Shown here piece by piece: positions 1-64,000 of a stretch of DNA of 64,000 nucleotides; the first letter of the stretch is position 1; each line of letters starts with the position of its first letter. The notes below the pieces were generated by a model. The model was not told the DNA's origin. It worked only from the letters and a program-made list of their open reading frames with translations, and made no database searches. A program made the translations under genes and the position numbers. Source of the DNA: Planctomycetota bacterium (lineage in GTDB: Bacteria > Planctomycetota > Brocadiia > Brocadiales > Bathyanammoxibiaceae); contig JACQVQ010000005.1 in the NCBI GenBank assembly GCA_016209685.1, positions 24,655 through 88,654 on the forward strand, read 5' to 3'.

Positions 1-224
1 GCCCTGGCCAGCCCAGCCACGGTAACGCCCCGTATCTCTTTCGCAACGGCCTTTACCGCATCAAAATCCCCCTGGGAGGCAACGGGGAAGCCTGCCTCAA
101 TGACGTCCACCCCCAGACGGGCCAGTTGATGGGCTATCTGGAGTTTTTCGTGTATGTTGAGGCTTACCCCCGCAGACTGCTCCCCATCTCTGAGAGTGGT
201 ATCAAATACGATTACCTTTTTCAT
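1..224 (-). CDS. leuA: 2-isopropylmalate synthase, N-terminal part (gene runs off the window start)
   Basis: ATG at 224-222. Own translation is [54 protein letters not shown], which carries the DTTLRDGEQ / IEAGFP signature of LeuA-type HMGL enzymes. It lies downstream of ilvBNC. Citramalate synthase cannot be excluded. Confidence 0.8.
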
Positions 225-256
225 AAATCCATTTTACAAAAATACACCCCCCAAAA

Positions 257-344
257 CTAGGGGCCAGGGGCCAGGGGCCAGGGACCAGGGGACAGGGACC
301 AGGGAAATAAATTTTTTCTACTCCCTACCCCCTACTCCCTAACC
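257..344. repeat. Heptad-word inverted repeat (CAGGGGA/CAGGGAC arm, AAATAAATTTTTT centre, CTACTCC/CTACCCC arm)
   Basis: ctaggggccaggggccaggggccagggaccaggggacagggaccaggg-aaataaatttttt-ctactccctaccccctactccctaacc. Clear 7-nt periodicity. The core is near-identical to 3822-3865. Confidence 0.9.
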
Positions 345-348
345 ACTA

Positions 349-1344
349 TTACTTCGCCTCAATCCAGCCCATCTTCTGGCGGAGTTCCTTACCGACCTTT
401 TCAATGAGCAGGTCTTTCTCCCTGGCACGGAGGGCCTCAAAGGAGGGGGCCCCGGCCTTATTCTCCAGCACCCATTCCTTGGCGAACCTGCCCGTCTGGA
501 TTTCGGAGAGGATTTTCTTCATCTCCTTTTTGGTCTCTTCATTGACTATCCTCGGGCCTCTGGTCAGGTCGCCAAACTCGGCGGTGTTGCTTATGGATTT
601 GCGCATGTGGGCTAGACCGCCCTCGTAGAAGAGGTCTACGATGAGTTTGAGTTCGTGGAAACACTCAAAATAGGCCAGTTCTGGCTGGTAGCCAGCCTCC
701 ACCAGTGTCTCAAAACCTGCCTTGACCAGGGCACTGACGCCGCCGCACAGGACTGTCTGTTCACCAAAGAGGTCTGTCTCCGTCTCTTCTGCGAAGGTGG
801 TCTCAATGACCCCGGCCCTTGTGCCGCCAATGGACATGGCATAGGCAAGGGCCACGTCCTTGGCCTTGCCTGATACGTCCTGGTAGATGGCCAGGAGGCA
901 TGGGACACCCCCGCCTTTCTGGTATTCCGTCCTCACCAATCTCCCGGGGCCCTTGGGGGCGACCATCATGACGTCTATTTCTGGGGTGGGGACAACCTGA
1001 TGGTAGTGTATGTTGAAACCGTGGGAGAAGCCCAGGGTCTTTCCCTTTTTGAGATGGGGTCTTATCTGGTCGTTGTATATACCGGGCTGTACCTCGTCTG
1101 GGAGGAGTATGTGGATAATGCTCCCTTCCTGGGATGCCTCCGGGATATTGAGGACTTTGAAGCCGTCCTTTTTGGCCTGGGTAAAGCTGGCCCCTTCGGG
1201 CCGGAGGCCGATGAGTACCTCCACCCCGCTGTCCCTTGCGTTCTGGGCCTGGGCCCTGCCCTGACTGCCGTAGCCTATGACTGCCAGCTTCTTGCCCTTC
1301 AGGTGTTTAAGGTTTGCGTTTTTATCGTAGTACATTTTTGCCAT
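349..1344 (-). CDS. ilvC: Ketol-acid reductoisomerase
   Basis: 331 aa. [12 protein letters not shown]...[19 protein letters not shown] Rossmann motif, class I KARI length, and ilvB-ilvN-ilvC synteny. Confidence 0.97.
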
Positions 1345-1367
1345 TACCTGGTTGCTCCTTTGATTAA

Positions 1368-1442
1368 AGGTTACAGGGAACAGGTTACAGGTGGTAGGTA
1401 AAAGTCTTTTCCCTGTCTTCCTGTTACCTGTGGCCTGTTTCC
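1368..1442. repeat. Heptad-word inverted repeat (ACAGGTT/ACAGGGA family) between ilvN and ilvC
   Basis: aggttacagggaacaggttacaggtggtaggt-aaaagtctttt-ccctgtcttcctgttacctgtggcctgtttcc. Confidence 0.9.
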
Positions 1443-1931
1443 TTATTTGCTTCCCCTTGCCATTGCAATCTGGCCTGTGCGGGCCATCTCCTTGATGCCG
1501 TAGGTGTGGAGGAGCTTGATCATGGCCTCCAGTTTGTCCTCGGTTCCCGACAACTCTATAATCACGTCCTTCTGTCCCACGTCTATTATCTTTCCACGGA
1601 AGATGTCCACTACCTCCAGTATCTCTCCCCTCTTTCCTGGGGGGACGTTGACCTTTACCAGTAACAAGTCCCTCTCCACGTAGGGGGTATCTGTAAGGTC
1701 TATGACCTTGATGACGTCAATGACCTTCCCCAGTTGCTTGCGGACCTGTTCTATGGTGGCATCGTCTCCCTTGACCACTACTGTGAGCCTGGAGAGTTCG
1801 GGGTTTTCCGTCTCACCTACCGTGAGGCTGTCAATATTGAATCCCCTGCTGGTGAAGAGGCCCACAATCCTGGCCAGGACGCCGACCTTGTTCTCTACTA
1901 GGGCTGTAATGACGTGTCTCATGTCTTTCAA
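1443..1931 (-). CDS. ilvN: Acetolactate synthase small (regulatory) subunit
   Basis: 162 aa. ACT-domain start [33 protein letters not shown]. Located directly downstream of ilvB. Confidence 0.95.
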
Positions 1932-2005
1932 GGTTACAGGGGACAGGCTACAGGATACAGGGAAAAAGATTTTTACCTGTTACCTGTCTCCTTTTACCTG
2001 TTGCC
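1931..2005. repeat. Heptad-word inverted repeat (ACAGGNN family) between ilvB and ilvN
   Basis: aggttacaggggacaggctacaggatacaggg-aaaaagattttt-acctgttacctgtctccttttacctgttgcc. The core is near-identical to 63681-63722. Confidence 0.9.
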
Positions 2006-2008
2006 TTC

Positions 2009-3697
2009 CTATGCCATGCCTCCAAACGTGCCTTCCCTGATGGCATCCTTGACGGTCTTGCCTGCTGGTATCATGGGGAAGACGTTTTCTTCCTCCCCAA
2101 TCCTGAAGTCAATCACCACTGGACCTTTTATGGCCATGGCCTTCTCCAGCGTGGGCCTTACCTCCTCCTTGCGTTCCACCCGAAAGCCCTTAGCCCCATA
2201 GGCCTCGGCCACCTTGACAAAGTCCGGGTTGTCCTCCAGATGGGTCTGGGAGTACCTTTTCTTGTAAAAGAGTTCCTGCCACTGGCGGACCATCCCCAGA
2301 TAGCCGTTATTCATGATGGCTACCTTCACAGGGAGTTTGTGGTGGACCGCTGTGGCTAGTTCCTGGATGTTCATCTGGAAGCTGCCGTCTCCTGCAATGT
2401 CTATCACGGTCTTATCAGGGCAACCCAACTGTGCACCTATGGCGGCAGGGAAACCGAAGCCCATAGTGCCAAGCCCTCCTGAGGATATCAGGGTGCGCGG
2501 CCTGGTAAAGGTGTAATACTGGGCAGTCCACATCTGGTGCTGCCCCACCTCCGTGGTGATGATGGCGTCACCCTTGGTAACCTCCCAGATTTGCTCAATG
2601 ATGTATTGGGGTTTAGGCAGCACGCCAGAGTTGTCGTAGGAAAGGGGGTATTTTTCCTTCCATTCCCTTATCTTTTCTAGCCACTCTTTCCTCTCCGCGG
2701 GCTGTATCATGGGGAGGAGTTCAGCTAGTGTGTTCTTGGCGTCACCCACCACGGGGACGTCTACCTTGATGTTCTTGCTGATGGAGGCAGGGTCTATATC
2801 TATGTGAATAATCTTTGCACGTGGAGCAAACTCATCCAGCTTGCCGGTGATCCTGTCGTCAAATCTGGCCCCGATGGCAATAAGCAGGTCGCATTCCGTG
2901 ACGGCATGGTTGGCGTACAGGGTACCGTGCATGCCCAACATGCCCAGCGAGAGTTCGTGGTCTTCCGGAAAACCTCCAAGGCCCATGAGTGTGGTGGTAA
3001 CGGGGAAGTTACCTCTTTCTGCCATCTCCAGGAGTTCTTTGTGACAGCCCGAGTGGATGATGCCACCGCCGGTGTAGACCACCGGCCTCTTGGAGTGGTT
3101 GATGGCCTCGGCGGCGAGGCGTATCTGTCTCGGGTTACCCTGATAACGGGGTTTGTAGCCTGGCAGATTCACCTCTTCCGGGATTGCACCATCCCAGGTC
3201 TCCGTGGTGATGTCCACGGGCAGGTCTATCACCACCGGACCACACCTGCCGGTACTGGCGATGTGAAATGCCTCGTTAACCGCCCCGGGGAGGTCTCTGA
3301 TGTCTTTGATGAGGTAATTATGTTTGGTGATGGGACGGGTGATGCCTGTGACATCGGCCTCCTGGAAGGCGTCGCTTCCAATGAATTTGCGTTTCACCTG
3401 GCCCGTGATAGCCACCACAGGGATAGAGTCCATAAAGGCGGTGGCGAGGGCGGTAGTAAGGTTGGTAGCCCCTGGACCGGAGGTGACCAGGCAGACGCCC
3501 ACCTTTCCCGTGGCCCTGGCATAACCATCGGCGGCATGTCCTGCCCCCTGTTCGTGCCTGGTAAGGATGAACTTTATGGGGGAGTCGTAGAGGGTATCAA
3601 AGAGTGGCAGTACCGCACCCCCAGGGATGCCAAATACGTACTCCACCCCTTTCTTAATCAGCATGTCTACCAGGATTTGTGCACCTGTTTTTGCCAT
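2009..3697 (-). CDS. ilvB: Acetolactate synthase large (catalytic) subunit
   Basis: 562 aa TPP/FAD enzyme. Motifs GIPGGAVLPLFD, HEQGAGHAADGYAR, GGLGTMGFGFPAAIGA, GDGSFQMNIQEL. Confidence 0.97.
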   Translation of the reverse strand: MAKTGAQILVDMLIKKGVEYVFGIPGGAVLPLFDTLYDSPIKFILTRHEQGAGHAADGYARATGKVGVCLVTSGPGATNLTTALATAFMDSIPVVAITGQVKRKFIGSDAFQEADVTGITRPITKHNYLIKDIRDLPGAVNEAFHIASTGRCGPVVIDLPVDITTETWDGAIPEEVNLPGYKPRYQGNPRQIRLAAEAINHSKRPVVYTGGGIIHSGCHKELLEMAERGNFPVTTTLMGLGGFPEDHELSLGMLGMHGTLYANHAVTECDLLIAIGARFDDRITGKLDEFAPRAKIIHIDIDPASISKNIKVDVPVVGDAKNTLAELLPMIQPAERKEWLEKIREWKEKYPLSYDNSGVLPKPQYIIEQIWEVTKGDAIITTEVGQHQMWTAQYYTFTRPRTLISSGGLGTMGFGFPAAIGAQLGCPDKTVIDIAGDGSFQMNIQELATAVHHKLPVKVAIMNNGYLGMVRQWQELFYKKRYSQTHLEDNPDFVKVAEAYGAKGFRVERKEEVRPTLEKAMAIKGPVVIDFRIGEEENVFPMIPAGKTVKDAIREGTFGGMA

Positions 3698-3716
3698 AGC
3701 TCTCTATATTACTCAT

Positions 3717-3731
3717 TCCGCCAGAGGCGGA
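3717..3731. repeat. CCGCCNNAGGCGG-family palindrome (tccgccagaggcgga) in the ilvB leader
   Basis: Perfect 6-bp arms around a 3-nt centre. Same family as 6218, 15116, 18006, 22194, 26398, 35477, 42004 and 55477. Confidence 0.85.
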
Positions 3732-3773
3732 GATTTGAACAAAGGGTATTATACAAAAAGGAAAAGCAAATTG

Positions 3774-3902
3774 CAGGACTAGAAACAGGGATCAGGAGCC
3801 AGGGGCTAGGGGGCAGGGGACAGGGACCAGGGGACAGGGACCAGGGAAATAAATTTTTTTCTAATCCCTGACCCCTAATCCCTGGCCCCTAATCCCTGCT
3901 CC
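3774..3902. repeat. Heptad-word inverted repeat (CAGGGGA/CAGGGAC family), long copy
   Basis: A G-tract arm of about 73 nt, the centre aaataaattttttt, then the arm ctaatccctgacccctaatccctggcccctaatccctgctcc. Confidence 0.9.
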
Positions 3903-3931
3903 TTTTGACCCCGGGCCTTATTGGTACGGGG

Positions 3932-4417
3932 TTAGGGTAGGAGGCCTTCTCCAAGACGTCCTTCCCTCTTCTCTTCAGGGTACTCCGCTTCATAATATTC
4001 AATGTCGTCCAGATACTCCATTTTAGTAGGTTCGTAGCCTGGTTGAGTAGATTTCTCTAACTCCTCCTTAAAGGCAGTCAGCACCTTCTGCTGGATAAGC
4101 TCGCGGCATCCGGTGTTAATGGGATGTGCGGTGTCGGCGTAAAGTCTTACCTTTGCACCGGTGGCCAGAAACCGCTTTTCCGCAAGCCTTACTCCACAGT
4201 CATTACAATACTGGGCCCGAAGGTGATTCTTTCCCCTGCACTTGGGACACCTATCAGCTAACTTTCGGCTGGGCATGGCCACAAAGGCCCCATTCTGGCC
4301 CTCAATTATCTTTAGGTCTCTCACTACGAAGTCATTATCAATAGTAATGCTACAAAAGGCCTGCAGGCGATTCTTGTTGGGTCCGGTGAGCTTCACTCTC
4401 ACCTCTGTAATCTCCAC
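3932..4417 (-). CDS. spoVG: SpoVG-family protein with an embedded C4 zinc-ribbon insertion and an acidic C-terminal tail
   Basis: GTG start with an AGGGGG SD 7 nt upstream. The N-terminus MEITEVRVKL...FCSITIDNDFVVRDLKIIEGQNGAFVAMPSRK and the later AHPINTGCRELIQ match SpoVG. Between them lies CPKCRGKNHLRAQYCNDCG. Confidence 0.85.
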   Translation of the reverse strand: MEITEVRVKLTGPNKNRLQAFCSITIDNDFVVRDLKIIEGQNGAFVAMPSRKLADRCPKCRGKNHLRAQYCNDCGVRLAEKRFLATGAKVRLYADTAHPINTGCRELIQQKVLTAFKEELEKSTQPGYEPTKMEYLDDIEYYEAEYPEEKREGRLGEGLLP

Positions 4418-4435
4418 GGTAGAACCCCCTTTTTA

Positions 4436-4495
4436 GTAGTGGGCGTATTGTCCGCCAGAGACGGATCTGCCTCAGGTACGACAATACACCCCTAC
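4436..4495. repeat. Degenerate composite GTAGGGGC...CCCCTAC-family element in the spoVG leader
   Basis: gtagtgggcgtattgtc...gacaatacacccctac outer arms enclosing a ccgccagagacgg / gcctcagg segment. Confidence 0.7.
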
Positions 4496-4531
4496 GAGGC
4501 TGATGGGAAAATATCCAGGTCTCCACCTCTT

Positions 4532-5419
4532 CTAGGAGTGTGGGCGAGCAACGTATACCTTGTCAAACCCCTTCCTTTTAAGCTCTCGTCTAGTCTCTTC
4601 AGCCTCCCTTCCAGTATTGAAAAGACCGTATATGCAAGAACCGCTCCCTGAGAGCAATACCCCACAGGGACGGTAACTTTCAAGCAGGGTTTTTATCTCT
4701 TGAAGCTTCGGATACAGGCCAAAGGCCACTGCCTCTAATCTATTAAAGAGCAACTGCCCCAAAGACTTAGGACTTCCCGACTTAAGGACAGTGAGAAGGA
4801 GGCTAACATCTTTCCTGTCCTTTGTCAAGTCTATTTTCAGGTTCTGATAAATGGTGGCGGTAGGAATCTTTATGTTTGGGTAGAGGAGGGTATAATAAAG
4901 GTCCTTTCTCGCCGTTAGGGGTGGGCCGACCCTCTCTCCCCTTCCGCTACAAAGGGCGGTCCCGCCCTGGATGAAGAAGGGGACATCTGAGCCCAGCCTT
5001 GCGGCCATTTCCATAAGCCTTTCCCTCCCGATACCTGTCTGCCACAAGGCGTCTAACCCCTTTAATACCGTAGCGGCGTCTGAACTCCCCCCACCAAGCC
5101 CGGCCCCTACGGGAACCCTCTTCTCCAGACGTATTTTTAGGCCCCTGCTGATTCCAAGTTCTTCCTGGAAGAGTCTTGCGGCCTTCCATACCAGGTTATC
5201 TTCGTTGCAAGGGATTTCTGTATCAGTGCAGTGGAGTTCTATGCCTTTGTCGCCAGCGGTGCTACCGCTTTCTTCTATTTCCAGTGTGTCCGCCAGGTCT
5301 ATCTCCTGCATAACGGTCTCAATCTCATGATACCCGTCCGCCCTCTTGCCAAGGATTTCTAGAAAGAGGTTAATCTTGGCTGGGGACTGGAGACGGAGTT
5401 TTTTATAGACTTTAGACAT
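4532..5419 (-). CDS. ispE: 4-diphosphocytidyl-2-C-methyl-D-erythritol kinase
   Basis: 295 aa GHMP kinase. SPAKINLFLEILGKRADGYHEI and KRVPVGAGLGGGSSDAA motifs. Confidence 0.95.
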   Translation of the reverse strand: MSKVYKKLRLQSPAKINLFLEILGKRADGYHEIETVMQEIDLADTLEIEESGSTAGDKGIELHCTDTEIPCNEDNLVWKAARLFQEELGISRGLKIRLEKRVPVGAGLGGGSSDAATVLKGLDALWQTGIGRERLMEMAARLGSDVPFFIQGGTALCSGRGERVGPPLTARKDLYYTLLYPNIKIPTATIYQNLKIDLTKDRKDVSLLLTVLKSGSPKSLGQLLFNRLEAVAFGLYPKLQEIKTLLESYRPCGVLLSGSGSCIYGLFNTGREAEETRRELKRKGFDKVYVARPHS

Positions 5420-5492
5420 TGGACTATAGACTCTGGACTAAAGACCCTGCATTATAGATTAGTCTAAAGTCCAAAGTCTATAGTCTAAAGAA
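5404..5492. repeat. Heptad-word inverted repeat (TAGACTN/TGGACTA family) overlapping the ispE start and the rsmD stop
   Basis: gactatagactctggactaaagac (5422-5445) pairs with gtctaaagtccaaagtctatagtc (5463-5486), 21/24 complementary. The ispE codons MSKVYK and the rsmD stop lie inside the words. Confidence 0.85.
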
Positions 5493-6056
5493 GGCCAGTG
5501 TAGTATCACCGTAACTCCTTTTATCAAAGAGACAGAGATTGCCCAGACTCTCTGGCAGTTCAACCTTGTGGGTCCTATACCTTACCACTGCAATGGCATC
5601 CTTCTCCAGGAGGGACTCTCCTCCACTGCCCAATGCAGATACCAGGTCAAAGATCCCCTGTCCTTCCTTTGGTCTCTCCCACAGCACGTAGGGGGGGTCA
5701 ATAAAGACTAGTCCAAACCGCATCCCCCTTTTTTGGAGTTCTGGGAGGCATTTAAAGGCATCTCTTTTGAGTATAGTGCCTCTGGTAGCAAATCCAGTTG
5801 ACTCAAGATTTTTTCTTAGGGCCTGTACGGCCCTGGCGTCTCTTTCAATAAACACACACTGTCTGGCCCCCCGGCTCAGGGCCTCAATGCCCAGTGCCCC
5901 GGTGCCCGCAAAGAGGTCTAGTACAATACTCCCTTCCACCACGTTAGCCAGGATGTTAAAGACAGCCTCTCTTATCTTATCCTGGGCGGGCCTTACTTCA
6001 AGACCTCTGGGGCAGAAGAGTTGTCTACCTCTTGCCAGACCTCCGCTGATACGCAT
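5478..6056 (-). CDS. rsmD: 16S rRNA (guanine966-N2)-methyltransferase
   Basis: 192 aa. LDLFAGTGALGIEALSRGA SAM motif and FIDPPY catalytic motif. Confidence 0.9.
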   Translation of the reverse strand: MRISGGLARGRQLFCPRGLEVRPAQDKIREAVFNILANVVEGSIVLDLFAGTGALGIEALSRGARQCVFIERDARAVQALRKNLESTGFATRGTILKRDAFKCLPELQKRGMRFGLVFIDPPYVLWERPKEGQGIFDLVSALGSGGESLLEKDAIAVVRYRTHKVELPESLGNLCLFDKRSYGDTTLAFFRL

Positions 6057-6148
6057 GTCCTTAAATTATAACAATGTAATCGCACAGGACAAGTAGGTGT
6101 CCCCTAGCTTACTTGACCCCCACTGGGGTCCATGATAAGATTACTTCC

Positions 6149-6234
6149 GTAGGGACAGGTCCCGCCCAGAACATGGCGTCCTCCCAACAAAAGGCGGACT
6201 TTCAGGATTTTCAACTTGTCCGCCTCAGGCGGAC
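6149..6234. repeat. Composite repeat: GTAGGG...GGCGTCCTCC..AGGCGGACTTTC..GATTTTCAAC + gtccgcctcaggcggac
   Basis: Shares the strings catggcgtcctcc and aggcggactttc(ag) with 41866-41938 (reverse orientation). Shares ggcgtcctcc..aggcggactttc and gattttcaac with 42580-42673. Confidence 0.8.
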
Positions 6235-6722
6235 CCCTTAGTGAGGTAGACCAGGTGTCTAAATCTTGTAGTGAGCGAAGCGAATCTGCTGGAAGGGTTG
6301 TTGCAGTCTGTATAAGTGAGAGAAAGGGCACCCAGAAGAAAGACGTTGGGGAGGCCCGTCTCACAGAAGACTACGGCATAGAAAAGGATGCCCATGCCGG
6401 TCCTGGCCATCGCCAGGTCAGCCTGCTGGCCCTTGAGAGCGCCGATACCATGCGGGCCAAGGGACTTGATATAGACTCAGGAGATTTTGGGGAAAATGTC
6501 GTTACAGAGGGCATCCATCTCAAGGATTTGCAGCTGGGTACCAGATTAAAGGTCGGCAAAGAGTCCCTCCTGGAGATTACACAGATAGGTAAAGAGTGTC
6601 ATGACCGCTGTGCCATCTATTATAAGGCCGGGGACTGCATCATGCCACGAGAGGGCATCTTCGCCAGGGTGCTCAAGGGCGGTACCATCCATGTTGGGGA
6701 TAAAATAGAGATAATCTACTAA
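6216..6722 (+). CDS. MOSC-domain protein (Moco sulfurase C-terminal-type). Start uncertain.
   Basis: From GRVVAVCISERKGTQKKDVGEARL onward it looks like single-domain MOSC proteins (GENVVTEGI, KECHDRCAIY). The first ~25 codons are encoded by repeats (SASGG, CSERSES). A GTG near 6252 is an alternative start. Confidence 0.75.
   Translation: MSASGGPLSEVDQVSKSCSERSESAGRVVAVCISERKGTQKKDVGEARLTEDYGIEKDAHAGPGHRQVSLLALESADTMRAKGLDIDSGDFGENVVTEGIHLKDLQLGTRLKVGKESLLEITQIGKECHDRCAIYYKAGDCIMPREGIFARVLKGGTIHVGDKIEIIY
6267..6287 (+). repeat. TGTAGTGAGCGAAGCGAATCT(A) 22-mer repeat, copy 1
   Basis: Exact string match. Other copies at 30720, 35512, 56956 (reverse) and 57966. Confidence 0.9.
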
Positions 6723-6725
6723 AAA

Positions 6726-6852
6726 GGTAACAGGTGACAGGCAACAGGTAACGGGAGACAGGTAACAGGTAAAAATATTTTTCCCTGTATCCTGTAACCT
6801 GTCCCCTGTAACCTTGCTTTTCCCTGTCTCCTGTAAACTGTTACCTGTAACC
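6726..6852. repeat. Heptad-word inverted repeat (ACAGGTA family), long copy
   Basis: ggtaacaggtgacaggcaacaggtaacgggagacaggtaacaggt-aaaaatattttt-ccctgtatcctgtaacctgtcccctgtaacc...ctgttacctgtaacc. Confidence 0.9.
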
Positions 6853-6857
6853 TAATA

Positions 6858-7367
6858 ATGATAAAGGCGGCCATACTCACCATCAGTGACAAGGGTTCCC
6901 GCGGGGAGAGGGAAGATAAGAGCGGACAGGTCATAAAGGACATCCTCAAAGAGATAGGGGTTGAAGACCCCCTTTATGATATAGTGCCTGACGAGAGGGG
7001 ACTTATCGTAAAGAAACTCAGGGAATGGAAGGATAGGGTAGACCTCGTCCTTACTACTGGTGGCACGGGCGTGGCCCCCAGGGACGTTACCCCGGAGGCA
7101 ACCAGAGAGGTGATTGAAAAGGAACTGCCTGGTTACGGGGAGGCCATGAGGATGGAGGGTTTTAAGGTCACCCCCAGGGCCATTGGTTCCAGGGCATTGG
7201 CCGGTATTGCAGGGAGGTGTCTTATAGTCAACCTCCCAGGGAGTCCCAAGGGGGTAGAGGAATGTCTCAGGGTTGTCCTTGAGGTCATACCCCACACCAT
7301 AGAACTGATAAAGGGCGAGGGAGGGGAGTGTGCCCGGCCTCACGAGAGGCATCATCATTACGAATAA
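6858..7367 (+). CDS. mogA: Molybdopterin adenylyltransferase (MogA/MoaB family)
   Basis: 169 aa. AAILTISDKGSRGEREDKSG and LVLTTGGTGVAPRDVTPEAT motifs. Confidence 0.9.
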   Translation: MIKAAILTISDKGSRGEREDKSGQVIKDILKEIGVEDPLYDIVPDERGLIVKKLREWKDRVDLVLTTGGTGVAPRDVTPEATREVIEKELPGYGEAMRMEGFKVTPRAIGSRALAGIAGRCLIVNLPGSPKGVEECLRVVLEVIPHTIELIKGEGGECARPHERHHHYE

Positions 7368-7425
7368 CAGGTTACAGGAGACAGGAAACAGGTTAAAAAA
7401 AATCTTCACTGTGGCCTGTTCTTTG
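7366..7425. repeat. Heptad-word array (ACAGGNN family) with a short right arm
   Basis: aacaggttacaggagacaggaaacaggtt-aaaaaaaatc...gtggcctgttc. Confidence 0.75.
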
Positions 7426-7442
7426 TATCATTATCTTTAACT

Positions 7443-7470
7443 GAGATTCTTCGCTTCGCTCAGAATGACA
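7443..7470 (-). repeat. TGTCATTCTGAGCGAAGCGAAGAATCTC repeat (reverse orientation), 5 nt upstream of glyQ
   Basis: gagattcttcgcttcgctcagaatgaca. Same unit as 8722-8749. Confidence 0.9.
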
Positions 7471-7475
7471 AGTCC

Positions 7476-8381
7476 ATGGCAAAAGAAGACTTCCTAACCT
7501 TCCAGGAAATAATCCTCAGGCTCCAGAACTACTGGGCAAAGAGGGGCTGTGTCCTCATGCAACCCTACGATATTGAGGTAGGGGCCGGTACGTTTAACCC
7601 GTCCACCTTCCTCAAGGCCCTGGGACCGGAACCCTGGAGGGCGGCCTATATAGAGCCTTCCAGGAGACCCACGGACGGCCGCTACGGGGATAATCCCAAC
7701 CGCCTCCAGCATTATTACCAATTCCAGGTCATCCTCAAACCCGCCCCTGACGATTCCCAGCAGGTCTATCTGGATAGCCTCAGAGAACTGGGCATTGACC
7801 TGGTGTGCCACGACGTCCGCTTCGTGGAGGATGACTGGGAATCCCCCACCCTGGGCGCCACTGGACTGGGGTGGGAGGTATGGCTTGATGGACTGGAAAT
7901 CACCCAGTTCACCTACTTCCAGCAGGTAGGCGGGATAGAGCTGGAACCCATATCCCTGGAACTCACCTACGGGCTGGAGAGGATAGCCATGTTTATACAG
8001 AAGAAGGACTCCGTTTATGACCTGGTCTGGTCGGATGGTCTGACTTACGGTAACGTACACCACAGGGACGAGGTAGAATTCTCTACCTATAATTTCCAGG
8101 AGGCCGACGTCTCCATGCACCTCAGGCTCTTTGATATGTATGAGGCCGAATGTAAAAGGCTCCTGGAAAAGGAGCTAGTCCTCCCCGCCTACGATTACGT
8201 CCTCAAGTGCTCCCACACCTTTAACGTGCTTGACGCCCGCAAGGCAATAGGCGTAACCCAGCGGGTACGCTACATTGAAAGGGTAAGGAATCTTGCCAAA
8301 GCCTGTGCCGAGGGCTACCTGAAACTCAGGGAGAGCCTCGGTTGGCCCATGCTGAAACAGGGGCTAGGGACTAAGGATTAG
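7476..8381 (+). CDS. glyQ: Glycine--tRNA ligase alpha subunit
   Basis: 301 aa. [34 protein letters not shown]. No glyS follows. The C-terminal QGLGTKD is encoded by heptad words (caggggctagggactaaggattag). Confidence 0.97.
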
Positions 8382-8469
8382 AGGTTAACTGAAAAAAGGG
8401 TTGCTAAGGGGTGATAAGTATGAAGTTTAGGATAGAATCTTAAAAATATTGCAAGATGGGAGGCGAAAA

Positions 8470-8652
8470 ATGGGTAAGGTAATAGCAGGGAATACCGTAG
8501 CGATTCCAAAAAAAGAATATAAGTTCTTGAAGAAATTGTATAAAACTGTAAAGCGTCAGCAGTTTTTATTCAGGTTGGAAGAAGCTGAAAAGAACCTGAC
8601 GGCTGGCAAGACAAAAAAGGTTCCGGTTGATAAATTCATTGAAAGCATCTAA
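8470..8652 (+). CDS. Small antitoxin-like protein (60 aa)
   Basis: ATG preceded by GGGAGG. MGKVIAGNTVAIPKKEYKFLKKLYKTVKRQQFLFRLEEAEKNL... Small and basic, followed 5 nt later by a toxin-like stub. The family assignment is not verified. Confidence 0.45.
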   Translation: MGKVIAGNTVAIPKKEYKFLKKLYKTVKRQQFLFRLEEAEKNLTAGKTKKVPVDKFIESI

Positions 8653-8657
8653 TCCGC

Positions 8658-8732
8658 ATGAAGCCGAAATATATCAAGTATGATGCTACGAGACCTCTGA
8701 AAAAGTTACAGCAACGCAATGTGTCATTCTGA
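8658..8732 (+). pseudogene. Possible RelE/ParE-like toxin remnant (24 codons) truncated by a repeat insertion
   Basis: Own translation is MKPKYIKYDATRPLKKLQQRNVSF*. The last codons and the stop lie inside the TGTCATTCTGAGCGAAGCG repeat. The position and the N-terminal pattern (..A.R.LKKL) resemble RelE-type toxins. Confidence 0.3.
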
Positions 8733-8794
8733 GCGAAGCGAAGAATCTCGTCTTTTATGAGATTCTTCGGTCGCTTCGCTCCCTCAGAATGACA
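8722..8794. repeat. Inverted pair of TGTCATTCTGAGCGAAGCGAAGAATCTC units forming a hairpin
   Basis: 8722-8749 forward and 8759-8794 reverse (with small indels), loop gtcttttat. Confidence 0.9.
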
Positions 8795-8865
8795 GTGAGC
8801 GGGGTTTTTCAGAGGTCTCAAACTATTAAATCTGGGGTAATAACCCCAAGACCCCCTGTCTCTAC

Positions 8866-9741
8866 TTACTTCTTACTCCCCTCCGACTTGGGCTTGGCAG
8901 GGGTACGTTGTGACGCGCCCTTGCTCCCTGCCTTTTCCGTCGTTGCCGGAGGTGTTACTGTCGCTGGTGCGGATGCAGGTATCACCTCCGGGGCATAGAC
9001 GTAAAGGGTGCTGGTGGCCTCACAGATGATATAGAGATACCCCTCACTATCCTTGGTAATGCCCTCGGCCTTGTCAGCCTCTACAGGAAAGGTCTTTATG
9101 AGCCGACCCTTTCTGGTAAATTCCAGGAGGATATTCTGGTGGCTCAACACCAAGAGCCTATCGGTAGTAGCATCGTAATAGAGGTCCGAGATGTCGCTCG
9201 CCTCAATGACCTCAAAGGAGTTTACAACATTGCCATCTTCCTTAAGTTCCATTACCTGCCTTGGGTTCTTTTCATTAGCCACAAAGATATTCTTACTCTT
9301 GGGGTCGTAGGCTACGCCCTCTATACCATGATTTAAGTCCCGGTAGCCCCATTTTATGGGTACTTTGATGGTCCTGAGGGTCTTACCTGCCCTATCTATC
9401 TCCACCACCTCCCGATTCCTCTCCTCTGCCAGGAGGAAGGTGTCGGTATCAGCCCTGTAAGCAATGCCCTCCAGGTCATTAGAGGCCTTTAAGGGCATCT
9501 TCTTTAAGACCTTCCCCTTTTTGTCTATCTCAAATAAACCGCCCCCACCACCCATCAACTTCTCGGCTAAACCGCTCCCGTGGTCCCGCACCGTCCAGAG
9601 GGAATCGTGGACGGGGTCGTAGGTAAGCCCGGAGGGGTCTTTAACGGCCACATGAAACGTCCCTGAGAGCTTGTACTCTACCCCCTGGACAACGGGGCTA
9701 GAGATAGTAAGGGTTAACAGAAATAGGACAAGAAAGTGCAT
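8866..9741 (-). CDS. Secreted beta-propeller protein, SdiA-regulated-domain type, with a Pro/Ala/Lys-rich tail
   Basis: Signal peptide MHFLVLFLLTLTISSPVVQG. Repeated EGIAY / EGVAY / EGITKD blades. The tail is APEVIPASAPATVTPPATTEKAGSKG. Confidence 0.65.
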   Translation of the reverse strand: MHFLVLFLLTLTISSPVVQGVEYKLSGTFHVAVKDPSGLTYDPVHDSLWTVRDHGSGLAEKLMGGGGGLFEIDKKGKVLKKMPLKASNDLEGIAYRADTDTFLLAEERNREVVEIDRAGKTLRTIKVPIKWGYRDLNHGIEGVAYDPKSKNIFVANEKNPRQVMELKEDGNVVNSFEVIEASDISDLYYDATTDRLLVLSHQNILLEFTRKGRLIKTFPVEADKAEGITKDSEGYLYIICEATSTLYVYAPEVIPASAPATVTPPATTEKAGSKGASQRTPAKPKSEGSKK

Positions 9742-9755
9742 GGCGTCTCCTTTTT

Positions 9756-9816
9756 AAATTCCAATTACAAATTTCATATTACAAATTTAGAATTTGAAAT
9801 ATGTAATTTGTAATTC
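9756..9816. repeat. Heptad-word inverted repeat (ATTACAA/ATTTCAT family)
   Basis: aaattccaattacaaatttcatattacaaattt-aga-atttgaaatatgtaatttgtaatt. Confidence 0.85.
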
Positions 9817-9820
9817 GCTT

Positions 9821-11353
9821 CTAATGAAGTCCTCCGATATTCCCCTCCACACACCCTACCAGGGTACCCCTCTGTACAAGGCTGTAAAGGGTCTCTATAT
9901 CCTTAGAAAGAATCCTGTCCACCTCCATGTGGGAGACGTGTTGGCGTATGAGGTTATAGGCTTCCAGGGTGCCACGGCCGGGTTTGAGGTTGGTAAACAA
10001 ATCCATTGCCTGGGCTGCGCAGAGGAGTTCTATGGCGATAACGTACTGGGTATTCCTGAGTACCTCCCGGCACTTCCTGGCGGAGATAGTGCCCATACTT
10101 ACATGGTCCTCCTTGTTGGCCGAGGTGGGGATGGAGTCAACGCAGGCAGGGTGACAGAGGGTCTTGTTTTCTGAGACAAGGGAGGCGGCCGTGTATTGGG
10201 CCAGCATGAGGCCGGAGTTAAGCCCTGGGTCTTTTATCAGAAAGGCGGGCAGGCCGCTGAGGTAAGGGTTCACCAGCCGTTCCACCCTCCTCTCAGAGAT
10301 ATTGGCCAGCTCTGCCAGGGCCATGGAAAGGAAGTCCATGGCCAGGGCCACTGGTTGTCCGTGAAAGTTCCCGCCAGTGAGTATCTCCCCGCTCTCCGCA
10401 AAGAATAAGGGGTTATCGGTGGCAGAATTCATCTCCGTGGTTATCACCTTATGGGTGTACCCCAGGGCGTCTCTTGAGGCCCCGTGGACCTGGGGGATGC
10501 ACCTGATGCTGTAGGCGTCCTGTACCCTGGTGCAGTCCTTATGGGAGGAGATGATAGAGCTATCGGCAGTAAGCCTGCGGAGATTTTCGGCGGTGAGGGC
10601 CTGGCCCGGATGGGGCCTGACCGTATGGATCTTGGGGTTGAGCTGTGTATTGGAGCCCATGAGTACCTCCAGGCTCATGCCCGCCGCAATGTCAGCGGCC
10701 TTCATCAGCTGGACTGCCTCATGCACCACTAGTGCCCCTACGGCCGTCATCACCTGGGTACCGTTTATGAGGGCCAACCCCTCGGCCTCCTCCAACTGGA
10801 GGGTGGTCAAACCAGCGAGCCTCATAGCCTCCCTGCCGGAGAGACGTTCACCCTTGTAAAAAGCCTCGCCCTCCCCGATTAATACCAGCCCCATGTGGGC
10901 AAGGGGTGCAAGGTCACCGCTTGCACCCACGGAGCCCCTCTGCGGAATGACTGGATAGACGCCCTTGTTAATCATCTCTACCAGCAACTGCAGTGTCTCA
11001 GGTCTCACCCCGGAGTAACCCCTGGCCAGGCCATGGGCCCTCAAGGCCATTATAGCCCTGGTGGTCTCCTGGTCAAAGGGCGCGGCCACCCCTGCCGAAT
11101 GACTCAGCAGGATGTTCCTCTGGAGGTCTTTGGCCTGTTCTCTGGACAGGACTACCGTACTCAGGGCACCAAAGCCAGTGGTCACGCCGTAGATGACCTT
11201 TTGCCCAGAGACGGCCTCCTGTACGAGGTGCCTGACCTTGTTGAGCTTATCAAAGACAGATGGAGAGAGTCTGACCTCCAGTCCACCTGGGGTGGATTGG
11301 GCTATGGACGCCAGGGTTTCAACCGTTAGAGACTTCCCGTCTAGAAGTACCAT
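9821..11353 (-). CDS. hutH: Histidine ammonia-lyase family (MIO-dependent aromatic amino acid lyase/mutase)
   Basis: 510 aa. GSVGASGDLAPLAHM (Ala-Ser-Gly MIO triad) and YGVTTGFG. No hutU/hutI nearby, so the substrate is not certain. Confidence 0.85.
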   Translation of the reverse strand: MVLLDGKSLTVETLASIAQSTPGGLEVRLSPSVFDKLNKVRHLVQEAVSGQKVIYGVTTGFGALSTVVLSREQAKDLQRNILLSHSAGVAAPFDQETTRAIMALRAHGLARGYSGVRPETLQLLVEMINKGVYPVIPQRGSVGASGDLAPLAHMGLVLIGEGEAFYKGERLSGREAMRLAGLTTLQLEEAEGLALINGTQVMTAVGALVVHEAVQLMKAADIAAGMSLEVLMGSNTQLNPKIHTVRPHPGQALTAENLRRLTADSSIISSHKDCTRVQDAYSIRCIPQVHGASRDALGYTHKVITTEMNSATDNPLFFAESGEILTGGNFHGQPVALAMDFLSMALAELANISERRVERLVNPYLSGLPAFLIKDPGLNSGLMLAQYTAASLVSENKTLCHPACVDSIPTSANKEDHVSMGTISARKCREVLRNTQYVIAIELLCAAQAMDLFTNLKPGRGTLEAYNLIRQHVSHMEVDRILSKDIETLYSLVQRGTLVGCVEGNIGGLH

Positions 11354-11375
11354 TCTTACCTCAATTCAAGAGACA

Positions 11376-11464
11376 CAGTAAGCAGTAAGGAGTAGGCAGT
11401 AGGCAGAATACAGTAAACAAATATATGTTTCTGCTTACTACTTACTGCCTACTGCTTACTGCTG
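11376..11464. repeat. Heptad-word inverted repeat (CAGTAAG/CAGTAGG family)
   Basis: cagtaagcagtaaggagtaggcagtaggcagaatacagtaaac-aaatatat-gtttctgcttactacttactgcctactgcttactgctg. It encodes the last residues (AVSSRQ*) of the next gene. Confidence 0.9.
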
Positions 11465-12623
11465 TTGAACTGGCTATCTCCTTCAAGGCCAGGGCCACCT
11501 GGGCTATGTCATCTCCTGTGTTGAAGAAGCCCGGGCTTATCCGCACCGTACCCTGTGGGAATGAGCCTATCTCTTTGTGGGTGCCAGGCGCACAGTGTAA
11601 CCCGGAGCGGACGGCGATGCCAAAGGACTCATCCAGTATTGTCCCCACTACCTGGGGTTCCATGCCCCTTATGTTCAGGGAGAGGATGGGGGAGGTGGCA
11701 GGGCCACCCCCGACCTCTGCCTCTGGTGGTGGGCCGTAGAGGGTAAACCTCGTATCGTCTCCCAGGGCATGCAGTAACTGGCTGGTAAGGGCCTGACCAT
11801 GCCTTCTGATTTTATCCGTACCCGTGCGGGATACAAACTCTACCCCTGCCTTCAGGCCCGCCAGTCCCACAAAGTTAGGTGTCCCACCCTCCAGACGGAA
11901 GGGCATATCTTCAGGTTGCACGGGGTTCTGGGAATCCACCCCGGTCCCCCCCTCCCTCCATGGCCTTAGCTCCACCCTTCCTCCCACGTACAGCCCTCCC
12001 GTGCCAGGAGGGCCGAACAGGGACTTGTGACCGGTAAAGGCCAGGAGGTCTATGCACTGTTCTTCTACGTTTACGGGCCATAGCCCTGCCGACTGGGCGG
12101 CATCTACCAGAAACAGGAGGTCTCTCTCCCTGGCCAGCCGTCCAACGTCTCCAATGGGTTGTACCGTCCCCAGGACGTTAGAGGCGTGCACCAGGGCAAC
12201 GAGTCGGGTCTTGTGGGTTATAGCCCTTTTTATGTCGCCAGGGTCTAAGAAGCCTTGTGGAGAGGGCCTCACTCTGGTAACGGTAATGACACCCTGCCTT
12301 TCCAGGGAGTTCAATGGGCGCGTAACGGCATTGTGTTCCAACGTGGTGGTGATGACGTGGTCGCCTGGGTTGAGCAGTCCCTTTATGGCCATATTAATGG
12401 CATCGGTGGCATTAAGGGTGAAGACCAGGCGCTGGGGTTCACTGGCACCGAAGAGTCCTGCCAGGGCCTTTCGGGTCATTTCTATCCCTTTCTCCGCCTC
12501 AGTGGAGAGTCTGTAACCGGCACGTCCCGGGTTGGCGGCCCGTTCCCTGAAGAACTCGTCCATCTCCCCGTAGACCTCGGAGGGTTTAGGGAAACTGGTG
12601 GCTGCATTGTCCAAGTATATCAT
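11442..12623 (-). CDS. Class-V aminotransferase fold, cysteine desulfurase family protein
   Basis: 393 aa. MIYLDNAATSFPKP start and FTGHKSLFGPPGTGGL (PLP lysine). Confidence 0.85.
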   Translation of the reverse strand: MIYLDNAATSFPKPSEVYGEMDEFFRERAANPGRAGYRLSTEAEKGIEMTRKALAGLFGASEPQRLVFTLNATDAINMAIKGLLNPGDHVITTTLEHNAVTRPLNSLERQGVITVTRVRPSPQGFLDPGDIKRAITHKTRLVALVHASNVLGTVQPIGDVGRLARERDLLFLVDAAQSAGLWPVNVEEQCIDLLAFTGHKSLFGPPGTGGLYVGGRVELRPWREGGTGVDSQNPVQPEDMPFRLEGGTPNFVGLAGLKAGVEFVSRTGTDKIRRHGQALTSQLLHALGDDTRFTLYGPPPEAEVGGGPATSPILSLNIRGMEPQVVGTILDESFGIAVRSGLHCAPGTHKEIGSFPQGTVRISPGFFNTGDDIAQVALALKEIASSTAVSSRQ

Positions 12624-12654
12624 TTAGCCGTAAAGTATAAAGTATGCCTAGGAA

Positions 12655-12815
12655 AAATGTCAAAGTCCAAATGACAAATGAAATCCAAATTCCAAATTCC
12701 AAAGAAAACTAGAGGCCAGAAATATTTGGCATTTGAACTTTGACATTGACTTGACATTTGAGCTTTGGAATTTGGATTTCCCTGCCCCCTGGCCCCTAGC
12801 CCCTGACCCCTATTA
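12655..12815. repeat. Composite heptad-word array (CCAAATT/CAAATGA hairpin plus an unpaired CCCCTGN arm)
   Basis: tgtcaaagtccaaatgacaaatgaaatccaaattccaaattccaaag ... catttgagctttggaatttggatttcc, followed by ctgccccctggcccctagcccctgacccc. Confidence 0.85.
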
Positions 12816-13859
12816 CAGGCCCACATACTGAGAATAGAGGGTCCTGGCCAGTGAGGTATCCTGGGTGCCGAAGAGCAGGGCACGGCCATCCGGGAAAATA
12901 ACCATCTCTCGCCCCTTGAGTCTGAACTTGAGGAGGTAAGGGGACTGGCTGATATTATCTACGCCCAAAGCGGATTGAAGGCGTAGGGATAGGGCAACGA
13001 GGTCTATTTTAGCGCCGTTTTCGGCGTTACCGCCGGGGGTAATCTGTACGGCGTTAGAACCACAGAGGGTAGTAGTTAGACTAAAACCCTTTGCGTTGAG
13101 GAACTCATATTCTCCCTTCTGGCAGGCAGGGCAAGTGGGGGAGGGGGCGGTCTGGGTATCCACCTTCTGGAAGCTCCCCTTCCACAGGTCTATGTTCACC
13201 AGGCCAGAGATTAATGCCTCCGGGTGATTCGTAAGGATTTTCAGGGCCTCGGTGGTCTGGATAGAGGCTATCAGTTTGGCAGCGGGGGCAAGTATGCCGG
13301 CAGTCTCGCACGTGGGCAGACTGCCAGGGAGGGGGACGGAGTCTACCAGACAGCGGAGGCAAAGGGTCTTGCCTGGTAGTATGTCCATGAGTAGGGCCTG
13401 ACTGCCCAGACACGCAGAGTATATCCAGGGAGTCCCGGTCTTCAGGGCATAATCGTTGAGCAGTAACCTGGTCTCAAAGTTGTCGGTACCGTCCAGGATA
13501 ACCTGGGCGTCTCTCAGGAGGGTCTCCGCATTAGTGGGGTTGAGGTCGGCGGCAATGCCTTCTACACGGATGGCAGAATTGATACGGCGGAGTCTTTTTT
13601 CTGCGGCCAGGGCCTTTGGCAGGCCTTCCCTGAGGTCTTCTTCGTCAAAGAGTTCTTGTCTCTGGAGGTTACTCTCTTCCAGTACGTCCCGGTCAATAAC
13701 CCTGAGGTATCCTATTCCAGAGCGGACCAGGAGGCTGGCAGTAGTGCTACCTATGGCCCCGCATCCCACCACTACGGCGCTGGATTCAGCAAGGCGTCTC
13801 TGCCCCTCCTTGCCGATGGGGTGGAAGAGTATCTGGCGTAGGTAGCGTTCGGTTTTCAT
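12813..13859 (-). CDS. ThiF/MoeB-family E1-like adenylyltransferase with a C-terminal extension
   Basis: 348 aa. YLRQILFHPIGKEGQRRL, VVGCGAIGS, two CxxC pairs (CLRC, CPAC), and a long ThiF-type C-terminal domain ending FPDGRALLFGTQDTSLARTLYSQYVGL. Confidence 0.85.
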   Translation of the reverse strand: MKTERYLRQILFHPIGKEGQRRLAESSAVVVGCGAIGSTTASLLVRSGIGYLRVIDRDVLEESNLQRQELFDEEDLREGLPKALAAEKRLRRINSAIRVEGIAADLNPTNAETLLRDAQVILDGTDNFETRLLLNDYALKTGTPWIYSACLGSQALLMDILPGKTLCLRCLVDSVPLPGSLPTCETAGILAPAAKLIASIQTTEALKILTNHPEALISGLVNIDLWKGSFQKVDTQTAPSPTCPACQKGEYEFLNAKGFSLTTTLCGSNAVQITPGGNAENGAKIDLVALSLRLQSALGVDNISQSPYLLKFRLKGREMVIFPDGRALLFGTQDTSLARTLYSQYVGL

Positions 13860-13861
13860 GG

Positions 13862-14026
13862 AGGGGTCAGGGGACAGGGACTAGGGATCAGGGTTCAGGG
13901 AAAGAACACAGTAGTCAGAATTCAGAATCAGCAAGTTGACTGCTGACCCCTGACTACTGTCTTCTGACTTCTGAATTCTTAATTCTTGCCCCTAGCCCCT
14001 GGTCCCTAGCCCCTGTCCCCTGGCCT
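13862..14026. repeat. Nested heptad-word hairpins (outer CAGGGGA family, inner CAGAATT/CAGTAGT family)
   Basis: ggggtcaggggacagggactagggatcagggttcaggg [cacagtagtcagaattcagaatcagc aagttgac tgctgac..ctgactactgtcttctgacttctgaattc] cccctagcccctggtccctagcccctgtcccctgg. Confidence 0.9.
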
Positions 14027-14035
14027 CGTACGGAG

Positions 14036-14713
14036 TTAACCCACTTTATAGGTACTAACACAACTGTCATCGCCGTAGGCAATGCACTTCTGTCTCTCAT
14101 GGGCGATGGCGGAATTGAGCCCTTTCCCAAAGCCTGAGAGCCAGGCGGTTATGATGTCGCACATCGCCTTTGGGGGTGCTTCTGTCTCTTGCCAGTATCT
14201 GCCATGGATACAGACCGTATGGTCCCATACGATGTGCTGATTGTTCTCGTCCAGTACCTGGGCGCCACGGTCGCAGGGCATTCCATCGCAGAAGTTATCC
14301 AGGAGGAGTTCAAAGGCCCTACCTGGGTTAACCCCATTCTGGCCAAGGTTCTTCTCCTTTGCGGCCTGCTGGGCACAGCTTACGCCGTGGTTGTAAGCCG
14401 CCTTACATGCCACCTCCTTGGCCTCATCGCCGTATTTTTTATAGAAGGCCGCAACGGTGGCTGCCTCACGTGTCTCCACGTCGTCTATAAGTCCCTGTAT
14501 CCCGGCATGGATGGGCTTATCCTCCAGAAGTTCCTCTAGCGGCTTAACATCTGACTGGGCAGGGGGATACTTCTTATAGACCACTTGTAGAATTGCGTCA
14601 GCATCTTTGCCATACTTTTGCTTAAGGGCCTCTACAATGGCCTTCTCTCTAGCTTCAGCGATCTTTATCTTCTTATGCATCCAGTGATGGATGGGCCCTA
14701 AAACTAAACTCAC
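14036..14713 (-). CDS. Hypothetical protein. The C-terminal Cys pattern resembles ATC-hydrolase-like (PF14196-type) domains.
   Basis: 225 aa. The C-terminal CIHGRYWQE...MCDIITAWLSGFGKGLN...KCIAYGDDSCVSTYKV resembles that family from memory. Not verified. Confidence 0.4.
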   Translation of the reverse strand: MSLVLGPIHHWMHKKIKIAEAREKAIVEALKQKYGKDADAILQVVYKKYPPAQSDVKPLEELLEDKPIHAGIQGLIDDVETREAATVAAFYKKYGDEAKEVACKAAYNHGVSCAQQAAKEKNLGQNGVNPGRAFELLLDNFCDGMPCDRGAQVLDENNQHIVWDHTVCIHGRYWQETEAPPKAMCDIITAWLSGFGKGLNSAIAHERQKCIAYGDDSCVSTYKVG

Positions 14714-14773
14714 TGTCTTTACTCCTTTCCTTTGTAACTTATCAGCCTGCCTCAGGCAGGCCGTTATATTATG

Positions 14774-14801
14774 GTAGGGGCACGGCGCGCCGTGCCCCTA
14801 C
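14774..14801. repeat. GTAGGGGCACGGCG|CGCCGTGCCCCTAC perfect 28-bp palindrome
   Basis: Exact palindrome, identical to 63869-63896. Confidence 0.95.
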
Positions 14802-14820
14802 TGCCTTTAGTTTGGGAAGG

Positions 14821-15051
14821 TTAGACGGCCTCCACACACTCTACGTCAGGGATCTCTTCCTTGAGCCTTGCCTCTACTCCCATCTTCAAGGTGATGAGGG
14901 AACTGGGGCACGTACCGCAGGCCCCTTTCAGCCTGACCTTCACTACCCCGCCGTTTACCCCGACCAACTCTATATCTCCGCCATCTGCCTGCAAGGCAGG
15001 TCTTATCTCATTCAGGATTTCCTTCACTTTCTCTGGATTCAGGTTGGGCAT
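14821..15051 (-). CDS. NifU C-terminal-domain (Nfu-type) Fe-S cluster carrier
   Basis: 76 aa. [15 protein letters not shown] and GACGTCPSS motifs. Confidence 0.9.
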
Positions 15052-15140
15052 TTGTGCTCCTCCTTCTACTAAAAAAAATTCTCACCCTATTATTTATAAG
15101 GTACGGGTCCATCCACCCGCCTCAGGCGGGCAATTGGGGT

Positions 15141-15359
15141 TTAACCCTTCTTTTTTGCTATGGCCTCGTTAATTTCCTTTACTATTACCTCAGGGTCCAT
15201 GTTGTGCATCATGGCCCCGAAGGCAAGGTCTTCCATCTTGGAACCAGGACAGGTAAAACAGCCTGAACCAAAATACTTCTTTACCACTGACTCAGCTTCC
15301 GGGTAATTCTTGATTATTTCCCCGATGCTGGTCTTCTTCGTTATCTTGATTTCTGACAT
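15141..15359 (-). CDS. DUF1858 / hybrid-cluster-protein-associated redox disulfide domain protein
   Basis: 72 aa. IGEIIKNYPEAESVVKKYFGSGCFTCPGSKMEDL. Confidence 0.75.
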   Translation of the reverse strand: MSEIKITKKTSIGEIIKNYPEAESVVKKYFGSGCFTCPGSKMEDLAFGAMMHNMDPEVIVKEINEAIAKKKG

Positions 15360-15379
15360 AACGGTTTCCTCGTTACCTC

Positions 15380-15772
15380 CTAATGACTGCTCTCGGCAGG
15401 GGCTGTTCCTATACTCGCCATGATGTTGGCCACAAACATCCCCACTGCCGCCACTTGCAAAACGGCAAAGAGTTTGGTCAGTCCATCAGCATATCCCCAT
15501 ACGCCACACAATCCAACAAGGCTGATATTGGCCAGCCAGAAGTGCCACTTCATCAGGCCGGGATAGGCCACAGGGTTACCGCTAAACCTGGGGAGGATGT
15601 GATACCCCACCCCATAAATCATCATGGACATCCAGCCTAACAAATTAAAGTGCACGTGGGCAAACTTTAACAATGGTTCATCTTTGGTAAACAACTGAAG
15701 CAACCCCAGACATACTCCAATAAAAAAATATAAAAGACTTGCACGGACAAAATTCTTCGCAATTGGGTCCAC
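15380..15772 (-). CDS. Small 4-TM membrane protein with heme-copper-oxidase-subunit-I-like His motifs
   Basis: 130 aa. GTG start with a GGAGGAGGGG SD. Four hydrophobic helices. HVHFNLLGWMSMMIYGVGYHILPRF resembles HCO/cbb3 subunit I helices. Confidence 0.6.
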   Translation of the reverse strand: MDPIAKNFVRASLLYFFIGVCLGLLQLFTKDEPLLKFAHVHFNLLGWMSMMIYGVGYHILPRFSGNPVAYPGLMKWHFWLANISLVGLCGVWGYADGLTKLFAVLQVAAVGMFVANIMASIGTAPAESSH

Positions 15773-15904
15773 TAGTACCCCTCCTCCGCACTTTTTCTGT
15801 TATGGATAATCTGTGGCAGGGCCACTAATAAAGACAGCACTTCTTAAGGATATCTCATTTAGGTTATTCCGAAAACCCCATTTTGTCAACCAAAAAATAT
15901 GGCT

Positions 15905-15932
15905 GTAGGGGTTTGAATAATCAAACCCTTAC
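15905..15932. repeat. GTAGGGGTTTGA-ataa-TCAAACCCTTAC palindrome overlapping the Mo-oxidoreductase stop
   Basis: 10-bp arms. The last codons (VRV*) of the upstream gene lie in the right arm. Confidence 0.8.
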
Positions 15933-17891
15933 AATCTTTTCCACCTGGACATAGGTGGAGTTATAGGCGGCGTTGCCTCCGAAGGCCTGGACCTCGTCGG
16001 GTATTAGGGCACTCACCCCTTTCCCACCACAGAGCTTGGGCCAGAGCCCCCCGTAGGCCAGTACCACCCCCTTTTTTATGTCTCTCGTTAGTTTGGCCTT
16101 CATGGTCAACGTGTCCAGGGCACTCCTCAACCTCACCAGTTCCCCGTCTTCTATCTCCTTCTCCCTGGCCTCCTCCTCATTGATGAGCACTATCGGCTCT
16201 ATCTCCTCCTGCCAGACGTTATGGAACTGACTGCGGGTGATGTGCATGAGGTTGGCGGTTATGAGCTGGAACGGATAGCCATTCCTTTCTTCCTCGTAAT
16301 AGCCGGAGAGGGGTGGCAGACCGGCCTTTTCGGCCAGTTGAGAATAAAATTCTATCTTGCCCGAGGGCGTAGGGTAAACGTCCCTGGGCCTGGCCTTCAT
16401 CTTTAAGAAACCCTCCCGTTCAAGCTCCTCCAGTGTAAAGTCCACGGCCTTACTCCTGGCAAGGAACTCCTTGACTACCTCCCGCTCAGGAGGGAATATC
16501 TCGTCGGACTTTAGACCCATAGCCCCAGTTAACTCCCTGAAGACCTGATAATTAGGCTTCGCCTCCCCAAGGGGTCCAATCGCCTTCTGGTTTATGGACA
16601 TATAATTGTGGTAATAGCAGACATGGACATCAAAGGACTCAAGGAAGCTGGTAGCCGGTAGTACAATATCGGCATAGCTACAGGTGTCGTTTAAAAACAG
16701 GTCGTGCGCCACCACAAAGAGGTCTTCCCTCTCCAGCCCCTTTCTTACCAGGTTCTGGTTGGGGAGGTTTACCATGGGGTTGGTATTGAAGACGAAGAGA
16801 AATTTTATCTCGTCCGTCTGCAGTACCCTCCCCAGTTGTGCCATGTTGTAGGTCTTCCTACCTACTGTAGGGGCAGGTTTCAAACCTGCCCCTACCCCCT
16901 GGAGTAACCCCAGGTCTAGCTCCCTATCAGTATTGCTGTAATGCACTCTGTACCCCCCTACCAGGGGTGGCAGTAGGGCAATGGTCCTTACTGCCTCCCC
17001 CCCGTAGAGGTGTTTCTGCATGCCGAAGCCCAGGTGTATGAAGTGGGGCCTCAGACGGTACATGTCCTCGGCCAATCCTACTATATCCTCCCTGGGGAGT
17101 TCCGTAATCCTGGAGACCCTCTCAAGGTCAAACTCCTTCACCACTTCCAGGAATTTATCAAAACCATAGGCATACTTTTCAACGTGCTCACGTTCGTAAA
17201 GTCCTTTAGATATTAGGTAATTTGCAACCCCCAGGGCGAGGGCGCCATCGGTATTGGGCCTTATGGGGAGGTGTTTTCCAAGGTCGCAGGTCTTCAGGGG
17301 GTCTATGAGGTAGAATTTTGCCCCTTTGTGGACGGCCCGTTTGACGAGGTTGTAACCATGGAGATTAGACCACGGACCGTTCAGACCCCAGAAGATGATG
17401 AGTCTGGAGTCCTGTATCTCCTCCGGGTCAATGCCCCAGTAGCCTCCGTAGACGTATTGTAGGGCAGTCCTGCCTGCCAGGGAACAGACGGTAGGGGAGC
17501 ACTTGCTGGTACCCAGGACGTTGAAGAACCGTTGGGAGAACTGCTTGTTGAGGAGTCCCATGTGGCCGAAGTAATCAAAGGGCAGGATGGCCCCAGGGCC
17601 ATGCTTTGCCTGTACTTCTTCTATACGGCGTGCAATCTCACTGTAGGCCTCCTCCCAGGATATTCTCTTAAAATCATCCTTTCCCTTCTTTCCCACCCTT
17701 TTAAGGGGGTAAAATAGCCTCTGGGGTGAGTACACAAACTTCAGGGCATTCTGTATCTTCCAGCAGAGGAAGCCCTGGGTCATCGGGTGACTGGGGTTAC
17801 CCTGCAGCTTAACCGCCCTGCCACCCTCAGTGGTGGTGAGGATGGAACAGGTATCGTAGCAGTCCCTGGGACATGTATTGTATGTAGTCAT
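15921..17891 (-). CDS. Molybdopterin-dependent oxidoreductase (MopB/DMSO-reductase superfamily), cytoplasmic, substrate unknown
   Basis: Fe-S Cys cluster CPRDCYDTCS near the N-terminus and no Tat motif. The start is moved to MTTYNTCP (17891) because the upstream 14 codons are just the 17897-17924 palindrome. Neither start has a clear SD. Confidence 0.85.
   Translation of the reverse strand: MTTYNTCPRDCYDTCSILTTTEGGRAVKLQGNPSHPMTQGFLCWKIQNALKFVYSPQRLFYPLKRVGKKGKDDFKRISWEEAYSEIARRIEEVQAKHGPGAILPFDYFGHMGLLNKQFSQRFFNVLGTSKCSPTVCSLAGRTALQYVYGGYWGIDPEEIQDSRLIIFWGLNGPWSNLHGYNLVKRAVHKGAKFYLIDPLKTCDLGKHLPIRPNTDGALALGVANYLISKGLYEREHVEKYAYGFDKFLEVVKEFDLERVSRITELPREDIVGLAEDMYRLRPHFIHLGFGMQKHLYGGEAVRTIALLPPLVGGYRVHYSNTDRELDLGLLQGVGAGLKPAPTVGRKTYNMAQLGRVLQTDEIKFLFVFNTNPMVNLPNQNLVRKGLEREDLFVVAHDLFLNDTCSYADIVLPATSFLESFDVHVCYYHNYMSINQKAIGPLGEAKPNYQVFRELTGAMGLKSDEIFPPEREVVKEFLARSKAVDFTLEELEREGFLKMKARPRDVYPTPSGKIEFYSQLAEKAGLPPLSGYYEEERNGYPFQLITANLMHITRSQFHNVWQEEIEPIVLINEEEAREKEIEDGELVRLRSALDTLTMKAKLTRDIKKGVVLAYGGLWPKLCGGKGVSALIPDEVQAFGGNAAYNSTYVQVEKIVRV
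16867..16895. repeat. GTAGGGGCAGGTTT-c-AAACCTGCCCCTAC palindrome inside the Mo-oxidoreductase CDS
   Basis: Perfect 14-bp arms. Translated in frame as ..QGVGAGLKPAPTVG.. Confidence 0.95.
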
Positions 17892-17896
17892 AGGCA

Positions 17897-17924
17897 GTAG
17901 GGGCACGTTGCAACGTGCCCCTAC
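17897..17924. repeat. GTAGGGGCACGTTG|CAACGTGCCCCTAC perfect palindrome
   Basis: 28 bp. Same sequence as 42287-42314 (1 mismatch). Confidence 0.95.
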
Positions 17925-17988
17925 AAAAATCATGGTAGCAGAAAGGCGAAAGGGCTGTCAATGTTCGGATACGAGAGAACTCTCTTAT

Positions 17989-18121
17989 TGTCATTCTGAC
18001 CCTGATCCGCCTCAGGCGGAGAAGGGGAAGAATCTCGGAGTAAGATTGGGAAGGGGAAAGAGAAGACGCTACCCCAAGCGTAACAAAGGAACTGAGACCC
18101 TTCGCTACGCTCAGGGTGACA
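17989..18121. repeat. Inverted pair of TGTCA..CTGA...GAATCTC-type units, the left one carrying an internal tccgcctcaggcgga
   Basis: tgtcattctgaccctgatccgcctcaggcggagaaggggaagaatctcgg (17989-18038, with taagattg following to 18046) and gagacccttcgctacgctcagggtgaca (18094-18121). Confidence 0.8.
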
Positions 18122-18134
18122 AGAAGTGAGTGCC

Positions 18135-18197
18135 CTATTTGGAGTCCTTAGGCTTCTTCGGGCACCCGCAGACGCAGATACTCTTCCTGCCAGCCAT
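18135..18197 (-). CDS. 20-aa cysteine-rich micro-ORF (MAGRKSICVCGCPKKPKDSK)
   Basis: Found by hand, below the ORF-track cutoff. ATG preceded by GGAGGTGATAAAA. 94 nt downstream of arsR on the same strand. Its ICxCGC motif is shared with the ArsR C-terminus, including the codons tgc ggg tgc. Confidence 0.5.
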   Translation of the reverse strand: MAGRKSICVCGCPKKPKDSK

Positions 18198-18291
18198 TTT
18201 TATCACCTCCTTTCTGGATTACTGTATAGCAGAAACTAGAAAAGTAAATAAGCAACTACTTACATACGTTTTCAAAAAATTGTCTTCCCTT

Positions 18292-18693
18292 TTACCTTAT
18301 TTCTTTAATCCTTTCCCGGACAATCTTAAGCTCATTTCGCAGTTCCTTCTCGTATTTCTTCAATGATTCTAAACCCGACTCATTCAGATTCTTCTCTCTG
18401 AATTTGCCTGTTCCCCTGCACCCGCATGTGCAAATTTCGCTCAATGCCTGGCGGCAGTTTTCCAGAGCTTCTTCATCTATTGAATACGGTATCCAGTATC
18501 CCTTTCTCTCGCTCCTGACCATGCCTGCTTGCCTCAATATCTTCAGATGTTGTGATACAGCGGCAGGTGTTATACCAACCAACTCTGCAATATTTTTTGC
18601 GCCAAGTGGTCCCTTGGATTTTAAGAGGTTAATTATCCTAACCCGTGTCTCCACACCCAGCACTTTAAACATTTCTGAAGGCATAAACCTCAT
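18292..18693 (-). CDS. ArsR/SmtB-family transcriptional regulator with a C-terminal CxCGC motif and a coiled-coil tail
   Basis: 133 aa. wHTH NIAELVGITPAAVSQHLKILRQAGMVRSERKG, then SEICTCGCRGTG, then the heptad-like ESLKKYEKELRNELKIVRERIKEIR. Confidence 0.9.
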   Translation of the reverse strand: MRFMPSEMFKVLGVETRVRIINLLKSKGPLGAKNIAELVGITPAAVSQHLKILRQAGMVRSERKGYWIPYSIDEEALENCRQALSEICTCGCRGTGKFREKNLNESGLESLKKYEKELRNELKIVRERIKEIR

Positions 18694-18732
18694 GTCATCA
18701 AATCCTTTTTAACTATTTTAGTTTTCACTTAA

Positions 18733-18761
18733 ATAGTAAAACAATTTGGTAAAATTGTCAA
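18733..18761 (-). promoter_or_regulatory. Candidate sigma70 promoter of arsR with an overlapping 7-4-7 palindromic operator
   Basis: Minus strand reads TTGACA (18761-18756), a 17-nt spacer, then TACTAT (18738-18733). ACAATTT-tacc-AAATTGT (18741-18758) fills the spacer, as in autoregulated ArsR/SmtB operators. Confidence 0.45.
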
Positions 18762-18817
18762 TAGAATTTTTTAAAGAATTACTCGTAATACAATTGGAGT
18801 AAACAGGGCCAGGCAAA

Positions 18818-19801
18818 CTACCCAAAAACCCTCTTGCCCACCTGTTTCCTTAGGAACATAAAGAGTTCTCGTATCATGAGGTGTTTATCGCTTAGGGCCT
18901 TGAGGTGGAAGGGGAGGACGCAACCGCATCGTGAGCAATCGGCCTGGGGGCCCATCATGCAGGGTTTTTTGACACGTCCCTGGGGGTCAAAGCAGAAGGC
19001 CACCTGGCGGAAGAGGCAGTTACGGGTTATCTCCTGACAGCGGTCGGAACGCATGCTCTCCAGCACCTCTGGTGGTATGACAATAAAATCCCCGTGTCTC
19101 TCCTTCAACCGAAGAAGCACGTCAATGGTCTTGTCCCTAATCTCCCACCCGGGCCAGAGGGAATCGTTCTCTAACCCCCTTACAGGGGTATAAAACTGGA
19201 AGAGACACCCCCTTACCCCTCCCCTCTCGTGCCACTCATCCACGAAGGCCTCCGCCCCCTGGTAGTTCTCCCTGGTAATGACCATGGAGAGTAACACCCT
19301 GAGGTCGGGCCTTACGGCGTTGGCTAGTATCTTGTCGTAAGTGCCTTTGCCCCTCAGACCCTCATGCAGTTCCCTGGGGCCATCCACGGAGACATAGAAA
19401 TTGACGTCTTTCCAATCAGGAAGTTCCATCATGCCGTTGGTAGTCACCATGTTGGATTTAAAATACCCCATGCCCTTCTCTATGAGGCTCTTCCTCAAGA
19501 GAGGCTCTCCGCCTATCCATGAGCACTGGTAGAAGGGGAAGCCCTGCTTCTTTAATTCCTCAAACTTGAGGAGCCACTCCTCGTCGCTAAGCTCCCGCTC
19601 CGCCTCGTAGTCGTGGGCAAAGAAATAACAGTGTCTGCACCGGAGATTGCAACGGTTGGTAACGTCAATGGCGCCGATTGCCCCCTCCGGCTTGCCAAAG
19701 AGGTCAAAGGAGGCAAGGTCGTAGGCCTTGAAGAGGAACTTCGTCCTCTCCTTGCCCAGAATCTGACTGGAGAATTGAAACAGGTTATCTCTTATGGACA
19801 T
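18818..19801 (-). CDS. Radical SAM protein with a C-terminal auxiliary Cys cluster, function unknown
   Basis: CNLRCRHCY (CX3CX2C) and the C-terminal CMMGPQADCSRCGC. The start is moved to MSIRDNL (19801) because the upstream 23 codons are the 19813-19839 palindrome. Confidence 0.8.
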   Translation of the reverse strand: MSIRDNLFQFSSQILGKERTKFLFKAYDLASFDLFGKPEGAIGAIDVTNRCNLRCRHCYFFAHDYEAERELSDEEWLLKFEELKKQGFPFYQCSWIGGEPLLRKSLIEKGMGYFKSNMVTTNGMMELPDWKDVNFYVSVDGPRELHEGLRGKGTYDKILANAVRPDLRVLLSMVITRENYQGAEAFVDEWHERGGVRGCLFQFYTPVRGLENDSLWPGWEIRDKTIDVLLRLKERHGDFIVIPPEVLESMRSDRCQEITRNCLFRQVAFCFDPQGRVKKPCMMGPQADCSRCGCVLPFHLKALSDKHLMIRELFMFLRKQVGKRVFG

Positions 19802-19812
19802 TTCACATCCCT

Positions 19813-19839
19813 GTAGGGGCAGGGTAACCCTGCCCCTAC
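19813..19839. repeat. GTAGGGGCAGGGT-a-ACCCTGCCCCTAC palindrome
   Basis: Perfect 13-bp arms. Confidence 0.95.
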
Positions 19840-19900
19840 ATAAAAAATCAGATTTTCCTAGAAAAAGCAATACAAAAACTAAAGAATACAGAATTCCGTA

Positions 19901-19929
19901 TTCAAAATTTAGCCCTGTTCTGCTATAAT
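19901..19929 (+). promoter_or_regulatory. Candidate sigma70 promoter for queE-queC
   Basis: TTCAAA (19901-19906), 17-nt spacer, TATAAT (19924-19929), about 45 nt upstream of the TTG start. Confidence 0.4.
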
Positions 19930-19974
19930 CTACACACCCCTACCCCTCTTTTTAGAGGGGAGAAGAGGTAAGCC

Positions 19975-20664
19975 TTGAAACTAAAGGTAAATGAAATCTT
20001 TAAGAGCATACAGGGGGAGTCTACCTACGCCGGACTGCCCTGTAGTTTTATCAGGCTGACGGGGTGCAACCTCAGGTGCAGTTACTGCGATACGACCTAC
20101 GCCTACGAAAAGGGTGAAGACATGGGCCTTGAGGAGATCCTTACCGACATGGAACTCCTGGGGTGCAACCTGGTAGAAATCACAGGGGGTGAACCCCTCC
20201 TTCAAGAGGGTACGGGTGGACTCATCAAAAAACTGTTGGATGAAGGGTACAAGGTGCTGGTGGAGACTAACGGTTCCCTGAACATAGACGTGCTCCCTGA
20301 GGGGACCATAAGGATTGTGGACATCAAGTGCCCTGGTAGTGGCATGTCCGAGCGGATGGACTGGAAGAACATAGAGAGGCTCAGGGATACGGATGAGGTT
20401 AAATTTGTCCTCTCTTCCCAGGAGGATTATACCTGGGCCAGGGGGATTATAGATAAGTATGCCCTGCTGGATAAATCAAAGGTCCTCATGGGCGTGGCGT
20501 ATGGTAAACTGGACCCAAGGCCCCTGGCCGAGTGGATACTCCAGGACGGACTGGAGGTGCGTCTCCAACTCCAGCTACACCGTTACATCTGGCCTCCAGG
20601 TACACAGGAAGGGACACTGCTGAGAAGCACCTGCCGACATGATACACTAAGCACTAGGGACTAG
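19975..20664 (+). CDS. queE: 7-carboxy-7-deazaguanine synthase (radical SAM)
   Basis: TTG start. IFKSIQGESTYAGLPCSFIRLTGCNLRCSYCDT. The C-terminal ~25 aa run into heptad words. Confidence 0.92.
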   Translation: MKLKVNEIFKSIQGESTYAGLPCSFIRLTGCNLRCSYCDTTYAYEKGEDMGLEEILTDMELLGCNLVEITGGEPLLQEGTGGLIKKLLDEGYKVLVETNGSLNIDVLPEGTIRIVDIKCPGSGMSERMDWKNIERLRDTDEVKFVLSSQEDYTWARGIIDKYALLDKSKVLMGVAYGKLDPRPLAEWILQDGLEVRLQLQLHRYIWPPGTQEGTLLRSTCRHDTLSTRD

Positions 20665-20720
20665 GGACTAAGGACTGATGTCTGGTGTTTAGTGCGTAGT
20701 GCATAGTATTTGGTGCTTGT
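20641..20720. repeat. Heptad-word array (GCACTAG/GGACTAG ... TGCGTAG/TGCATAG)
   Basis: acactaa gcactag ggactag ggactaa ggactga tgtctgg tgtttag tgcgtag tgcatag. The arms are partly complementary. Confidence 0.75.
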
Positions 20721-20754
20721 TGAATTTTGTATTCTTCTATTCTCCTTAAATCTT

Positions 20755-21468
20755 ATGAAAAGTAAGTTGGCCGTAGTACTCCTTAGCGGGGGTATGGATA
20801 GCTGTGTGACCACAGCCATTGCCAGACAAGACCACGAGCTTGCCCTACTGCACGCCAACTACGGACAGAAGACCGAGCGGAGGGAACTCAAGGCCTTTAA
20901 TGATATTGCCCAATACTACCTCGTCCCCCCAGGCAGGAGGCTCGTGGTGGATATGCACTACCTGGGGGAGATGGGAGGGTCTAGTCTCACTGACCCTAAA
21001 CTGGATGTGCCGACTGCTGGGCAGACACATAGGTCTGCCCCTACCGCTACCGCAATCCCCTCCACTTACGTCCCCTTCAGGAACACCCACCTACTGGCCT
21101 CAGCAGTATCCTGGGCAGAGGTACTGGGCGCCAGAAAGGTCTTCATAGGGGCGGTAGAGAACGACAACCCCTGTTACCCCGACTGTAGAGAGGTCTACTA
21201 CAAGGCCATCAACCAATTGGTAAGGGTGGGCACCCGTCTGGATTCTCAGATAGTGGTGGAAACCCCCCTATTACATCTCAAGAAATCCCAGATTGTCCAG
21301 AAAGGTATGGCCCTCGGGGCGCCACTCCATCTGAGCTGGTCTTGTTACAAAAATGAAGATAGGGCCTGCGGTACGTGTCAGAGTTGTAGACTGCGGTTGG
21401 GGGCCTTTAAAGAGGCAGGGTACATAGACCCCGTCCCCTATGAGGCGGAAATAGTAGACAGAAAGTAG
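20755..21468 (+). CDS. queC: 7-cyano-7-deazaguanine synthase
   Basis: Start moved to MKSKLAVVLLSGGMDS (PP-loop SGGxDS). C-terminal zinc site CYKNEDRACGTCQSC. Confidence 0.93.
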   Translation: MKSKLAVVLLSGGMDSCVTTAIARQDHELALLHANYGQKTERRELKAFNDIAQYYLVPPGRRLVVDMHYLGEMGGSSLTDPKLDVPTAGQTHRSAPTATAIPSTYVPFRNTHLLASAVSWAEVLGARKVFIGAVENDNPCYPDCREVYYKAINQLVRVGTRLDSQIVVETPLLHLKKSQIVQKGMALGAPLHLSWSCYKNEDRACGTCQSCRLRLGAFKEAGYIDPVPYEAEIVDRK

Positions 21469-21491
21469 GGGCGGGGTTACCCCGCCCCTAC
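21465..21491. repeat. GTAGGGGCGGGGT-t-ACCCCGCCCCTAC palindrome containing the stop codons of both convergent genes
   Basis: The queC TAG is at 21466-21468, in the left arm. The rnc TAA is the complement of 21477-21479, spanning the palindrome centre (t78) and the first right-arm base. Confidence 0.95.
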
Positions 21492-22301
21492 AGGGCGTTC
21501 TTGCTGTGTGAGTTCCCTATAGGTAGCCTCGGCGGCGAGTTGTTCGGCCTGTTTCTTACTCTTGCCCTTCCCGTGACGGTACTCGGCATCCTTGATTATC
21601 ACTGCCACTTCAAAGGTCTTCCCGTGTTCCGGGCCGTGCTGGTGTATCAACCTGTAGTGCGGGGTAGTGCCCAGATGCTTCTGGCAGTGCTGTTGCAGGA
21701 GGGATTTGTAGTTGCCTTCATGTTCGCTGTGACAGACACGGGCAATCTCTTCTCCCAACTGTGAGACGACAAAATCCTTTGCGGCGGAGAGCCCGCCATC
21801 CAGATATATGGCGGCGATAATGGCCTCAAAGACGTTAGCGATGAGTGACCTGGGGAAGCTCTTACGCTCTGGCAGACCCTTGCCCACCACCACATATTCC
21901 CCCAGGTTCAACCTGTCTCCAACCCTGGCCAGGATGGTCTGGCTCACTACCACAGACTTTATCCTGGTCAACTCCCCCTCGCAGTACTCCGGGAAGGCCT
22001 TGTACAGGTGTTCTGAGATAACCATCCCCAGGATGGCGTCTCCCATAAACTCTAACCTCTCGTTACTCCCGTTGTACTCCAGTTTACAAGAGGTATGTAT
22101 CAGGGCACTCTCCAGGAAGGAGACGTCCTTAAAGGTGTAACCCAGGGCTATCTGGCACTTCTGGAGTTTACTTAAGGTAGTATCCGCCCCTTCTCCGCCT
22201 GAGGCGGATTCAAGGGCAGGCCCTGCGTTGCTTTTGGCTTCGCCTTCACAAGGGCCACTCTCCACAAAAGTGGATTGGCAATCAGTTTCCCGTAACTTCA
22301 T
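21477..22301 (-). CDS. rnc: Ribonuclease III with an N-terminal extension
   Basis: NERLEFMGDAILG signature and a C-terminal dsRBD (GPEHGKTFEVAVII...GKGKSKKQAEQLAA). The start is uncertain (ATG 22301 or GTG further in). The N-terminal ESASGGEG is encoded by a tccgcctgaggcgga repeat. Confidence 0.9.
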   Translation of the reverse strand: MKLRETDCQSTFVESGPCEGEAKSNAGPALESASGGEGADTTLSKLQKCQIALGYTFKDVSFLESALIHTSCKLEYNGSNERLEFMGDAILGMVISEHLYKAFPEYCEGELTRIKSVVVSQTILARVGDRLNLGEYVVVGKGLPERKSFPRSLIANVFEAIIAAIYLDGGLSAAKDFVVSQLGEEIARVCHSEHEGNYKSLLQQHCQKHLGTTPHYRLIHQHGPEHGKTFEVAVIIKDAEYRHGKGKSKKQAEQLAAEATYRELTQQERPVGAG

Positions 22302-22824
22302 CCTTCTGAAATTTTCTCTCCTTGAAGAGCATATCCTCATCCAGGGCAGTATATTTAGTTGCACACTGGATAAGGTCGTTGGAAGTACTCTTCCTGAAAG
22401 ATACCACCTCTACACGGCACCCGTGGGCCTTCAGCATCTCCACCAGTGGGACAAAGTCCCCGTCTCCAGAGACCAATACTACAGCGTCCAGCCGGGTGGC
22501 TATGGCTATTGTATCTATGGCAATGCCCATATCCCAGTCCCCCTTGGCAGTGCCATCTGGACGGAGGCGCAGCTCCTTGGACTTTATCTCGTAACCTAGC
22601 CGTTCCAGTGCCTCTATAAAGCTAGACTGGTCTACCTCGGGCTTCTGTACCACGTATGCAATGGCCCTCACCAATTGCCTATCCCCTACTATCTCTTGTA
22701 GTAGTTTACTGTAGTCTATCTTTGACTGGTGCAGGGCCTTGGCCGAGTAGAACATATTCTGCACGTCAACAAAAACCCCTACCCGCTGGTCCGAATTCTT
22801 TGAAATGTCTTTTCCCGACCCCAA
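22282..22824 (-). CDS. NYN/LabA-like domain protein (predicted RNase)
   Basis: 180 aa. VGVFVDVQNMFYSA and VVLVSGDGDFVPLV motifs. Overlaps the rnc start by about 20 nt. Confidence 0.8.
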   Translation of the reverse strand: MGSGKDISKNSDQRVGVFVDVQNMFYSAKALHQSKIDYSKLLQEIVGDRQLVRAIAYVVQKPEVDQSSFIEALERLGYEIKSKELRLRPDGTAKGDWDMGIAIDTIAIATRLDAVVLVSGDGDFVPLVEMLKAHGCRVEVVSFRKSTSNDLIQCATKYTALDEDMLFKERKFQKDEVTGN

Positions 22825-22987
22825 TATAATACTCCTTTATGCCGATTTATTTAATATAAGATTCCAATACAATCGTACAAATACTATTGTAACAAGACCT
22901 TAATAGGAGTCAATTAATATTTTATTGACACCCCTCTTAAATTCTGATAAATGTAGTAGTTAACGAAATTTGTACCTATTCCGCCTG

Positions 22988-23064
22988 CTATCGGCTTTCG
23001 GCCTTCAGCCCTCGGGTTTCGGCTATTGACCGACAGCCGAGGGCCAACACCGAAAGCCAAAGAG
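22988..23064. repeat. Heptad-word inverted repeat (CTTTCGG/CCCTCGG family) in the pheA leader
   Basis: ctatcgg ctttcgg ccttcag ccctcgg gtttcgg ct-attgac-cgacagccgagggccaacaccgaaagccaaaga. Confidence 0.85.
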
Positions 23065-23066
23065 AT

Positions 23067-24167
23067 ATGGAAAACCAGTCCTCTTTAGAGTCCTTAAGGG
23101 GGCAGATAGATGCCCTGGATACCCGCATAGTACACCTCCTTAACGACAGGGCCCGGATTGCACAACAGATAGGGGAGATAAAGAGACGTACCAATACAAG
23201 GGTTTACCACCCCGACAGGGAATCCCAAGTTTATAAGCGTATTGCCTCTGAAAACAAAGGCCCTCTCCCAAGCGCCTCTCTGACAGCTATTTACAGAGAA
23301 CTCATGGCCTGCTCCAGGGCACTTGAGAGACCTTTCAGGGTATCCTACCTGGGGCCTTCTGGCACGTTCAGCTACGTGGCAGCCAGGAAAAATTTTGGCC
23401 CTGCTGTGGACTACATATCCCAGAGGAGTATTGAGGCCGTGTTCAGAGAAGTGGCCACGAACAGGGCAGATTACGGCATGGTACCCGTAGAAAATTCCAC
23501 CGAAGGCGGTATTAGAGAGACTCTGCAGATGTTTCTAGAGTTTGATGTGCAGGTCTGTGCAGAGGTAGTGCTCCCGATACACCACAGCCTCCTGACCCGC
23601 AGTCTGGAGGAGTCTATACAGAAGATTTATTCCAAACCACAGGTCTTTGCCCAATGCAAGAACTGGCTGGCCACCCACTTTGCCCAGGCAGAACTCCTGG
23701 AAGTGGGAAGCACCACAGAGGCCGCAATGCTTGTAAAAAAAGAGGCCCATTCGGCCGCCATAGCGCACGAAGAAGTGGCAGAACTTTACGACCTCAACGT
23801 CCTGTATAAAAACATAGAGGACAGCCAGGCAAACGTTACCAGGTTCTTCGTCCTGGGGGAGAGCTACCCCGGCCCAAGCGGCCAGGATAAGACTGCTATC
23901 ATGTGCTACATAAAAAACCAGGTGGGTGCCCTATACGGACTCTTGCATCCCTTCAAAAAATACTGTATCAATCTTACCAGCATAGAGTCCCTCCCTTCTC
24001 GCAGGAAGGCCTGGGACTACAGTTTCTATATTGAATTTGAAGGGCATGTCTCAGAGCCCAGGGTCAGCAAGACCCTGGACAAGATGAAAAAGAGGTGCCT
24101 GGAACTCAAAACCCTGGGTTCATTCCCCAGGAGCGAACCTTTCCTAGAAGGAGCGGAGGCAGTTTGA
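23067..24167 (+). CDS. pheA: Bifunctional chorismate mutase / prephenate dehydratase (P-protein)
   Basis: 366 aa. CM helix LRGQIDALDTRIVHLLNDRARIAQQIGEIK, PDT domain (VSYLGPSGTFSY), and a C-terminal ACT domain (ESLPSR). Confidence 0.95.
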   Translation: MENQSSLESLRGQIDALDTRIVHLLNDRARIAQQIGEIKRRTNTRVYHPDRESQVYKRIASENKGPLPSASLTAIYRELMACSRALERPFRVSYLGPSGTFSYVAARKNFGPAVDYISQRSIEAVFREVATNRADYGMVPVENSTEGGIRETLQMFLEFDVQVCAEVVLPIHHSLLTRSLEESIQKIYSKPQVFAQCKNWLATHFAQAELLEVGSTTEAAMLVKKEAHSAAIAHEEVAELYDLNVLYKNIEDSQANVTRFFVLGESYPGPSGQDKTAIMCYIKNQVGALYGLLHPFKKYCINLTSIESLPSRRKAWDYSFYIEFEGHVSEPRVSKTLDKMKKRCLELKTLGSFPRSEPFLEGAEAV

Positions 24168-24937
24168 ACCCCTTTGTAGTGGGTAACTGGAAGATGAACC
24201 TGAGCCTGGAAGAGGCCAGCACCCTGGCCATGGACCTCAGGCAAGGGCTGGAGGGAGTGGATGGGGTAGAGGTAGGGGTCTGCCCCCCGTTTGTCTGGCT
24301 GCCTGGGGTGTGCTTCGTCCTGATGGGGACAAAAATACGGGTAGGGGCACAAAACATGCACTGGGAGAAAAAGGGGGCCTTCACGGGAGAGGTCTCAGGA
24401 CCCATGTTAAAAGACGTGGGTTGCACCCACGTCCTGCTGGGCCATTCCGAGAGGAGACACCTCTTCGGAGAGACCGACTCCATGATAAACAAAAAACTAA
24501 AGACCGCCCTCTCCCTGGGCCTGAAGGTTATCTTCTGTCTTGGGGAGAGACTGGAGGAGAGGGAGGGCGGCGAGACCTTCACCGTGGTGGAGAGGCAGTT
24601 TACTGCCGGCCTGGAGGGCGTAGGGCAAGAGGCCCTCCCTGAATTGACAATAGCCTATGAACCAGTATGGGCCATAGGAACGGGGAAGAATGCCACCCCT
24701 GAGCAGGCCCAGGAGGTCCACGGCCACCTCCGCAATCTACTGGAAAATAAATACGGAAACGAAACAGCCTCCCAGGTAAGGATACAGTACGGCGGAAGCG
24801 TCACCCCTGAGAACGCAGGGGAACTCCTCGCCCAACCCGATATTAATGGCCTCCTGGTAGGCGGTGCCAGCCTCAAAAAGGATTCTTTCTTGAAGATAGT
24901 TTTCACAACCCAGGAACGCATGAGGAGTCCAATATAA
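24164..24937 (+). CDS. tpiA: Triosephosphate isomerase
   Basis: GNWKMN, LLGHSERR and AYEPVWAIGTG motifs. The start is placed at a TTG overlapping the pheA stop (gTTTGA) behind GAAGGAGCGGAGG. The ORF-track ATG at 24095 would add 23 non-conserved residues. Confidence 0.93.
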   Translation: MNPFVVGNWKMNLSLEEASTLAMDLRQGLEGVDGVEVGVCPPFVWLPGVCFVLMGTKIRVGAQNMHWEKKGAFTGEVSGPMLKDVGCTHVLLGHSERRHLFGETDSMINKKLKTALSLGLKVIFCLGERLEEREGGETFTVVERQFTAGLEGVGQEALPELTIAYEPVWAIGTGKNATPEQAQEVHGHLRNLLENKYGNETASQVRIQYGGSVTPENAGELLAQPDINGLLVGGASLKKDSFLKIVFTTQERMRSPI

Positions 24938-25480
24938 ATGGAACTAAGGTCAGAAAAGTCTTTTCAATGGATTCTAGCCTCTGTGGCAGTATTTGGCATT
25001 ATAGGGGCCTTATACTATTTCAGGTGGGTCGCTTTATTAAAGGCCTTCCTGGTCTTGAACTGTCTAACCCTCTTAGGTACCATTCTCCTCCAGGCTGGTA
25101 AGGGCGGGGGACTGGCCGCCATAGGCGGGATAACAGACCAGTCGGCCTTCGGTACCAGGACCAGCACGTTCCTCAGCAAACTCACCTATTTTATAGGTGC
25201 GGCGTTTATCGTCAGCACCATCTGCCTCACCAAACTCTCCACTACCGTGGTAATAGAGAAGGCGACCATGAAAGAGCAGGCAGAGTCCCCTATACTGCCC
25301 CCGGAACACCCCCCTGTGGGAAAGCTCCCGGAGGGACATCCTCCCATGGCTCCCCATCCAGGGGCAGTAGCACCGCAGGCAAAGGAGGCCAGTCCTACCA
25401 TGGGATGGCAGGAAAAACAGCACGAGGAGACCGCTCCTCCGGCAACTCAGCAGAACCCGCCTAAGGCGGACCGTCAATGA
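24938..25480 (+). CDS. secG: Preprotein translocase subunit SecG with a long Pro-rich C-terminal extension
   Basis: tpiA-secG synteny. LLQAGKGGGLAAIGG...SAFG motif and a second TM helix. About 80 extra residues. The tail NPPKADRQ is encoded by ccgcctaaggcgg. Confidence 0.8.
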   Translation: MELRSEKSFQWILASVAVFGIIGALYYFRWVALLKAFLVLNCLTLLGTILLQAGKGGGLAAIGGITDQSAFGTRTSTFLSKLTYFIGAAFIVSTICLTKLSTTVVIEKATMKEQAESPILPPEHPPVGKLPEGHPPMAPHPGAVAPQAKEASPTMGWQEKQHEETAPPATQQNPPKADRQ

Positions 25481-25481
25481 G

Positions 25482-26366
25482 ATGCTAAAGAGCATGACCG
25501 GCTTCGGAAGGGCCGAACATAAGGACGATAAACTTCATCTACAGGTGGAGGTTCGTTCCGTTAACAACAAATACCTGAAGATTACCTCCGACGTCCCCAA
25601 TGCCCTTCTATCCTGTCAAGAACAACTTGAGAGACACCTCAAGGAGAAGGTACACAGGGGGAGCGTCCACCTGGACGTACGATGCCGCACTGCCGTAAAT
25701 TCTCTCCCTTACCACCTGAACCTGGAGGCCCTGAAGGGCTATTACCGCTCCCTCCAGGAACTACAGAAAGAACTGGGCCCGGAGGGGGAAGTCCCGCTGG
25801 CCGCCCTATTTTCCTTGCCGGGTATATGTGAGAAGGGGGACGGGACAGAAAGGGAGGTGGAGACCCAGATTCCCCTCGTGGAGTCCTTGATAAACTCGGC
25901 CATGGAAAGACTCCAGGAGATGCGTACCCAGGAAGGTAAGGCCCTGCAGGAAGAAATCCTGAGGTGCAAGAGACAGATTGAACGTATACTCACGCGCCTG
26001 ACCAAGAAGGCCCCTCAGGTGGTAGAAAACTACAGAGAGAGGCTCCACAAAAGGGTCTCCCAACTCCTGGAAGGTACAAAAGCCGAACTGGCCGAGAGTG
26101 ACCTTGCCAGGGAAGTGGCCTTCTTTGCGGAGCGCTCCGACATTACTGAAGAGATAGCCAGGCTAAAGAGCCATTTGCAACAGATGGACGAGACCGTACA
26201 AGTAGATGCCCCCGCTGGCCGCCGGATGGAGTTCATCGTACAAGAGATGTTCCGGGAGGCCAACACGATGGGCTCCAAGGTGGGGGATGGAGAGATGCTC
26301 AGGGACGTCATAGACATCAAGATGGAGATAGAAAAAATAAAAGAGCAGGTCTTCAATGTGGAATAA
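25482..26366 (+). CDS. yicC: YicC-family stress-induced protein
   Basis: 294 aa. MLKSMTGFGRAE start and the C-terminal DIKMEIEKIKEQVFNVE. Confidence 0.9.
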   Translation: MLKSMTGFGRAEHKDDKLHLQVEVRSVNNKYLKITSDVPNALLSCQEQLERHLKEKVHRGSVHLDVRCRTAVNSLPYHLNLEALKGYYRSLQELQKELGPEGEVPLAALFSLPGICEKGDGTEREVETQIPLVESLINSAMERLQEMRTQEGKALQEEILRCKRQIERILTRLTKKAPQVVENYRERLHKRVSQLLEGTKAELAESDLAREVAFFAERSDITEEIARLKSHLQQMDETVQVDAPAGRRMEFIVQEMFREANTMGSKVGDGEMLRDVIDIKMEIEKIKEQVFNVE

Positions 26367-26994
26367 ACAGGGCACAAACCACCCCACAAGGGTTCAATCC
26401 GCCTTGGGCGGAAAGGGTTCAAAGGTTCAAACGGTAAGTAGCCGTGGAAGGCTCTTAATTATCTCCGGTCCCTCGGGCAGTGGCAAGACCTCAATATGTG
26501 GAGAACTGGAGAAAGACCCAGGGGTCAGAAAATCCATCTCCGTTACGACCCGTCCCCCCCGTCCACAGGAGCAGGAGGGGAGGGATTATTATTTTGTCAG
26601 CGAGGAGGAGTTCAAAAAGAGGATTGAACGGGGAGAATTCGTAGAATACGCCAGCTACTCGGGACACCTCTACGGCACCCTTTTAGAACCCCTGGAGAAG
26701 GCCATAAAAGAGGGCATTATCTACCTGCTGGAGATAGACGTCCAGGGGGCCCAACAGGTATTGAAAAAATTCCCGGAGGCCATCTCCATCTTCATCCTCC
26801 CTCCGCATGAAGAGGAGTTAGCGATGCGCATAAAGGGGAGGAATCTCCAGCCCGACCTCCAGGGCCGCCTGGCTATAGCAAAAGAAGAAATTAAGTTTGC
26901 TAACAAATATAGGTATCAAGTGGTAAACGATACACTTGAAAAGGCCGTAGAGGAGATAAGGCAGATACTGGGGCTGGCTTCCTCGGAAGGGTAA
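26356..26994 (+). CDS. gmk: Guanylate kinase
   Basis: ISGPSGSGKTS P-loop, YYFVSEEEF, EIDVQGA. The ~30-aa N-terminal extension contains a translated tccgccttgggcgga repeat. No alternative in-frame start was found. Confidence 0.9.
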   Translation: MWNKQGTNHPTRVQSALGGKGSKVQTVSSRGRLLIISGPSGSGKTSICGELEKDPGVRKSISVTTRPPRPQEQEGRDYYFVSEEEFKKRIERGEFVEYASYSGHLYGTLLEPLEKAIKEGIIYLLEIDVQGAQQVLKKFPEAISIFILPPHEEELAMRIKGRNLQPDLQGRLAIAKEEIKFANKYRYQVVNDTLEKAVEEIRQILGLASSEG

Positions 26995-27019
26995 ATTGTA
27001 GATGAAAGGAGTTATTCAA

Positions 27020-27196
27020 ATGGGTTCGCTTAAAGAGGTAACGATAGAAACCATAAAAAAATTGCCTGATGGGTGTTCTCTTGAGGATATAATGTATGAG
27101 ATAAACTTTGTTGCCCAAGTCTTGGAAGGACTCAAAGATGCCGAAGCCGGAAGGCTGTTGACCACTGAGGAACTCCTTGAAAAGTCCAAAGTCTAA
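27020..27196 (+). CDS. Small antitoxin-like protein (58 aa) in the position where rpoZ usually sits
   Basis: AAGGAG 8 nt upstream of the ATG at 27020. MGSLKEVTIETIKKLPDGCSLEDIMYEINFVAQVLEGLKDAEAGRLLTTEELLE. No resemblance to the RpoZ core. Confidence 0.55.
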   Translation: MGSLKEVTIETIKKLPDGCSLEDIMYEINFVAQVLEGLKDAEAGRLLTTEELLEKSKV

Positions 27197-27208
27197 AGTC
27201 CAAATAGC

Positions 27209-27808
27209 ATGGCTTATACAGTAATACTTGGAGTTACAGGAAGCATAGCGGCCTACAAGGCCTGTGAGATAACCACAAGCCTTGTGAAATCCGGCATAGA
27301 GGTAGTGGTGGTGATGACCGACTGTGCCCAGCACTTCGTCACCCCCCTCACCTTCCAGACCCTATCCCGCAACAAGGTGGTAACAGGACTCTTTGGTCAG
27401 CAAGAGGTGCATGACCCCTACCACGTCTCCCTCTCCGACAGGGTAGACCTTATATTGATAGCCCCGGCCACCGCCAATATACTGGGCAAGCTGGCCTCCG
27501 GGATTGCAGATGACGTCCTTACCTGCACTGTGCTGGCCTCTAAGGCAAGGGTGCTTATTGCCCCTGCAATGGACGACAGGATGTACTCTCACCCAGTAGT
27601 GCAAGGGAATATCCAAAAACTAAAGGCTATGGGGTACCGTTTCGTTGGACCGGTAGAGGGACGGCTCTCCTCCGGCCGTATAGGGGTAGGAAGGATGGCT
27701 GACGTAGGAGACATAGTCCAGGCGGTACAGGAAGAACTCAAGGCACTCTCTTCCAAACCACAAAAGGAGGCAGGAGTAAAGGGACTCAGTGGAAAAAGTA
27801 AAGGTTAA
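27209..27808 (+). CDS. coaC: Phosphopantothenoylcysteine decarboxylase-type flavoprotein (CoaC domain only, HFCD family)
   Basis: 199 aa. ILGVTGSIAAYKA and PAMDDRMYSHP motifs. No CoaB domain is fused. Confidence 0.8.
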   Translation: MAYTVILGVTGSIAAYKACEITTSLVKSGIEVVVVMTDCAQHFVTPLTFQTLSRNKVVTGLFGQQEVHDPYHVSLSDRVDLILIAPATANILGKLASGIADDVLTCTVLASKARVLIAPAMDDRMYSHPVVQGNIQKLKAMGYRFVGPVEGRLSSGRIGVGRMADVGDIVQAVQEELKALSSKPQKEAGVKGLSGKSKG

Positions 27809-28238
27809 CATAAGACGAAAAGAGGGATGCAAAGACCTCCCACTGCCCCGCTACATGAGTGAAGGGGCAAGCGGGGTTGACCTCTATGCCGCCGTAGAAA
27901 CCGAGTTGGTGCTGGAGCCTCAGCAGATAAGGGCCATCCCTTCAGGGGTTTTTGTGGAAGTCCCCACTGGTTACGAGGCACAGGTGAGGGCCAGGAGCGG
28001 ACTGGCCCTGAAGAATGGCCTGGCAGTGGTTAACGCCCCCGGCACCATAGACAGCGATTACAGGGGGGAGATTTGCGTCATCCTCTGCAATCTGGGCAAG
28101 GAGCCCTTCAATATCCAGAGGGGGATGCGTATCGCCCAGCTCGTATTCCAGCCCGTAGTAAGGGCTGAACTGGAAGAGACAGAAGAACTTCAAAAGACAA
28201 AAAGAAACGAGGGTGGCTTTGGTCATACAGGAGTCTAA
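27789..28238 (+). CDS. dut: dUTP diphosphatase
   Basis: GTG start. GASGVDLYA and IDSDYRGEI motifs, and the C-terminal GGFGHTG. Confidence 0.95.
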   Translation: MEKVKVNIRRKEGCKDLPLPRYMSEGASGVDLYAAVETELVLEPQQIRAIPSGVFVEVPTGYEAQVRARSGLALKNGLAVVNAPGTIDSDYRGEICVILCNLGKEPFNIQRGMRIAQLVFQPVVRAELEETEELQKTKRNEGGFGHTGV

Positions 28239-28243
28239 GGGAC

Positions 28244-30370
28244 ATGGATAGAAAAAGGATCATAAACATTGTCCTGGCGGTATTTCTTGTAGCCTTTGCC
28301 CTCTTTGCTCTGATAAGCCTGGGAAGCTTTCACCCCACTGATCCCCCCTTCTCTAACTATCCCTCCAACGTCCAAATAAAAAATTATTGTGGACTGTTGG
28401 GGGCAGAACTATCAGGCTATACCCTATCTGGGCTGGGTCTTGCAGGTCTGGCGGTGATACTCCTGCTGGGCGCCTGGGGTGTAATATTCCTGTTGAAGGG
28501 AGAGATAGAAGACCTCTGGGTTAAGGCAGTAGGCGGGGCACTCCTTGTAGTCTCACTAAGTTTATTCCTGGGTCTCCTGGGCCCCATCCTACCCCCCAAA
28601 GGTCTCCTGGCATGGTCGGGAGGAATCCTTGGCACAACGGCCTCCGACCAATTAGTAAAGAACCTGGGCCTGGCCGGTACAGGGGTATTCCTGGCCTTCG
28701 GGTTCTTCATATCCACGGTACTCTTATTCAACATAAGCCTCGCAGAGGGCATCGTTGGCTGGGTCAGGGGGTTAAAAGCCCGTAGTGAATCCAAACGCCC
28801 CAGGAAGTCCAAGACACCTCCCCCTCTATCCACTGAGTCAGAGGAGGAGGCTGCCGCAGTACCTGCAGGCCCTCTGCAAGTACCCCTGGGGCTACTGGAC
28901 GAACCAGACCAGCGGGACGCCCAGGACGAGGAGTCCCTCCGCAAGGGAGCGGAGGTGCTTGAGTCCACCCTGGAGAAGTTTAACATAATCGCCCACGTAG
29001 TAGGCCATGAGACAGGCCCAGCCATAACCATGTACGAGGTAGAGTTATCCCCTGGCACAAAGGTATCTAAGGTCATCTCCCTGTCAGATGACATCGCCAT
29101 AGCCATGAAGGCCCCCAGTATAAGGGTGGTGGCCCCCCTCAAGGGGAGGTCCACCGTAGGGGTAGAGGTACCTAACGCACGCAGGGGAAACGTGAGGCTC
29201 AGGGAACTGCTGGAACTCACTGCCCAGGGCAAGATAGACGTCAGCGATGACTCCGTGCCCCTCCTCCTGGGGAGGGACATCACGGGTTATCCCATCTTTT
29301 GGGACCTGGCCTCCATGCCCCACCTCCTCATCGCGGGTACCACCGGCTCAGGAAAATCCGTGTGTTTGAACTCCATCATACTCAACATTTTATTCCTGAG
29401 GTCCCGCCGGGAGGTGAAGCTCCTCCTGGTGGACCCCAAGATGGTAGAGTTCTCTGCATTTAAGGACATCCCCCATCTAATAACCCCTGTGGTCACGGAC
29501 GTGAAGGAGGCCCAGGCGGTGCTGGAGTGGGCCGTTAACAAGATGGAAGAACGCTACAGCCTGCTGGCCAGGGTAGGGGTGAAAAATATCATTGAGTATA
29601 ATAAGTCTGGAGAAGAGAGCCTCAAGAAGAAACTGGGGCCCAGTGCAGAACTTGACCCCGAGGCCTTTTATCTCCCCCACGTGGTAATAATCATAGATGA
29701 ACTGGCAGACCTCATGATGGTGGCCTCAAGGAAGGTAGAGGATTACATCATAAGACTCTCCCAAAAGAGCCGTGCCGTGGGCATACACCTGATAGTCTCC
29801 ACCCAGAGGCCCTCGGTGGACGTGGTCACGGGGCTAATAAAATCCAACCTCCCTGCCCGCATATCCTTCCACGTGGCCTCCAAGGTGGACTCCAGGACCG
29901 TACTGGACCAGAACGGGGCAGAGAAGCTCCTGGGCAGTGGCGACATGCTCTTCATGCCCCCTGGCACCACAGAACTCCTGAGGGTCCAGGGCACTTATGT
30001 CAGTGATGAGGAGGTGCGGAAGGTGGTGGAGCACCTCAAGAAGCAGTCTACGCCTGAATTCTCCCCCGAACTCAAACAGTGGAAGCTCCAGGCCAAAAAG
30101 GAAGAAAGGGAAGACCCGCTCTACAAGGGGGCCGTACAGGTGACCCTTGGCAAGGGCAGGTGCAGTGAAAAACTGCTCCAGGAAGAACTCCAGGTCAGCT
30201 ATGCACGGGCAGTGTGCCTTATGGACCAGATGGTAGAGGATGGTATACTTGGAGAAGACAAAGGGGGAGGGTACAGGGAGGTGCTCCTGAAGCCTGAGGA
30301 GTGGAACCCCAGGCCTACGGTGGGCAAGGCGAAACTAAGGGAAAACCCTGAAGAGACCGTGAAGAAATGA
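28244..30370 (+). CDS. ftsK: DNA translocase FtsK/SpoIIIE
   Basis: 708 aa. N-terminal TM helices, GTTGSGKSV Walker A, IIIDELADLM Walker B, and a C-terminal gamma wHTH. Confidence 0.95.
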   Translation: MDRKRIINIVLAVFLVAFALFALISLGSFHPTDPPFSNYPSNVQIKNYCGLLGAELSGYTLSGLGLAGLAVILLLGAWGVIFLLKGEIEDLWVKAVGGALLVVSLSLFLGLLGPILPPKGLLAWSGGILGTTASDQLVKNLGLAGTGVFLAFGFFISTVLLFNISLAEGIVGWVRGLKARSESKRPRKSKTPPPLSTESEEEAAAVPAGPLQVPLGLLDEPDQRDAQDEESLRKGAEVLESTLEKFNIIAHVVGHETGPAITMYEVELSPGTKVSKVISLSDDIAIAMKAPSIRVVAPLKGRSTVGVEVPNARRGNVRLRELLELTAQGKIDVSDDSVPLLLGRDITGYPIFWDLASMPHLLIAGTTGSGKSVCLNSIILNILFLRSRREVKLLLVDPKMVEFSAFKDIPHLITPVVTDVKEAQAVLEWAVNKMEERYSLLARVGVKNIIEYNKSGEESLKKKLGPSAELDPEAFYLPHVVIIIDELADLMMVASRKVEDYIIRLSQKSRAVGIHLIVSTQRPSVDVVTGLIKSNLPARISFHVASKVDSRTVLDQNGAEKLLGSGDMLFMPPGTTELLRVQGTYVSDEEVRKVVEHLKKQSTPEFSPELKQWKLQAKKEEREDPLYKGAVQVTLGKGRCSEKLLQEELQVSYARAVCLMDQMVEDGILGEDKGGGYREVLLKPEEWNPRPTVGKAKLRENPEETVKK

Positions 30371-31737
30371 AGAACCCAAAGATTGCCCTTATCAGCCTCG
30401 GATGCACGAAGAACCTGGTGGACTCTGAAAAGATACTCGGCAGGCTGGCCCAGGGGGGGGCCTCCTTTTGTCAGGAACCAGAGGCGGCGGACGTACTCAT
30501 AATTAACACCTGTGGTTTTATAAAGGAGGCCAAAGAGGAGTCTGTGGAGACCATACTCCAGATGGTAAGACTTAAAGAGGCCCGCCTGAAAAAACTCATA
30601 GTCACGGGATGTCTGGCTGAGAGGTATCAGGAGGAGCTGACCAGGGACATCCCCGAAATAGACCATGTAGTGGGATTAGAGAATTTTAATCTGGTGGCAG
30701 AATTTTCAGGTCTTAAACATGTAGTGAGCGAAGCGAATCTAAAGGGTGGTAAAAACGGGTGTCAGGAGGATTTCAGGGTACGCCTTACCCCCAGACACTA
30801 TTCATATCTGAAGGTATCAGAAGGTTGTAATAACCCTTGCAGCTATTGTTCCATCCCATCCATAAGAGGCCCCTTCAAGAGCCGCAGTATGGAGGAGGTA
30901 CTAGGGGAGGCAAGGGAACTTGTCTCAAGCGGGACCAAAGAGATAAACCTCATCGCCCAGGATAGCACCCTTTACGGTATAGACCTCTACGGCAGGAAAT
31001 GTCTCCACGAACTCCTCCAGAGGCTTTCGGAGATTGATGACCTTAGATGGATTAGGCTCCTCTATACCCACCCGGCCCACTTCTACCCTGCCCTCATTAA
31101 TGAGATTGCCAGTAATGAGAAGGTGGTGAAGTATCTGGACCTCCCCACCCAGCATATTAATGACAAAATCCTGGCAAGGATGGGCAGGGGAGTAAACAGG
31201 GGCGATATTGAGGGCCTCATAAAGAGACTGCGCGAGGAGGTGTCAGGCCTCTTCTTGAGGAGCACCGTAATCGTGGGTTTCCCCGGGGAGGGGGAGGAGG
31301 AGTTTCAGGAGCTCCTGGACTTCCTGGAAGAAACGGCCTTTGAAAGGCTGGGGGCCTTTACGTATTCTAAGGAAGAGGGGACCGCTGCGGCGGGCCTTCG
31401 GGGTCACGTCTCTGAAAAGATAAAGAAGAAGAGACTGGGAGAGGTAATGTCACTGCAACAGGGGCTTGCCTTCAGGGAAAACGCCCGCCGGGTGGGTAAA
31501 GAAATAGAGGTACTGGTAGAGGAAGTAGGGGCAACCCTTGCGGTTGCCCAAAATAAAAGGGCAGGTGCAAGACCTGCCCCTACACTGCGACGGGGGTATG
31601 GAAGGTCCTATGGCGATGCGCCAGAGGTGGATGGTAACGTCAAGCTTGAGGGTTCCAACCTGATGACAGGAGAGTTCCGCAGGGCCCTCGTAACAACGTG
31701 GGAGGGTTACAACCTTGTTGCCCGCTGTCTGGACTGA
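30367..31737 (+). CDS. rimO: Ribosomal protein S12 methylthiotransferase RimO carrying two in-frame repeat insertions
   Basis: IALISLGCTKNLVDSE, CNNPCSYCSIP, and a TRAM end with DAPEVDG. The 22-mer repeat lies in the domain linker and a double-hairpin palindrome lies in TRAM. Confidence 0.92.
   Translation: MKNPKIALISLGCTKNLVDSEKILGRLAQGGASFCQEPEAADVLIINTCGFIKEAKEESVETILQMVRLKEARLKKLIVTGCLAERYQEELTRDIPEIDHVVGLENFNLVAEFSGLKHVVSEANLKGGKNGCQEDFRVRLTPRHYSYLKVSEGCNNPCSYCSIPSIRGPFKSRSMEEVLGEARELVSSGTKEINLIAQDSTLYGIDLYGRKCLHELLQRLSEIDDLRWIRLLYTHPAHFYPALINEIASNEKVVKYLDLPTQHINDKILARMGRGVNRGDIEGLIKRLREEVSGLFLRSTVIVGFPGEGEEEFQELLDFLEETAFERLGAFTYSKEEGTAAAGLRGHVSEKIKKKRLGEVMSLQQGLAFRENARRVGKEIEVLVEEVGATLAVAQNKRAGARPAPTLRRGYGRSYGDAPEVDGNVKLEGSNLMTGEFRRALVTTWEGYNLVARCLD
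30720..30741 (+). repeat. TGTAGTGAGCGAAGCGAATCTA 22-mer, copy 2 (inside rimO)
   Basis: Exact match. Translated as HVVSEANLK. Confidence 0.95.
31525..31583. repeat. GTAGGGGCAACC-cttgc-GGTTGCCC...GGGCAGGT-gcaag-ACCTGCCCCTAC double-hairpin element inside rimO
   Basis: Two adjacent perfect 8-bp-stem hairpins framed by GTAGGGG / CCCCTAC. Translated as VGATLAVAQNKRAGARPAPTL. Confidence 0.95.
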
Positions 31738-32392
31738 CCAACACGTAAAATGGGTGGGTAAGGGTCTTAAAAAGTTCCTGTGGCCCCTTCGCTACATATC
31801 TGACACGGGTGGATGGAGCAGGTCTGAGAACCTGCCTAACCAGCTAACTGTCCTGAGACTCTTCATGGGCCTGTTCTTTCTCCTTATCCTTTCCCTTGGT
31901 TTCTTTGGCCTGGCACTGACGGTCTACATCCCGGCCATGACTACGGACGTCCTGGACGGCTACCTGGCCAGGCGCAATGGCCAAATCAGCAATTTTGGGA
32001 GGATACTGGACCCTCTGGCAGACAAGTTAATCATCTGCGGTGGCCTCTCCCTCCTTATCTTCCATCTCCCCATATTGAGACCATGGATGGTAATAACGAT
32101 AATCGCAAGAGAATTGCTGGTAAGCCTCCTGAGGGGATACGCCGAGCTAAATGGGGTCGCCTTCCCCAGCAACATCTTGGGCAAGGTCAAGATGTCCCTT
32201 CAATCGTTCGTCGTCGGGTTACTAGTCTTCGTTGCCGGCCCTGCCCAGGGATATTACTGGGTCCTCACGGTCTCAGAGGCGTTACTCTGGTTTACCGTTA
32301 TGCTCACCCTCCTTTCCGGCCTTGCCTACTTCCTGCAGGCCTGGCAGTTCCTCCGGGCAAGGACGAGTAAGAAACCCTATGGAGTTCTGTAA
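31715..32392 (+). CDS. pgsA: CDP-diacylglycerol--glycerol-3-phosphate 3-phosphatidyltransferase
   Basis: DVLDGYLARRNGQISNFGRILDPLADK CDP-alcohol motif. TTG start behind GGGAGGG. GTG 31754 is an alternative start. Confidence 0.85.
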   Translation: MLPAVWTDQHVKWVGKGLKKFLWPLRYISDTGGWSRSENLPNQLTVLRLFMGLFFLLILSLGFFGLALTVYIPAMTTDVLDGYLARRNGQISNFGRILDPLADKLIICGGLSLLIFHLPILRPWMVITIIARELLVSLLRGYAELNGVAFPSNILGKVKMSLQSFVVGLLVFVAGPAQGYYWVLTVSEALLWFTVMLTLLSGLAYFLQAWQFLRARTSKKPYGVL

Positions 32393-33119
32393 GACCTTAG
32401 CCGTAACCCTTAACAGGGTAGACTACAGCAACACTAGCCAGATAGCTACCTTCTACACCCTCAACTATGGAAAGCTACGGGCCCTGGCCAGGGGCTCTAA
32501 GCGTATGGGGAAAAAAGCCCCCGGCTCTATTGACTTGTTCTCTTACAATGAGATAATCTTTCTTAAAAAGGAACCCGGCAACTTGCATCTCCTGACTGAA
32601 TGGGAGCTACTTGAAGACTTCCCGGCCTTCAGAAAAGAGATAGAAAGGTTTTATTCGGCCTGTTACGTGGTGGAGTTATTAAACAAACTTAGCGAAGAAG
32701 GAGAGACCGACAAACCCCTCTTCCATCTCCTCCTGGACACTTTGCACAGTCTATCAAGAGATAACAATAAGGATTTGAGTCTTCTAACCTTTGAACTCCA
32801 ACTACTCAAACACCTGGGTTACCTCCCCGGACTAGGGGAATGTACCCAGTGCGGGAAAAAGTTCCCCAGGAACTCAGGGGCAGTGTTCAGCTCCTTCCAA
32901 AGGGGTCTGGTATGTAAGACTTGCCATGGGCATAGCGAAGGAGGAGACGGCCTTGGTCTCTCCCCACCTGCCCTCTCTACTGCTAATTTCCTGGCTGGCT
33001 GTAAGCTATCTGCCATCAACCGCCTCCACGTACCCCAAAAAGTACGTGAGGAGTTGAAGAGGCTGAGTACGGAGTACCTCTCCCAAATCTGGGGCAGACC
33101 GGTAGGGACATGGAGATGA
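32379..33119 (+). CDS. recO: DNA repair protein RecO
   Basis: Start moved to MEFCKTLAVTLNRVDYSNTSQI (OB fold). Zn finger CTQCGKK...CKTCHG. Confidence 0.88.
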   Translation: MEFCKTLAVTLNRVDYSNTSQIATFYTLNYGKLRALARGSKRMGKKAPGSIDLFSYNEIIFLKKEPGNLHLLTEWELLEDFPAFRKEIERFYSACYVVELLNKLSEEGETDKPLFHLLLDTLHSLSRDNNKDLSLLTFELQLLKHLGYLPGLGECTQCGKKFPRNSGAVFSSFQRGLVCKTCHGHSEGGDGLGLSPPALSTANFLAGCKLSAINRLHVPQKVREELKRLSTEYLSQIWGRPVGTWR

Positions 33120-34069
33120 TTAGAGACTCCTGTAGACTGGCAGGCTCAATTACAAGAATTCTAGCCCTTATTGCAGGAATAATACTCCTCTCCCCTTCAC
33201 CCAGTCTTTACGGCAAGCTGATATGGAATAAGGATACGGGATGGGTAGACCCTATCACCCTAAACCCCCGTATTCCAGACCAGCATTTTAAACTGGCCAT
33301 GTCCATGATGGTGGACCAACAGTACGAGAGTGCCGTAAAGGAATTCAAGGCCGTAATGAAGGCGGATAAAGATGGAACCCTGCTGGAACCCTGTTTATAC
33401 AGCATTGCCCAGGCCTACCTTCTGGCAGGCAAGTATATGAGGGCATTTGATGCCTACGAAGACTTCCTGGAGAGGCTTCCGGGGACAAGGCTGTCAGGCG
33501 TAATCTTAGAAAAGGAATACCAGGCAGGGGTGGCCCTCATGGAGTCCAAACCCACGAGTGCGGTGGAAATCTTTGAAAAGGTAATAGAACATAACCCCAA
33601 GGGACCGCTGGCACCCGAGAGTCAGGTGAAACTGGCCGACGCCTATTTTATGGCCATGGAATACGAGTCGGCCGAAGAGGCCTACAGGAAACTGTTAGAG
33701 AATTACCCCAAGAGCGAGTGGGGCCCCTATGCCATGTTCCGTATCCCCCTCAGCAAGCTCACCCTGGAGACCCTGAGGGAAAGGGACCTCGGCAGGCTCT
33801 GGAAGGCAAGAGAGGGTTTTGAGGAGTATCTGGCCAATTATCCAGCAGGGAACTTTGCTGAAGAGGCCAAAAAGAAGATCCACGAGACGGAGGAATCTAT
33901 TGCCCGCAGACAGTACGATATTGCAGAACTCTACCTCAGGAAGAAACACCCCCAGGCAGCCATGGTCCACTTTGAAGGCGTAGTAAACCATTTCCCCAAT
34001 ACCTCCTGGGCCGAAAAGTCCAGAGAACAGATAGAATTCTTGAAAAAGATTAACGCAACCAGAAAATGA
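33110..34069 (+). CDS. bamD: Outer membrane protein assembly factor BamD-like TPR protein
   Basis: 319 aa. TPR repeats. YPKSEWGPYAMFRI and NHFPNTSWAEKSRE are typical of BamD/YfiO. Confidence 0.8.
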   Translation: MEMIRDSCRLAGSITRILALIAGIILLSPSPSLYGKLIWNKDTGWVDPITLNPRIPDQHFKLAMSMMVDQQYESAVKEFKAVMKADKDGTLLEPCLYSIAQAYLLAGKYMRAFDAYEDFLERLPGTRLSGVILEKEYQAGVALMESKPTSAVEIFEKVIEHNPKGPLAPESQVKLADAYFMAMEYESAEEAYRKLLENYPKSEWGPYAMFRIPLSKLTLETLRERDLGRLWKAREGFEEYLANYPAGNFAEEAKKKIHETEESIARRQYDIAELYLRKKHPQAAMVHFEGVVNHFPNTSWAEKSREQIEFLKKINATRK

Positions 34070-34554
34070 GACTACTATGGCTAGGGCTGTTCACGGTGAG
34101 CCTTCTACTGGTGGCCTGCGGGTACACCTCCAGGTCCCAATTGCGGCAAAACGTGAACACCATTTATGTGCCCATATTTGATAATCTTACCTACCGGCGG
34201 GGGCTGGAGTTTGACCTAACCAATGCCCTTAAGAATGAGATACTCTTCAGGACCCGCTTAAAGATAGTAGATAAGGACCACGCAGACTCTATCCTCTACG
34301 GCACGATAACTGACGTAAAGAAACTCATCCTCTTAGAGGACACCAGGGCCAACATAGCAGAGGCGGCAATGACCATTATTATAGATTTCTCCTGGGTAGA
34401 CCTCCGTACCGGCAGGACCATAGTAGATAAGAAAAACATTACCCAGCAGGCCGAGTTTATAGTAAAGAAGAAAGAAGATGAAGGAACTGCCGAGAGGGAG
34501 GCCTTTGTAGACCTGGCAGAGAAGGTTATAAACCTCATGGAAGAGAATTGGTAG
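34066..34554 (+). CDS. lptE: LPS-assembly lipoprotein LptE-like
   Basis: Lipobox LLLVACGY, then IYVPIFDNLTYRRGLEFDLTNALKNEI. Confidence 0.75.
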   Translation: MRLLWLGLFTVSLLLVACGYTSRSQLRQNVNTIYVPIFDNLTYRRGLEFDLTNALKNEILFRTRLKIVDKDHADSILYGTITDVKKLILLEDTRANIAEAAMTIIIDFSWVDLRTGRTIVDKKNITQQAEFIVKKKEDEGTAEREAFVDLAEKVINLMEENW

Positions 34555-34567
34555 AACCTTGAGAAGT

Positions 34568-34597
34568 GGACAACAGACAGTAGACAATAGACAGACC
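34568..34597 (+). repeat. Single-arm heptad array (GACAACA GACAGTA GACAATA GACAGAC)
   Basis: Four tandem 7-mers. No complementary arm was found nearby. Confidence 0.8.
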
Positions 34598-34609
34598 ACC
34601 CACTATCCT

Positions 34610-35464
34610 ATGACTACCATTCACGGGACAAGGATGCGGCGTATTGCAAACCCACTGCCAAAATCAGGAGGGAAGACCCTGGTAATGGGTATCCTGAACG
34701 TAACCCCTGATTCCTTCTACGATGGGGGGCGTTATCTGAAGGTTAAAGACGCCGTGAGAAGGGGGCTCAAGATGATAGACGAAGGGGCAGGACTGGTGGA
34801 CATAGGAGGGGTCTCTACCCGCCCAGGCTCGGAGACTATCCCTCTGGAAGAAGAACTAAAGAGGGTAATCCCCGTAGTAAAGGAGCTAGCCTCCCTGACA
34901 GAAATACCCCTCTCCGTAGACACCTACCGGGCCAGTGTAGCAGAAAAGGCCCTGGAGGCTGGGGCCGCCATGGTTAATGACATTAGTGGCCTGAGCGATA
35001 AAGACATGACACGGGTGGCAGCCTCCCACGGGGCCACCCTGGTTATAATGCACATAAGGGGAAAACCCCACCGCTACCCTAAAAACCCCGTCTACCACAA
35101 CATTATAGCGGAAGTTAGTTCCTTCTTAGAAAGAAGGGTTGAAATGGCACTAAAAATGGGGGTAAAATCATCTAACATTATCATTGACCCGGGGCTAGGC
35201 TTCGGTAAGACTGCAAGCCAGTCTCTGGAACTCTTGAGAAGGCTGGGAGAGCTAAGGGTCTTAGGGCAACCCATAATGGTGGGTCCTTCCAGGAAAAGTT
35301 TTATAGGAAAAATATTGGGGGGGGATGCTGGAGACAGACTCCCCGGTACGCTGGCCGTCATTGCCCTGGCTATACTCCAGGGTGCCAGTATAATAAGGGT
35401 CCACGACGTTAAGGAGGCAGTGCAGGTGGCCTCCCTGTGCAGTGCCTTCAAAGGCCTGTCCTGA
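34610..35464 (+). CDS. folP: Dihydropteroate synthase
   Basis: LVMGILNVTPDSFYDGG and DIGGVSTRPG motifs. The start is set at MTTIHG (34610); 34634 is an alternative. The ORF-track start lies in the heptad array. Confidence 0.92.
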   Translation: MTTIHGTRMRRIANPLPKSGGKTLVMGILNVTPDSFYDGGRYLKVKDAVRRGLKMIDEGAGLVDIGGVSTRPGSETIPLEEELKRVIPVVKELASLTEIPLSVDTYRASVAEKALEAGAAMVNDISGLSDKDMTRVAASHGATLVIMHIRGKPHRYPKNPVYHNIIAEVSSFLERRVEMALKMGVKSSNIIIDPGLGFGKTASQSLELLRRLGELRVLGQPIMVGPSRKSFIGKILGGDAGDRLPGTLAVIALAILQGASIIRVHDVKEAVQVASLCSAFKGLS

Positions 35465-35476
35465 GCAAAGCCTTTT

Positions 35477-35533
35477 TCCGCCTCAGGCGGAGAAGTGGAA
35501 GGGAAAGGGCCTGTAGTGAGCGGAGCGAATCTA
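35477..35533. repeat. tccgcctcaggcgga palindrome plus TGTAGTGAGCGGAGCGAATCTA (22-mer copy 3, 1 mismatch) abutting the cdaA ATG
   Basis: 35477-35491 and 35512-35533. The 22-mer ends at the base before ATG 35534. Confidence 0.9.
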
Positions 35534-36343
35534 ATGGAAAGGATTATAGGAGAGTTAAATTTTTGGGGCCTCCTGCGGGCCTCTATAGAGATTTTCATCA
35601 TATTCCTGATGCTATATTTTGTCCTTGGCTTTATGCAAGGCACTAGAGGAGTGGGCATCATAAGGGGACTGGTCTTCTCACTGGTCATTGCCACCGTAGC
35701 CCTCCTTTTCATCATAAGGAAATTCCAACTCTACACAGTGGACTGGCTACTAACCGAGTTCCTGCCCTGGGTCACCATCCCCTTCATCATCCTCTTCCAA
35801 CCAGAACTCAGGCGGGCGCTGGTAAGGCTGGGGCAAAACCCCTTACTCGGGGCCTTCTTCAGGACAGAAACCCCTGCAATAGAGGAAGTGGTAAAGGCGG
35901 CCGCCGCCCTATCCAAAAACCGTCTGGGCGGAATAATCGCCATAGAGAGGAAGGTCGGGTTAGATAACTTCATTGAGGGGGGAAACCGCATCAACGCCGA
36001 CCTCTCCAGCGACCTTATAAACACCATCTTCTGGCCCGGTTCCCCCATGCACGATGGGGCAGTAATTGTACAGGGACAGAAGCTGGCCGCCGCCGGATGC
36101 CTCCTGCCCCTCAGCGATAGCCCTGACGTAGACAAGGCACTGGGCACCCGACACAGGGCCGGTCTCGGCCTCACGGAAGAGACGGACGCCATCTCCATCA
36201 TAGTCTCGGAACGTACGGGCAACGTCTCCCTGGCCGTAAGGGGACAGCTTACCAGCGGCTACGACGCCCAGGGGCTGAGGAAGGCTCTGGAGCAACTACT
36301 AGGCCCCACAGACCACGACAATAAGGAGACCAGTCTTGATTAG
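35534..36343 (+). CDS. cdaA: Diadenylate cyclase CdaA (DisA_N, membrane-anchored)
   Basis: Three N-terminal TM helices. DGAVIV and GTRHRAGLGLTEETDA motifs. The start at MERIIGE has no clear SD. Confidence 0.9.
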   Translation: MERIIGELNFWGLLRASIEIFIIFLMLYFVLGFMQGTRGVGIIRGLVFSLVIATVALLFIIRKFQLYTVDWLLTEFLPWVTIPFIILFQPELRRALVRLGQNPLLGAFFRTETPAIEEVVKAAAALSKNRLGGIIAIERKVGLDNFIEGGNRINADLSSDLINTIFWPGSPMHDGAVIVQGQKLAAAGCLLPLSDSPDVDKALGTRHRAGLGLTEETDAISIIVSERTGNVSLAVRGQLTSGYDAQGLRKALEQLLGPTDHDNKETSLD

Positions 36344-37328
36344 AGAGGCCCTCCTCGGCAACTGGGGGGCCAAACTCATGGCCCTCTCTATGGCCTTGGC
36401 CCTGTGGTCCTATGCCACCGGTAAGTACACCGGAGAGCTTACCTGCGAAATCCCACTGCGGATAATCCACCCCACAGACTATACCCTGCTCCAACAATCC
36501 GCCAGCGAGATAAAGGTCAAACTCACAGGACCCAAACAGGGCATTGACTACGTCTCCGAACTCCTCAGGACCAAAGAACTGGTAGCCAGATGCGAGATTA
36601 CCGGCGAAGGCCGCCCGGCCATAGACCTCCTGGAAGAAGTGGTAACGTTGGACAAAAAGAATTTTAACTTCCCCCCGGAGATAAAACTGGAATCACTGAA
36701 TCCGGATAAGGTAAGTATAACCCTGGGGAAGCTGGAGGAAAAGACCCTCCCGGTCAGTCTCCAAAAAAAGGGTGAACCAGCCGCAGGATACGTCCTGACA
36801 GGGGAGTTCTTCTATCCCTCCCAGGTCCAGGTAACAGGCCCCACCAGCCTACTCAAGGAGGCAAAGGGCATCTCTACTATTACCATAGACGTATCTAACC
36901 TCACCACCGACCAGAACCGCACCTTCCCCTGGAGGGTGCCACTAGAACAAAGGGTAACATTACGTCGCAATGGCGAGACCGTAGAGGTCCCGGTAAAATG
37001 TGATAAACAAATTAACGTCTGGTTACAGCTCACCGAACAACCCGGCAGCAAGACCTTCCAGAAGGTCAAGATTAAACTGCTCCAACCCCCCGATTCCCCT
37101 CGCAAGATAAAACTGCAGGCGGAAGACATAGATATTAAAGTAAGGGGGCCCAAATTGACCCTCGACAAGCTTGGTCCCCCAGAGGTCTACATAGACGTAA
37201 GCGGGCTGGAACCACCAGGGCCTTACAAACGCCCCCTCAGGTGCATCCTTCCCCCTCAGGTGGAACTAGAAGAGGCACTGCCAGAGGTACACCTTGATTT
37301 CCAGGAACAAGAAGAGGTCAAGAAATGA
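36336..37328 (+). CDS. cdaR: CdaA regulatory protein CdaR (YbbR-domain repeats)
   Basis: 330 aa. N-terminal TM helix and repeated YbbR-like beta domains. Overlaps the cdaA end. Confidence 0.8.
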
Positions 37329-38083
37329 CCAAACTCGGCGTGAACGTTGACCACATTGCCACCCTGAGACAGGCAAGGAAGACCTGCGAGCCAGACCCCG
37401 TCACCGCCGCACTCCTGGCAGAGCAAGGCGGCGCCGACGTCATCACCGTCCACCTCAGGGAAGACAGAAGGCACGTCCAGGAAAGAGACCTGAGACTACT
37501 AAAAGAGACCGTCTTTACCAAACTGAACCTGGAAATGTCTACAGCCTCTGATATAGTAGAAATAGCCATCTCTACTAGACCTCACCAGGTAACACTGGTA
37601 CCCGAGAGACGACAGGAGGTCACCACCGAAGGAGGACTAGACGTGGTACTTCAGGAGGAGACTTTGAAAGACCTGATAAAGAGACTTAAGGACAACGGCA
37701 TCCTGGTAAGCCTCTTTATAGACCCCGAAGCCGGCCAGATTCGGAGCTCCAGTGAGGCAGGTGCAGAATTAGTGGAACTCCATACAGGGGCTTACGCCAA
37801 TGCCCCCTCGGAGGGACTCCGCCTTGCTCAATTAGCCAGGCTCCGCCAGGGAGCCCTCCTGGCCAGAGAGGTAGGTCTACGGGTAAACGCCGGCCACGGC
37901 CTCAACTACCACAACGTAGGCCCCATCGTTGAGGAACTGGGCGCAGAGGAACTCCATATCGGCCACAGCATCGTCTCCAGGGCCGTGTTCGTGGGGATAA
38001 AAAGGGCCGTAGAGGAGATGAAGGAACTCATTTACAGGCACGGCCTGCCGGCCGAAAGGACTACCCGGAAACTAGATAAGTAA
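37325..38083 (+). CDS. pdxJ: Pyridoxine 5'-phosphate synthase
   Basis: [18 protein letters not shown] and ELHTGAYA motifs. Confidence 0.95.
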
Positions 38084-38120
38084 TATGGTTACAAGGGTCT
38101 CAATTATATATAGGAGGTAT

Positions 38121-38990
38121 ATGATGCTAGGTGGTTCCGTAGTGGCCTTGGTTACACCCTTCCGGAATGGTGAAGTAGACCTCGGGAAATTAAAAGAACT
38201 GGTTGAATTCCATATAAAGGAGGGCACCAACGCCATCTCTCCCTGTGGCACCACTGGAGAATCTGCCACCCTCACCCACGAGGAGCACGAAAGGGTCATC
38301 TCGGAAGTAGTCCAGCAGGTCAGGGGCCGTATCCCCGTGGTCGCCGGTACAGGCTCTAACAGCACCAGGGAGGCCCTCAGGCTCACCCACTACGCCAAAA
38401 AGGCAGGGGCCAATGCGGCCCTAATCATCACCCCCTACTACAACAAACCTACACAGGAGGGGCTTTATCGCCACTACAAGGCCCTGGCCGAGGGGGTAGA
38501 TATACCCATAGTGGTTTACAACGTGCCTTCCAGGACGGCGGTATCCATCTCTCCAGAAACGGTAGCCAGGCTGGGAGAGTTCAAGAACGTAATCGCCATA
38601 AAAGAGGCCAGCGGAAGCCTTGACCAGGTCAGCGACATCCTCAGGTTGTGCAAGATTACGGTACTCTCAGGGGATGACTCACTTACCCTCCCCATCCTCT
38701 CCCTTGGAGGGAAAGGGGTAGTCTCCGTCGCGGCCAACATAGTCCCCGGGGATACTGCCCGGCTGGTGGATAGTTTCCTGAAGGGAGACACCTCAGAGGC
38801 CGCCAGGCTGCATCACAAACTCTTCCCCCTGTGTAAGGCAATGTTTATTGAGACTAACCCCATCCCAGTGAAGACAGCCATGCGTCTCCTGGGGCGGCTC
38901 AACGGAGAGTTACGGATGCCACTCTGCGAGATGAGTAAAGAAAATGAGGCCAGGCTTGGCAAGGCCCTGAGAGACTACGGACTATTGTAA
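38121..38990 (+). CDS. dapA: 4-hydroxy-tetrahydrodipicolinate synthase
   Basis: ALVTPF, GTTGESATLT, and IKEASG (catalytic Lys). AGGAGG at 38112-38117. ATG 38124 is equally possible. Confidence 0.95.
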   Translation: MMLGGSVVALVTPFRNGEVDLGKLKELVEFHIKEGTNAISPCGTTGESATLTHEEHERVISEVVQQVRGRIPVVAGTGSNSTREALRLTHYAKKAGANAALIITPYYNKPTQEGLYRHYKALAEGVDIPIVVYNVPSRTAVSISPETVARLGEFKNVIAIKEASGSLDQVSDILRLCKITVLSGDDSLTLPILSLGGKGVVSVAANIVPGDTARLVDSFLKGDTSEAARLHHKLFPLCKAMFIETNPIPVKTAMRLLGRLNGELRMPLCEMSKENEARLGKALRDYGLL

Positions 38991-39050
38991 CCACGTCCAC
39001 AATTCTTAACGGATTGCCTGTCCGCCTTAGGTGGAAAGGGAAAACAAGGA

Positions 39051-39617
39051 ATGGACACTAAGAAGATAATCCAGGCAGTACGACTCCTCCTGGAGGGTAT
39101 AGGAGAGGACCCTGACCGACCCGGCCTGAAAGACACCCCCAGAAGGGTGGCCTCCATGTGTGAGGAGATATACTCCGGCATCGGAAAGGATGCCAAACAA
39201 GAGATAAAGGTACTGAAATCGGAGGACCACGATGAGATTGTACTATTAAAGGACATCCCCTTCTACTCCGTATGTGAACACCATCTTCTGCCGTTCATCG
39301 GTGTGGCCCACGTGGCCTATATACCCCACGGCGGGAGGGTCACTGGAATCAGTAAACTGGCAAGGGTGGTGGAGAGCCATGCCAAAAGGCCCCAGGTTCA
39401 GGAAAGATTAACCTCCGCAATTGCCGATAGCATTATGGAGGCCCTCCGCCCTAAAGGAGTGCTGGTCATTGTCCAGGCCGAACACCTCTGTATGACGATG
39501 CGGGGGGTAAAGAAACCAGGCAGTAAGGTACAGACCTCGGTGGTAAGGGGCATCTTCAGGAAGAACCCCGCCACTAGAGCTGAGGCCCTGTCTTTGATAC
39601 AATCTACCAGACAGTAG
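39051..39617 (+). CDS. folE: GTP cyclohydrolase I
   Basis: 188 aa. [11 protein letters not shown] and HLCMTMRGV motifs. Confidence 0.96.
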
Positions 39618-39699
39618 GGAGTATGCAGTAGGCACTAGGCAGTAGGGAGTAAGCAGAATTCTATTCTTCTGCCTACTGCATACTGCTTACTGCCTACTG
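39612..39699. repeat. Heptad-word inverted repeat (CAGTAGG/CAGTAAG family)
   Basis: cagtagggagtatgcagtaggcactaggcagtagggagtaagcag-aattctattctt-ctgcctactgcatactgcttactgcctactg. Confidence 0.9.
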
Positions 39700-39720
39700 T
39701 TCAGAAGGGAGGAGAAAGAC

Positions 39721-41262
39721 ATGAGAAGACTTTCACTACTTACCGCCTACTGCCTACTGCATATTGTCTACTGCATACTACCTACTACCCTCCATGCAGA
39801 GGGCGTAGAGTTCCACTCCCAGATGGGCTTCTTGAGGCTGTCCCTTACGGACTGCATAGAAATGGCCTTTAAGAACAACCTGGACGTGGAGGTTGCCAGG
39901 CTCAACCCGAGAATAGGAGATAAAGACATATCAATCGCCAGGGCCAGGTTTGACCCGGTATTCAAGAGTACGGGGGAGATACGCAAGGACGAAACCCCTC
40001 TGAATTCTATCTTCATCACTGGCTCTGCCCCGGGAGAGTACACTGAACACAGAAAGCTAATGGACGCCACCTTAACCTCCCTCATCCCTACTGGGGCCAC
40101 CATCAGCATCCAGTACAATAACCTCCGGAATAGGCGAAAGCCTGTGAGTAAGAGCACCGTCCCTATTAACCCCTCCTGGAACACCTTCTTTGAGGCCAAA
40201 CTCACCCAGCCCCTCCTGAAAGGCGGCGGGATATTCTACAACATGAGCCCCATGTACATTGCCAGGAACGATAAGAGGAAATCCATCTACGCCTTCAGGC
40301 GCACCCTCGGCGACGTGGCCAACTCCACCCAGAAGGCCTACTGGAACCTGGTAAAGGCCATTGAAGACCTTAAGGCGGCCCATAAATCACTCCAGAGGGC
40401 GGAGGAATTCCTCCGCCGAAACAAGCTCCAGGTAGAGGCAGGACTACTGGCCCCCATTGAGATAGTGGCCGCAGAGGAAGAAGTATCTGCCCGACGAGAG
40501 GACATTATAGTGGCAGAAAACGCGGTAAGGAATAGAGAGGACAACCTCAAACAACTCATGAACCTCCTCAGCCTGGAGGCCGACCCTGTACTGATGGATA
40601 TTACCATCGCCCCTCTGGACACACCCCAATTCCTCCCCAAGAAGATAAGCCTGGAAAACTCCTTGCAGGTGGCCCAGGAACGCAGGCCAGAGTTGTTTGA
40701 GAACCGCCTTGCACTGGAAAATGCAGGGATTACTGAAAAACAGAAAAAGAACGAACTCCTGCCCAAGCTTGACCTGGAAGGTGGGGTAAACTACAGCGGC
40801 CTTGGCAGTAATTGGCGTGATGCACAGGATTCTACCTGGGCATATCAATTCCAGGGCGAGTACGCCAAACTCACCCTTGAGGTGCCCATCGGCCTCAGGG
40901 CAGAGAGGGCCAATTATAACAAGGCCAAGCTCTCAAGACGTCAGGCAGAATTGGCCCTCAGAAAGACAGAACAAGATATATTAGTCCAGGTAAGGGCCGC
41001 CGTCAGACAGGTTCATACTAACGTAGAACTGGTAGAGGCCACAAAGAAGACCAGAGTACTGGCCGAAAAGAGACTGGAGGCAGAGGAGCGGAAATTCGCC
41101 GTGGGCAGGTCCACCAGCCTGGAGGTACTCAGGGCCCAGGAAGAACTCACCAAGGCAGAGGTCCTTGAAATCAAGGCTATTACAGATTATCAAAGCTCCC
41201 TGGGAGAGCTTGAGGCTTCCAAGGGTACTATACTGGACTTTTTTGGTGTTGTAATTGACTGA
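39721..41262 (+). CDS. tolC: TolC-family outer membrane efflux protein
   Basis: 513 aa. Signal peptide ending LHA|EG. Two OEP repeats with long coiled helices. Confidence 0.88.
39739..39790 (+). repeat. CCTACTG-family heptad array lying inside the tolC signal-peptide coding region
   Basis: cttaccg cctactg cctactg catattg tctactg catacta cctacta ccc encodes [18 protein letters not shown]. Confidence 0.85.
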
Positions 41263-41376
41263 GGGTTGTGATATATTTCTCGCACAATGGGAATATGTCT
41301 AGAGTCGGTGCAGGGGTTCTTGGTTCAGGGTGGCGTTAAGACACTAACAAGTCCCGTTCTATAGAAAGGAGCCAGC

Positions 41377-41472
41377 ATGACTAAAGCTATGAGGGTTATG
41401 ATACCAATTCTCGCCGCCTTCGGAGCAACAGCAATCGGCATAAACGTCTACTTATACATCTTCGCCAGATAA
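41377..41472 (+). CDS. Mini single-TM peptide, paralog 1 (31 aa)
   Basis: Found by hand. AAAGGAG SD 6 nt upstream. MTKAMRVMIPILAAFGATAIGINVYLYIFAR. Confidence 0.55.
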   Translation: MTKAMRVMIPILAAFGATAIGINVYLYIFAR

Positions 41473-41482
41473 CACTCATAAA

Positions 41483-41605
41483 CTAGGGGGTAGGGAGTAG
41501 GGGGTGGGGAATTAGGTTTTCTACTGACTACTGTCTACTTGCTAAAAGGGAGTAAGGAGTAGATATTGCTTATTGTTTACTCCCTACTGCTTACTGCCTA
41601 CTGTT
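41483..41605. repeat. Composite heptad-word arrays (TAGGGAG and CTACTGC families) between convergent peptide genes
   Basis: ctagggggtagggagtagggggtgggg...ctactgactactgtctactt...gggagtaaggagtag-atattgcttattg-tttactccctactgcttactgcctactg. Confidence 0.85.
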
Positions 41606-41768
41606 ATCTGGACACGTGTCGTGCCTGACCGCTAACCATGTCTAAGCCCGTGGTGTTGGGTTGGACCTGCTTCTTAGAAAAATTCAGATAAATGTTGGCC
41701 CCTATAGCACCCCAGCCCACTACTACCACCGCAATAAGCAGGGCCTTCAATCCCTTATTTGTCTCCAT
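41604..41768 (-). CDS. Mini single-TM protein, paralog 2 (54 aa from the internal ATG, 62 aa from the ORF-track start)
   Basis: METNKGLKALLIAVVVVGWGAIGANIYLNFSKKQ... GGAG motifs lie upstream of ATG 41768. Shares the G-x-x-A-I-G-x-N-(V/I)-Y-L core with paralog 1. Confidence 0.5.
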   Translation of the reverse strand: METNKGLKALLIAVVVVGWGAIGANIYLNFSKKQVQPNTTGLDMVSGQARHVSR

Positions 41769-41790
41769 CTCTCCAACTCCATTCTCCACC

Positions 41791-41863
41791 ATGGACTGAA
41801 AAGACCATAGACAATAGACTATGGACTAAAAAAACCCACAGTCTAAAGTCTATAGTCCATAAC
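41791..41863. repeat. Heptad-word inverted repeat (TAGACTA/TGGACTA family)
   Basis: atggactgaaaagaccatagacaatagactatggact-aaaaaaaccc-acagtctaaagtctatagtccat. Confidence 0.85.
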
Positions 41864-41865
41864 TC

Positions 41866-42018
41866 CCTAGTTGGGCGACCCACCGGCTGAAAGTCCGCCT
41901 CTGGAGGACGCCATGTCTTGGGCGAACTGTGCCCCTACTCCACTTTTGGAGTCCCCGCCCGAGGCGGATTTTCAACATTGACTGTGTCAATGGACCAGCC
42001 ACATCCGCCTGAGGCGGA
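41866..42018. repeat. Cluster of composite repeats (reverse copy of the GTAGGGGCAC...GGCGTCCTCC..AGGCGGACTTTC element, plus ccgcccgaggcgg-attttcaac and tccgcctgaggcgga)
   Basis: String matches to 6149-6234 and 42580-42673. Confidence 0.8.
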
Positions 42019-42063
42019 CTGGACTCCATATCAAAATGGCAGTGACGGTCGTCCTCCACAGGC

Positions 42064-42153
42064 TTAGATAAGAAATAACACAATGTTTACTGCAATAACT
42101 GCCACACCTAGGGTTGCCGCAGCAATTATCAAGGCTCTCAGTCTCTTTGACAT
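42064..42153 (-). CDS. Mini single-TM peptide, paralog 3 (29 aa)
   Basis: Found by hand. GGAGG SD 10 nt upstream. MSKRLRALIIAAATLGVAVIAVNIVLFLI. Confidence 0.5.
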   Translation of the reverse strand: MSKRLRALIIAAATLGVAVIAVNIVLFLI

Positions 42154-42186
42154 CTTCTTTCAACCTCCATTTTGGTTAATGAGCCA

Positions 42187-42214
42187 GTAGGGGCGTATTG
42201 CAATACGCCCCTAC
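42187..42214. repeat. GTAGGGGCGTATTG|CAATACGCCCCTAC perfect palindrome
   Basis: 28 bp. Confidence 0.95.
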
Positions 42215-42286
42215 AACCGCTTAACTGTCCTTTATGGGGCCCCGGTCCGCCTGAGGTATCCACCGCAGGTGGATCACTAATACAAC

Positions 42287-42314
42287 GTAGGGGCACGTTG
42301 CAACGTGCCTCTAC
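42287..42314. repeat. GTAGGGGCACGTTG|CAACGTGCCTCTAC palindrome (1 mismatch)
   Basis: Copy of 17897-17924. Confidence 0.9.
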
Positions 42315-42579
42315 AGGCTTTTATCTTGCTACGCCATATCCATCAAAAATAGTGCCGTTTGCTACTTATACGTTAATTGTTTTATAATACAACATGTGTG
42401 TCTATGATAGATTGTTCCAAGTTTATGCAATAAATTAACTTAAGACAGTTTAATAATTAGCTTAAACCCGCCTCCAGCAATCCAGGACATTGTTAGGGGC
42501 TAAAAGGCGGGGCGAGGGGGGCTACATTTTACGTTGCAAGCCCGTAATTTGTAGCCATTAAACCACCCCAGATGCGGCT

Positions 42580-42673
42580 GTAGGGGCGATTCCCGTCTGA
42601 GGCGTCCTCCCGAGGCGGACTTTCCCGCCTGAGGCGGATTTTCAACAGGATTTTCAACATGAATTGCCCCTAC
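42580..42673. repeat. Composite element: GTAGGGGCGA...TTGCCCCTAC framing GGCGTCCTCCCGAGGCGGACTTTC, ccgcctgaggcgg and 2x GATTTTCAAC
   Basis: Direct reading. Lies 9 nt downstream of the pseudopilin stop. Confidence 0.85.
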
Positions 42674-42681
42674 CCCACAGC

Positions 42682-43311
42682 CTACTTTATACGGTAGGCT
42701 ATATCGTCCGCACCTATGACCATATTCGGGCCTGTCTGGTCAAAGTTTGTGTCCACCACCCTGTTAGGACCTGAGGAAAGGACATAGACGGGCTTATTCC
42801 CCTGCTCGTTTGCTGGCCAGAGGAACTTCACATTGACCAGATAGGCATGTCCCCAGGGGTCTGCACGGAATTGTTCAATGTAGGGGCCCCTCCAGGCATA
42901 CTCTAGGGTGGGGTCACCGACATTAGTAGGGTAGGCAGGGGTATTGATGCCTAGCTGGTTCAACAGGGTATCGGCAGTGTCTCCAGAGGGTGGACCACCC
43001 TGGCCGGGTAGGTTCCCTGGCCCGATCAGGAGGGCGGCCTTAGCGTCGCCAGACTGCCGGGCAGTCCCTACCTGCCAGACAGGCCAGTCCCCCAGGTCAT
43101 TATAAAAGGCGCCGAGGGCACCCCCGATAAGCTTTACGTCCTGGGTGGCCCTCCTGAGTTTGGAACTCTGGACGTACCTGGCCATCGCAGGAGCAATGAT
43201 GGACGCCAGGAGGCCGATGATAGCGAGGACTATGACTACTTCAATCAGGGTGAAACCACTGCCAGAGTTCTTACACTCAAGATAGTGTGGGACCTCACTC
43301 CTGAACCCCAT
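42682..43311 (-). CDS. Type II secretion GspG-like pseudopilin / type IV pilin-like protein, paralog A
   Basis: 209 aa. Prepilin motif G|FTLIEVVIVLAIIG after a 19-aa leader. C-terminal WRGPYIEQFRADPWGHAY (GspG-like DPWG motif). Confidence 0.85.
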   Translation of the reverse strand: MGFRSEVPHYLECKNSGSGFTLIEVVIVLAIIGLLASIIAPAMARYVQSSKLRRATQDVKLIGGALGAFYNDLGDWPVWQVGTARQSGDAKAALLIGPGNLPGQGGPPSGDTADTLLNQLGINTPAYPTNVGDPTLEYAWRGPYIEQFRADPWGHAYLVNVKFLWPANEQGNKPVYVLSSGPNRVVDTNFDQTGPNMVIGADDIAYRIK

Positions 43312-43331
43312 GGGTAATCTCCCCTTTCAGG

Positions 43332-43423
43332 GTAGGGGCGACCCGGCCCTGTACCAATCAGGTACAGGGTTTTGTTCCGCACCTTGTCCTGTACCCTTGT
43401 GGTGCAGGGCGGGTCGCCCCTAC
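43332..43423. repeat. Composite palindrome GTAGGGGCGACCCG...CGGGTCGCCCCTAC with inner CCCTGTACC-aatca-GGTACAGGG hairpin, in the pseudopilin A leader
   Basis: Outer 14-bp arms, with the inner hairpin at 43347-43369. Confidence 0.9.
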
Positions 43424-43459
43424 AGTGTAACAAACTATTACGTGACTATTTGGCGGGCA

Positions 43460-43843
43460 CTAATCATCGTGGTGCTCGTGACCCTTTCCTTTTCCTTTCT
43501 CGTGGCCCTTACCCTTCTTCTTGCCCTTCCCTTTTCCATCATCGTCGTCACCATCATCAACATCCCCACCGCCCGAAGGTGCGGGGGACGGCGTTACTTC
43601 TATTGGCGCAGGAGAAGGTGCGGGGGACGGGTTTACTGAAGGTGCAGGAGGAGGGCTGACAGCAGGCGGTGCCGAGGAATCAGGAAGGGACGGCCAACCT
43701 GCTCCCTGCTGTGCCAAAGAAAGATTTGAGAGGGCAAACAATAACCCTATTGACAGGACCACAACTCCAGGTAGCACCAGGCTACCTAATACCCTAGATA
43801 CCTTATTCATATCCATTTTCTCCACTGATGAAAAGGTTTGCAT
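43460..43843 (-). CDS. Secreted or anchored intrinsically disordered protein (Pro-rich linker, poly-Asp block, Gly-Lys/His tail)
   Basis: 127 aa. Hydrophobic signal/anchor LGSLVLPGVVVLSIGLLFALSNLSLA, then SSAPPAVSPPPAPSVNPSPAPSPAP, then GGGDVDDGDDDDGKGKGKKKGKGHEKGKGKGHEHHDD. The start could be the M10/M12 ATGs. Confidence 0.55.
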   Translation of the reverse strand: MQTFSSVEKMDMNKVSRVLGSLVLPGVVVLSIGLLFALSNLSLAQQGAGWPSLPDSSAPPAVSPPPAPSVNPSPAPSPAPIEVTPSPAPSGGGDVDDGDDDDGKGKGKKKGKGHEKGKGKGHEHHDD

Positions 43844-43850
43844 GGGCTAG

Positions 43851-43878
43851 CTAGGGGCACTGCGTGCCATGCCCCTAC
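43851..43878. repeat. Degenerate CTAGGGGCAC-tgcg-TGCCATGCCCCTAC palindrome
   Basis: Imperfect member of the GTAGGGGC family. Confidence 0.75.
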
Positions 43879-43883
43879 TCATG

Positions 43884-43918
43884 CGAAAATCCTGGGGCAG
43901 GTAGTTGCCTGCCCCAGG
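43884..43918 (-). terminator. Rho-independent terminator candidate downstream of pseudopilin B
   Basis: Minus strand reads CCTGGGGCAGG-caacta-CCTGCCCCAGG followed by ATTTTCG. 11-bp GC-rich stem with a short U-tract. Confidence 0.55.
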
Positions 43919-43955
43919 ATACGGGCCTAACTATAGGTGCATCTGATACACCCCA

Positions 43956-43985
43956 GTGAGGGCGAACACATAGGTTCGCCCCTAC
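43956..43985. repeat. GTGAGGGCGAAC-acatag-GTTCGCCCCTAC palindrome
   Basis: Member of the GTAGGGGC family (1-2 mismatches), 8 nt downstream of the pseudopilin B stop. Confidence 0.8.
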
Positions 43986-43992
43986 AGGGAGA

Positions 43993-44694
43993 CTACTTTA
44001 TGCGGAAGACTATGTCGTCTCCGGCCACTACCATGTTCGGACCAGCCTGGGCGTAGGTCGTTGCCAACACCTTGTCGGGGCCGGCAGAGATGACATAGCA
44101 CACACCATTCCCCTGCTCCCTGCCTGGCCATAGCTCTATTACATTGACCAGGTAGTTATTTCCCCATGGGTCTGCACGGAACTGTTCAATGTAGGGACCC
44201 CTCCATGCGTACTTCAGAGTAGGGTCATTTATAGTGGTAGGATAGTCAGTGGCGGCGGCATTAAAGGCGCCATCGATGTTGGGGTCGTTCACCCAGAGAT
44301 GCTGGGCCCCACTGCACTGGTCCGTCCCGGTAAGCAGGGCAGCGGTCCACCCAGCGCCTGCGGTTGCATCCTTATTGCTAGGATCGAGAGCACCGGTAGC
44401 TGTATCAACAGGGCCGAACTTAAGGATACTGTAGGCAGTGCCAGTAGTACCAGCGCCTACCATGCTATCCGCACTACCATCCTTCCAGATGGGCCACTCA
44501 CCCAGGTCGTTGTAGAAGTTGCCCATGGCGGTACCAATCATCTTCACGTCTTCCGTCGCCCTCCGCAGTTTAGCACTCTGTACGTACTTAACCATGGTAG
44601 GGGCCAGGATGCCCGCCAACATCCCTATGATGGCCAACACGATGATTATCTCTATCAGCGTGAAGCCACCGCTCTTACTCAGCTTCTTAATCAT
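43993..44694 (-). CDS. GspG-like pseudopilin / pilin-like protein, paralog B
   Basis: 233 aa. MIKKLSKSG G|FTLIEIIIVLAIIG. Same C-terminal block as paralog A (WRGPYIEQFRADPWGNNY ... GPNMVVAGDDIVFRIK). The central ~90 aa diverge. Confidence 0.85.
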   Translation of the reverse strand: MIKKLSKSGGFTLIEIIIVLAIIGMLAGILAPTMVKYVQSAKLRRATEDVKMIGTAMGNFYNDLGEWPIWKDGSADSMVGAGTTGTAYSILKFGPVDTATGALDPSNKDATAGAGWTAALLTGTDQCSGAQHLWVNDPNIDGAFNAAATDYPTTINDPTLKYAWRGPYIEQFRADPWGNNYLVNVIELWPGREQGNGVCYVISAGPDKVLATTYAQAGPNMVVAGDDIVFRIK

Positions 44695-44769
44695 GACATT
44701 CTCCTTTTTCTAAACGTTTCTAAACGGAAACCAACCACCTTGAGACAAAATACTGTACCAGGTACACTG

Positions 44770-44846
44770 AAGGCAGTAGGCAGAAGAATAAAATTTTGCT
44801 TACTCCCTACTGCCTACTACCTACTGCATATCAATCCCTACTCCCT
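44770..44846. repeat. Heptad-word inverted repeat (CAGTAGG family) with an extended CTACTNC arm
   Basis: aaggcagtaggcagaag-aataaaatttt-gcttactccctactgcctactacctactgcata..ccctactccc. Confidence 0.85.
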
Positions 44847-45151
44847 GGGCGACCCACCGGGTCGCCCCTACTAAGGGCTATCTTGACATGGGAGACGGCC
44901 TCGTCTGATCCGCATATCCACACATTTTCTTCTTCCCGCAGATTATTGTAGAAGGCACCTATGACAGTACCAGCCATTGAGTTGTCTCTCATCTCCCACC
45001 CTGACAATCCATTTTTTCCACCTGTCATATACTTATTAATGGTAAGGGTAATGGTGCTTGCGGCCAACCCAACGATTGTTACAAGGACGACTATCTCCCA
45101 CCGCCCAAAAACCACTGTTGTTTTTTTGGCATTCTCTCTTGAGAGACCCAT
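44831..45151 (-). pseudogene. Truncated, degenerate third pseudopilin copy
   Basis: 106 aa. VVFGRWEIVVLVTIVGLAAS...MAGTVIGAFYNNL aligns to GFTLIEIIIVLAIIGMLAG...MIGTAMGNFYNDL of paralog B. The Gly(-1)/Phe(+1) cleavage motif is lost and the DPWG domain is missing. The reading frame ends in the 44847-44871 palindrome (..GDPVGRPGSRD*). Confidence 0.45.
44847..44871. repeat. GGGCGACCC-acc-GGGTCGCCCCTAC palindrome (left end degenerate)
   Basis: 9-bp arms. Right end is CCCCTAC. Confidence 0.8.
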
Positions 45152-45195
45152 TCAGGCCATCCTTTCCAAGATATACACCGTATTGGGCGGACACT

Positions 45196-45253
45196 GTAGG
45201 GGCAGATCGTGCCAGAGGCAGACCCGCCTCGGGCGGGCCTATGTGTCTGCCCC
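45196..45253. repeat. Composite GTAGGGGCAGA...TCTGCCCC element enclosing cccgcctcgggcggg
   Basis: Direct reading. Confidence 0.8.
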
Positions 45254-45426
45254 AAACCCTGAGAAGGCTTATCTCAATAATCGTGCCATTTCTACCCAAA
45301 AAATTCTGTACTGGTCTAACATTTGCAAAATAATGACTTACAAAAGAATAACCCCTTACACGGCCGTCCCCCTCACAGATAGAAAGGCTACAAATCTTGT
45401 AGCCTTCCAACGGGATTTGCTGTCAT

Positions 45427-45491
45427 AGGTCTGGAGTAGGGGGTAGGGAGTAGGAAGTAGGAAGTAGGGGCACGGCACGCCGTGCCCCTAC
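45427..45491. repeat. Single TAGGGAG/TAGGAAG heptad arm fused to the palindrome GTAGGGGCACGGCACGCCGTGCCCCTAC
   Basis: aggtctggagtagggggtagggagtaggaagtaggaa + 45464-45491 (1 central mismatch vs 14774-14801). Confidence 0.9.
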
Positions 45492-45564
45492 TTCAAAAGG
45501 GGTTAAGTTTTGTCCGAAGTTCAGAACACTAATATTTGAAGTAGCTTGAGTATTACGGCAGAAT

Positions 45565-45580
45565 TGGCACGAGATTAGCT
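45565..45580 (+). promoter_or_regulatory. Candidate sigma54 (-24/-12) promoter upstream of pilT
   Basis: TGGCACG-agat-TAGCT vs the consensus TGGCACG-N4-TTGCW. The -24 heptamer is perfect, the spacing is exact, the -12 GC is conserved, and there is one mismatch. About 125 nt upstream of ATG 45705. Confidence 0.4.
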
Positions 45581-45704
45581 AATGCGTTAAGCTTTTAAGA
45601 CTCTAGAAAGGTGCGGTCTTCCGCCCCGGCCTCGCTACCTTGAAGGCAAATAAAATATTTTGGTACGGGACCGGCGTATCCAGGAGCAAAAAAGAGGTGA
45701 GAAA

Positions 45705-46781
45705 ATGTCCATAGATATAAGCGAATTGCTACTGTTTGCCAGGAAAGAAGGGGCCTCAGACCTCCACCTGAGCTCGGGGGAGCCCCCCATAATCAGGGTG
45801 GACGGAGACATAAGAAAGGTGGATGCGCCGTCGATGGTGAAAGAGGATGTGCATACCCTTCTGTACGACATCTTGAACGACCGCCAGCGCAAGATTTTTG
45901 AAGAAAAGCACGAGCTAGACCTTTCCTTTAACTTTAAAGGGGTGGGTCGCTTCAGGGTGAACGTCTTCGTACAGTCCAGAGGGGAGGCCATAGTCTTCAG
46001 GGTCATTCCAGACAAGATACCGGCCCTGGAGTCTCTAGGACTGCCGCCCATAGTAAAGGAACTTACCAACCGCCTCAGGGGGCTAATACTGGTCACTGGC
46101 CCCACGGGCAGTGGGAAGTCTACCACCCTGGCTTCCATGCTAGAACACCTCAACCAACGGGAGAGGCTTCACATCATAACCATTGAGGACCCTATAGAAT
46201 TCACGTATGAACCCAAGAACTGTCTGATTAACCAGCGGGAATTGGGTCCCCACACCTACAGTTTCGCTGCGGCCCTGAGGGCGGCCATGAGGGAGGACCC
46301 GGACGTCATACTGGTAGGAGAGATGCGCGACCTGGAGACTATAAGCCTGGCCATGACGGCGGTGGAGACGGGTCACCTGGTCTTTGCCACCCTCCACACC
46401 TCAGGGGCCGCCAGGTCTGTGAACCGTATCGTGGACGTCTTCCCGCCTTCTCAACAGGCCCAGATAAGGACTGTCTTTTCCGAGGCAGTTACGGCCGTAA
46501 TCTCCCAGCTCCTCCTCAAGCGCAAGGGGGCCAGGGGAAGGGTGTCGGCGGTGGAGGTAATGGTGGGTATACCTGCTATAAGAAACCTCATCAGGGAGGG
46601 CAAAGGCAGTCAGATTACTGCAACCATGCAGACCAGCAGGCAATTGGGGATGCAGACCATGGACTTCTCCCTGGTGGAACTCTACAAGAAGGACCTGGTG
46701 GAGAAAGAGACCATACTCCCCTACCTGAGCAGTCCGGAGGTAATAAGTAGCTTGATGGAACCTGTGGAGGAATTAGACTGA
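45705..46781 (+). CDS. pilT: Type IV pilus retraction ATPase PilT
   Basis: Start moved to MSIDISELLLFARKEGASDLHL (SD AGAGGTGAG). GPTGSGKST Walker A and the AIRNLIREGK motif. Confidence 0.92.
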   Translation: MSIDISELLLFARKEGASDLHLSSGEPPIIRVDGDIRKVDAPSMVKEDVHTLLYDILNDRQRKIFEEKHELDLSFNFKGVGRFRVNVFVQSRGEAIVFRVIPDKIPALESLGLPPIVKELTNRLRGLILVTGPTGSGKSTTLASMLEHLNQRERLHIITIEDPIEFTYEPKNCLINQRELGPHTYSFAAALRAAMREDPDVILVGEMRDLETISLAMTAVETGHLVFATLHTSGAARSVNRIVDVFPPSQQAQIRTVFSEAVTAVISQLLLKRKGARGRVSAVEVMVGIPAIRNLIREGKGSQITATMQTSRQLGMQTMDFSLVELYKKDLVEKETILPYLSSPEVISSLMEPVEELD

Positions 46782-46786
46782 AATTT

Positions 46787-48022
46787 ATGGAGTCCATTGA
46801 CTATGTCAATGGACAGCAGGCGGGCTGGAATAGTACGAAAGGACATACATTGAAGCTTGAACCCCTTTTGGAAGATATGGTGCGGAGGGACGCCTCAGAC
46901 CTTTACCTGATAGCCGGGGCCCCCGTAACCTACAGGGTAATGGGCAAGACGGAACCCGTGGGAGAACCCCTCCAGCCGGAGGACACCAAAGCCCTGGCAC
47001 TATCCCTCCTCAGCGAGAAACAGCAGGCCGAATTCCTCCAGAAGCACGAGATGAACCTCTCCTATAGTATCTCTCAGGTGGGGCGATTCAGGGTAAATTG
47101 CTTCTTCCAGAGGGGGTCCATGGGCGTGGTAATAAGGCAGATAAAATTCCTTATAAAGAGTATAGATGAGCTGGGTCTCCCCAGCCTCCTGAAAGACATT
47201 GTCATGACCAAAAGGGGACTGGTCATGGTAGTAGGGGCATCAGGCTCAGGAAAATCTACCACCCTGGCCGCCATGATTGACCATAGGAACAGTAACGCCT
47301 CAGGACACATCATCACCATTGAGGACCCCATAGAGTTTATTTACGCCCATAAACGGTCCATAGTAACCCAGAGGGAGTTAAGCCTTGATACGGAGTCTTA
47401 CGGTGAGGCCCTTAAGAACGCCTTCAGGCAGTCACCGGACGTGATACTGGTAGGAGAAATAAGGGATAAGGAGACCATGGAATCAGCCCTGGCCTTTGCA
47501 GACACGGGACACCTCTGCCTATCCACCCTCCATGGCACCAATGCCAACCAGGCCATAGAACGGATAATAACCTTCTTCCCTGCTAACCAACAAGACCAGA
47601 TACATCTCCTCCTGTCCCTCAACCTGAAGGCAGTTATCTCCCAGAGGTTGGTCCCCTGCATTGACGGTAAGCGGATAGCAGCCATGGAGATACTCCTGGG
47701 CACCGCAAGGGTGAGAGACCTTATACTGAAGAAAGAGATTGACCTGCTAAAGGACACCATGGCCCGTAGTACACAGGAGGGTATGCAGACCTTTGACCAG
47801 GCCATTTTGGAACTCTTCAAGAAAGGCCTTATAACTATTGAAACGGCGGTGGCCTACGCTGATAGCCCCAACGACCTCAGGCTGAAGATAAAGATGGAGG
47901 GTCTGCTGAAAGAACCTGAGACGAAAGCGCCCGCCTTGAAGCTCAGGAAATCTACGGAGCCATCTGCCGAATCAATAGAAAAGGCAAAGAAAGGGGAAGA
48001 GAAGAAGGCAAATGGCGGATAG
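46787..48022 (+). CDS. pilU: PilT/PilU-family ATPase with a Lys-rich C-terminal extension
   Basis: 411 aa. ASDLYLIAGAP, GASGSGKST, TLHGTNANQA. Extra ~50-aa tail ending KAKKGEEKKANGG. Confidence 0.8.
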   Translation: MESIDYVNGQQAGWNSTKGHTLKLEPLLEDMVRRDASDLYLIAGAPVTYRVMGKTEPVGEPLQPEDTKALALSLLSEKQQAEFLQKHEMNLSYSISQVGRFRVNCFFQRGSMGVVIRQIKFLIKSIDELGLPSLLKDIVMTKRGLVMVVGASGSGKSTTLAAMIDHRNSNASGHIITIEDPIEFIYAHKRSIVTQRELSLDTESYGEALKNAFRQSPDVILVGEIRDKETMESALAFADTGHLCLSTLHGTNANQAIERIITFFPANQQDQIHLLLSLNLKAVISQRLVPCIDGKRIAAMEILLGTARVRDLILKKEIDLLKDTMARSTQEGMQTFDQAILELFKKGLITIETAVAYADSPNDLRLKIKMEGLLKEPETKAPALKLRKSTEPSAESIEKAKKGEEKKANGG

Positions 48023-48027
48023 TGTCG

Positions 48028-49053
48028 TCACGGCTTTTTCAGAGTTCTCTTTATTGTGTTTGTACTATAAACTGTCTGCCAATATTTGTTGAGATAACCA
48101 AGCTTACTATCTACCCAGGCCATATTATCTATATACCACTCTACGGTATTCTTTATGCCTTCACTAAAGGGCATCTCCCCATTCCAACCAGTTTGTTCCC
48201 TCACCTTGTTTGAATTTAAAGAATATCTGAAATCGTGCCCCAATCTGTCTTTTGTAAACTCTATTAAATCTTCCGGCTTCCCTAATAACTTCAAAATGGC
48301 TTTCACTACTTCTATATTCCTCTTCTCTTCCCCACTCCCTACATTATATGTTTCTCCAACTTTACCCTTTTCTAATATCCCGAAGACACCATCGGCACAA
48401 ACGGAAACAAACAACCATTCCCTGATATTTTGTCCGGTTCCATAAACGGGTATCTTTTCATTATTCAATGCCTTTAATATTACTACTGGAATAAGTTTTT
48501 CCGGATACTGCCAGAAACCATAGGTATTTGAGGGTCTCACTGTTATTACAGGCACTCCATACGTCCTATGATATGCCCTTCCAAGCATATCGGCAGAGGC
48601 CTTGCTAACCGAATAAGGAGAATTTGGGTTTAAGGGTGTTGTTTCCAGAAATTGTCCTTCTTCTTTAAGTTCGCCATACACTTCATCGGTTGATATATTT
48701 ATAAATCTCTCTATTTCGTGCTGTTTTGAAACGTCCAGCAAGACATAGGTCCCCTTTACATTAGTGTCTAAAAAAGGGGAAGCCTCCAGTATGCTCCTGT
48801 CAACGTGGCTTTCGGCTGCAAAGTGAACAACAACCTCAGGTCTTTCTGTTTTAAAAACACCTTTTACAGATTCTCTATCTGCTATATCTACCCTGTAAAA
48901 AGTGACCTCTTTTTCTACTGCTTTTATTCTTTCAACATCACCAGCATAGGTGAGATTATCAATCAAAACTATTTTATACCCCCTCTTTACGCCCTGCCTA
49001 ACAAACTCACTCCCAATAAAACCAGCCCCACCTGTAACCAAAAGTTTTTTCAT
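48028..49053 (-). CDS. rfbB: dTDP-glucose 4,6-dehydratase
   Basis: 341 aa. VTGGAGFIGSEF, YSVSKASAD, and the extended SDR fold. Visibly AT-richer than the flanking genes. Confidence 0.93.
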   Translation of the reverse strand: MKKLLVTGGAGFIGSEFVRQGVKRGYKIVLIDNLTYAGDVERIKAVEKEVTFYRVDIADRESVKGVFKTERPEVVVHFAAESHVDRSILEASPFLDTNVKGTYVLLDVSKQHEIERFINISTDEVYGELKEEGQFLETTPLNPNSPYSVSKASADMLGRAYHRTYGVPVITVRPSNTYGFWQYPEKLIPVVILKALNNEKIPVYGTGQNIREWLFVSVCADGVFGILEKGKVGETYNVGSGEEKRNIEVVKAILKLLGKPEDLIEFTKDRLGHDFRYSLNSNKVREQTGWNGEMPFSEGIKNTVEWYIDNMAWVDSKLGYLNKYWQTVYSTNTIKRTLKKP

Positions 49054-49102
49054 TTAATCACCTTAAAAATATCTTTAAAAAGGTCTTTTTCTTGAATTTA
49101 TA

Positions 49103-49978
49103 CTAGGTCAATAAACCCAAAAGATATTGCCCATATCCATTCTTTTTAAAAGGTTCTGCAAGCTTCAATAGTTGGTCTTTATCTATGTACCCCAATCTGT
49201 ACGCAATTTCTTCTATGCATGCTACTTTCAGGCCCTGTCTTTTTTCTATAGTTGCTATAAACTCCCCAGCTTCCAGCAGACTTTCGTGTGTTCCCGTATC
49301 AAGCCACGCAAAACCTCTTCCAAGGAGTTCAACCCTAATCTTGCCATTTTTGAGATATTCTTTACTTACCTCCGTTATCTCAAGTTCCTTCCTTTCTGAG
49401 GGTTTAATACCCCTGGCAATTTTTACAACCTTGTTGTCATAAAAATATAAGCCGGTTACCGCATAATGGGATTTGGGGTCCTTGGGCTTTTCCTCCAGGG
49501 ATAAAACGTTTCTATTATCATCAAATTCAACTACACCATATCTTTCAGGGTCATTGACATAATACCCAAATATCGTTGCACCGCCCTTTGTTTTCACATC
49601 GTGCACAGATTTCTTTAATATCTCCACAAAACCATGACCATAAAAAGTATTATCTCCGAGTATAAGACAAACATCATCCGTGCCTATAAAATGCTCACCA
49701 ATTATAAATGCCTCTGCAATACCATTTGGATGGGGCTGTTCCTTATAGGTGAAATTAAGCCCTAAATGAGACCCACCACCAAATAAGTCTTTGAATCGCG
49801 GCAAATCGTGAGGAGTAGAAATTATGAGGATATCTCGTATGCCGGCAAGCATAAGCACAGATAGCGGATAATAAATCATTGGCTTGTCATAAATGGGCAA
49901 TAACTGTTTACAGACGGCCATTGTTATTGGATAAAGCCTTGTGCCACTCCCGCCCGCTAATATGATACCTTTCATCAA
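49103..49978 (-). CDS. rfbA: Glucose-1-phosphate thymidylyltransferase
   Basis: 291 aa. [17 protein letters not shown] and [10 protein letters not shown] motifs. AT-rich. Confidence 0.95.
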
Positions 49979-50294
49979 CTACCCCTCCCGATTTGATAAC
50001 ATCCAGACATACGGCAGTCTCGTCCGTCGCCAGCAAGTATGCCCATTCCAACTGGCACGCTCCTGGGTTACGATTTCTTTAAATCTTCCAGGTTGAGTAT
50101 TGATTGGCAGTATTGAAATACTGTGCATCATCACTGGGGTCTTGCCGGGAAGAGCGCAGGGAAGAATGTCTGAAGGCCGTAGTAAATGTCTTGTAGTACT
50201 GTCCCCTCTTGATAAGGCCTCTCTTCTCGTAATCCTCAAACATTGCAAATTATTGCAAATAACGGCATGCAAATCAACATTTCGTATTTACTTA

Positions 50295-51053
50295 CTAGGT
50301 TAGCTGCCCCACGATCCGTCTAGGCTTATTCCTAAATTTGCCCCGCTCCCAGACATATATCTCTAAAAATAATAAGAAGATTGTCTTTGCAACGACAATG
50401 CTGTTGAACACGGTTATCGCCTTTGAAGAACCATGCTTGCGCTCCTCCAGGGGGATGCCAACCTCTATGAAACTGTGTCCCATCTTCAACATCCTTATCA
50501 AATTGGAGGCAAGATAAGCAAAACCACCCGTTGTCACGGGTATTCTTTGGACCGCCGTACACCTGTAAACGAAAGGGCCGTTGTAATACTTCATGTCCAA
50601 CCCAAAGATGAGATTAAGGGCTGTGGTGTATAAACGAGAGACTATCTGCCTGTGGAATGGGCGAATCTCCTGGTTGGTGAAATAGGAGACCACTATGTCG
50701 GCGGGCCCAGTATGTTTAAACAACTGTTCAATAGAACCAGCCGGTATCTCATTGTCCCCGGGAACCATAGTAACATACTCATGTCTTGCCCGCTCTATAC
50801 CCGCACGGATGTTATATCCGAACCCCATGGTCCTGGGATTGTGTATGACCTTTACGTTACTGTCCTTTGTTGCGAGAGTCTCAGCAATCCTCCCGGTGGT
50901 ATCTGCACTGCCATCATTGAATATCAGGATCTCATACGCACTGAACCTCTGGTCCATCGCCTGATAGACAGCTCTCACCGTATTTTCCAGATTTCCTTCT
51001 TCGTTGAGGGCAGGGATGACGACGGACAAGGAGGGCTTTTTATCCTTGCCCAT
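50295..51053 (-). CDS. Family-2 glycosyltransferase (polyprenyl-phosphate sugar transferase-like)
   Basis: 252 aa. LSVVIPALNEEGNL and IFNDGSADTT (DxD region). One C-terminal hydrophobic segment. Confidence 0.8.
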   Translation of the reverse strand: MGKDKKPSLSVVIPALNEEGNLENTVRAVYQAMDQRFSAYEILIFNDGSADTTGRIAETLATKDSNVKVIHNPRTMGFGYNIRAGIERARHEYVTMVPGDNEIPAGSIEQLFKHTGPADIVVSYFTNQEIRPFHRQIVSRLYTTALNLIFGLDMKYYNGPFVYRCTAVQRIPVTTGGFAYLASNLIRMLKMGHSFIEVGIPLEERKHGSSKAITVFNSIVVAKTIFLLFLEIYVWERGKFRNKPRRIVGQLT

Positions 51054-51054
51054 A

Positions 51055-52044
51055 CTAGTAAACGTCCTTTAACAGTTCGTCCTCGTCGGGAAATGGGCTT
51101 TCTTTTGCAAATCTAACTGCCTCCTCCATCTCTTCACTGACCTCTTTTGCAATAGTGCTCACGTCTTTCTGGGATAAGATGCCGTTTTCTAGTAGCACCT
51201 TTTCGTAGATGCTGACTGGACATCTAGCCATCCATTTCTCCAGTTCCTCCTTACTGCGGTACCCCAAATCATAGTCGTAATACGGTCCTACGTGCTCCCT
51301 CCAGCGATACGTCTTGCATTCTATAAGGAACGGGCCTTGCCCGCGGCGACAGCGGTCTACGGCCTCTTTTGCTGCCTGGTAGACTGCAAGCAGGTCGTTT
51401 CCATCCACGCATACGCCCGGTACACGGTGGCTCTCCCCGCGTTCAAATATATTGTCTGCGGGCTGGCGTGATAATAAATGTGCGTGCGTGGCATAAAGGT
51501 TGTTTTCACACACAAAGATTACCGGCAAGTTTTTGAGTGAGGCGAAGTTGAGTGTCTCGTGAAAGGTACCCTCTTCTACCCCGGCATCACCAAAAAAGGC
51601 AACCGACACCCGGTCTGAACCCTGCATTACCGACGCCAGGGCCGTGCCCGTGGCAATGGGGATGGTACCTGCCACGATAGACGAGGCACCCATAAATCCC
51701 ACATCAGGCGCTACCAGGTGCATAGAGCCACCCACACCCCCGGCACACCCGGTCTTTTTACCGTACAATTCTGCTACCAGGCGTCTCAGCTCGCCGCCCT
51801 TGGCTAGATAGTGGGCGTGACAGCGATGGAAACTGAAGACATAATCATCCTTACGGAGGTTGGCACATACCCCTACGGCTACGGCCTCCTGCCCTATTGA
51901 CAGATGGGTGGGGCATCGCATCTCTTGCTCAGGGTAGAGTTCCGCAATCCGTTCCCCCTCCTTACGAATTTTTACTATCATATAGTACATGTCCCGCAAG
52001 ACGTTGGCTGGGACGGATTTCAGGCTGGGGGTCTTTTTCTTCAT
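51055..52044 (-). CDS. TPP-dependent 2-oxoacid dehydrogenase E1 alpha-subunit-like protein (no beta subunit adjacent)
   Basis: 329 aa. FFGDAGVEEGTFHETLNFASLKNLPVIFVCENNLYA (TPP motif). 1-nt gap to the GT2 gene. Confidence 0.8.
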   Translation of the reverse strand: MKKKTPSLKSVPANVLRDMYYMIVKIRKEGERIAELYPEQEMRCPTHLSIGQEAVAVGVCANLRKDDYVFSFHRCHAHYLAKGGELRRLVAELYGKKTGCAGGVGGSMHLVAPDVGFMGASSIVAGTIPIATGTALASVMQGSDRVSVAFFGDAGVEEGTFHETLNFASLKNLPVIFVCENNLYATHAHLLSRQPADNIFERGESHRVPGVCVDGNDLLAVYQAAKEAVDRCRRGQGPFLIECKTYRWREHVGPYYDYDLGYRSKEELEKWMARCPVSIYEKVLLENGILSQKDVSTIAKEVSEEMEEAVRFAKESPFPDEDELLKDVY

Positions 52045-52062
52045 AGCTCGCTTATCAGTGAC

Positions 52063-53130
52063 CTAGATGAAGTTTACGTGCTCTGTGGGATTCTTCAGGT
52101 CCCACAGGTATCTGTTTATTTCGTCCAGACGACAGTTCTTCCTGCACGACGTAGTGTCCAGGCTTTTAGCTACCATCTCCAGGGACTTCCTCCTGCGTTC
52201 ACCCGTCCATATCTCCTCAAAGGTGTTTTCGTAAATATTTCCATAGAGGAACCTCTCGTCGCCCAGGTAGGCGCTACAGCCCCAGACATTGCCCCCGGCA
52301 TCTATATACACCCAGAAAGGAAGCGCCTGGCAGCGGTCATAATATCTGCCGTTTTCGTCCAGCTTTTTCATAGTGTACCCACGGAAGATTATCTTAAAAT
52401 TCTTGTCTTCGTACTTTTTGACCTCTCTCTCCATATCATAGTAGCCACCGTAACGTAAATCCTCATATCTCCTGCCATGGCTCATAGGATGTTGGGAGAA
52501 GGGCTTTATTACCAGATAGTCCAGCCCAATGTCTTTGGCCCTCCTGGCCAATATGGCCGGCTCGCTGGCATTTTCTTCAAGGAGGACCATTTGTGCCCCC
52601 AGTGTACAACTGTAACCCTCCCTTTTTTTGAGTTCTACCGCATAGGAAAGATTCTTCAGGACTCGTTCAAAGGCTGAGGGGCTAGCCCTGTGTATCTTTG
52701 CGTACGTCTCTTTGGTGCCGGCGTTTATGCTTGTCTTGATCCAGGTGGTATATCCTAATATTTGTTCTGCCAATGCCTTATGTAAGTTTACGCCGTTTGT
52801 GGTTATCGCCACATCTATACCGGCCTTCTTTGTGCCCACAACGATGTCGCCAATCTGTTTATGGATTAGCGGTTCTCCCTCTCCGGCGTACATGACACTT
52901 TTGAGCCCCAGCTTGGCCATTTCGGACAACCTTTTTAGTAAGACGTCTTTGTCCTGGGACTTGTTTTCGTAACCCATGTAATCAAGGGCGCAAAAGGTGC
53001 ATCTTTGATTGCACTGGCCTGTAGCCGCAATCTCGGCGTATATGGGGTAGATGAGCTTTCCATCCAGCCAGTCCTTGACCCTTGAAACATGATAAAACAA
53101 CTTGTGGCTGTCTATTCTGTATCTATCCAT
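52063..53130 (-). CDS. Radical SAM / SPASM-like protein in the sugar cassette
   Basis: 355 aa. GQCNQRCTFC (CX3CX2C). C-terminal Cys-rich region CQALPFWVYIDAGGNVWGC ... CRKNC. Confidence 0.8.
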   Translation of the reverse strand: MDRYRIDSHKLFYHVSRVKDWLDGKLIYPIYAEIAATGQCNQRCTFCALDYMGYENKSQDKDVLLKRLSEMAKLGLKSVMYAGEGEPLIHKQIGDIVVGTKKAGIDVAITTNGVNLHKALAEQILGYTTWIKTSINAGTKETYAKIHRASPSAFERVLKNLSYAVELKKREGYSCTLGAQMVLLEENASEPAILARRAKDIGLDYLVIKPFSQHPMSHGRRYEDLRYGGYYDMEREVKKYEDKNFKIIFRGYTMKKLDENGRYYDRCQALPFWVYIDAGGNVWGCSAYLGDERFLYGNIYENTFEEIWTGERRRKSLEMVAKSLDTTSCRKNCRLDEINRYLWDLKNPTEHVNFI

Positions 53131-53308
53131 TCAAATAACAGCTAACAGCAGTCCCCTTTTAATGGCCTGTTTTGGTTCAAAATATTGAGAGTTAATAATA
53201 ATCGTTTTTGGAAAGGATTTCAATATTTTTCATTGATAATGAGACTTCTGCAAAATACTCAAAGGACATGCCAAGAAAAAAAGTACTCACTAACTCCGTA
53301 CTTTTCTC

Positions 53309-53923
53309 CTATCTCTCCTGGTATTGCCCTTTCTCAACCAGCATATCAACCATGCAGTGGCAGATAGTGAGGTGAGAGATCTCCACATGCCCGTAGGAGT
53401 TAGATGGGACAAAGAAATTGAGCCTGCCGCCTTTCCGCAGGGGATTATCGGCGGTGAACCCAGACATGGTAATAATCTCGCAGGCCTTATCCTTTGCGGC
53501 ACTGACCCCCCTTAAGATATTCTCTGAGCGGCCAGAACTGCTTATTGCAAAAAGGACATCGCCACTGTCGGCATGGAGTTCTATTGACTTCTCAAACACA
53601 TAGGGATAACCAATATCGTTACTGAGGCAGGTCAAGAGGGAGGCATCAGTAAAGGCAATGGCACGTATCCCCCCATTCTTACAAAAATCAGTCACCTGGT
53701 GGCTGGCTATGGAACTACTGCCCCCATTACCTATGAAGATTAGCTTCTTACCCAGGGCACTCTGTTTTTGGATTAAGTCTATAGCCTCCTGCATCCCCCG
53801 GGAGAACTCTAGAGGCGTACCTTTTGCATCTGTAACTTGAGTCTCCTTGAAAAGCGACCCAAGCTGGGAGAAATACCGGGTTATGTCCTCTGCCGATGTC
53901 CTTTTCTTACTCAAGGCCTTCAT
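53309..53923 (-). CDS. gmhA: SIS-domain sugar-phosphate isomerase (phosphoheptose isomerase-like)
   Basis: 204 aa. LIFIGNGGSSSIASH and FAISSSGRSENI motifs. Confidence 0.75.
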   Translation of the reverse strand: MKALSKKRTSAEDITRYFSQLGSLFKETQVTDAKGTPLEFSRGMQEAIDLIQKQSALGKKLIFIGNGGSSSIASHQVTDFCKNGGIRAIAFTDASLLTCLSNDIGYPYVFEKSIELHADSGDVLFAISSSGRSENILRGVSAAKDKACEIITMSGFTADNPLRKGGRLNFFVPSNSYGHVEISHLTICHCMVDMLVEKGQYQER

Positions 53924-55455
53924 TTAAGGAGGGTGGTGATGAATTTAAATAGCTGGACGGATTCTACTGGGGTCCTGTTACAAACCGTTGCCACCTTTAT
54001 TGCCCCAGCGACGTTACCCACGAAGCCCAGGATTTCTTTGTCCAAATCCCTGGCGGCACATGGGGCAGTCACTGCTAGATAGGCATCCCCTGCCCCAACC
54101 CTATCTACAACTTTGCTAGAGAAAATGGGTGTCTCACTAAATCCACTCCCCGGCTCATAGGCTACGGAGCCATAGTGCCCACGGGTAACCACAGCCCTCT
54201 TACACTTCATCCTGTTGACAACCTCTTCTGCCAATTCCTTCACCGGACTGAATCTATCAGCCATAGCAACACGTATCTCGTTTTCATCTATGCAGATATA
54301 ATCCGCCCTGGGATATTTGGTTATGGGATTAAAACCAAAATTCATGCTATTTGTCTGGGCGTTGACCGCTAAAAATTTGGACTTTCGGCACAAGAGTTCT
54401 ACTAGCTCCCCTCCGATGAATCCGTGCCCGTAGTCGGTTACCAGGACAAGGTCATAATCAGGGAGAGTAGACTCTAAGTAACCATATATCTGCTGGCTCA
54501 AATCACCAGGGAGGTCATGCCCACTAAGGTATGAGAGCTCAAACATCTTGGAAAGAAAGTCTGGGTCAACAAACCGTTTTTTTACTATCGTGTAGGCATT
54601 ATCCTGGTAGAAAAATTTTGGCCTCACGTTGGGCTTAAGGTGTTTAAGTATGAAGTCTTCCCTTGAATCCAGTGTGCCCAGGCAACTAACTAAATGCACA
54701 TCGTCGCATAATCCGGCAAGGTGGTTTGCAATGGCCAGCACACCTCCGGCAAAGGTCTCGGTGGAGACGTATCGGGTGGAGAGGATTGCCTCCTTCGGGG
54801 GCTTTCCCACTGCCTTGCAGTAGAGATACTCGTCTATAATGGTCTCTCCGACAACCAGCACCTTCAAGTCCCTAAGGCCTTTAAGCAGTTCAATAATCTC
54901 GGAGGCTGAGTGCCTCCGCTTAAACCCGTCCAGGAACTGCCGCACCTCATCGGTGAATACGTTAAAATGTTTATTCAGGAGTTCCGTAGAACTAAAGGTG
55001 ATTTCGTTAGTAAAGACTAGACGGCCTCCTACCCTTTGTATGGTCTCCTCTTCCTCAACAATTCCCCCCGTAAGGTCTTCCTCCGGGGCGGCGTACTCGC
55101 TCCCTTTTACGTATATATGGGGACGGAGAAGTTCTATGGTATTTACCGCCGTGGGCCATTTGTTTATCGCCACATAATCCACATGCTGGATGGCCCCCAG
55201 GGTTTCGGCCCTTAGGTGCTGATTAAAGACTGGCCTACCAGGGCCCTTACCCACGTAAATATCCGGGGTTAAAGTAACCACAAGGACGTCGCCTTGTTCC
55301 TTTGCCGCCGCCAGATGGTGGATGTGCCCGGGGTGAAGCAAGTCAAAGACCCCATGGCAGTGCACAACGGTCTTCCCCTTCTCCTTTAGACCTTTTATAA
55401 TCTCAGCAAGTTCTTCCAGAGACTTGACCTTCTTGTGAAAGTCACGCACCTTCAT
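53920..55455 (-). CDS. Bifunctional nucleotidyltransferase + PfkB sugar kinase (HldE-like, but with domain order reversed)
   Basis: 511 aa. N-terminal HCHGVFDLLHPGHIHHL (HxGH cytidylyl/adenylyltransferase). C-terminal PfkB kinase (VVDRVGAGDAYLA). Confidence 0.8.
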   Translation of the reverse strand: MKVRDFHKKVKSLEELAEIIKGLKEKGKTVVHCHGVFDLLHPGHIHHLAAAKEQGDVLVVTLTPDIYVGKGPGRPVFNQHLRAETLGAIQHVDYVAINKWPTAVNTIELLRPHIYVKGSEYAAPEEDLTGGIVEEEETIQRVGGRLVFTNEITFSSTELLNKHFNVFTDEVRQFLDGFKRRHSASEIIELLKGLRDLKVLVVGETIIDEYLYCKAVGKPPKEAILSTRYVSTETFAGGVLAIANHLAGLCDDVHLVSCLGTLDSREDFILKHLKPNVRPKFFYQDNAYTIVKKRFVDPDFLSKMFELSYLSGHDLPGDLSQQIYGYLESTLPDYDLVLVTDYGHGFIGGELVELLCRKSKFLAVNAQTNSMNFGFNPITKYPRADYICIDENEIRVAMADRFSPVKELAEEVVNRMKCKRAVVTRGHYGSVAYEPGSGFSETPIFSSKVVDRVGAGDAYLAVTAPCAARDLDKEILGFVGNVAGAIKVATVCNRTPVESVQLFKFITTLLK

Positions 55456-55476
55456 ATACGCAATGCCTCCCGACCT

Positions 55477-55493
55477 GTCCGCCTTAGGCGGAC
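55477..55493. repeat. gtccgccttaggcggac palindrome between the hldE-like gene and the epimerase
   Basis: 7-bp arms. CCGCCTNAGGCGG family. Confidence 0.9.
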
Positions 55494-55494
55494 T

Positions 55495-56481
55495 CTATTT
55501 GGAAAGGTATTCAAACCACTCCCTCGTTGCCTCAGAGATAGTCTCAGGCGTCCACACAGGTGCCTCACGCCAGTAATCTATATTCTCTAATAAAATCTTC
55601 ACGCCCCTTTCTAACGTTACCTTGGGGTTCCAACCCAATAAACTTTTTATCCTGGTAATATCCGCCTGGGTGCAGCGGGGTTCACCAGGGCGTTCCGGTA
55701 TATATACCACGTTACCACCCAGTAGTTCTACCAGGCAGTTAACACTATAGGCCTTGCCGTAACCTACATTCAAGACCAGCCCCGCATGTTCAGACCCTGC
55801 GGCCATGACTATGGCTTCCACCACATCTGTAACAAAGGTGAAATCCCTGGTCTGGTTGCCGTCACCTACCACAGTAAATGGCTTTCCTTTGAGCTTCTGG
55901 GCAAGAAATACCCCAAAGACCGCCCCATAAGTCCCAGAGGTCCTGGACCTGGGGCCATATACGTTAAAGAAACGGAGGGAGAGCACCGGGAGTTTATATA
56001 CCTTTCCCCAGTGCAATACGCACTCTTCCCCCAGGTACTTAGTAAGGGCATAGGGGTATTGAGGGCTTATGGGGGCCGTCTCGGGGGTTGGATATATATC
56101 AGGGATCCCGTAACAAGAAGAGGAGGCCGCATATACGAATCGCTTTACACCTGCCTGACGGGAGGCCTCAAGAACCGCCACCGTCCCGTCTAGATTTGAC
56201 CTATAATATTCCAGGGGGCGTACAATTGAAGGGACTATATCGGCCAGGGCTGCTAGATGAAATACCCAGTCTACCCCCTCAAAAAGTGGCTGAATTGCCT
56301 TCAGGAGGGCCACATCCCCCTCATGGACGGTTAGCCCCGGATGCCTCCCATGCTGTAAAAGATTCTGGCGACGGCCAGTAGAAAAATTATCCAGAACAAC
56401 CACTTCATGGCCGCCCCCTAGCAGCCTATCTACCAGGTGGCTGCCAATAAACCCTGCTCCGCCAGTAACCAGACACCTCAA
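55495..56481 (-). CDS. NAD-dependent nucleotide-sugar epimerase/dehydratase (extended SDR)
   Basis: 328 aa. TTG start. VTGGAGFIGSHLVDRL and YALTK catalytic motifs. Confidence 0.85.
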   Translation of the reverse strand: MRCLVTGGAGFIGSHLVDRLLGGGHEVVVLDNFSTGRRQNLLQHGRHPGLTVHEGDVALLKAIQPLFEGVDWVFHLAALADIVPSIVRPLEYYRSNLDGTVAVLEASRQAGVKRFVYAASSSCYGIPDIYPTPETAPISPQYPYALTKYLGEECVLHWGKVYKLPVLSLRFFNVYGPRSRTSGTYGAVFGVFLAQKLKGKPFTVVGDGNQTRDFTFVTDVVEAIVMAAGSEHAGLVLNVGYGKAYSVNCLVELLGGNVVYIPERPGEPRCTQADITRIKSLLGWNPKVTLERGVKILLENIDYWREAPVWTPETISEATREWFEYLSK

Positions 56482-56608
56482 ACAACAATTCTCCTATACA
56501 AAAATCTAACAAGCAAAAACAAGAATACATAATACTAACTCTATATTAGAATTTTTCAATAAAATTTTTCCAAGAACTTGTGGGGTATATGGACATGGGT
56601 TGCAATAG

Positions 56609-56895
56609 CCAGGGACTAGAATTAAGAATTCAGAAGTCAGAATTCAGCAGTAGGTTATGGACTATAGACTTTAGCCTATAGACTTTGGACTTTTTTTAGT
56701 CCGTAGTCCACAGTCTGTTTTTTAGTCCAAAGTCTTCAGTAATTAGTATTCTGAATTCTGACTACTGCATTCTTTATTCTTTCCCTACTCCCTACTCCTG
56801 AAAACATTGTAAATTGGAAATTTCAAAATTTCTAATTTACAACTTACAATTTCCAATTCTTTTCCCTCCCTACTCCCTCCCCCCTACTCCCTAAG
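56609..56895. repeat. About 290-bp nested array of four heptad-word families
   Basis: CAGAATT arms (56618-56653 / 56738-56782) enclose a TAGACTT/TGGACTA hairpin (56655-56737). This is followed by CCCTACT words, an ATTGGAA/ATTTACA hairpin (56805-56859), and CCCTACTCC words. Confidence 0.9.
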
Positions 56896-56947
56896 ACTGA
56901 CAACCCGTCCTTTCCAAAGGATTGTGTTTTTGTTATACTTCCCGACC

Positions 56948-57895
56948 ATGGCCGATAGATTCGCTTCGCTCACTACAAGGGTTGACCTATCCACAGAGCT
57001 TTGTGGTGTAAGGCTTCAAAACCCCACAGTCCTGGCCTCTGGCATCCTGGGCACAAGCAAAGGTCTGCTGAAGGGTGTAGCCCTGGCAGGTGCCGGGGCC
57101 GTAACGATAAAGTCCTTGAGCCTGGAACCCCTTCCCGGCCACAATAACCCCATAGTGGTAGGGTTTGAGGCCGGAATGCTTAATGCCGTGGGATACGCCA
57201 ACCCTGGCATCAAAGAAGGGGCTAAAGAGTTTAGCAACCTCAAAGAAGTGGGGGTGCCTGTAATTGCCAGCATAATAGGTAGAGGTGTGGGGGATTTTAT
57301 GAAGGTGCTGGAGGGGCTCTGGGGGCTGGACTTTGCCGCAGTAGAGGTGTCCCTCTCGTGCCCTCACACGCCCGGTTACGGGATGCTGGCAGGGCAGAAT
57401 ACCCCAGAGGCCACTAAAGAGATTGTCTCCGTTGTACGTAAAGGTACAGAACTACCCCTCCTGGTGAAGCTCTCCCCCAACATTCCAGAGATAGGTCGGG
57501 TGGCCAGGGCCGCAGAGGAGGCCGGGGCCGATGGCATCACGGCCGTTAATACCCTGGGCCCCGGTATGTTAATCAACATTGAGGCCCGCCAACCCATACT
57601 GGACTTCAAAGTGGGTGGCGTCTCAGGGCCAGCCCTCAGGCCCATTGCCCTCAGGTGTGTTTATGACATTTATAAGTCGGTAAAAATCCCTATCCTGGGG
57701 GTGGGGGGCATATCCACCGGGCGTCATGCCATAGAGATGCTCATGGCCGGCGCCTCTGCCGTAGGCATTGGCACTGCCGTCTATTCCCGAGGGATAGAGG
57801 TCTTTGGCAAGGTATGCCAGGAGATGGAGGAATGGATGGAGATCAACGGCTGTACCTCAGTAAAGGAGTTGATAGGGGCTGCCCATGCACCTTGA
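56948..57895 (+). CDS. pyrD: Dihydroorotate dehydrogenase, class 1B catalytic subunit
   Basis: LQNPTVLASG and the PyrD fold, followed by pyrK. The start is set at MADRFASLTT. Codons 3-10 are the reverse 22-mer repeat. Confidence 0.9.
   Translation: MADRFASLTTRVDLSTELCGVRLQNPTVLASGILGTSKGLLKGVALAGAGAVTIKSLSLEPLPGHNNPIVVGFEAGMLNAVGYANPGIKEGAKEFSNLKEVGVPVIASIIGRGVGDFMKVLEGLWGLDFAAVEVSLSCPHTPGYGMLAGQNTPEATKEIVSVVRKGTELPLLVKLSPNIPEIGRVARAAEEAGADGITAVNTLGPGMLINIEARQPILDFKVGGVSGPALRPIALRCVYDIYKSVKIPILGVGGISTGRHAIEMLMAGASAVGIGTAVYSRGIEVFGKVCQEMEEWMEINGCTSVKELIGAAHAP
56956..56977 (-). repeat. TGTAGTGAGCGAAGCGAATCTA 22-mer, copy 4 (reverse orientation, in the pyrD 5' end)
   Basis: tagattcgcttcgctcactaca, the exact reverse complement. 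Confidence 0.95.
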
Positions 57896-57902
57896 GCCGG
57901 TA

Positions 57903-58694
57903 ATGATGAAGATTGAGGAGGTAATCCTGGAATCCAACCTGGCCAGGAGTTTTATCTTCAAGACTTGTAGTGAGCGAAGCGAATCTAAATCCCTGGAATA
58001 CCAACCCGGACAGTTCATTATGCTCTGGATACCCAGGCTGGACGAAAAGCCCTTCAGTATCTCTTATCATGGCAAAGACTTCTTTGGCGTAACCGTTGCC
58101 CTCAAGGGCAGATTCACCCAGAGGCTGCACGAGATGAAGGTGGGTGAGTGGGTGGGCATCAGGGGGCCCTTCGGCACGGCCTTCAACCTGAACGTGGGAA
58201 AGGCATGTGTGGTAGGGGGCGGGGTGGGCATGGCCTCCCTGGCGGTACTCATTGAGAGGTTGGAGGATTCTGTGGTGGTGCAAGGGGCAAGGACGGCCTC
58301 GGAACTGCTTTACCGCAACCGCTTCAAGGACATGCTCCTCTGTACAGAGGACGGCTCTGCGGGGACGAAGGGTGTACCCACAGACCTGCTGGAAGATTTA
58401 TACAGACACTACAGATTTGACGCCATCTATACCTGCGGCCCGGAGGCCATGATGGTAAAGGTATCGGAATTCGCAAGGGAATACAACATCTGCATGCAGG
58501 CCTCCCTGGAGCGGTACATAAAATGTGCCGTGGGTGTGTGCGGACAGTGTTGTTGTAATGGACTGAGGTTGTGCGTAGAGGGGCCGGTGCTGGATGGCGG
58601 GACGCTAGAGAAACTGGAAGACTTCGGCAGATACGCCCGACGCGGAAACGGGCGCAGGGTACCTATTGGAACATATTTAGGTAAGAAAACTTAA
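57903..58694 (+). CDS. pyrK: Dihydroorotate dehydrogenase electron-transfer subunit
   Basis: FAD/NAD-binding domains (PGQFIMLWIP, VVGGGVGMA) and a C-terminal 2Fe-2S motif CAVGVCGQCC. ATG 57885 is an alternative start. The 22-mer is translated as TCSERSESK. Confidence 0.88.
   Translation: MMKIEEVILESNLARSFIFKTCSERSESKSLEYQPGQFIMLWIPRLDEKPFSISYHGKDFFGVTVALKGRFTQRLHEMKVGEWVGIRGPFGTAFNLNVGKACVVGGGVGMASLAVLIERLEDSVVVQGARTASELLYRNRFKDMLLCTEDGSAGTKGVPTDLLEDLYRHYRFDAIYTCGPEAMMVKVSEFAREYNICMQASLERYIKCAVGVCGQCCCNGLRLCVEGPVLDGGTLEKLEDFGRYARRGNGRRVPIGTYLGKKT
57966..57987 (+). repeat. TGTAGTGAGCGAAGCGAATCTA 22-mer, copy 5 (inside pyrK)
   Basis: Exact match. Forms an inverted pair with 56956-56977. Confidence 0.95.
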
Positions 58695-58731
58695 CCATCT
58701 TTAAATGCCCTACAATCCATCTAAAATCTTC

Positions 58732-58759
58732 TTGACAATATACCCCCATCACTTAAAAT
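58732..58759 (+). promoter_or_regulatory. Candidate sigma70 promoter for the ppiC-type gene
   Basis: TTGACA (58732-58737), 16-nt spacer, TAAAAT (58754-58759). Confidence 0.45.
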
Positions 58760-58855
58760 TGTCTTTTAGTGGCAGTCCCACATGTCAAATAATGCCATTC
58801 TAGCTAAAGGATACGGATATTATTTTTGTGTTTTCTATACAGAAAGGAATTCCTC

Positions 58856-59791
58856 GTGAAAAAGGCCTTTTGTGTCGTCGGGTTATTAGTAGCAATAATC
58901 ACTTCTGTCGGCCTCTCCGGCAGTGTCTGTGGGCAGACCGCAAAGAAGACCATTGCCATAGTTAATGGCGAAAAGATACCTCCCCAGGAAATAGAAAAGA
59001 GATTACAACAGTACAAAGACCTGGACCCCAACGTTTTCCCCGCCGTTAAGAAGGAGATAATTGACGAAATGGTTACGCAACTCTTGATTGGGCAGTTCTT
59101 AAAAAAGGAAGGGGTTAATATAACTGCCCAGGAGGTGGAAGGGGCCGTAAACAACGTAAGGGAACGTATGAAGGCCAACCCCAAAACTGCAACCTTCACG
59201 CTGGAGGAACTACTTGAGTCCTCAGGTTCAAACCTGGAGGAACTGAAAGGTGAGATAAAGACCTCCCTGGGACTCAAGACCTACTTTGAAAAGAAAACAG
59301 ACGATAAAACCCTGCTTAATTACTTCCTTGCCAACAAAGACATATACGGGGGAGAGATGGTAAAGGCCAGCCATATCCTGGTGGATACAAGGCTAATGAA
59401 ATCCCCGGAAGAGTTGGACAAGGCCAAACAAAAGATAGAAGGTATAAAGAAAGAACTAAATAACGGGGCGGATTTTGCTGAGTTAGCCAAGAAATACTCC
59501 AACTGTCCCTCTTCTGAAAAGGGGGGTGACATAGGGTTCTTCCCCAGGAAGGGAGCAGTGGTGGAGACCTTCGCAGTGACGGCCTTCCAGCTAAAACCAG
59601 GACAGGTCAGCGACCCGGTTAAGACGGAGTTCGGTTACCATATAATAAAAGTAACCGAAAGGAAAGAGGCTAAGAAGGTAGAGTACGCCGACGTTAAGGA
59701 GCAGGTGAAAGAGAATTACATTGAAGAGGAGACCGGCAAGCTGGTCCAAAAGCTCAAACAAGACGCTAAGATAGAAATTACTGAGCAATAG
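58856..59791 (+). CDS. PpiC/parvulin-type peptidyl-prolyl isomerase (SurA/PrsA-like), secreted
   Basis: GTG start behind AAAGGA. Signal peptide VKKAFCVVGLLVAIITSVGLSGSVCG. Parvulin domain ASHILV...GGDIGFF...FGYHIIKV. Confidence 0.85.
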   Translation: MKKAFCVVGLLVAIITSVGLSGSVCGQTAKKTIAIVNGEKIPPQEIEKRLQQYKDLDPNVFPAVKKEIIDEMVTQLLIGQFLKKEGVNITAQEVEGAVNNVRERMKANPKTATFTLEELLESSGSNLEELKGEIKTSLGLKTYFEKKTDDKTLLNYFLANKDIYGGEMVKASHILVDTRLMKSPEELDKAKQKIEGIKKELNNGADFAELAKKYSNCPSSEKGGDIGFFPRKGAVVETFAVTAFQLKPGQVSDPVKTEFGYHIIKVTERKEAKKVEYADVKEQVKENYIEEETGKLVQKLKQDAKIEITEQ

Positions 59792-59793
59792 CA

Positions 59794-62409
59794 TTAATCG
59801 TCCGTGTCCCTCTTCACTCCAGGGGCACCGGGTGTAGGGGCAGGCTTTACGCCTGCCCTTTTAGTTGTCCTACCCCTCTCCACTTCGGGGGCACAGGGTA
59901 AGTATCCATCAGGCTCTATAACTCCCCCTTCTATAGTAAAGCTAATGGCCCCTAATTCAGAGGTGGGGAGTAGCCTCGCCATGGCAAATCTATCTAAGGT
60001 ATGACCTGACCCCGAATCCACCTGAGGTGAAGGGGGGGAAGTACGGGAATAGTAGTAATCCAGATTCTTTCTTTCCGTACTCACCGCCACATACTCAGGG
60101 GAAACCCTCTCCAGAAACTTATCCAGATTTGGGCTATAACTCCCGTGATGAGGGGCCACCACTATCTCGGCCCCTATCTCAGCCCCAGAGGCAATAAGCC
60201 TGCCTATGGCCTGGCCCTCTATATCACCGCACAGCAGTACGGAGCGCCCTTGATAATCTACACGCAACACACAGGAGGCATCATTCGCAGAGAACCTGTT
60301 GCTATCCTGTGGGGGATTCAATACCTTCACCCCTGCCCCACCGAGCCCGTTTAATCTCACACCCTCCTGGATTACCTCCACCGTCATCCCCCTGGACTTA
60401 ATAAAATCAACCAGGGGACTACCCTCCTCTGAAGAGAGGAGGTGATCATTTACCAGTACCCTCCCCATACGAAACCTCTCCGTAAGAAAAGGCAGGGCAT
60501 TAAAGTGGTCTGCATCCTCATGAGACACTACCACGAGGTCAATCTCCTTGACCCCTTCTTGCCAGAGGAAGGGTGCTATCACGTGACGGCCCGCATCAAA
60601 ATAACCCCTGGTCCCGGCATCGTAAAGCATTGTCCTCCCATCAGGAAACCTTACAAAGACACAACTTCCATGTCCCACGTCCAATACGACAACCTTCATA
60701 GAATCCCTGCCCCAGAGGGGTATTTCACCGTAGACATAGACGTTTCCCGCCAGGAGGAGTGCACCTGCTATGTAAGACAACCTCACACCGATACCCTTCA
60801 CCAGTAAGGCCAGGGCTCCCGAAATATAAAAAACCATAAGCCATGGCCAGGAGGGAGAGGGGCCATAAACATAGGTAAAGGGCACGGATGCGACCCAGGA
60901 GATTATGCCCTTCATAAAGATATCCACCGCCTCTGCAAGATGGGCAATGGGAAAGGCCGCCGTAACTGACAGTTGCCCTAAAATAGAGAGGCAAAAGCCG
61001 CTGATGGTAAGTATCCACACAAGGGGGAAAATTAATAGGGTTAGTATGGCCCCCCATGGAGAAAAGAGGTGGAAATAATACAAGACCAGGGGGGAGATGG
61101 CCGCCCATGCACCTATAGACCCGCAAAGGGCCTTTCTGAGGTAAACCCAGACCGTCCGGAACCTCCGGCGTTCCTCAGGGACCTGAAGTCTCTCCACCAG
61201 GAGAGAAGGCCCCCAGAACAGTGATTCTATACGGGCCTCCAGATAAACCAGGCCCAGAAACCCCACCAGAGAGAGTTGAAATCCTGGATTAAACAGGTCT
61301 GCGGGATTAAAAAGGAGTGTCGCCAGCACCGCAGCAGAAATCCCGCTAGGCAGGTCCCACTCCCTCTTCACCAGCAAGGAACCATAACAAAAGACCGCCA
61401 AGAAGGTGGCCCTGAGTACCGGTGGCTCAAAACCCGTTAGGAGGGCGTACAGCATTGCCGCCGCCATTATTATAGGGGCAATATGCCTCCTGGGGATTCT
61501 TAAGAGGAAGAGAAAGAAATGGATGGTAATCACTATCATCCCCACCTGCGTACCGCTAATGGCCAGGAAGTGATAGGTGCCCGTCTTGCGAAACTCATCC
61601 AGCACCTCCCTGGGCATCTCCTCTCTCTCCCCCCATACTAACCCAGCCATGGTAGCGGCACTGCCAGGCAGGGCTGAGCGGGCTATCCCTGCCTCCAGCC
61701 TCTCCTTCAGAAAATATACGGTACGAAAGAAGGCATTTCCTTGCCCGCTGGCAAGAATTTTTACGTTCTGTCCCTCCTCCACACTGGCAATGGCCCTTAT
61801 GGGAGGCATCTTTCCCTGGAGATAGCCCCTATAATCCATCTGCCCAGGGTTCCTGGACCCTGGAGGGGCATAGACCTTCCCCAGGAACTCCACCTCCTGA
61901 CCATATCTAAACATGGTATCCAGTGGATTGTATACCCGCACCTGCACCACTCCCCTTGCCCTGTGCCATCCGGATCGTCCTTCTACCGCCTTTACCTTCA
62001 GGAGGAACTGACACTGCTTCATGTCCTCCCTTGCACCCTTCCATGGAAGGATAGATGAAGTCGCAGTCTGGGTAAAGGAGGGCTCAATTACCACCCCCTT
62101 TAGCCGCATAAGGATCCTCTCCTCACTAACCAGGCGCCCAATGTCTGCATCGCTAAAAGAATAAAAGCGGATATGGTGGTAGACCGCCCCTGACGACAAG
62201 GAAAGGAATAGACAGCAAGACATATATACTGTGCCCCTGTGGAGATGACCAGTACCGCCCTCACCCAGGAGGAATACTATGGCCCAACACCCCACTAATG
62301 CCCCAAGGACAAGACCTAGAAGAAGTGGCAGGCCGGGTACAAGTAGACCATCCAGGAATATGCCACTGGCAAAGGCAAGGACAATCAAGAGGAGTGGACG
62401 GTGTCTCAT
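59794..62409 (-). CDS. comEC: ComEC/Rec2 DNA internalisation channel with a C-terminal metallo-beta-lactamase domain
   Basis: Start moved to MRHRPLLLIVLAF; the upstream 37 codons are heptad words. Multi-TM competence domain. MBL motif VVSHEDADH. The C-terminal tail RAGVKPAPTPG is encoded by the 59834 palindrome. Confidence 0.88.
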   Translation of the reverse strand: MRHRPLLLIVLAFASGIFLDGLLVPGLPLLLGLVLGALVGCWAIVFLLGEGGTGHLHRGTVYMSCCLFLSLSSGAVYHHIRFYSFSDADIGRLVSEERILMRLKGVVIEPSFTQTATSSILPWKGAREDMKQCQFLLKVKAVEGRSGWHRARGVVQVRVYNPLDTMFRYGQEVEFLGKVYAPPGSRNPGQMDYRGYLQGKMPPIRAIASVEEGQNVKILASGQGNAFFRTVYFLKERLEAGIARSALPGSAATMAGLVWGEREEMPREVLDEFRKTGTYHFLAISGTQVGMIVITIHFFLFLLRIPRRHIAPIIMAAAMLYALLTGFEPPVLRATFLAVFCYGSLLVKREWDLPSGISAAVLATLLFNPADLFNPGFQLSLVGFLGLVYLEARIESLFWGPSLLVERLQVPEERRRFRTVWVYLRKALCGSIGAWAAISPLVLYYFHLFSPWGAILTLLIFPLVWILTISGFCLSILGQLSVTAAFPIAHLAEAVDIFMKGIISWVASVPFTYVYGPSPSWPWLMVFYISGALALLVKGIGVRLSYIAGALLLAGNVYVYGEIPLWGRDSMKVVVLDVGHGSCVFVRFPDGRTMLYDAGTRGYFDAGRHVIAPFLWQEGVKEIDLVVVSHEDADHFNALPFLTERFRMGRVLVNDHLLSSEEGSPLVDFIKSRGMTVEVIQEGVRLNGLGGAGVKVLNPPQDSNRFSANDASCVLRVDYQGRSVLLCGDIEGQAIGRLIASGAEIGAEIVVAPHHGSYSPNLDKFLERVSPEYVAVSTERKNLDYYYSRTSPPSPQVDSGSGHTLDRFAMARLLPTSELGAISFTIEGGVIEPDGYLPCAPEVERGRTTKRAGVKPAPTPGAPGVKRDTDD
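59834..59858. repeat. GTAGGGGCAGGC-tttac-GCCTGCCC element (right end degenerate) in the comEC 3' end
   Basis: 8-bp stem. Left end is GTAGGGG. Confidence 0.8.
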
Positions 62410-62436
62410 TGAACGATTATTATTAGGAGTTATATT

Positions 62437-62574
62437 CTGGGGACAGGGGCTGGGGATTGGGATTAAAGGAATTGGAAGTTGTAAATTGGAAATTTTAAAT
62501 TTAAAATTTTCAATTTCCAACTTACAATTTAATGTGTTTCCACTCCCTACTCCCTACTCCCTAGCCCCTATCCT
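62437..62574. repeat. Nested heptad-word hairpins (outer GGGGACA/GGGATTG vs CCCTACT words, inner ATTGGAA/ATTTAAA hairpin)
   Basis: ctggggacaggggctggggattgggatt [ggaattggaagttgtaaattggaaattttaaatttaaaattttcaatttccaacttacaattt] ccactccctactccctactccctagcccctatcc. Confidence 0.9.
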
Positions 62575-63626
62575 TCCTGCCCCCACACCACAACGCAATT
62601 CCTCTCCTGCTTGGCCTTGTAGAGGGCAGAATCAGTGGTCTTTATAAGGTCCTGATAGCTGTGTACCCCTTTGTCTGGGGTACTTGATATCCCGATACTT
62701 AGAGAGACTTTATAGCTGGCCGATTGATAATGGAAATGGTACTGTGCCACTTTTTCTTGCAGACGTCGGCAGGCCAGGCTGGTGGCAGTAGAATTGGTCC
62801 CTGGTAAGAGTACCATAAACTCGTCCCCACCGTAGCGGAATATTAGATCCGTCATACGAAGATGCCCCTGCATAATCAGGGCAAGCTCCTTAAGGACGTA
62901 ATCCCCAAAGGGGTGACCATAGGTATCGTTTATTGACTTGAAGTGATCAACGTCTATCATAACGCAGGAAAAGGGGTGATTGTATCGCCTGGTACGTTCA
63001 AACTCCCGGTGGATAGTATCTATGCAATGTCTGTGGTTATATAGGTTTGTAAGTCCATCTCTTATGGAGAGTTCTTCTAGCCTGCTATTTAACTCCTTGA
63101 GTTTCTGAAGGGCATCCATCAGGTTTGCCTTATGCTCTAACTCATACACCTCGGCCATATACTGGTAATCAAAATTCAACATCTTCTCCACGGCCCTCAT
63201 AATCTTGCCCAGTTTCTCTCTATCCTCACCATAATACTCCTTAAGAATATCGCGGAGGAGATGATAAAAGACGTTCAAGGCCCCCAGATACCACCTTGGG
63301 GCAAGCCCCAGTCTGAAATGCACTGCACCGGCGTTTACCCGCTTTTTTACGTAAGAAGGTCCGTAATCCCCTGAGAACAACTCCATTACATACTGAGGGA
63401 GGGCGCTCTTGAACCTTCCCACCTTTTGTTCATCCTTTAGTATCTCTTTCGTCTCTGCAAACCTCATCAGGTGAGACCAGAAACCCTCCACAAGCCTCCC
63501 CATATTCTCCTCAACAACGGGCCGTACCTCCCGCAAGAGGGCCTCGTCCTCACTGGAAATCCAGGAATAATCTTTACGGAGCTGGATGTCCTTTGGATCG
63601 GTGAGTTCAGAGTATTTATCTTGCAT
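62568..63626 (-). CDS. Globin-coupled sensor diguanylate cyclase (protoglobin-like N-domain + GGDEF)
   Basis: 352 aa. N-terminal sensor-globin pattern GAVHFRLGLAPRWYLGALNVF. C-terminal RYGGDEF with GLTNLYNHRH. Confidence 0.85.
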   Translation of the reverse strand: MQDKYSELTDPKDIQLRKDYSWISSEDEALLREVRPVVEENMGRLVEGFWSHLMRFAETKEILKDEQKVGRFKSALPQYVMELFSGDYGPSYVKKRVNAGAVHFRLGLAPRWYLGALNVFYHLLRDILKEYYGEDREKLGKIMRAVEKMLNFDYQYMAEVYELEHKANLMDALQKLKELNSRLEELSIRDGLTNLYNHRHCIDTIHREFERTRRYNHPFSCVMIDVDHFKSINDTYGHPFGDYVLKELALIMQGHLRMTDLIFRYGGDEFMVLLPGTNSTATSLACRRLQEKVAQYHFHYQSASYKVSLSIGISSTPDKGVHSYQDLIKTTDSALYKAKQERNCVVVWGQEG

Positions 63627-63646
63627 AGTGGTACTAGCTCTTAATA

Positions 63647-63770
63647 CAGGGATTGGGCAAGGTCACAGGGGACAGGGCACAGGATACAGGGGAAAAGATT
63701 TTTTACCTGTTACCTGCCTCCTGTTACCTGCTTGCCTGGCCCCTGACCCCTAATCCCTATCCCCTAAACC
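63647..63770. repeat. Nested heptad-word inverted repeat (outer GGGATTG/CCCTAAT words, inner ACAGGNN hairpin)
   Basis: cagggattgggcaaggtcacaggggacagggcacaggatacagggg-aaaagatttttt-acctgttacctgcctcctgttacctgcttgcctggcccctgacccctaatccctatcccc. Confidence 0.9.
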
Positions 63771-63775
63771 AGGAC

Positions 63776-63852
63776 TGGCACCCCCAGCAGGGCTCAAACC
63801 TGCGACCTCTGGCTCCGGAGGCCAGCGCTCTGTTCAACTGAGCTATGGGGGC
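63776..63852 (-). tRNA. tRNA-Arg (anticodon CCG), CCA encoded
   Basis: Hand-folded 77 nt: GCCCCCA UA GCUC AGUUGAACA GAGC G CUGGC CUCCGGA GCCAG AGGUC GCAGG UUUGAGC CCUGC UGGGGGU G CCA. Close in layout to E. coli tRNA-Arg(CCG) as recalled from memory. Confidence 0.9.
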
Positions 63853-63868
63853 GCATTTCTCAAGTAAT

Positions 63869-63896
63869 GTAGGGGCACGGCGCGCCGTGCCCCTAC
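63869..63896. repeat. GTAGGGGCACGGCG|CGCCGTGCCCCTAC perfect palindrome in the tRNA-Arg leader
   Basis: Identical to 14774-14801. Lies between the candidate promoter and the tRNA 5' end. Confidence 0.95.
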
Positions 63897-63916
63897 ACTA
63901 TTTTTCCCTTTACGCA

Positions 63917-63945
63917 TTTATAAGACGGTGACTTCCCCAAGTCAA
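63917..63945 (-). promoter_or_regulatory. Candidate sigma70 promoter of tRNA-Arg
   Basis: Minus strand reads TTGACT (63945-63940), a 17-nt spacer, then TATAAA (63922-63917), about 65 nt upstream of the mature 5' end. Confidence 0.5.
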
Positions 63946-64000
63946 GCCTTTACCAGGCCGTAAAATACTAGCCAAAAAGGGCAAGGACAAGTATACTGTG

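Follow-up and report, generated by a model that had tools for sequence, protein, structure and literature searches.

The STRR repeats of heterocystous cyanobacteria were reportedly assigned the consensus words CCCCAGT, TTGGTCA, and CAACAGT by Mazel et al. in 1990. The REP/BIME palindromes stabilize the upstream mRNA and attenuate transcription. In cyanobacteria, STRR hairpins sit between hupS and hupL; roles in transcript stability, translational coupling, and termination have been proposed for them, and their function has not been established (PMC2670836). Rehm et al. (2015) described GGGAATC and GGGGA(C/T)T heptamers in Xanthomonas and Nostoc that are enriched in noncoding DNA, lie near the ends of ORFs, and are scarce between divergent ORFs (PMC4692102). 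Each Xanthomonas genome has 70 to 75 convergent GGGAATC pairs in which the G-rich member comes first; among close relatives of these bacteria the site of a repeat is kept while its length and sequence differ, and no function was found (PMC4692102). MacGregor (2015) reported TAACTGA direct repeats from Beggiatoaceae, cyanobacteria, and Bacteroidetes, which end a few nucleotides upstream of start codons and of which 1 in 170 is inverted (PMC4679880).

Here, we have analyzed a 64-kb stretch of DNA (the window) from Candidatus Tripitaka californicus, a Brocadiia-like, anammox-related member of the Planctomycetota from groundwater. Its spacers carry long imperfect palindromes of 60 to 180 nt in which 7-nt units are iterated in both arms. 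These elements represent a new, multiword and nested variant of the heptamer repeats that cyanobacteria and Xanthomonas are known to carry. A sequence-only reading of the same DNA had left it undecided whether such an arrangement had been described before: inverted heptamer hairpins have been, and we found no description in the literature of a multiword, nested, stop-codon-abutting version in Planctomycetota.

The 7-nt periodicity on which that reading was built is strong. Lag-7 self-match in the window was 0.344 in intergenic and 0.243 in coding sequence, and a comparison of 39 intergenic segments with 200 dinucleotide-preserving shuffles gave 0.348 versus 0.258 ± 0.005 (z = 16.9), with harmonics at lag 14 (z = 13.7) and lag 21 (z = 6.8) and weaker values at the neighboring lags 6 (z = 4.7) and 8 (z = 3.0). 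A sliding scan of the window returned 43 lag-7 tracts totaling 2,053 bp, compared with 0.45 tracts after local shuffling and 1 to 3 tracts at each of the control lags (5, 6, and 8 to 11). TRF, an independent method, placed arrays of period 7, 14, or 21 at all of the coordinates listed by the sequence-only reading. Of approximately 36 spacers that measure 45 bp or more, approximately 22 had heptamer tracts; the earlier statement that they fill almost every spacer is therefore overstated, the share being about 60%. Most of the heptamer-free spacers of this size contain palindromes of other kinds (GTAGGGGC REP-like elements or CCGCCTNAGGCGG hairpins), and the long operons at 23 to 39 kb and 45.6 to 56.5 kb have no spacers at all. 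In an Rfam search of the window, tRNA-Arg alone reached the gathering threshold and no heptamer element did so. A permissive Rfam search yielded only subthreshold eukaryotic pre-miRNA models, which amount to generic long hairpins.

Since the window derives from a metagenome-assembled genome, it could be argued that the arrays are artifacts of assembly or sequencing. Contigs do break within arrays: a contig from another assembly (L001) terminates at window position 3828, within element E4, and two assemblies diverge at 56886, within an array of E20. However, the arrays are identical base for base in three independent assemblies, one of them a Logan assembly of a raw run, and five other genomes or metagenomes carry related but different arrays at the orthologous positions. 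An artifactual origin is almost certainly wrong.

The units conform to one master pattern, YAGNNNN, with A at unit position 2 in 86% and G at position 3 in 89% of cases; a periodic AG was found in 40 of the 47 arrays in the window and in 26 of 31 from congeners. At least ten different words had been claimed previously, but these collapse into variants of this single pattern. At least seven word families are present. Most families have YAG without GTAG, which is confined to the TAGGGRG and CAGTAGG families, and the ACAGG family has conserved ends, AAGGTWACAGG...CCTGTWACCTT. The constancy of YAG across very different words, when structure alone needs no YAG, together with the existence of arrays without a partner arm (8359, 27176, 34565, 45427, and 62542), would suit a periodic platform on which a protein with a 7-nt footprint, such as one of the cold-shock-domain or S1 type that has been proposed for TAACTGA repeats, binds YAG-phased RNA or single-stranded DNA and melts or locks the hairpin, thereby tuning termination or translational coupling. 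CSD, S1, and CsrA have been discussed as candidates for binding heptamer repeats (PMC4679880). We regard this possibility as quite unlikely, however, because the AT-rich heptamer family lacks YAG, unit positions 4 to 7 are nearly free, no candidate protein was identified, and in other phyla the words are unrelated and share no common core. Similar hairpins of inverted heptamers, built from other words, were seen in Pirellulales, in Thermoguttaceae, in one deltaproteobacterial MAG, and elsewhere.

On either strand, YAGNNNN units repeated in tandem make up the 5' arm, and an array of NNNNCTR units makes up the 3' arm. The G-rich arm precedes the C-rich arm in all of the adjacent pairs in the window (10:0) and in 11 pairs versus 1 in other phyla, which bears out the earlier claim that the purine- or G-rich arm comes first in either direction. 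Such polarity means that RNA polymerase meets the G-rich arm first from both sides, where it might form a G-quadruplex or a stable RNA:DNA hybrid that blocks transcription bidirectionally. The GGGNATC repeats of Xanthomonas and Nostoc have already prompted this idea, and such heptamers do form G4 in vitro (PMC4692102). Ten arrays in the window have at least four GGG runs at 7-nt spacing, but these are only 10 of 47; the ACAGG, CAGTAAG, TAGACTN, AGAATTC, and AT-rich families are incapable of forming G4 and yet have the same architecture and positions, and hairpin formation with the complementary arm would compete. We therefore consider G-quadruplexes or R-loops a very unlikely basis for the elements.

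The inverted arms and stable stems predicted by the sequence-only reading were confirmed by folding both strands: at 19 of the 22 loci that it had listed, two complementary arms form a stable fold on each strand (z from about -4 to -13; 26 to 69 pairs). The exceptions are 7366, with a weak 3' arm; 34568, a single array with z near 0; and 45427, which is one-sided and runs into a REP-like palindrome. The A-run/T-run center that was thought to be common to all is present at 7 of the 22 loci (305, 1400, 1963, 3847, 6771, 44790, and 63693). Of 14 elements in the window, 10 were more stable on the sense strand, with 69 versus 42 G:U pairs; of 12 elements in congeners, the split was only 7 versus 5, with 53 versus 44 G:U pairs. 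This sense-strand bias is weak, which counts against a role at the RNA level. In favor of such a role, 6 of 10 substitutions within stems conserved between orthologues preserve a sense-strand pair.

The elements separate ilvB, ilvN, ilvC, and leuA, as had been stated, in the gene order given by Pfam annotation. E1 (252 to 350; seven (C/T)AGGGRC units, center AAATAAATTTTTT, four CTMCYCC units) overlaps the ilvC stop codon (349 to 351). E2 (1362 to 1447; center AAAAGTCTTTT) and E3 (1927 to 2002; center AAAAAGATTTTT), both of the ACAGGNN type, occupy the ilvN/ilvC and ilvB/ilvN gaps, respectively, and the E3 fold consists of 5-bp helices alternating with 2x2 internal loops. E4 (3784 to 3905; nine CAGGGRN units against CTRAYCC, center AAATAAATTTTTTT) lies between the spoVG stop codon and a promoter-like sequence (TG-TATAAT) in front of ilvB. 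Further along, E5 (5404 to 5493; TAGACTN/TGGACTN) overlaps a methyltransferase-gene stop codon (5478), E6 (6720 to 6853; ACAGGNN x7, NNCCTGT x8, center AAAAATATTTTT) sits after the MOSC stop codon and before the start of the MoCF gene, and E7 (7363 to 7420, plus strand; ACAGGNN x4, with its weak 3' arm) adjoins the MoCF_biosynth stop codon. A lone G-rich array of the TAGGGAC type (8359 to 8387, plus strand) overlaps the glyQ stop codon. E8 (9756 to 9819), an AT-rich hairpin of AATTTGT/ACAAATT units and an exception to the YAG rule, begins 1 nt past a lyase stop codon, and the 5' arm of E9 (11372 to 11466; CAGTAAG/CAGTAGG) reaches 25 nt into an aminotransferase coding sequence.

Nested arrangements are found at several sites. 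In E10 (12668 to 12814), a G-rich array of five YAGGGGN units starts from the ThiF stop codon, and an AT-rich heptamer hairpin module replaces the center and 3' arm. E11 (13860 to 14027; 69 pairs in the sense fold) has outer YAGGGRN arms and inner AAGAATT/CAGAAGT/CAGTAGT arms, and the E20 cluster (56614 to 56895), in a divergent spacer, has AGAATTC arms around a TAGACTT hairpin as well as an AT-rich hairpin flanked by CCCTACT arrays. Mixed or uneven arms occur too: E12 (20637 to 20708), which overlaps the last 28 nt of a radical-SAM gene, pairs a TAGGGAC arm with a TAGTGCR arm, and E15 (39609 to 39792), which spans from the stop region of a GTP-cyclohydrolase gene to the annotated N terminus of an OEP gene, has one CAGTAGG arm and two CCTACTG arms. 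E16 (41481 to 41610) takes up exactly the space that separates two small convergent ORFs, whose stops are at 41472 and 41604. E17 (41798 to 41865) is of the TAGACTA type and E18 (44770 to 44833; center AAAATTTT) of the CAGTAGG type. E21 (62467 to 62576) is an AT-rich hairpin preceded by a sense-strand array of four to five TAGGGAG units that overlaps the stop codon of a GGDEF gene, and E22 (63659 to 63770) combines an ACAGG hairpin (center AAAAGATTTTTT) with a YAGGGRN array that lies 5 nt away from the tRNA-Arg 3' end. Two plus-strand arrays stand alone, one of AAAGTCC units (27176 to 27210) overlapping the stop codon of a 58-amino-acid ORF and one of TAGACAR units (34565 to 34596) located 10 nt past the lptE stop codon. 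A small AGAATAC-type hairpin (19874 to 19903) and E13 (22983 to 23060; GGCTTTC/GAAAGCC units), the latter immediately 5' of a pheA-like start codon, lie in divergent spacers.

Overall, 37 of the 43 tracts are mostly intergenic; coding sequence makes up 86% of the window. The 3' ends of genes fall within -28 to +8 nt of the array edge in 17 of 18 cases, and the gaps from an array to the next start codon range from 0 to 183 nt; the arrays occupy a strip that runs from the upstream stop codon and stops short of the following ribosome-binding site or promoter. The 3' flanks of the hairpins are not U-rich, in agreement with the sequence-only reading, the exception being an additional, small hairpin downstream of E1 (246 to 264), whose tail is U-rich. 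Canonical sites with a hairpin and a U-tract were not enriched in comparison with shuffles (32 versus 23.4 ± 5.1).

Multiunit strings, and sometimes whole modules, recur at distant loci, which share identical strings of 20 to 39 nt: E1 at 279 to 317 is identical to 3821 to 3859 in E4, E11 has 20- to 25-nt strings in common with 56618 to 56767, and E17 shares a 21-nt string with 56654 to 56674. Modules also occupy or replace the apexes of other hairpins, and arms grow or shrink by entire 7-nt units. Comparison with relatives, as proposed by the sequence-only reading, revealed differences at orthologous spacers in presence or absence, unit number, and word type. The orthologous spacers in L087, L085, and L086 lack E2; the E1 orthologue at the ilvC spacer of L124 has five units rather than seven; and E5 in the methyltransferase/ispE spacer of L087 is longer by exactly one 7-nt unit. 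The E3 spacer of L087 holds a TAGACTN hairpin of equal length, L088 retains E8 with 2 substitutions, L090 has a replacement for it, and the E9 site has the same type in L090, AGAATTC in L088, and CAAATGT in L089. Whole elements are swapped for another word type in the same spacer among strains with 93 to 97% protein identity. Heptamer density is 32 to 65 bp/kb at Tripitaka loci and 1.6 to 2 bp/kb in Hypogeohydataceae YC41; it is 0 in the next relative, in two other MAGs from among the closest IlvC matches, and in Scalindua. The burst is therefore specific to the genus Candidatus Tripitaka, and the nearest sister lineages are almost devoid of it. A relative with 83% IlvC identity has short ilvB/ilvN/ilvC spacers that lack structure (z from -1.9 to -0.1); therefore, a hairpin in these spacers is not required.

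Much of this evidence would also fit purely selfish or neutral DNA palindromes, which would spread as single-stranded DNA hairpins through, for example, an RAYT/IS200-IS605-type HUH enzyme acting in trans, or by illegitimate recombination, and survive only where they are harmless, immediately after stop codons, any RNA hairpin being an unselected by-product. The scattered identical strings, the word-type replacements, the absence of elements from close relatives with short, unstructured operon spacers, the near-equal folding of both strands, and the contig ends and single assembly disagreement within arrays all point this way. Furthermore, the window has at least ten GTAGGGGC-N12-GCCCCTAC palindromes, separate from the heptamer hairpins, whose 7-nt head is the G-rich heptamer unit, and in E19 (45427 to 45491, plus strand) an array of four to five GTAGGRR units runs in phase into the REP-like palindrome GTAGGGGCACGGCACGCCGTGCCCCTAC; GTAG-tagged REPs are known in Planctomycetes (PMC3733652). 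However, no transposase of any kind was seen in the approximately 95 kb of Tripitaka DNA examined, an unsystematic inspection noticed no target-site duplications, abutment on stop codons is very tight rather than spread over the spacer, and there is a slight sense-strand excess of G:U pairs and wobble-compatible substitutions. A purely selfish or neutral origin is, in our view, rather doubtful. We think it unlikely, too, that the arrays are produced by REP machinery, with the unit an iterated GTAG-tagged head (GTAGGGG/CCCCTAC), YAG the recognition or cleavage motif of an RAYT-like HUH endonuclease, and repeated rounds of cleavage and strand transfer at the hairpin foot adding or removing whole heads in each arm. 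No RAYT (Y1 HUH transposase) was seen among the genes annotated in the same approximately 95 kb. If true, such an origin would account for the 7-nt unit, the YAG core, the precedence of the G-rich arm on both strands, the nesting within loops, and the lineage-specific bursts, and it would be the first mechanism for STRR-type heptamers, unexplained since 1990.

The reading that we favor, with confidence about evenly balanced, is that the elements are genus-specific, dispersed STRR/REP-like palindromes that are transcribed as hairpins in 3' untranslated regions and between cistrons. Slipped-strand mispairing would enlarge each arm separately, giving arm-specific dialects, and pairing of the 5-nt core would be maintained by selection or because copying requires a hairpin. 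Transcribed together with the upstream gene, the RNA hairpins may behave like those of REP/BIME or STRR, as a barrier to 3'-5' exonucleases and as weak, U-tract-independent terminators or attenuators that punctuate operons. It can be envisaged that with the G-rich arm first, the C-rich arm is never unpaired on the nascent transcript, which may avoid Rho loading. Besides the weak sense-strand bias and the unstructured ilv spacers of the relative, further points count against this reading: selection for structure alone does not account for the conserved YAG core, five elements (19874, 22983, 41798, 45427, and 56614) lie in divergent or 5' regions, and several arrays lack a partner arm.

Among known systems, intrinsic terminators likewise place a stable hairpin immediately 3' of a gene, but the hairpins described here lack a U-tract, have stems three to six times longer, lie inside operons, and are symmetric on both strands. 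REP/BIME elements are also high-copy-number intergenic palindromes that are clustered or nested downstream of genes; unlike our 60- to 180-nt elements, REPs measure 20 to 40 nt and have one head, and the GTAG-tagged kind has its tag at one end. TAACTGA repeats are similarly plentiful intergenic heptamer arrays with a patchy phylogenetic distribution and no established mechanism, whereas the Tripitaka arrays have many words, inverted pairs, and abutment on stop rather than start codons. The convergent, G-rich-first pairing of Xanthomonas GGGAATC repeats was found in 10 of 10 adjacent pairs here; however, the Xanthomonas and Nostoc repeats have one G4-forming word per genome, whereas most of the families in the window have no array with four or more GGG units, and no nesting, module replacement, or YAG core is reported for them (PMC4692102). 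The kinship with STRR repeats that was originally suggested is upheld by the tandem, mostly intergenic 7-nt units, the several word families per genome, the intraoperon positions, and the capacity to form hairpins. In contrast to the STRR1 to STRR3 words of heterocystous cyanobacteria, the Tripitaka elements are built from YAGNNNN units in a planctomycete host, and an inverted, nested layout that abuts stop codons is their rule.

The heptamer hairpins of the window are real, and their periodicity lies well above chance. Outside long ORFs (8.1 kb of the window), the base match at lag 7 was 34.4%, against approximately 26% at adjacent lags and 24.3% in coding DNA. When the 39 intergenic segments were compared with 200 shuffled sets that preserved dinucleotide composition, the z score was 16.9 at lag 7, 13.7 at lag 14, and 6.8 at lag 21, with scores of 4.7 and 3.0 at lags 6 and 8, respectively. 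A sliding scan of the window found 43 lag-7 tracts (2,053 bp in total) versus 0.45 tracts in local shuffles, and the control lags 5, 6, and 8 to 11 gave one to three tracts apiece; the periodicity proposed in the sequence-only reading thus stands far above the shuffled background. Tandem Repeats Finder (TRF) detected arrays of period 7, 14, or 21 at every coordinate listed in that reading. Two NCBI MAGs and the Logan assembly of a raw run carry the same arrays, base for base, so these are not assembly artifacts. At the gathering score, an Rfam search of the window matched only the tRNA; at an E value of ≤1, the only other matches were subthreshold pre-miRNA models, which are generic hairpins.

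Complementary arm pairs were present in 19 of the 22 loci for which stable inverted-arm stems had been proposed, with fold z scores of approximately -4 to -13 on both strands and 26 to 69 base pairs. The proposal did not hold at the other three: the partner arm at 7366 was weak, the array at 34568 stood alone and without a fold, and the array at 45427 was present on one side only and ran into a REP-like palindrome. Arrays had also been said to fill almost every spacer; however, the count was approximately 22 of some 36 spacers of at least 45 bp. Most spacers without heptamer tracts carried other palindromes, namely, REP-like GTAGGGGC-N12-GCCCCTAC elements, small CCGCCTNAGGCGG hairpins, or longer GC-rich hairpins, and in the tight operons at 23 to 39 kb and 45.6 to 56.5 kb spacers were absent altogether. 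The A-run/T-run center, described as shared, was found at only seven loci.

When every array was turned to its G-rich orientation and phased, the resulting 235 units had the consensus Y-A-G-N-N-N-N, with A in 86%, G in 89%, and a leading C or T in 84%. AG was the periodic dinucleotide in 40 of the 47 arrays in the window, followed by TA (27) and GG (24), and the sole family in the window outside this rule was the AT-rich AATTTGT/CCAAATT. The words, of which at least ten had been distinguished, are not independent of one another; they are variants of YAGNNNN. The rule extended to congeners (other Candidatus Tripitaka), in which 26 of 31 arrays had a periodic AG. It is not universal, since only 28 of 66 arrays from other phyla had this property; the YAG rule is a Tripitaka rule.

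The elements are long imperfect palindromes, with 3 to 12 units in each arm. Some families form a 5-bp helix and a 2-by-2 internal loop per unit, as does ACAGG/CCTGT in the ilvB/ilvN element E3 (1927 to 2002), and the helix is almost uninterrupted in E5 (5404 to 5493) and E11 (13860 to 14027). The dialects of the arms often differ within one element, yet each arm is homogeneous; in the ilvC-side hairpin E1 (252 to 350), for example, one arm is built of CAGGGRC and the second, when read from the opposite strand, of TAGGGRG. Because dialects differ between arms and are uniform inside each, the arms look as if they were shaped by intra-arm duplication rather than by arm-to-arm copying, and templating of the second arm by fold-back is unlikely for the same reason. 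TRF scored periods 14 and 21 higher than the single unit, which shows that two or three units are duplicated at a time.

Whichever strand was read, the G-rich arm lay 5' and the C-rich arm 3'. This polarity, which the sequence-only reading had recognized for both directions of transcription, was seen in adjacent array pairs of the window at a ratio of 10:0 and in nine unrelated genomes at 11:1. Elements were also nested: E11 has YAGGGRN outer arms and AAGAATT/CAGAAGT/CAGTAGT inner arms, and the cluster E20 (56614 to 56895) consists of a TAGACTT hairpin inside AGAATTC arms, followed by an AT-rich hairpin flanked on both sides by CCCTACT arrays. The G-rich unit (G)TAGGGR is the head of the REP-like palindromes of the same genome, and at 45427 to 45491 four or five such heads lead, in phase, into the palindrome GTAGGGGCACGGCACGCCGTGCCCCTAC.

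A protein labeled Candidatus Tripitaka californicus was 100% identical to the window IlvC; among named relatives, the nearest were Candidatus Hypogeohydataceae YC41 (89%), Candidatus Avalokitesvara (73%), Scalindua, Loosdrechtia, Kuenenia, and Brocadia. The host clade is one of aquifer anammox-related Planctomycetota. The genes of the window are ordinary housekeeping genes (ilvBNC-leuA, spoVG, ispE, glyQ, a ThiF/cysteine-desulfurase cluster, ftsK, recO, folP, pdxJ, type II secretion/pilin genes, comEC, a GGDEF protein gene, and tRNA-Arg), and neither a transposase nor a reverse transcriptase nor any other obvious machinery was seen in approximately 95 kb of this genome.

The position of the arrays relative to these genes was highly regular. 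Measured from the outer edge of the stop codon or from the tRNA 3' end, the array edge lay at -28 to +8 nt for 17 of the 18 gene 3' ends, a count that rests on corrected ORF calls, with the MoCF gene at 6858 to 7367 (+), the QueC start at 20755, and three small membrane-peptide genes in the spacer at 41.3 to 42.2 kb. The exception was E4 (3784 to 3905), which lies 33 nt from the stop codon with a small extra hairpin between; its downstream gap contains a TG-TATAAT promoter-like site that is kept in four species. The gap from array to next start codon was 0 to 183 nt and, at elements other than E4, contained the ribosome-binding site. Divergent or 5' regions held five elements (19874, 22983, 41798, 45427, and the 56.6-kb cluster). 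Array position ruled out start-codon regulatory repeats on the TAACTGA model, and peptide-coding repeats were rejected because the arrays lie between genes and a 7-nt unit is not a whole number of codons, although one array (39732 to 39792) falls within an annotated N terminus. The earlier view that these are not ordinary intrinsic terminators was borne out, since consensus hairpin-plus-U-tract sites were not enriched in the window (32 versus 23.4 ± 5.1 in shuffles).

Comparison of orthologous spacers revealed modular turnover. Lengths changed by whole units: the methyltransferase-ispE spacer of the window (58 nt) is exactly one unit shorter than that of the congener L087 (65 nt), and the ilvC spacer had seven units in the window and five in L124. 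Other spacers (lyase-SdiA-reg, leuA-aroDE, and, in the congener L090, aminotransferase-lyase) were kept with few substitutions. Word type was swapped wholesale at orthologous spacers inside the genus, with length nearly equal: the ilvB-ilvN spacer had ACAGG in the window and YC41 and TAGACTN in L087, and the aminotransferase-lyase spacer had CAGTAAG in the window and L090, AGAATTC in L088, and CAAATGT in L089. Between ThiF and the aminotransferase gene, the outer G-rich arm was conserved and the inner modules differed: an AT-rich heptamer hairpin in the window, an AGAATTC hairpin in L088, a GCCGCAGGC...GCCTGCG hairpin in L089, and the same hairpin with an extra 32-nt loop insert in L090. Multiunit strings of 20 to 39 nt, center included, were identical at separate loci (279 to 317 and 3821 to 3859; 13962 to 13986 and, inverted, 56618 to 56642); therefore, arrays have been copied between sites, beyond growth in place.

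Insertions and assembly breaks were also seen at these sites. The convergent spacer after glyQ (8382 to 8865) is 484 bp in the window and holds a small ORF and GAGCGAAGCGA hairpins; because its counterparts are only 53 bp in L088, where it is a complete heptamer hairpin, and 43 bp in L090, where it ends with the contig, and both are heptamer rich, the sequence suggests an insertion at a hairpin site. Likewise, the ilvC hairpin of L087 has a nucleotidyltransferase/HepT toxin-antitoxin pair inserted directly 3' of its 5' arm. Contigs of other assemblies stop inside arrays (window position 3828). The window and DBJWZG010000002.1 (GCA_052361005.1; L093, 1 to 6245) are identical from 42072 to 56886 and then diverge inside a CCCTACT array, past which GCA_052361005.1 carries a tRNA cluster, tuf, and the rplKAJL-rpoB region, with heptamer hairpins separating the tRNA genes; either the genomes are truly rearranged here or the repeat has produced a chimeric join. 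In practical terms, the arrays interrupt metagenome assemblies and can cause chimeric joins.

Several further features of the window deserve mention. The third array of E15 (CCTACTG units; 39721 to 39792) falls in the annotated N terminus of an outer membrane efflux protein and would encode a hydrophobic, signal-peptide-like stretch; either the start codon was miscalled or the array was recruited into coding sequence. A GGCTTTC/GAAAGCC-unit hairpin (22983 to 23060) lies immediately 5' of the chorismate mutase/prephenate dehydratase start and could be a leader or attenuator instead of a 3' element. The GTAG-tagged REP-like family comprises at least 10 perfect or near-perfect palindromes of 27 to 29 nt (14774 to 14801, 16867 to 16895, 17897 to 17924, 19813 to 19839, 21465 to 21491, 31525 to 31583, 42187 to 42214, 42287 to 42314, 45464 to 45491, and 63869 to 63896); two or three copies lie within long ORFs (molybdopterin oxidoreductase and a MiaB-like gene), and longer relatives fill the spacers at 43312 to 43459 and 43844 to 43992. 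Small GC hairpins, CCGCC-N3-GGCGG (mostly CCGCCTNAGGCGG), occur in at least 15 copies (e.g., at 3718, 6220, 15117, 18007, 22195, 25116, 25457, 26399, 35478, 41955, 42005, 42625, 45224, and 55479), many of them within annotated ORFs, and also occupy loops of other hairpins in the relatives L090 and L091. A dispersed motif, ...GAGCGAAGCGAA(G/T)(A)ATCT..., has two forms, GTCATTCTGAGCGAAGCGAAGAATCTC and CTTGTAGTGAGCGAAGCGAATCT (6265 to 6287, 7443 to 7470, 8722 to 8749, 8771 to 8800, 30720 to 30743, 56956 to 56979, and 57964 to 57989), with several copies in coding regions (MOSC and dihydroorotate dehydrogenase and its partner). Three unannotated small ORFs, 41377 to 41472 (+; 31 amino acids), 41604 to 41792 (-; 62 amino acids), and 42064 to 42153 (-; 29 amino acids), code for single-helix membrane peptides that resemble one another (…A[IV]G[AI]N[IV]YL…); each ORF has a Shine-Dalgarno-like site, and the three lie in a 1.4-kb "empty" spacer with heptamer and REP-like hairpins between them.

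The elements have expanded in one lineage. Heptamer density was 32 bp/kb in the window, 16 to 65 bp/kb in other Tripitaka loci (L001, L087 to L090, L092, and L093), and 13.5 bp/kb in an 82%-identical relative (L091), versus 1.6 to 2 bp/kb in Hypogeohydataceae YC41 (L084/L085) and 0 in L086 (83% IlvC identity), a range of 0 to 2 bp/kb for relatives with 83 to 89% IlvC identity. It was 3.2 bp/kb in Candidatus Loosdrechtia (L006) and 0 in Scalindua rubra (L004) and two further MAGs (L005 and L007). The ilv operon spacers of L086 are short and unstructured (fold z scores of -1.9, -0.1, and -0.1), so the ilv operon hairpins are gains rather than ancestral. Beyond this clade, lag-7 tract density exceeded approximately 9.5 bp/kb in 9 of 80 genomes chosen solely for encoding a related IlvC, or about 1 in 10. 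These nine (L019, L033, L034, L037, L047, L050, L063, L080, and L082) comprise Anaerolineales, Thermoguttaceae, a deltaproteobacterial MAG, two Pirellulales, Lacipirellulaceae, Calditrichia, Desulfohalobiaceae, and an unclassified bacterium; several have inverted arrays with the G-rich arm first, their own words, and hairpin z scores down to -11. Since the architecture recurs at this frequency, it may represent a widespread, underdescribed form of gene punctuation, and the data hint that hairpins of this kind are frequent both in Planctomycetota and in other groups. A metagenome scan with the 18-mer CAGGGAAATAAATTTTTT, which is too unspecific as a probe, gave one true relative (L124) in 120 loci among the matches listed.

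In sum, gene 3' ends carry periodic palindromes that change by whole units and are copied between sites, nested, and replaced. By analogy, their most likely role is that of REP/BIME- or STRR-like 3' hairpins. The upstream gene and the element would be cotranscribed and the RNA would fold into a hairpin that, like REP/BIME elements or cyanobacterial STRR hairpins, would act as a barrier to 3' exonucleases; partial termination without a U-tract could also result, giving operon punctuation. REPs reportedly lie 15 nt or less from stop codons, a finding attributed to Liang, Rudd, and Deutscher in 2015, and an STRR is said to have been placed inside RNase P RNA by Vioque in 1997. With the G-rich arm first, a C-rich, G-poor arm would never be unpaired on the nascent RNA in either direction, and Rho loading might thereby be avoided. 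The main rival is that these are selfish palindromes, tolerated directly after stop codons; it fits nearly all of the evidence and differs from the 3'-hairpin proposal solely on RNA activity. The sense strand was the more stable in 10 of 14 window elements, with 69 G:U pairs versus 42 on the antisense strand; in 12 congener elements, the split was 7 versus 5, with 53 and 44 G:U pairs. Ten substitutions at paired positions in conserved orthologues kept the sense pair in six cases, the antisense pair only in two, and neither in two. There is, then, a trend toward a sense-strand (RNA-level) preference, without significance once the congeners are added. Structure alone is insufficient to account for the YAG core, and the core suggests either that a sequence-specific factor is involved or that the units descend from, or are processed with, the GTAG-tagged palindromes. 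A reading based on G4 structures only was rejected, given the absence of G runs from most word families.

Any model is constrained by four regularities: the YAG core, an invariant G-first polarity, stop codon abutment, and modular nesting and replacement. The window carries heptanucleotide repeats at very high density in a phylum that is new for them, and the large density contrast between sister lineages makes a gene presence/absence hunt for the machinery feasible. In the literature, with subscription journals mostly outside coverage, we found no account of such repeats in anammox-related bacteria or of the multiword, nested, YAG-phased, stop-codon-abutting form.

Heptanucleotide repeats are the most overrepresented long-unit simple repeats in bacteria, and their origin and function are unexplained (PMC4692102, PMC4679880, PMC2670836). 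The GGGAATC arrays of Xanthomonas, which include 70 to 75 pairs in convergent, inverted orientation, are found close to ORF ends and seldom between divergent ORFs, and their length differs among close species; the search by Rehm et al. (2015) yielded no function, and these authors mention the idea that 7 nt reflects the stretch of DNA that the polymerase active site holds (PMC4692102). In several cyanobacteria, 7-bp STRR hairpins lie between hupS and hupL and may stabilize transcripts, couple translation, or terminate, as summarized by Devine et al. in 2009 (PMC2670836). GTAG-tagged REPs are present in Planctomycetes (Di Nocera et al., 2013; PMC3733652), and heptamer-derived satellites have been noted in Chloroflexus (Subirana and Messeguer, 2019). 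The TAACTGA repeats of Beggiatoaceae comprise one word in direct repeats immediately 5' of start codons (MacGregor, 2015; PMC4679880); in contrast, the window arrays adjoin stop codons, and the arrangement differs. The Tripitaka hairpins are not a categorically new system but belong to a known, unexplained class of bacterial repeat.

What the first reader, a model, noticed from the sequence alone, without database searches (positions are those of the whole stretch)
18135..18761. ArsR/SmtB regulator and a downstream 20-aa micro-ORF share an I-C-x-C-G-C motif, a possible minimal metal sensor/ligand pair
The ArsR protein ends its DNA-binding domain with SEICTCGCRGTG and then has a coiled-coil tail.

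Ninety-four nt downstream on the same strand, behind the strong SD GGAGGTGATAAAA, is an unannotated ORF encoding MAGRKSICVCGCPKKPKDSK.

The two Cys motifs share the codons tgc-ggg-tgc, and 14 of 18 nt match in the local alignment. That suggests either a partial duplication or selection for the same ligand chemistry.

ArsR itself has a TTGACA-17-TACTAT promoter whose spacer is a perfect ACAATTT-N4-AAATTGT palindrome, a likely autoregulatory operator.

The SmtB/SmtA (repressor plus metallothionein) paradigm makes a metal- or metalloid-buffering peptide plausible. At 20 aa with a single CxCxC cluster, it would be far smaller than known metallothioneins.

A radical SAM enzyme lies immediately upstream (see next finding).
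Basis: partly seen in the sequence, partly recalled or inferred. Interest (0 to 1): 0.6.

Follow-up and report, generated by a model that had tools for sequence, protein, structure and literature searches.

The report
Conserved ArsR repressor plus tri-cysteine micropeptide
The 20-codon ORF behind this ArsR repressor is a real gene: in dozens of anaerobic bacteria the same repressor is followed by a tiny lysine-rich peptide carrying the repressor's own Cys-x-Cys-Gly-Cys motif, an undescribed pair that most likely senses and then soaks up a thiol-loving metal or metalloid.

Summary

- **Conservation.** A small ORF with a CxCxC motif follows this ArsR subfamily in 74 of 78 informative genome loci, across Planctomycetota, Desulfobacterota and other anaerobes. 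It nearly always has an ATG start and an extended Shine-Dalgarno (GAAAGGAGGTGAT).
- **Coding signature.** The three Cys are invariant (68/68) while their codons split roughly evenly between TGT and TGC. Against the closest relative, the window's peptide shows 8 synonymous-only codon changes and 2 non-synonymous ones.
- **Sensor site.** ArsR C80, C88, C90 and C92 are invariant.
- **Operator.** One copy lies at the arsR promoter. A second lies just before the micro-ORF ribosome-binding site, and is degenerate in this window.
- **Variant peptide.** In seven loci a ~66-aa protein homologous to the ArsR C-terminal tail replaces the peptide.
- **Neighbours.** Flanking genes vary. The radical SAM gene is not part of the module.

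No Pfam or NCBIfam family, solved structure or paper describes the pair. The best reading is an autoregulated sensor plus ligand-buffering or chaperone peptide for a thiophilic metal(loid). Cu(I) and As(III) are the leading candidates, and the ligand is untested.

The parts
18756..18761 (-). -35 hexamer TTGACA of the arsR promoter
   Evidence: CTTGACA preceded by an A-tract is conserved in nearly all 78 upstream regions.
18733..18738 (-). -10 hexamer TACTAT, 17-nt spacer
   Evidence: Relatives carry TATAtT-like hexamers at the same place, abutting the operator.
18741..18758 (-).
   Evidence: Present in the window. The spacer is variable in relatives, so nothing supports it as the operator.
18709..18732 (-). 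O1: family-conserved inverted repeat TTAAGT-N12-ACTTAA. The window reads TTAAGTGAAAACTAAAATAGTTAA (1 mismatch). It starts directly after the -10.
   Evidence: Found 33-49 nt before the arsR ATG in 72 of 78 loci, against 17 other hits in 550 kb.
18292..18693 (-). arsR: ArsR/SmtB-family winged-helix repressor, 133 aa
   Evidence: Pfam HTH_5 51.3 bits (cut-off 22) and NCBIfam NF033788 81.3 bits (cut-off 55). 2864 homologues, the best 120 at 80-100% identity.
18418..18456 (-). Codons for C80 (in helix alpha5) to C92: the only four Cys of the protein, C80-x7-C88-T-C90-G-C92. Proposed sensory site.
   Evidence: All four are invariant in 18 aligned homologues. They lie at the end of alpha5 and in the following low-confidence loop.
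18298..18381 (-). C-terminal helix (residues 105-132), coiled-coil-like tail
   Evidence: AlphaFold2 places a helix at 105-132. The region from the CTCGC motif (residue 87) to the C-terminus is homologous to the free-standing 'type B' small proteins: hhalign probability 96%, E 1.5e-9.
18244..18263 (-). Degenerate remnant of the second operator O2 (GTAAGTAGTTGCTTATTTAC). The right half is deleted relative to the closest relative.
   Evidence: O2 is intact in 74 of 79 loci, 17-28 nt after the arsR stop. The deletion shows in the alignment with L019.
18202..18214 (-). Extended Shine-Dalgarno GAAAGGAGGTGAT
   Evidence: GGAGGTGA in 60 of 75 pairs and the full 13-mer in 35 of 75.
18135..18197 (-). 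Micro-ORF, 20 aa: MAGRKSICVCGCPKKPKDSK. A short member of the 'type A' CxCGC, Lys-rich peptide family.
   Evidence: Profile hits elsewhere are named only 'hypothetical protein' and carry no Pfam domain.
18071..18117 (-). 20-bp imperfect hairpin after the micro-ORF, followed by a pyrimidine-rich tract. Possible terminator of the arsR-micro-ORF unit.
   Evidence: RNA fold of 18040-18300(-), z = -5.1; stem located. Function is inferred only.

Best explanation
This is a self-contained, autoregulated two-gene module.

1. The ArsR/SmtB repressor binds the inverted repeat TTAAGT-N12-ACTTAA. O1 overlaps the start of its own strong promoter. In most relatives a second copy, O2, sits directly in front of the small gene's ribosome-binding site.
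2. The repressor's only candidate sensory site is the invariant C-terminal C88-x-C90-G-C92 triad, with C80 on helix alpha5.
3. A thiophilic ligand binding there releases the repressor. Cu(I) and As(III)/Sb(III) are the leading candidates; Cd, Pb, Hg and Zn are possible.
4. arsR and the micro-ORF are then transcribed. The micro-ORF is translated efficiently from its extended SD into a Lys-rich, probably disordered peptide. Its only conserved feature is the same CxCGC triad.
5. The peptide binds the same ligand as a buffer or chaperone. That lowers the free ligand and closes a negative-feedback loop.

**Shown:** the gene pair, its coding selection, the motif sharing and the paired operators (by conservation). 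**Inferred:** DNA binding, ligand identity and ligand binding by the peptide.
For: - The pair is present in 74 of 78 informative loci from several phyla, with variable flanking genes, so the two genes form the unit.
- The peptide is under protein-level purifying selection. Cys is 68/68 at all three positions with mixed TGT/TGC codons, and Gly uses all four codons.
- Window against L019: 8 synonymous-only and 2 non-synonymous codon differences, and similarity collapses right after the stop codon.
- ArsR C80, C88, C90 and C92 are invariant. The protein has no other Cys and a single His, so the classical alpha3 and alpha5 sites are absent.
- O1 occurs in 72 of 78 loci and O2 in 74 of 79, against 17 background hits in 550 kb.
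- Some relatives carry 2-3 tandem CGCGC units (L045, L048, L068, L071). That is expected for a stoichiometric binder.
- A peptide found by profile search alone also lies directly behind a 136-aa HTH_5 ArsR.
- A CopD-like membrane protein is the commonest next gene (11 of 73). In L005 it sits directly behind O2 and the SD in place of the peptide.
- A C-x-C-x-C motif binds As(III) in DISC1 (PMC10773898).
Against: - No experiment or expression data exists for any member.
- Most peptides have only three Cys, far fewer than any known metallothionein.
- No efflux pump, arsenic gene or P-type ATPase is a recurrent neighbour. The ligand cannot be named from context.
- Neighbours include thiol and sulfur-handling genes (DsbD-thioredoxin, rhodanese, TusA, AhpC/TSA), which also fit a redox or sulfane-sulfur signal.
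- The conserved Lys-rich tail has no explanation.
- In this window O2 is degenerate.
Confidence: 0.5

Rival explanations
1. The small protein is a regulatory partner of the repressor: an anti-repressor, co-sensor or ligand donor, comparable to CopZ feeding CopY. It would form a mixed complex with the ArsR C-terminal module. The link would be a shared metal or cluster bridged by the two CxCGC motifs and, in type B, a heteromeric coiled coil.
For: - Type B small proteins are homologous to the ArsR tail, Cys motif plus helix (hhalign probability 96%, E 1.5e-9, 50 columns).
- They occupy exactly the position of the peptide, behind the same SD.
- O2 gives the small gene its own ArsR checkpoint.
Against: - Type A, which makes up 67 of the 74 pairs and includes the window, has no helix. 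It shares only 9 aligned columns with the tail.
- Tandem expansion of the CGCGC unit fits capacity better than a 1:1 regulatory contact.
- The hhalign profiles are shallow and coiled-coil rich.
Confidence: 0.2
2. The pair senses and handles a non-metal thiol stress: sulfane sulfur or polysulfide, disulfide or oxidative stress, or an Fe-S cluster. The CxC cysteines would act as redox-active or persulfide-carrying thiols, and the peptide as a gene-encoded low-molecular-weight thiol.
For: - Recurrent though minor neighbours are DsbD_TM-thioredoxin fusions, rhodanese, TusA, TauE, AhpC/TSA and class-V aminotransferase (cysteine-desulfurase-like) genes.
- Hosts are sulfidic-habitat anaerobes.
- From general knowledge, some ArsR-family members (BigR, SqrR) sense sulfur species through Cys pairs.
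Against: - No single sulfur gene is found in more than 3-6 loci.
- The Cys positions differ from BigR/SqrR. The BigR model scores 27 bits against a cut-off of 155.
- Three contiguous alternating Cys is a classical S3 metal(loid) geometry.
Confidence: 0.15
3. The micro-ORF is a Cys-rich leader peptide. Its translation would report cysteine or Cys-tRNA supply and attenuate downstream genes, as described for polycysteine short ORFs in mycobacteria.
For: - A weak, sub-threshold match of a type A peptide to NCBIfam NF042936, the Ms4527A Cys-rich leader peptide (E 0.13, 11.9 bits against a cut-off of 45).
- The phenomenon exists in mycobacteria (bioRxiv 10.1101/834739).
Against: - The next gene is convergent in 26 of 71 loci and otherwise highly variable.
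- The ORF is the last gene of the unit, not the first.
- It has a very strong SD rather than being leaderless.
- The Lys-rich tail and the Gly and Pro positions are conserved at the amino-acid level.
Confidence: 0.05
4. The peptide is a RiPP precursor modified by the adjacent radical SAM enzyme.
For: - A radical SAM gene lies directly upstream in the window, with weak sub-threshold similarity to peptide maturases.
- The closest relative, L019, has a B12-radical SAM gene downstream.
Against: - Radical SAM genes are the nearest upstream gene in 2 of 71 loci. Downstream only L019's B12-radical SAM gene was noted, and no radical SAM family is among the leading downstream families.
- The window's enzyme has no homologue in any of the 80 loci.
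- arsR has its own promoter between the two genes.
Confidence: 0.03

Closest known systems
SmtB/SmtA and BxmR/BmtA (cyanobacterial ArsR-family repressor plus metallothionein)
   Same: An ArsR/SmtB repressor controls an adjacent small Cys-rich metal-binding protein. The pair is self-contained, with the operator at the promoter.
   Different: The peptide is not homologous to SmtA/BmtA (no Pfam hit). It has one CxCGC triad in 20-50 aa instead of about 9 Cys plus His in a folded zinc-finger-like domain. The genes are co-directional with two operators rather than divergent. The sensor uses a C-terminal CxCxC site instead of the alpha3N or alpha5 sites.
CopY/CopZ of Enterococcus hirae (winged-helix repressor with a C-terminal CxCx4CxC motif, plus a small Cu(I) chaperone in the same operon)
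   Same: A repressor with a C-terminal CxC-type thiolate site, and a small thiolate protein encoded in the same operon that handles the same ion (from general knowledge).
   Different: CopY belongs to the BlaI/MecI family and CopZ is a 69-aa HMA-fold protein. Neither family matches here. No CopA/CopB ATPase is linked.
AfArsR-type ArsR (Acidithiobacillus ferrooxidans, PDB 6J05): As(III) S3 site formed by three C-terminal Cys
   Same: An ArsR-family repressor whose three sensory Cys lie after the dimerisation helix rather than in alpha3. An S3 triad suits As(III)/Sb(III).
   Different: The motif differs (CC-x5-C against C-x-C-G-C plus C80). Similarity to 6J05 is weak and confined to the winged helix (E 2.6e-4). 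There is no coiled-coil tail in AfArsR and no ars genes here.
DUF5320 (PF17253), uncharacterised small proteins of anaerobes with a C-terminal coiled coil
   Same: The type B small proteins, and through them the ArsR tail, resemble DUF5320. Two database relatives carry that label. The Pfam match covers the Cys and helix region.
   Different: The match is below threshold (16.1 bits against 27). DUF5320 has no known function, so it explains nothing.
Mycobacterial polycysteine leader ORFs (Ms4527A family)
   Same: Very short Cys-rich ORFs conserved within operons.
   Different: Those are leaderless first ORFs that attenuate downstream genes. This one is SD-led, comes last in its unit and has variable or convergent downstream genes.

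Membership tests
ArsR/SmtB metalloregulators | Winged helix-turn-helix of the HTH_5 / NF033788 type scoring above the curated cut-offs | tested here: met
   HTH_5 51.3 bits against 22; NF033788 81.3 bits against 55. PDB relatives are ArsR-family repressors including NmtR, CzrA and SmtB.
ArsR/SmtB metalloregulators | One of the characterised sensory sites: alpha3 CVC, alpha3N, or alpha5 Asp/His/His/Glu | tested here: not met
   The protein has no Cys before residue 80 and one His (H49, in the recognition helix). The sensory site must be of another type.
ArsR/SmtB metalloregulators | Imperfect inverted-repeat operator overlapping its own promoter (autoregulation) | tested here: inconclusive
   TTAAGT-N12-ACTTAA is conserved after the -10 in 72 of 78 loci. 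Binding itself cannot be tested with these tools.
AfArsR-type (C-terminal S3) arsenic sensors | Three conserved Cys after alpha5 that bind As(III) | tested here: inconclusive
   Three invariant Cys directly follow alpha5. Spacing differs, no ars genes are linked, and ligand binding is not testable.
Bacterial metallothioneins (SmtA/BmtA, MymT) | Sequence membership in a known metallothionein family | tested here: not met
   No Pfam or NCBIfam hit for the 20-aa peptide or for the 33- and 53-aa relatives.
Bacterial metallothioneins (SmtA/BmtA, MymT) | Many Cys (typically 6 or more) forming a metal-thiolate cluster | tested here: not met
   Three Cys in 60 of 68 type A peptides. Only 8 have 4-9.
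Bacterial metallothioneins (SmtA/BmtA, MymT) | Metal binding and metal-induced expression | not testable with these tools
   Needs biochemistry and expression data.
Cys-rich leader peptides (NF042936, Ms4527A family) | HMM score above cut-off, and position as the first ORF upstream of the regulated genes | tested here: not met
   11.9 bits against 45. The ORF follows arsR, and the next gene is convergent in 26 of 71 loci.
DUF5320 (PF17253), for the ArsR tail and type B proteins | Pfam score above the gathering threshold | tested here: inconclusive
   16.1 bits against 27 for a type B protein. One relative carries precomputed PF17253 and one is named DUF5320 by NCBI.
RiPP precursor with radical SAM maturase | Conserved co-location of precursor and maturase | tested here: not met
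   Radical SAM is the nearest upstream gene in 2 of 71 loci. Downstream only L019's B12-radical SAM gene was noted, and no radical SAM family is among the leading downstream families. No homologue of the window's enzyme exists in the 80 loci.
CopY/CopZ repressor-chaperone pair | BlaI/MecI-type repressor and HMA-domain chaperone | tested here: not met
   Neither domain appears among the Pfam hits. The resemblance is functional only.

The most novel reading that the evidence does not exclude
The module is a new regulatory and chemical principle. A repressor and its only dedicated target share one minimal ligand-binding element (CxCGC). The target would be either a ribosomally made 'mini-phytochelatin' or low-molecular-weight thiol of anaerobes (type A), or a free-standing decoy of the sensor's own C-terminal module (type B). 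Such a decoy would compete for or hand over the ligand and set the induction threshold. The coiled-coil tail plus two operators about 477 bp apart would let the repressor loop the DNA over its own gene.
Probability: 0.25. Interest if true: 0.8.

Novelty: new variant of a known kind. Interest (0 to 1): 0.66.

Why it matters
- **A new small-protein family.** It would add an unannotated family of 20-50 aa peptides. These would be among the shortest gene-encoded thiolate ligands known, and they are widespread in environmentally important anaerobes: anammox-lineage Planctomycetota, sulfate reducers and syntrophs.
- **A new ArsR sensory architecture.** A C-terminal CxCxC site, a coiled-coil tail and dual operators define an ArsR subtype not described before.
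- **Directly testable.** The module has two genes and about 700 bp. A synthetic peptide, one purified repressor and a 24-bp operator would settle the ligand and the mechanism.
- **A possible tool.** It could yield a compact metal(loid) biosensor or chelator.
- **An annotation gap.** Gene callers usually miss the peptide or call it 'hypothetical', and sometimes mis-start the repressor.

Tried and rejected
- **Family searches for the peptide.** Pfam and NCBIfam gave nothing above threshold for the window peptide or its longer relatives.
- **First profile search.** It was repeated with a 40-aa first row.
- **Solved structures.** The PDB sequence search with the C-terminal 78 residues found nothing significant. 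The full protein matches only generic ArsR winged helices.
- **RNA families.** Rfam on 17800-18900 returned one chance-level hit.
- **Plasmids.** PLSDB holds no close relative.
- **Literature.** Seven searches found no description of the pair, of DUF5320 function or of TsoR.
- **Helical phasing of O1-O2.** Spacing is 465-485 bp. The Rayleigh test is nominally significant but uninformative, because the range is narrow and the sequences are related.
- **ArsR-tail search of 1.8 billion representatives.** It returned only 26 hits. The short ones inspected are ArsR-type C-terminal modules or fragments. One apparently free-standing 60-aa 'tail' (P0214) proved to be a mis-called start of a complete ArsR.
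- **Rejected readings.** The spacer palindrome as operator (not conserved). The radical SAM or molybdopterin oxidoreductase as partners. A recent DNA duplication behind the shared motif (codons vary freely).

Full report
**Observation**

- A 133-aa ORF at 18292-18693(-) reads ...ALENCRQALSEICTCGCRGTGKF....
- A 94-nt spacer follows, then GAAAGGAGGTGAT (18202-18214).
- The ORF ATG...TAG at 18135-18197 encodes MAGRKSICVCGCPKKPKDSK.
- The two Cys stretches (18418-18435 and 18162-18179) match at 14 of 18 nt.
- A TTGACA-17-TACTAT promoter lies at 18761..18733.
- Its spacer contains ACAATTT-N4-AAATTGT (18741-18758).
- A radical SAM ORF lies upstream at 18818-19870.
- A molybdopterin oxidoreductase lies downstream at 15921-17933.

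**The regulator**

The 133-aa protein is an ArsR/SmtB repressor. HTH_5 scores 51.3 bits against a cut-off of 22, and NF033788 scores 81.3 against 55.

It has only four Cys (C80, C88, C90, C92) and one His, so the characterised alpha3, alpha3N and alpha5 sites are absent.

A database search found 2864 homologues. The best 120 are 80-100% identical although named from different phyla. The exact match is from Candidatus Tripitaka californicus; others come from Ca. Wujingus, Ca. Wunengus, Humimicrobiaceae and Aminicenantia. In an 18-sequence alignment all four Cys, the following G-T-G-x-F and much of the tail are invariant.

AlphaFold2 (mean pLDDT 70) gives the winged helix and alpha5 at residues 74-87 with C80 inside it. 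The CTCGC motif falls in a low-confidence loop, followed by a long helix at 105-132. No solved structure resembles this C-terminal module.

**The micro-ORF is a conserved gene**

A scan of one genome per species returned 80 loci with this ArsR subfamily at 62-85% identity. Most are Desulfobacterota MAGs. Others are labelled Planctomycetota (including Brocadiaceae, Scalindua and Ca. Subterrananammoxibius), Nitrospinota, Chlorobium, Spirochaetota, Deferribacteres, Aminicenantia and further groups.

Two loci end before the relevant region. Of the other 78, 74 have a small ORF with CxCxC directly downstream on the same strand. It starts with ATG in 73 of 75 pairs, counting the window. It lies 61-126 nt after the arsR stop in most. 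GGAGGTGA precedes it in 60 of 75 pairs and the full GAAAGGAGGTGAT in 35 of 75. From general knowledge of the 16S rRNA 3' end, this is an unusually long anti-SD complement and implies strong ribosome recruitment.

There are two forms.
- **Type A** (67 loci plus the window) has the consensus MAxKKxxCGCGCxPLKQ...K-rich...KKSK. Median length is 33 aa, 28% of residues are Lys and median net charge is +6. There are three Cys in 60 of 68 peptides. The window's 20-aa version recurs in Ca. Subterrananammoxibius as MANRKRICVCGCPKKPKDSK (L019). Several relatives have 2-3 tandem CGCGC units (L045, L048, L068, L071).
- **Type B** (7 loci) is a ~66-aa protein, MCQPRGSQ...GCxCGCCGCGCG.FFRRFISAKEEQERLEEYRDQLKKELAGVEERIxELK.

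The coding signature is clear. The three Cys are 68/68 conserved with TGT and TGC used about equally, and the Gly positions use all four codons.

Between the window and L019 the ORF differs at 8 synonymous-only codons and 2 non-synonymous codons. Nucleotide similarity collapses immediately after the stop codon, and upstream only the operator remnant and the SD align.

A profile of type A peptides retrieved 89 database proteins, all unnamed or 'hypothetical' with no Pfam domain. One of them (P0194) again lies directly after a 136-aa HTH_5 protein in each of the four contexts shown.

**Operators**

Aligning 120 nt upstream of arsR in 78 loci shows an A-tract, CTTGACA, a variable 17-nt spacer and a TATAtT-like -10. 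Immediately after comes a conserved inverted repeat, TTAAGT-N12-ACTTAA, with consensus TTAAGTaaTTgCTTAAatACTTAA.

The same element recurs between the arsR stop and the micro-ORF SD. Allowing up to 2 mismatches in the hexamers, it is present at the promoter (O1) in 72 of 78 loci. It is present downstream of arsR (O2) in 74 of 79. Only 17 other hits occur in 550 kb. O2 most commonly ends 20 nt before the micro-ORF ATG (28 loci). O1-O2 spacing is 465-485 bp in all but one locus.

In the window O1 is at 18709-18732 with 1 mismatch. O2 survives only as GTAAGTAGTTGCTTATTTAC (18244-18263), with its right half deleted relative to L019.

I therefore assign the operator role to TTAAGT-N12-ACTTAA. This rests on conservation, not on a binding test.

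I could not resolve whether O2 is a roadblock, a looping partner or the operator of a second weak promoter.

**Relationship between sensor tail and small protein**

Profile-profile comparison aligns the ArsR C-terminus (CTCGC...helix) with type B over 50 columns (probability 96%, E 1.5e-9). The pairwise BLASTP E-value is 5e-4. Type B is thus a free-standing relative of the sensor's own C-terminal module.

Type A shares only the CxCGC nonapeptide with either.

Type B is distantly DUF5320-like. The Pfam score is 16.1 bits against 27, and two of its 694 database relatives carry that label. DUF5320 is uncharacterised.

**Context**

Flanking genes vary.
- The nearest downstream gene is CopD-like in 11 of 73 loci and an acyl-CoA dehydrogenase in 8.
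- A DsbD_TM-thioredoxin fusion occurs in 3, methyltransferases in 3 and TauE in 2.
- No family exceeds 3 of 71 upstream. Radical SAM genes account for 2.
- Rhodanese, TusA, AhpC/TSA, MerR and cysteine-desulfurase-like genes occur sporadically.
- The next gene after the small ORF is convergent in 26 of 71 loci.
- The window's radical SAM and molybdopterin enzymes have no homologue in any locus.
- In L005 the peptide is missing and a CopD-like gene sits directly behind O2 and the SD.
- No arsenic gene, P-type ATPase or efflux pump is among the leading neighbour families.
- The module is not on PLSDB plasmids.

**Mechanism**

The evidence fits a two-gene autoregulated sensor-effector unit. ArsR represses at O1, and usually also at O2. 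A thiophilic ligand binds the invariant C-terminal Cys site and relieves repression. The strongly translated peptide then binds the same ligand through the same triad.

Four points favour a stoichiometric buffer or chaperone role (confidence 0.5):
- tandem expansion of the CGCGC unit in some relatives;
- independence from neighbouring genes;
- the SmtB/SmtA and CopY/CopZ precedents (general knowledge);
- documented As(III) binding by a C-x-C-x-C motif in DISC1 (PMC10773898).

The ligand is open. The CopD linkage points to Cu(I) and the S3 geometry to As(III)/Sb(III). Sulfur-handling neighbours keep a sulfane-sulfur or redox signal alive.

Rivals are a regulatory partner or decoy (0.2), redox, persulfide or Fe-S chemistry (0.15), a Cys-sensing leader peptide (0.05) and a RiPP precursor (0.03).

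**Novelty**

No family model, structure or paper found here describes the peptide, the ArsR subtype or the dual-operator layout.

It works like known repressor plus metallothionein or chaperone pairs. It is not a member of those families, so I rate it a new variant of a known kind.

Noticed in passing
window 14774-14801, 16867-16895, 17897-17924, 19813-19839, 21465-21491, 42187-42214, 45464-45491, 63869-63896: Eight copies of a REP-like perfect palindrome, GTAGGGGC-N(11-13)-GCCCCTAC, against 0 expected in shuffles. Two of them bracket the segment radical SAM - arsR - micro-ORF.
   Followed up: partly
window 17891-17961 and 19801-19870: The listed starts of the molybdopterin oxidoreductase ORF (17933) and the radical SAM ORF (19870, TTG) run through REP-like hairpins. 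For the oxidoreductase, the start also runs through a promoter-like TTGACA-18-TACCAT (17961..17932). The true starts are probably internal Met codons, about 17891 and about 19801.
   Followed up: no
window 14036-15772 (- strand): A run of small genes downstream of the oxidoreductase: a 130-aa membrane protein with sub-threshold COX1 and weak NnrS similarity, a DUF1858 (hybrid-cluster-protein-associated redox disulfide) protein, a NifU-like protein, and a 225-aa protein with a borderline ATC_hydrolase match. They may form an NO or Fe-S-repair group.
   Followed up: no
window 18071-18117 (- strand): A 20-bp imperfect hairpin directly after the micro-ORF (fold z-score -5.1 for the 261-nt region). 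It is single-copy in the window and may be a terminator.
   Followed up: partly
L005 4400-5050: In an Aminicenantia MAG the peptide gene is absent. A CopD-like membrane protein starts directly behind the conserved O2 operator and SD, as if it had replaced the peptide as the regulated gene.
   Followed up: partly
L086 404-616; L085 2250-2769: One 820-nt GC-rich contig (L086) encodes an apparently stand-alone copy of the ArsR C-terminal module (70 aa) with no winged helix upstream. A similar-looking 60-aa database protein (P0214) is really a mis-called start inside a complete GTG-initiated ArsR that carries the full O1/O2/peptide layout.
   Followed up: yes
(P0001-P0120; L001-L080): The ArsR is 80-86% identical between MAGs assigned to different phyla (Planctomycetota, Atribacterota, Acidobacteriota, Desulfobacterota). 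That suggests horizontal transfer of the module, or binning errors.
   Followed up: no
L004, L006, L044, L057, L063, L070 and others: Additional ArsR-family paralogues cluster next to the module in several loci. One is an ArsR-like protein with a rhodanese-like C-terminal region (by eye, no family search run), directly downstream in a Nitrospinota MAG (L044 4845-5537).
   Followed up: no
L002, L007, L013, L027, L028, L033, L037, L043 (about 90 nt after the peptide gene): An acyl-CoA dehydrogenase is the next same-strand gene in 8-10 loci at a near-constant distance of about 90 nt. Its relation to the module is unexplained.
   Followed up: no
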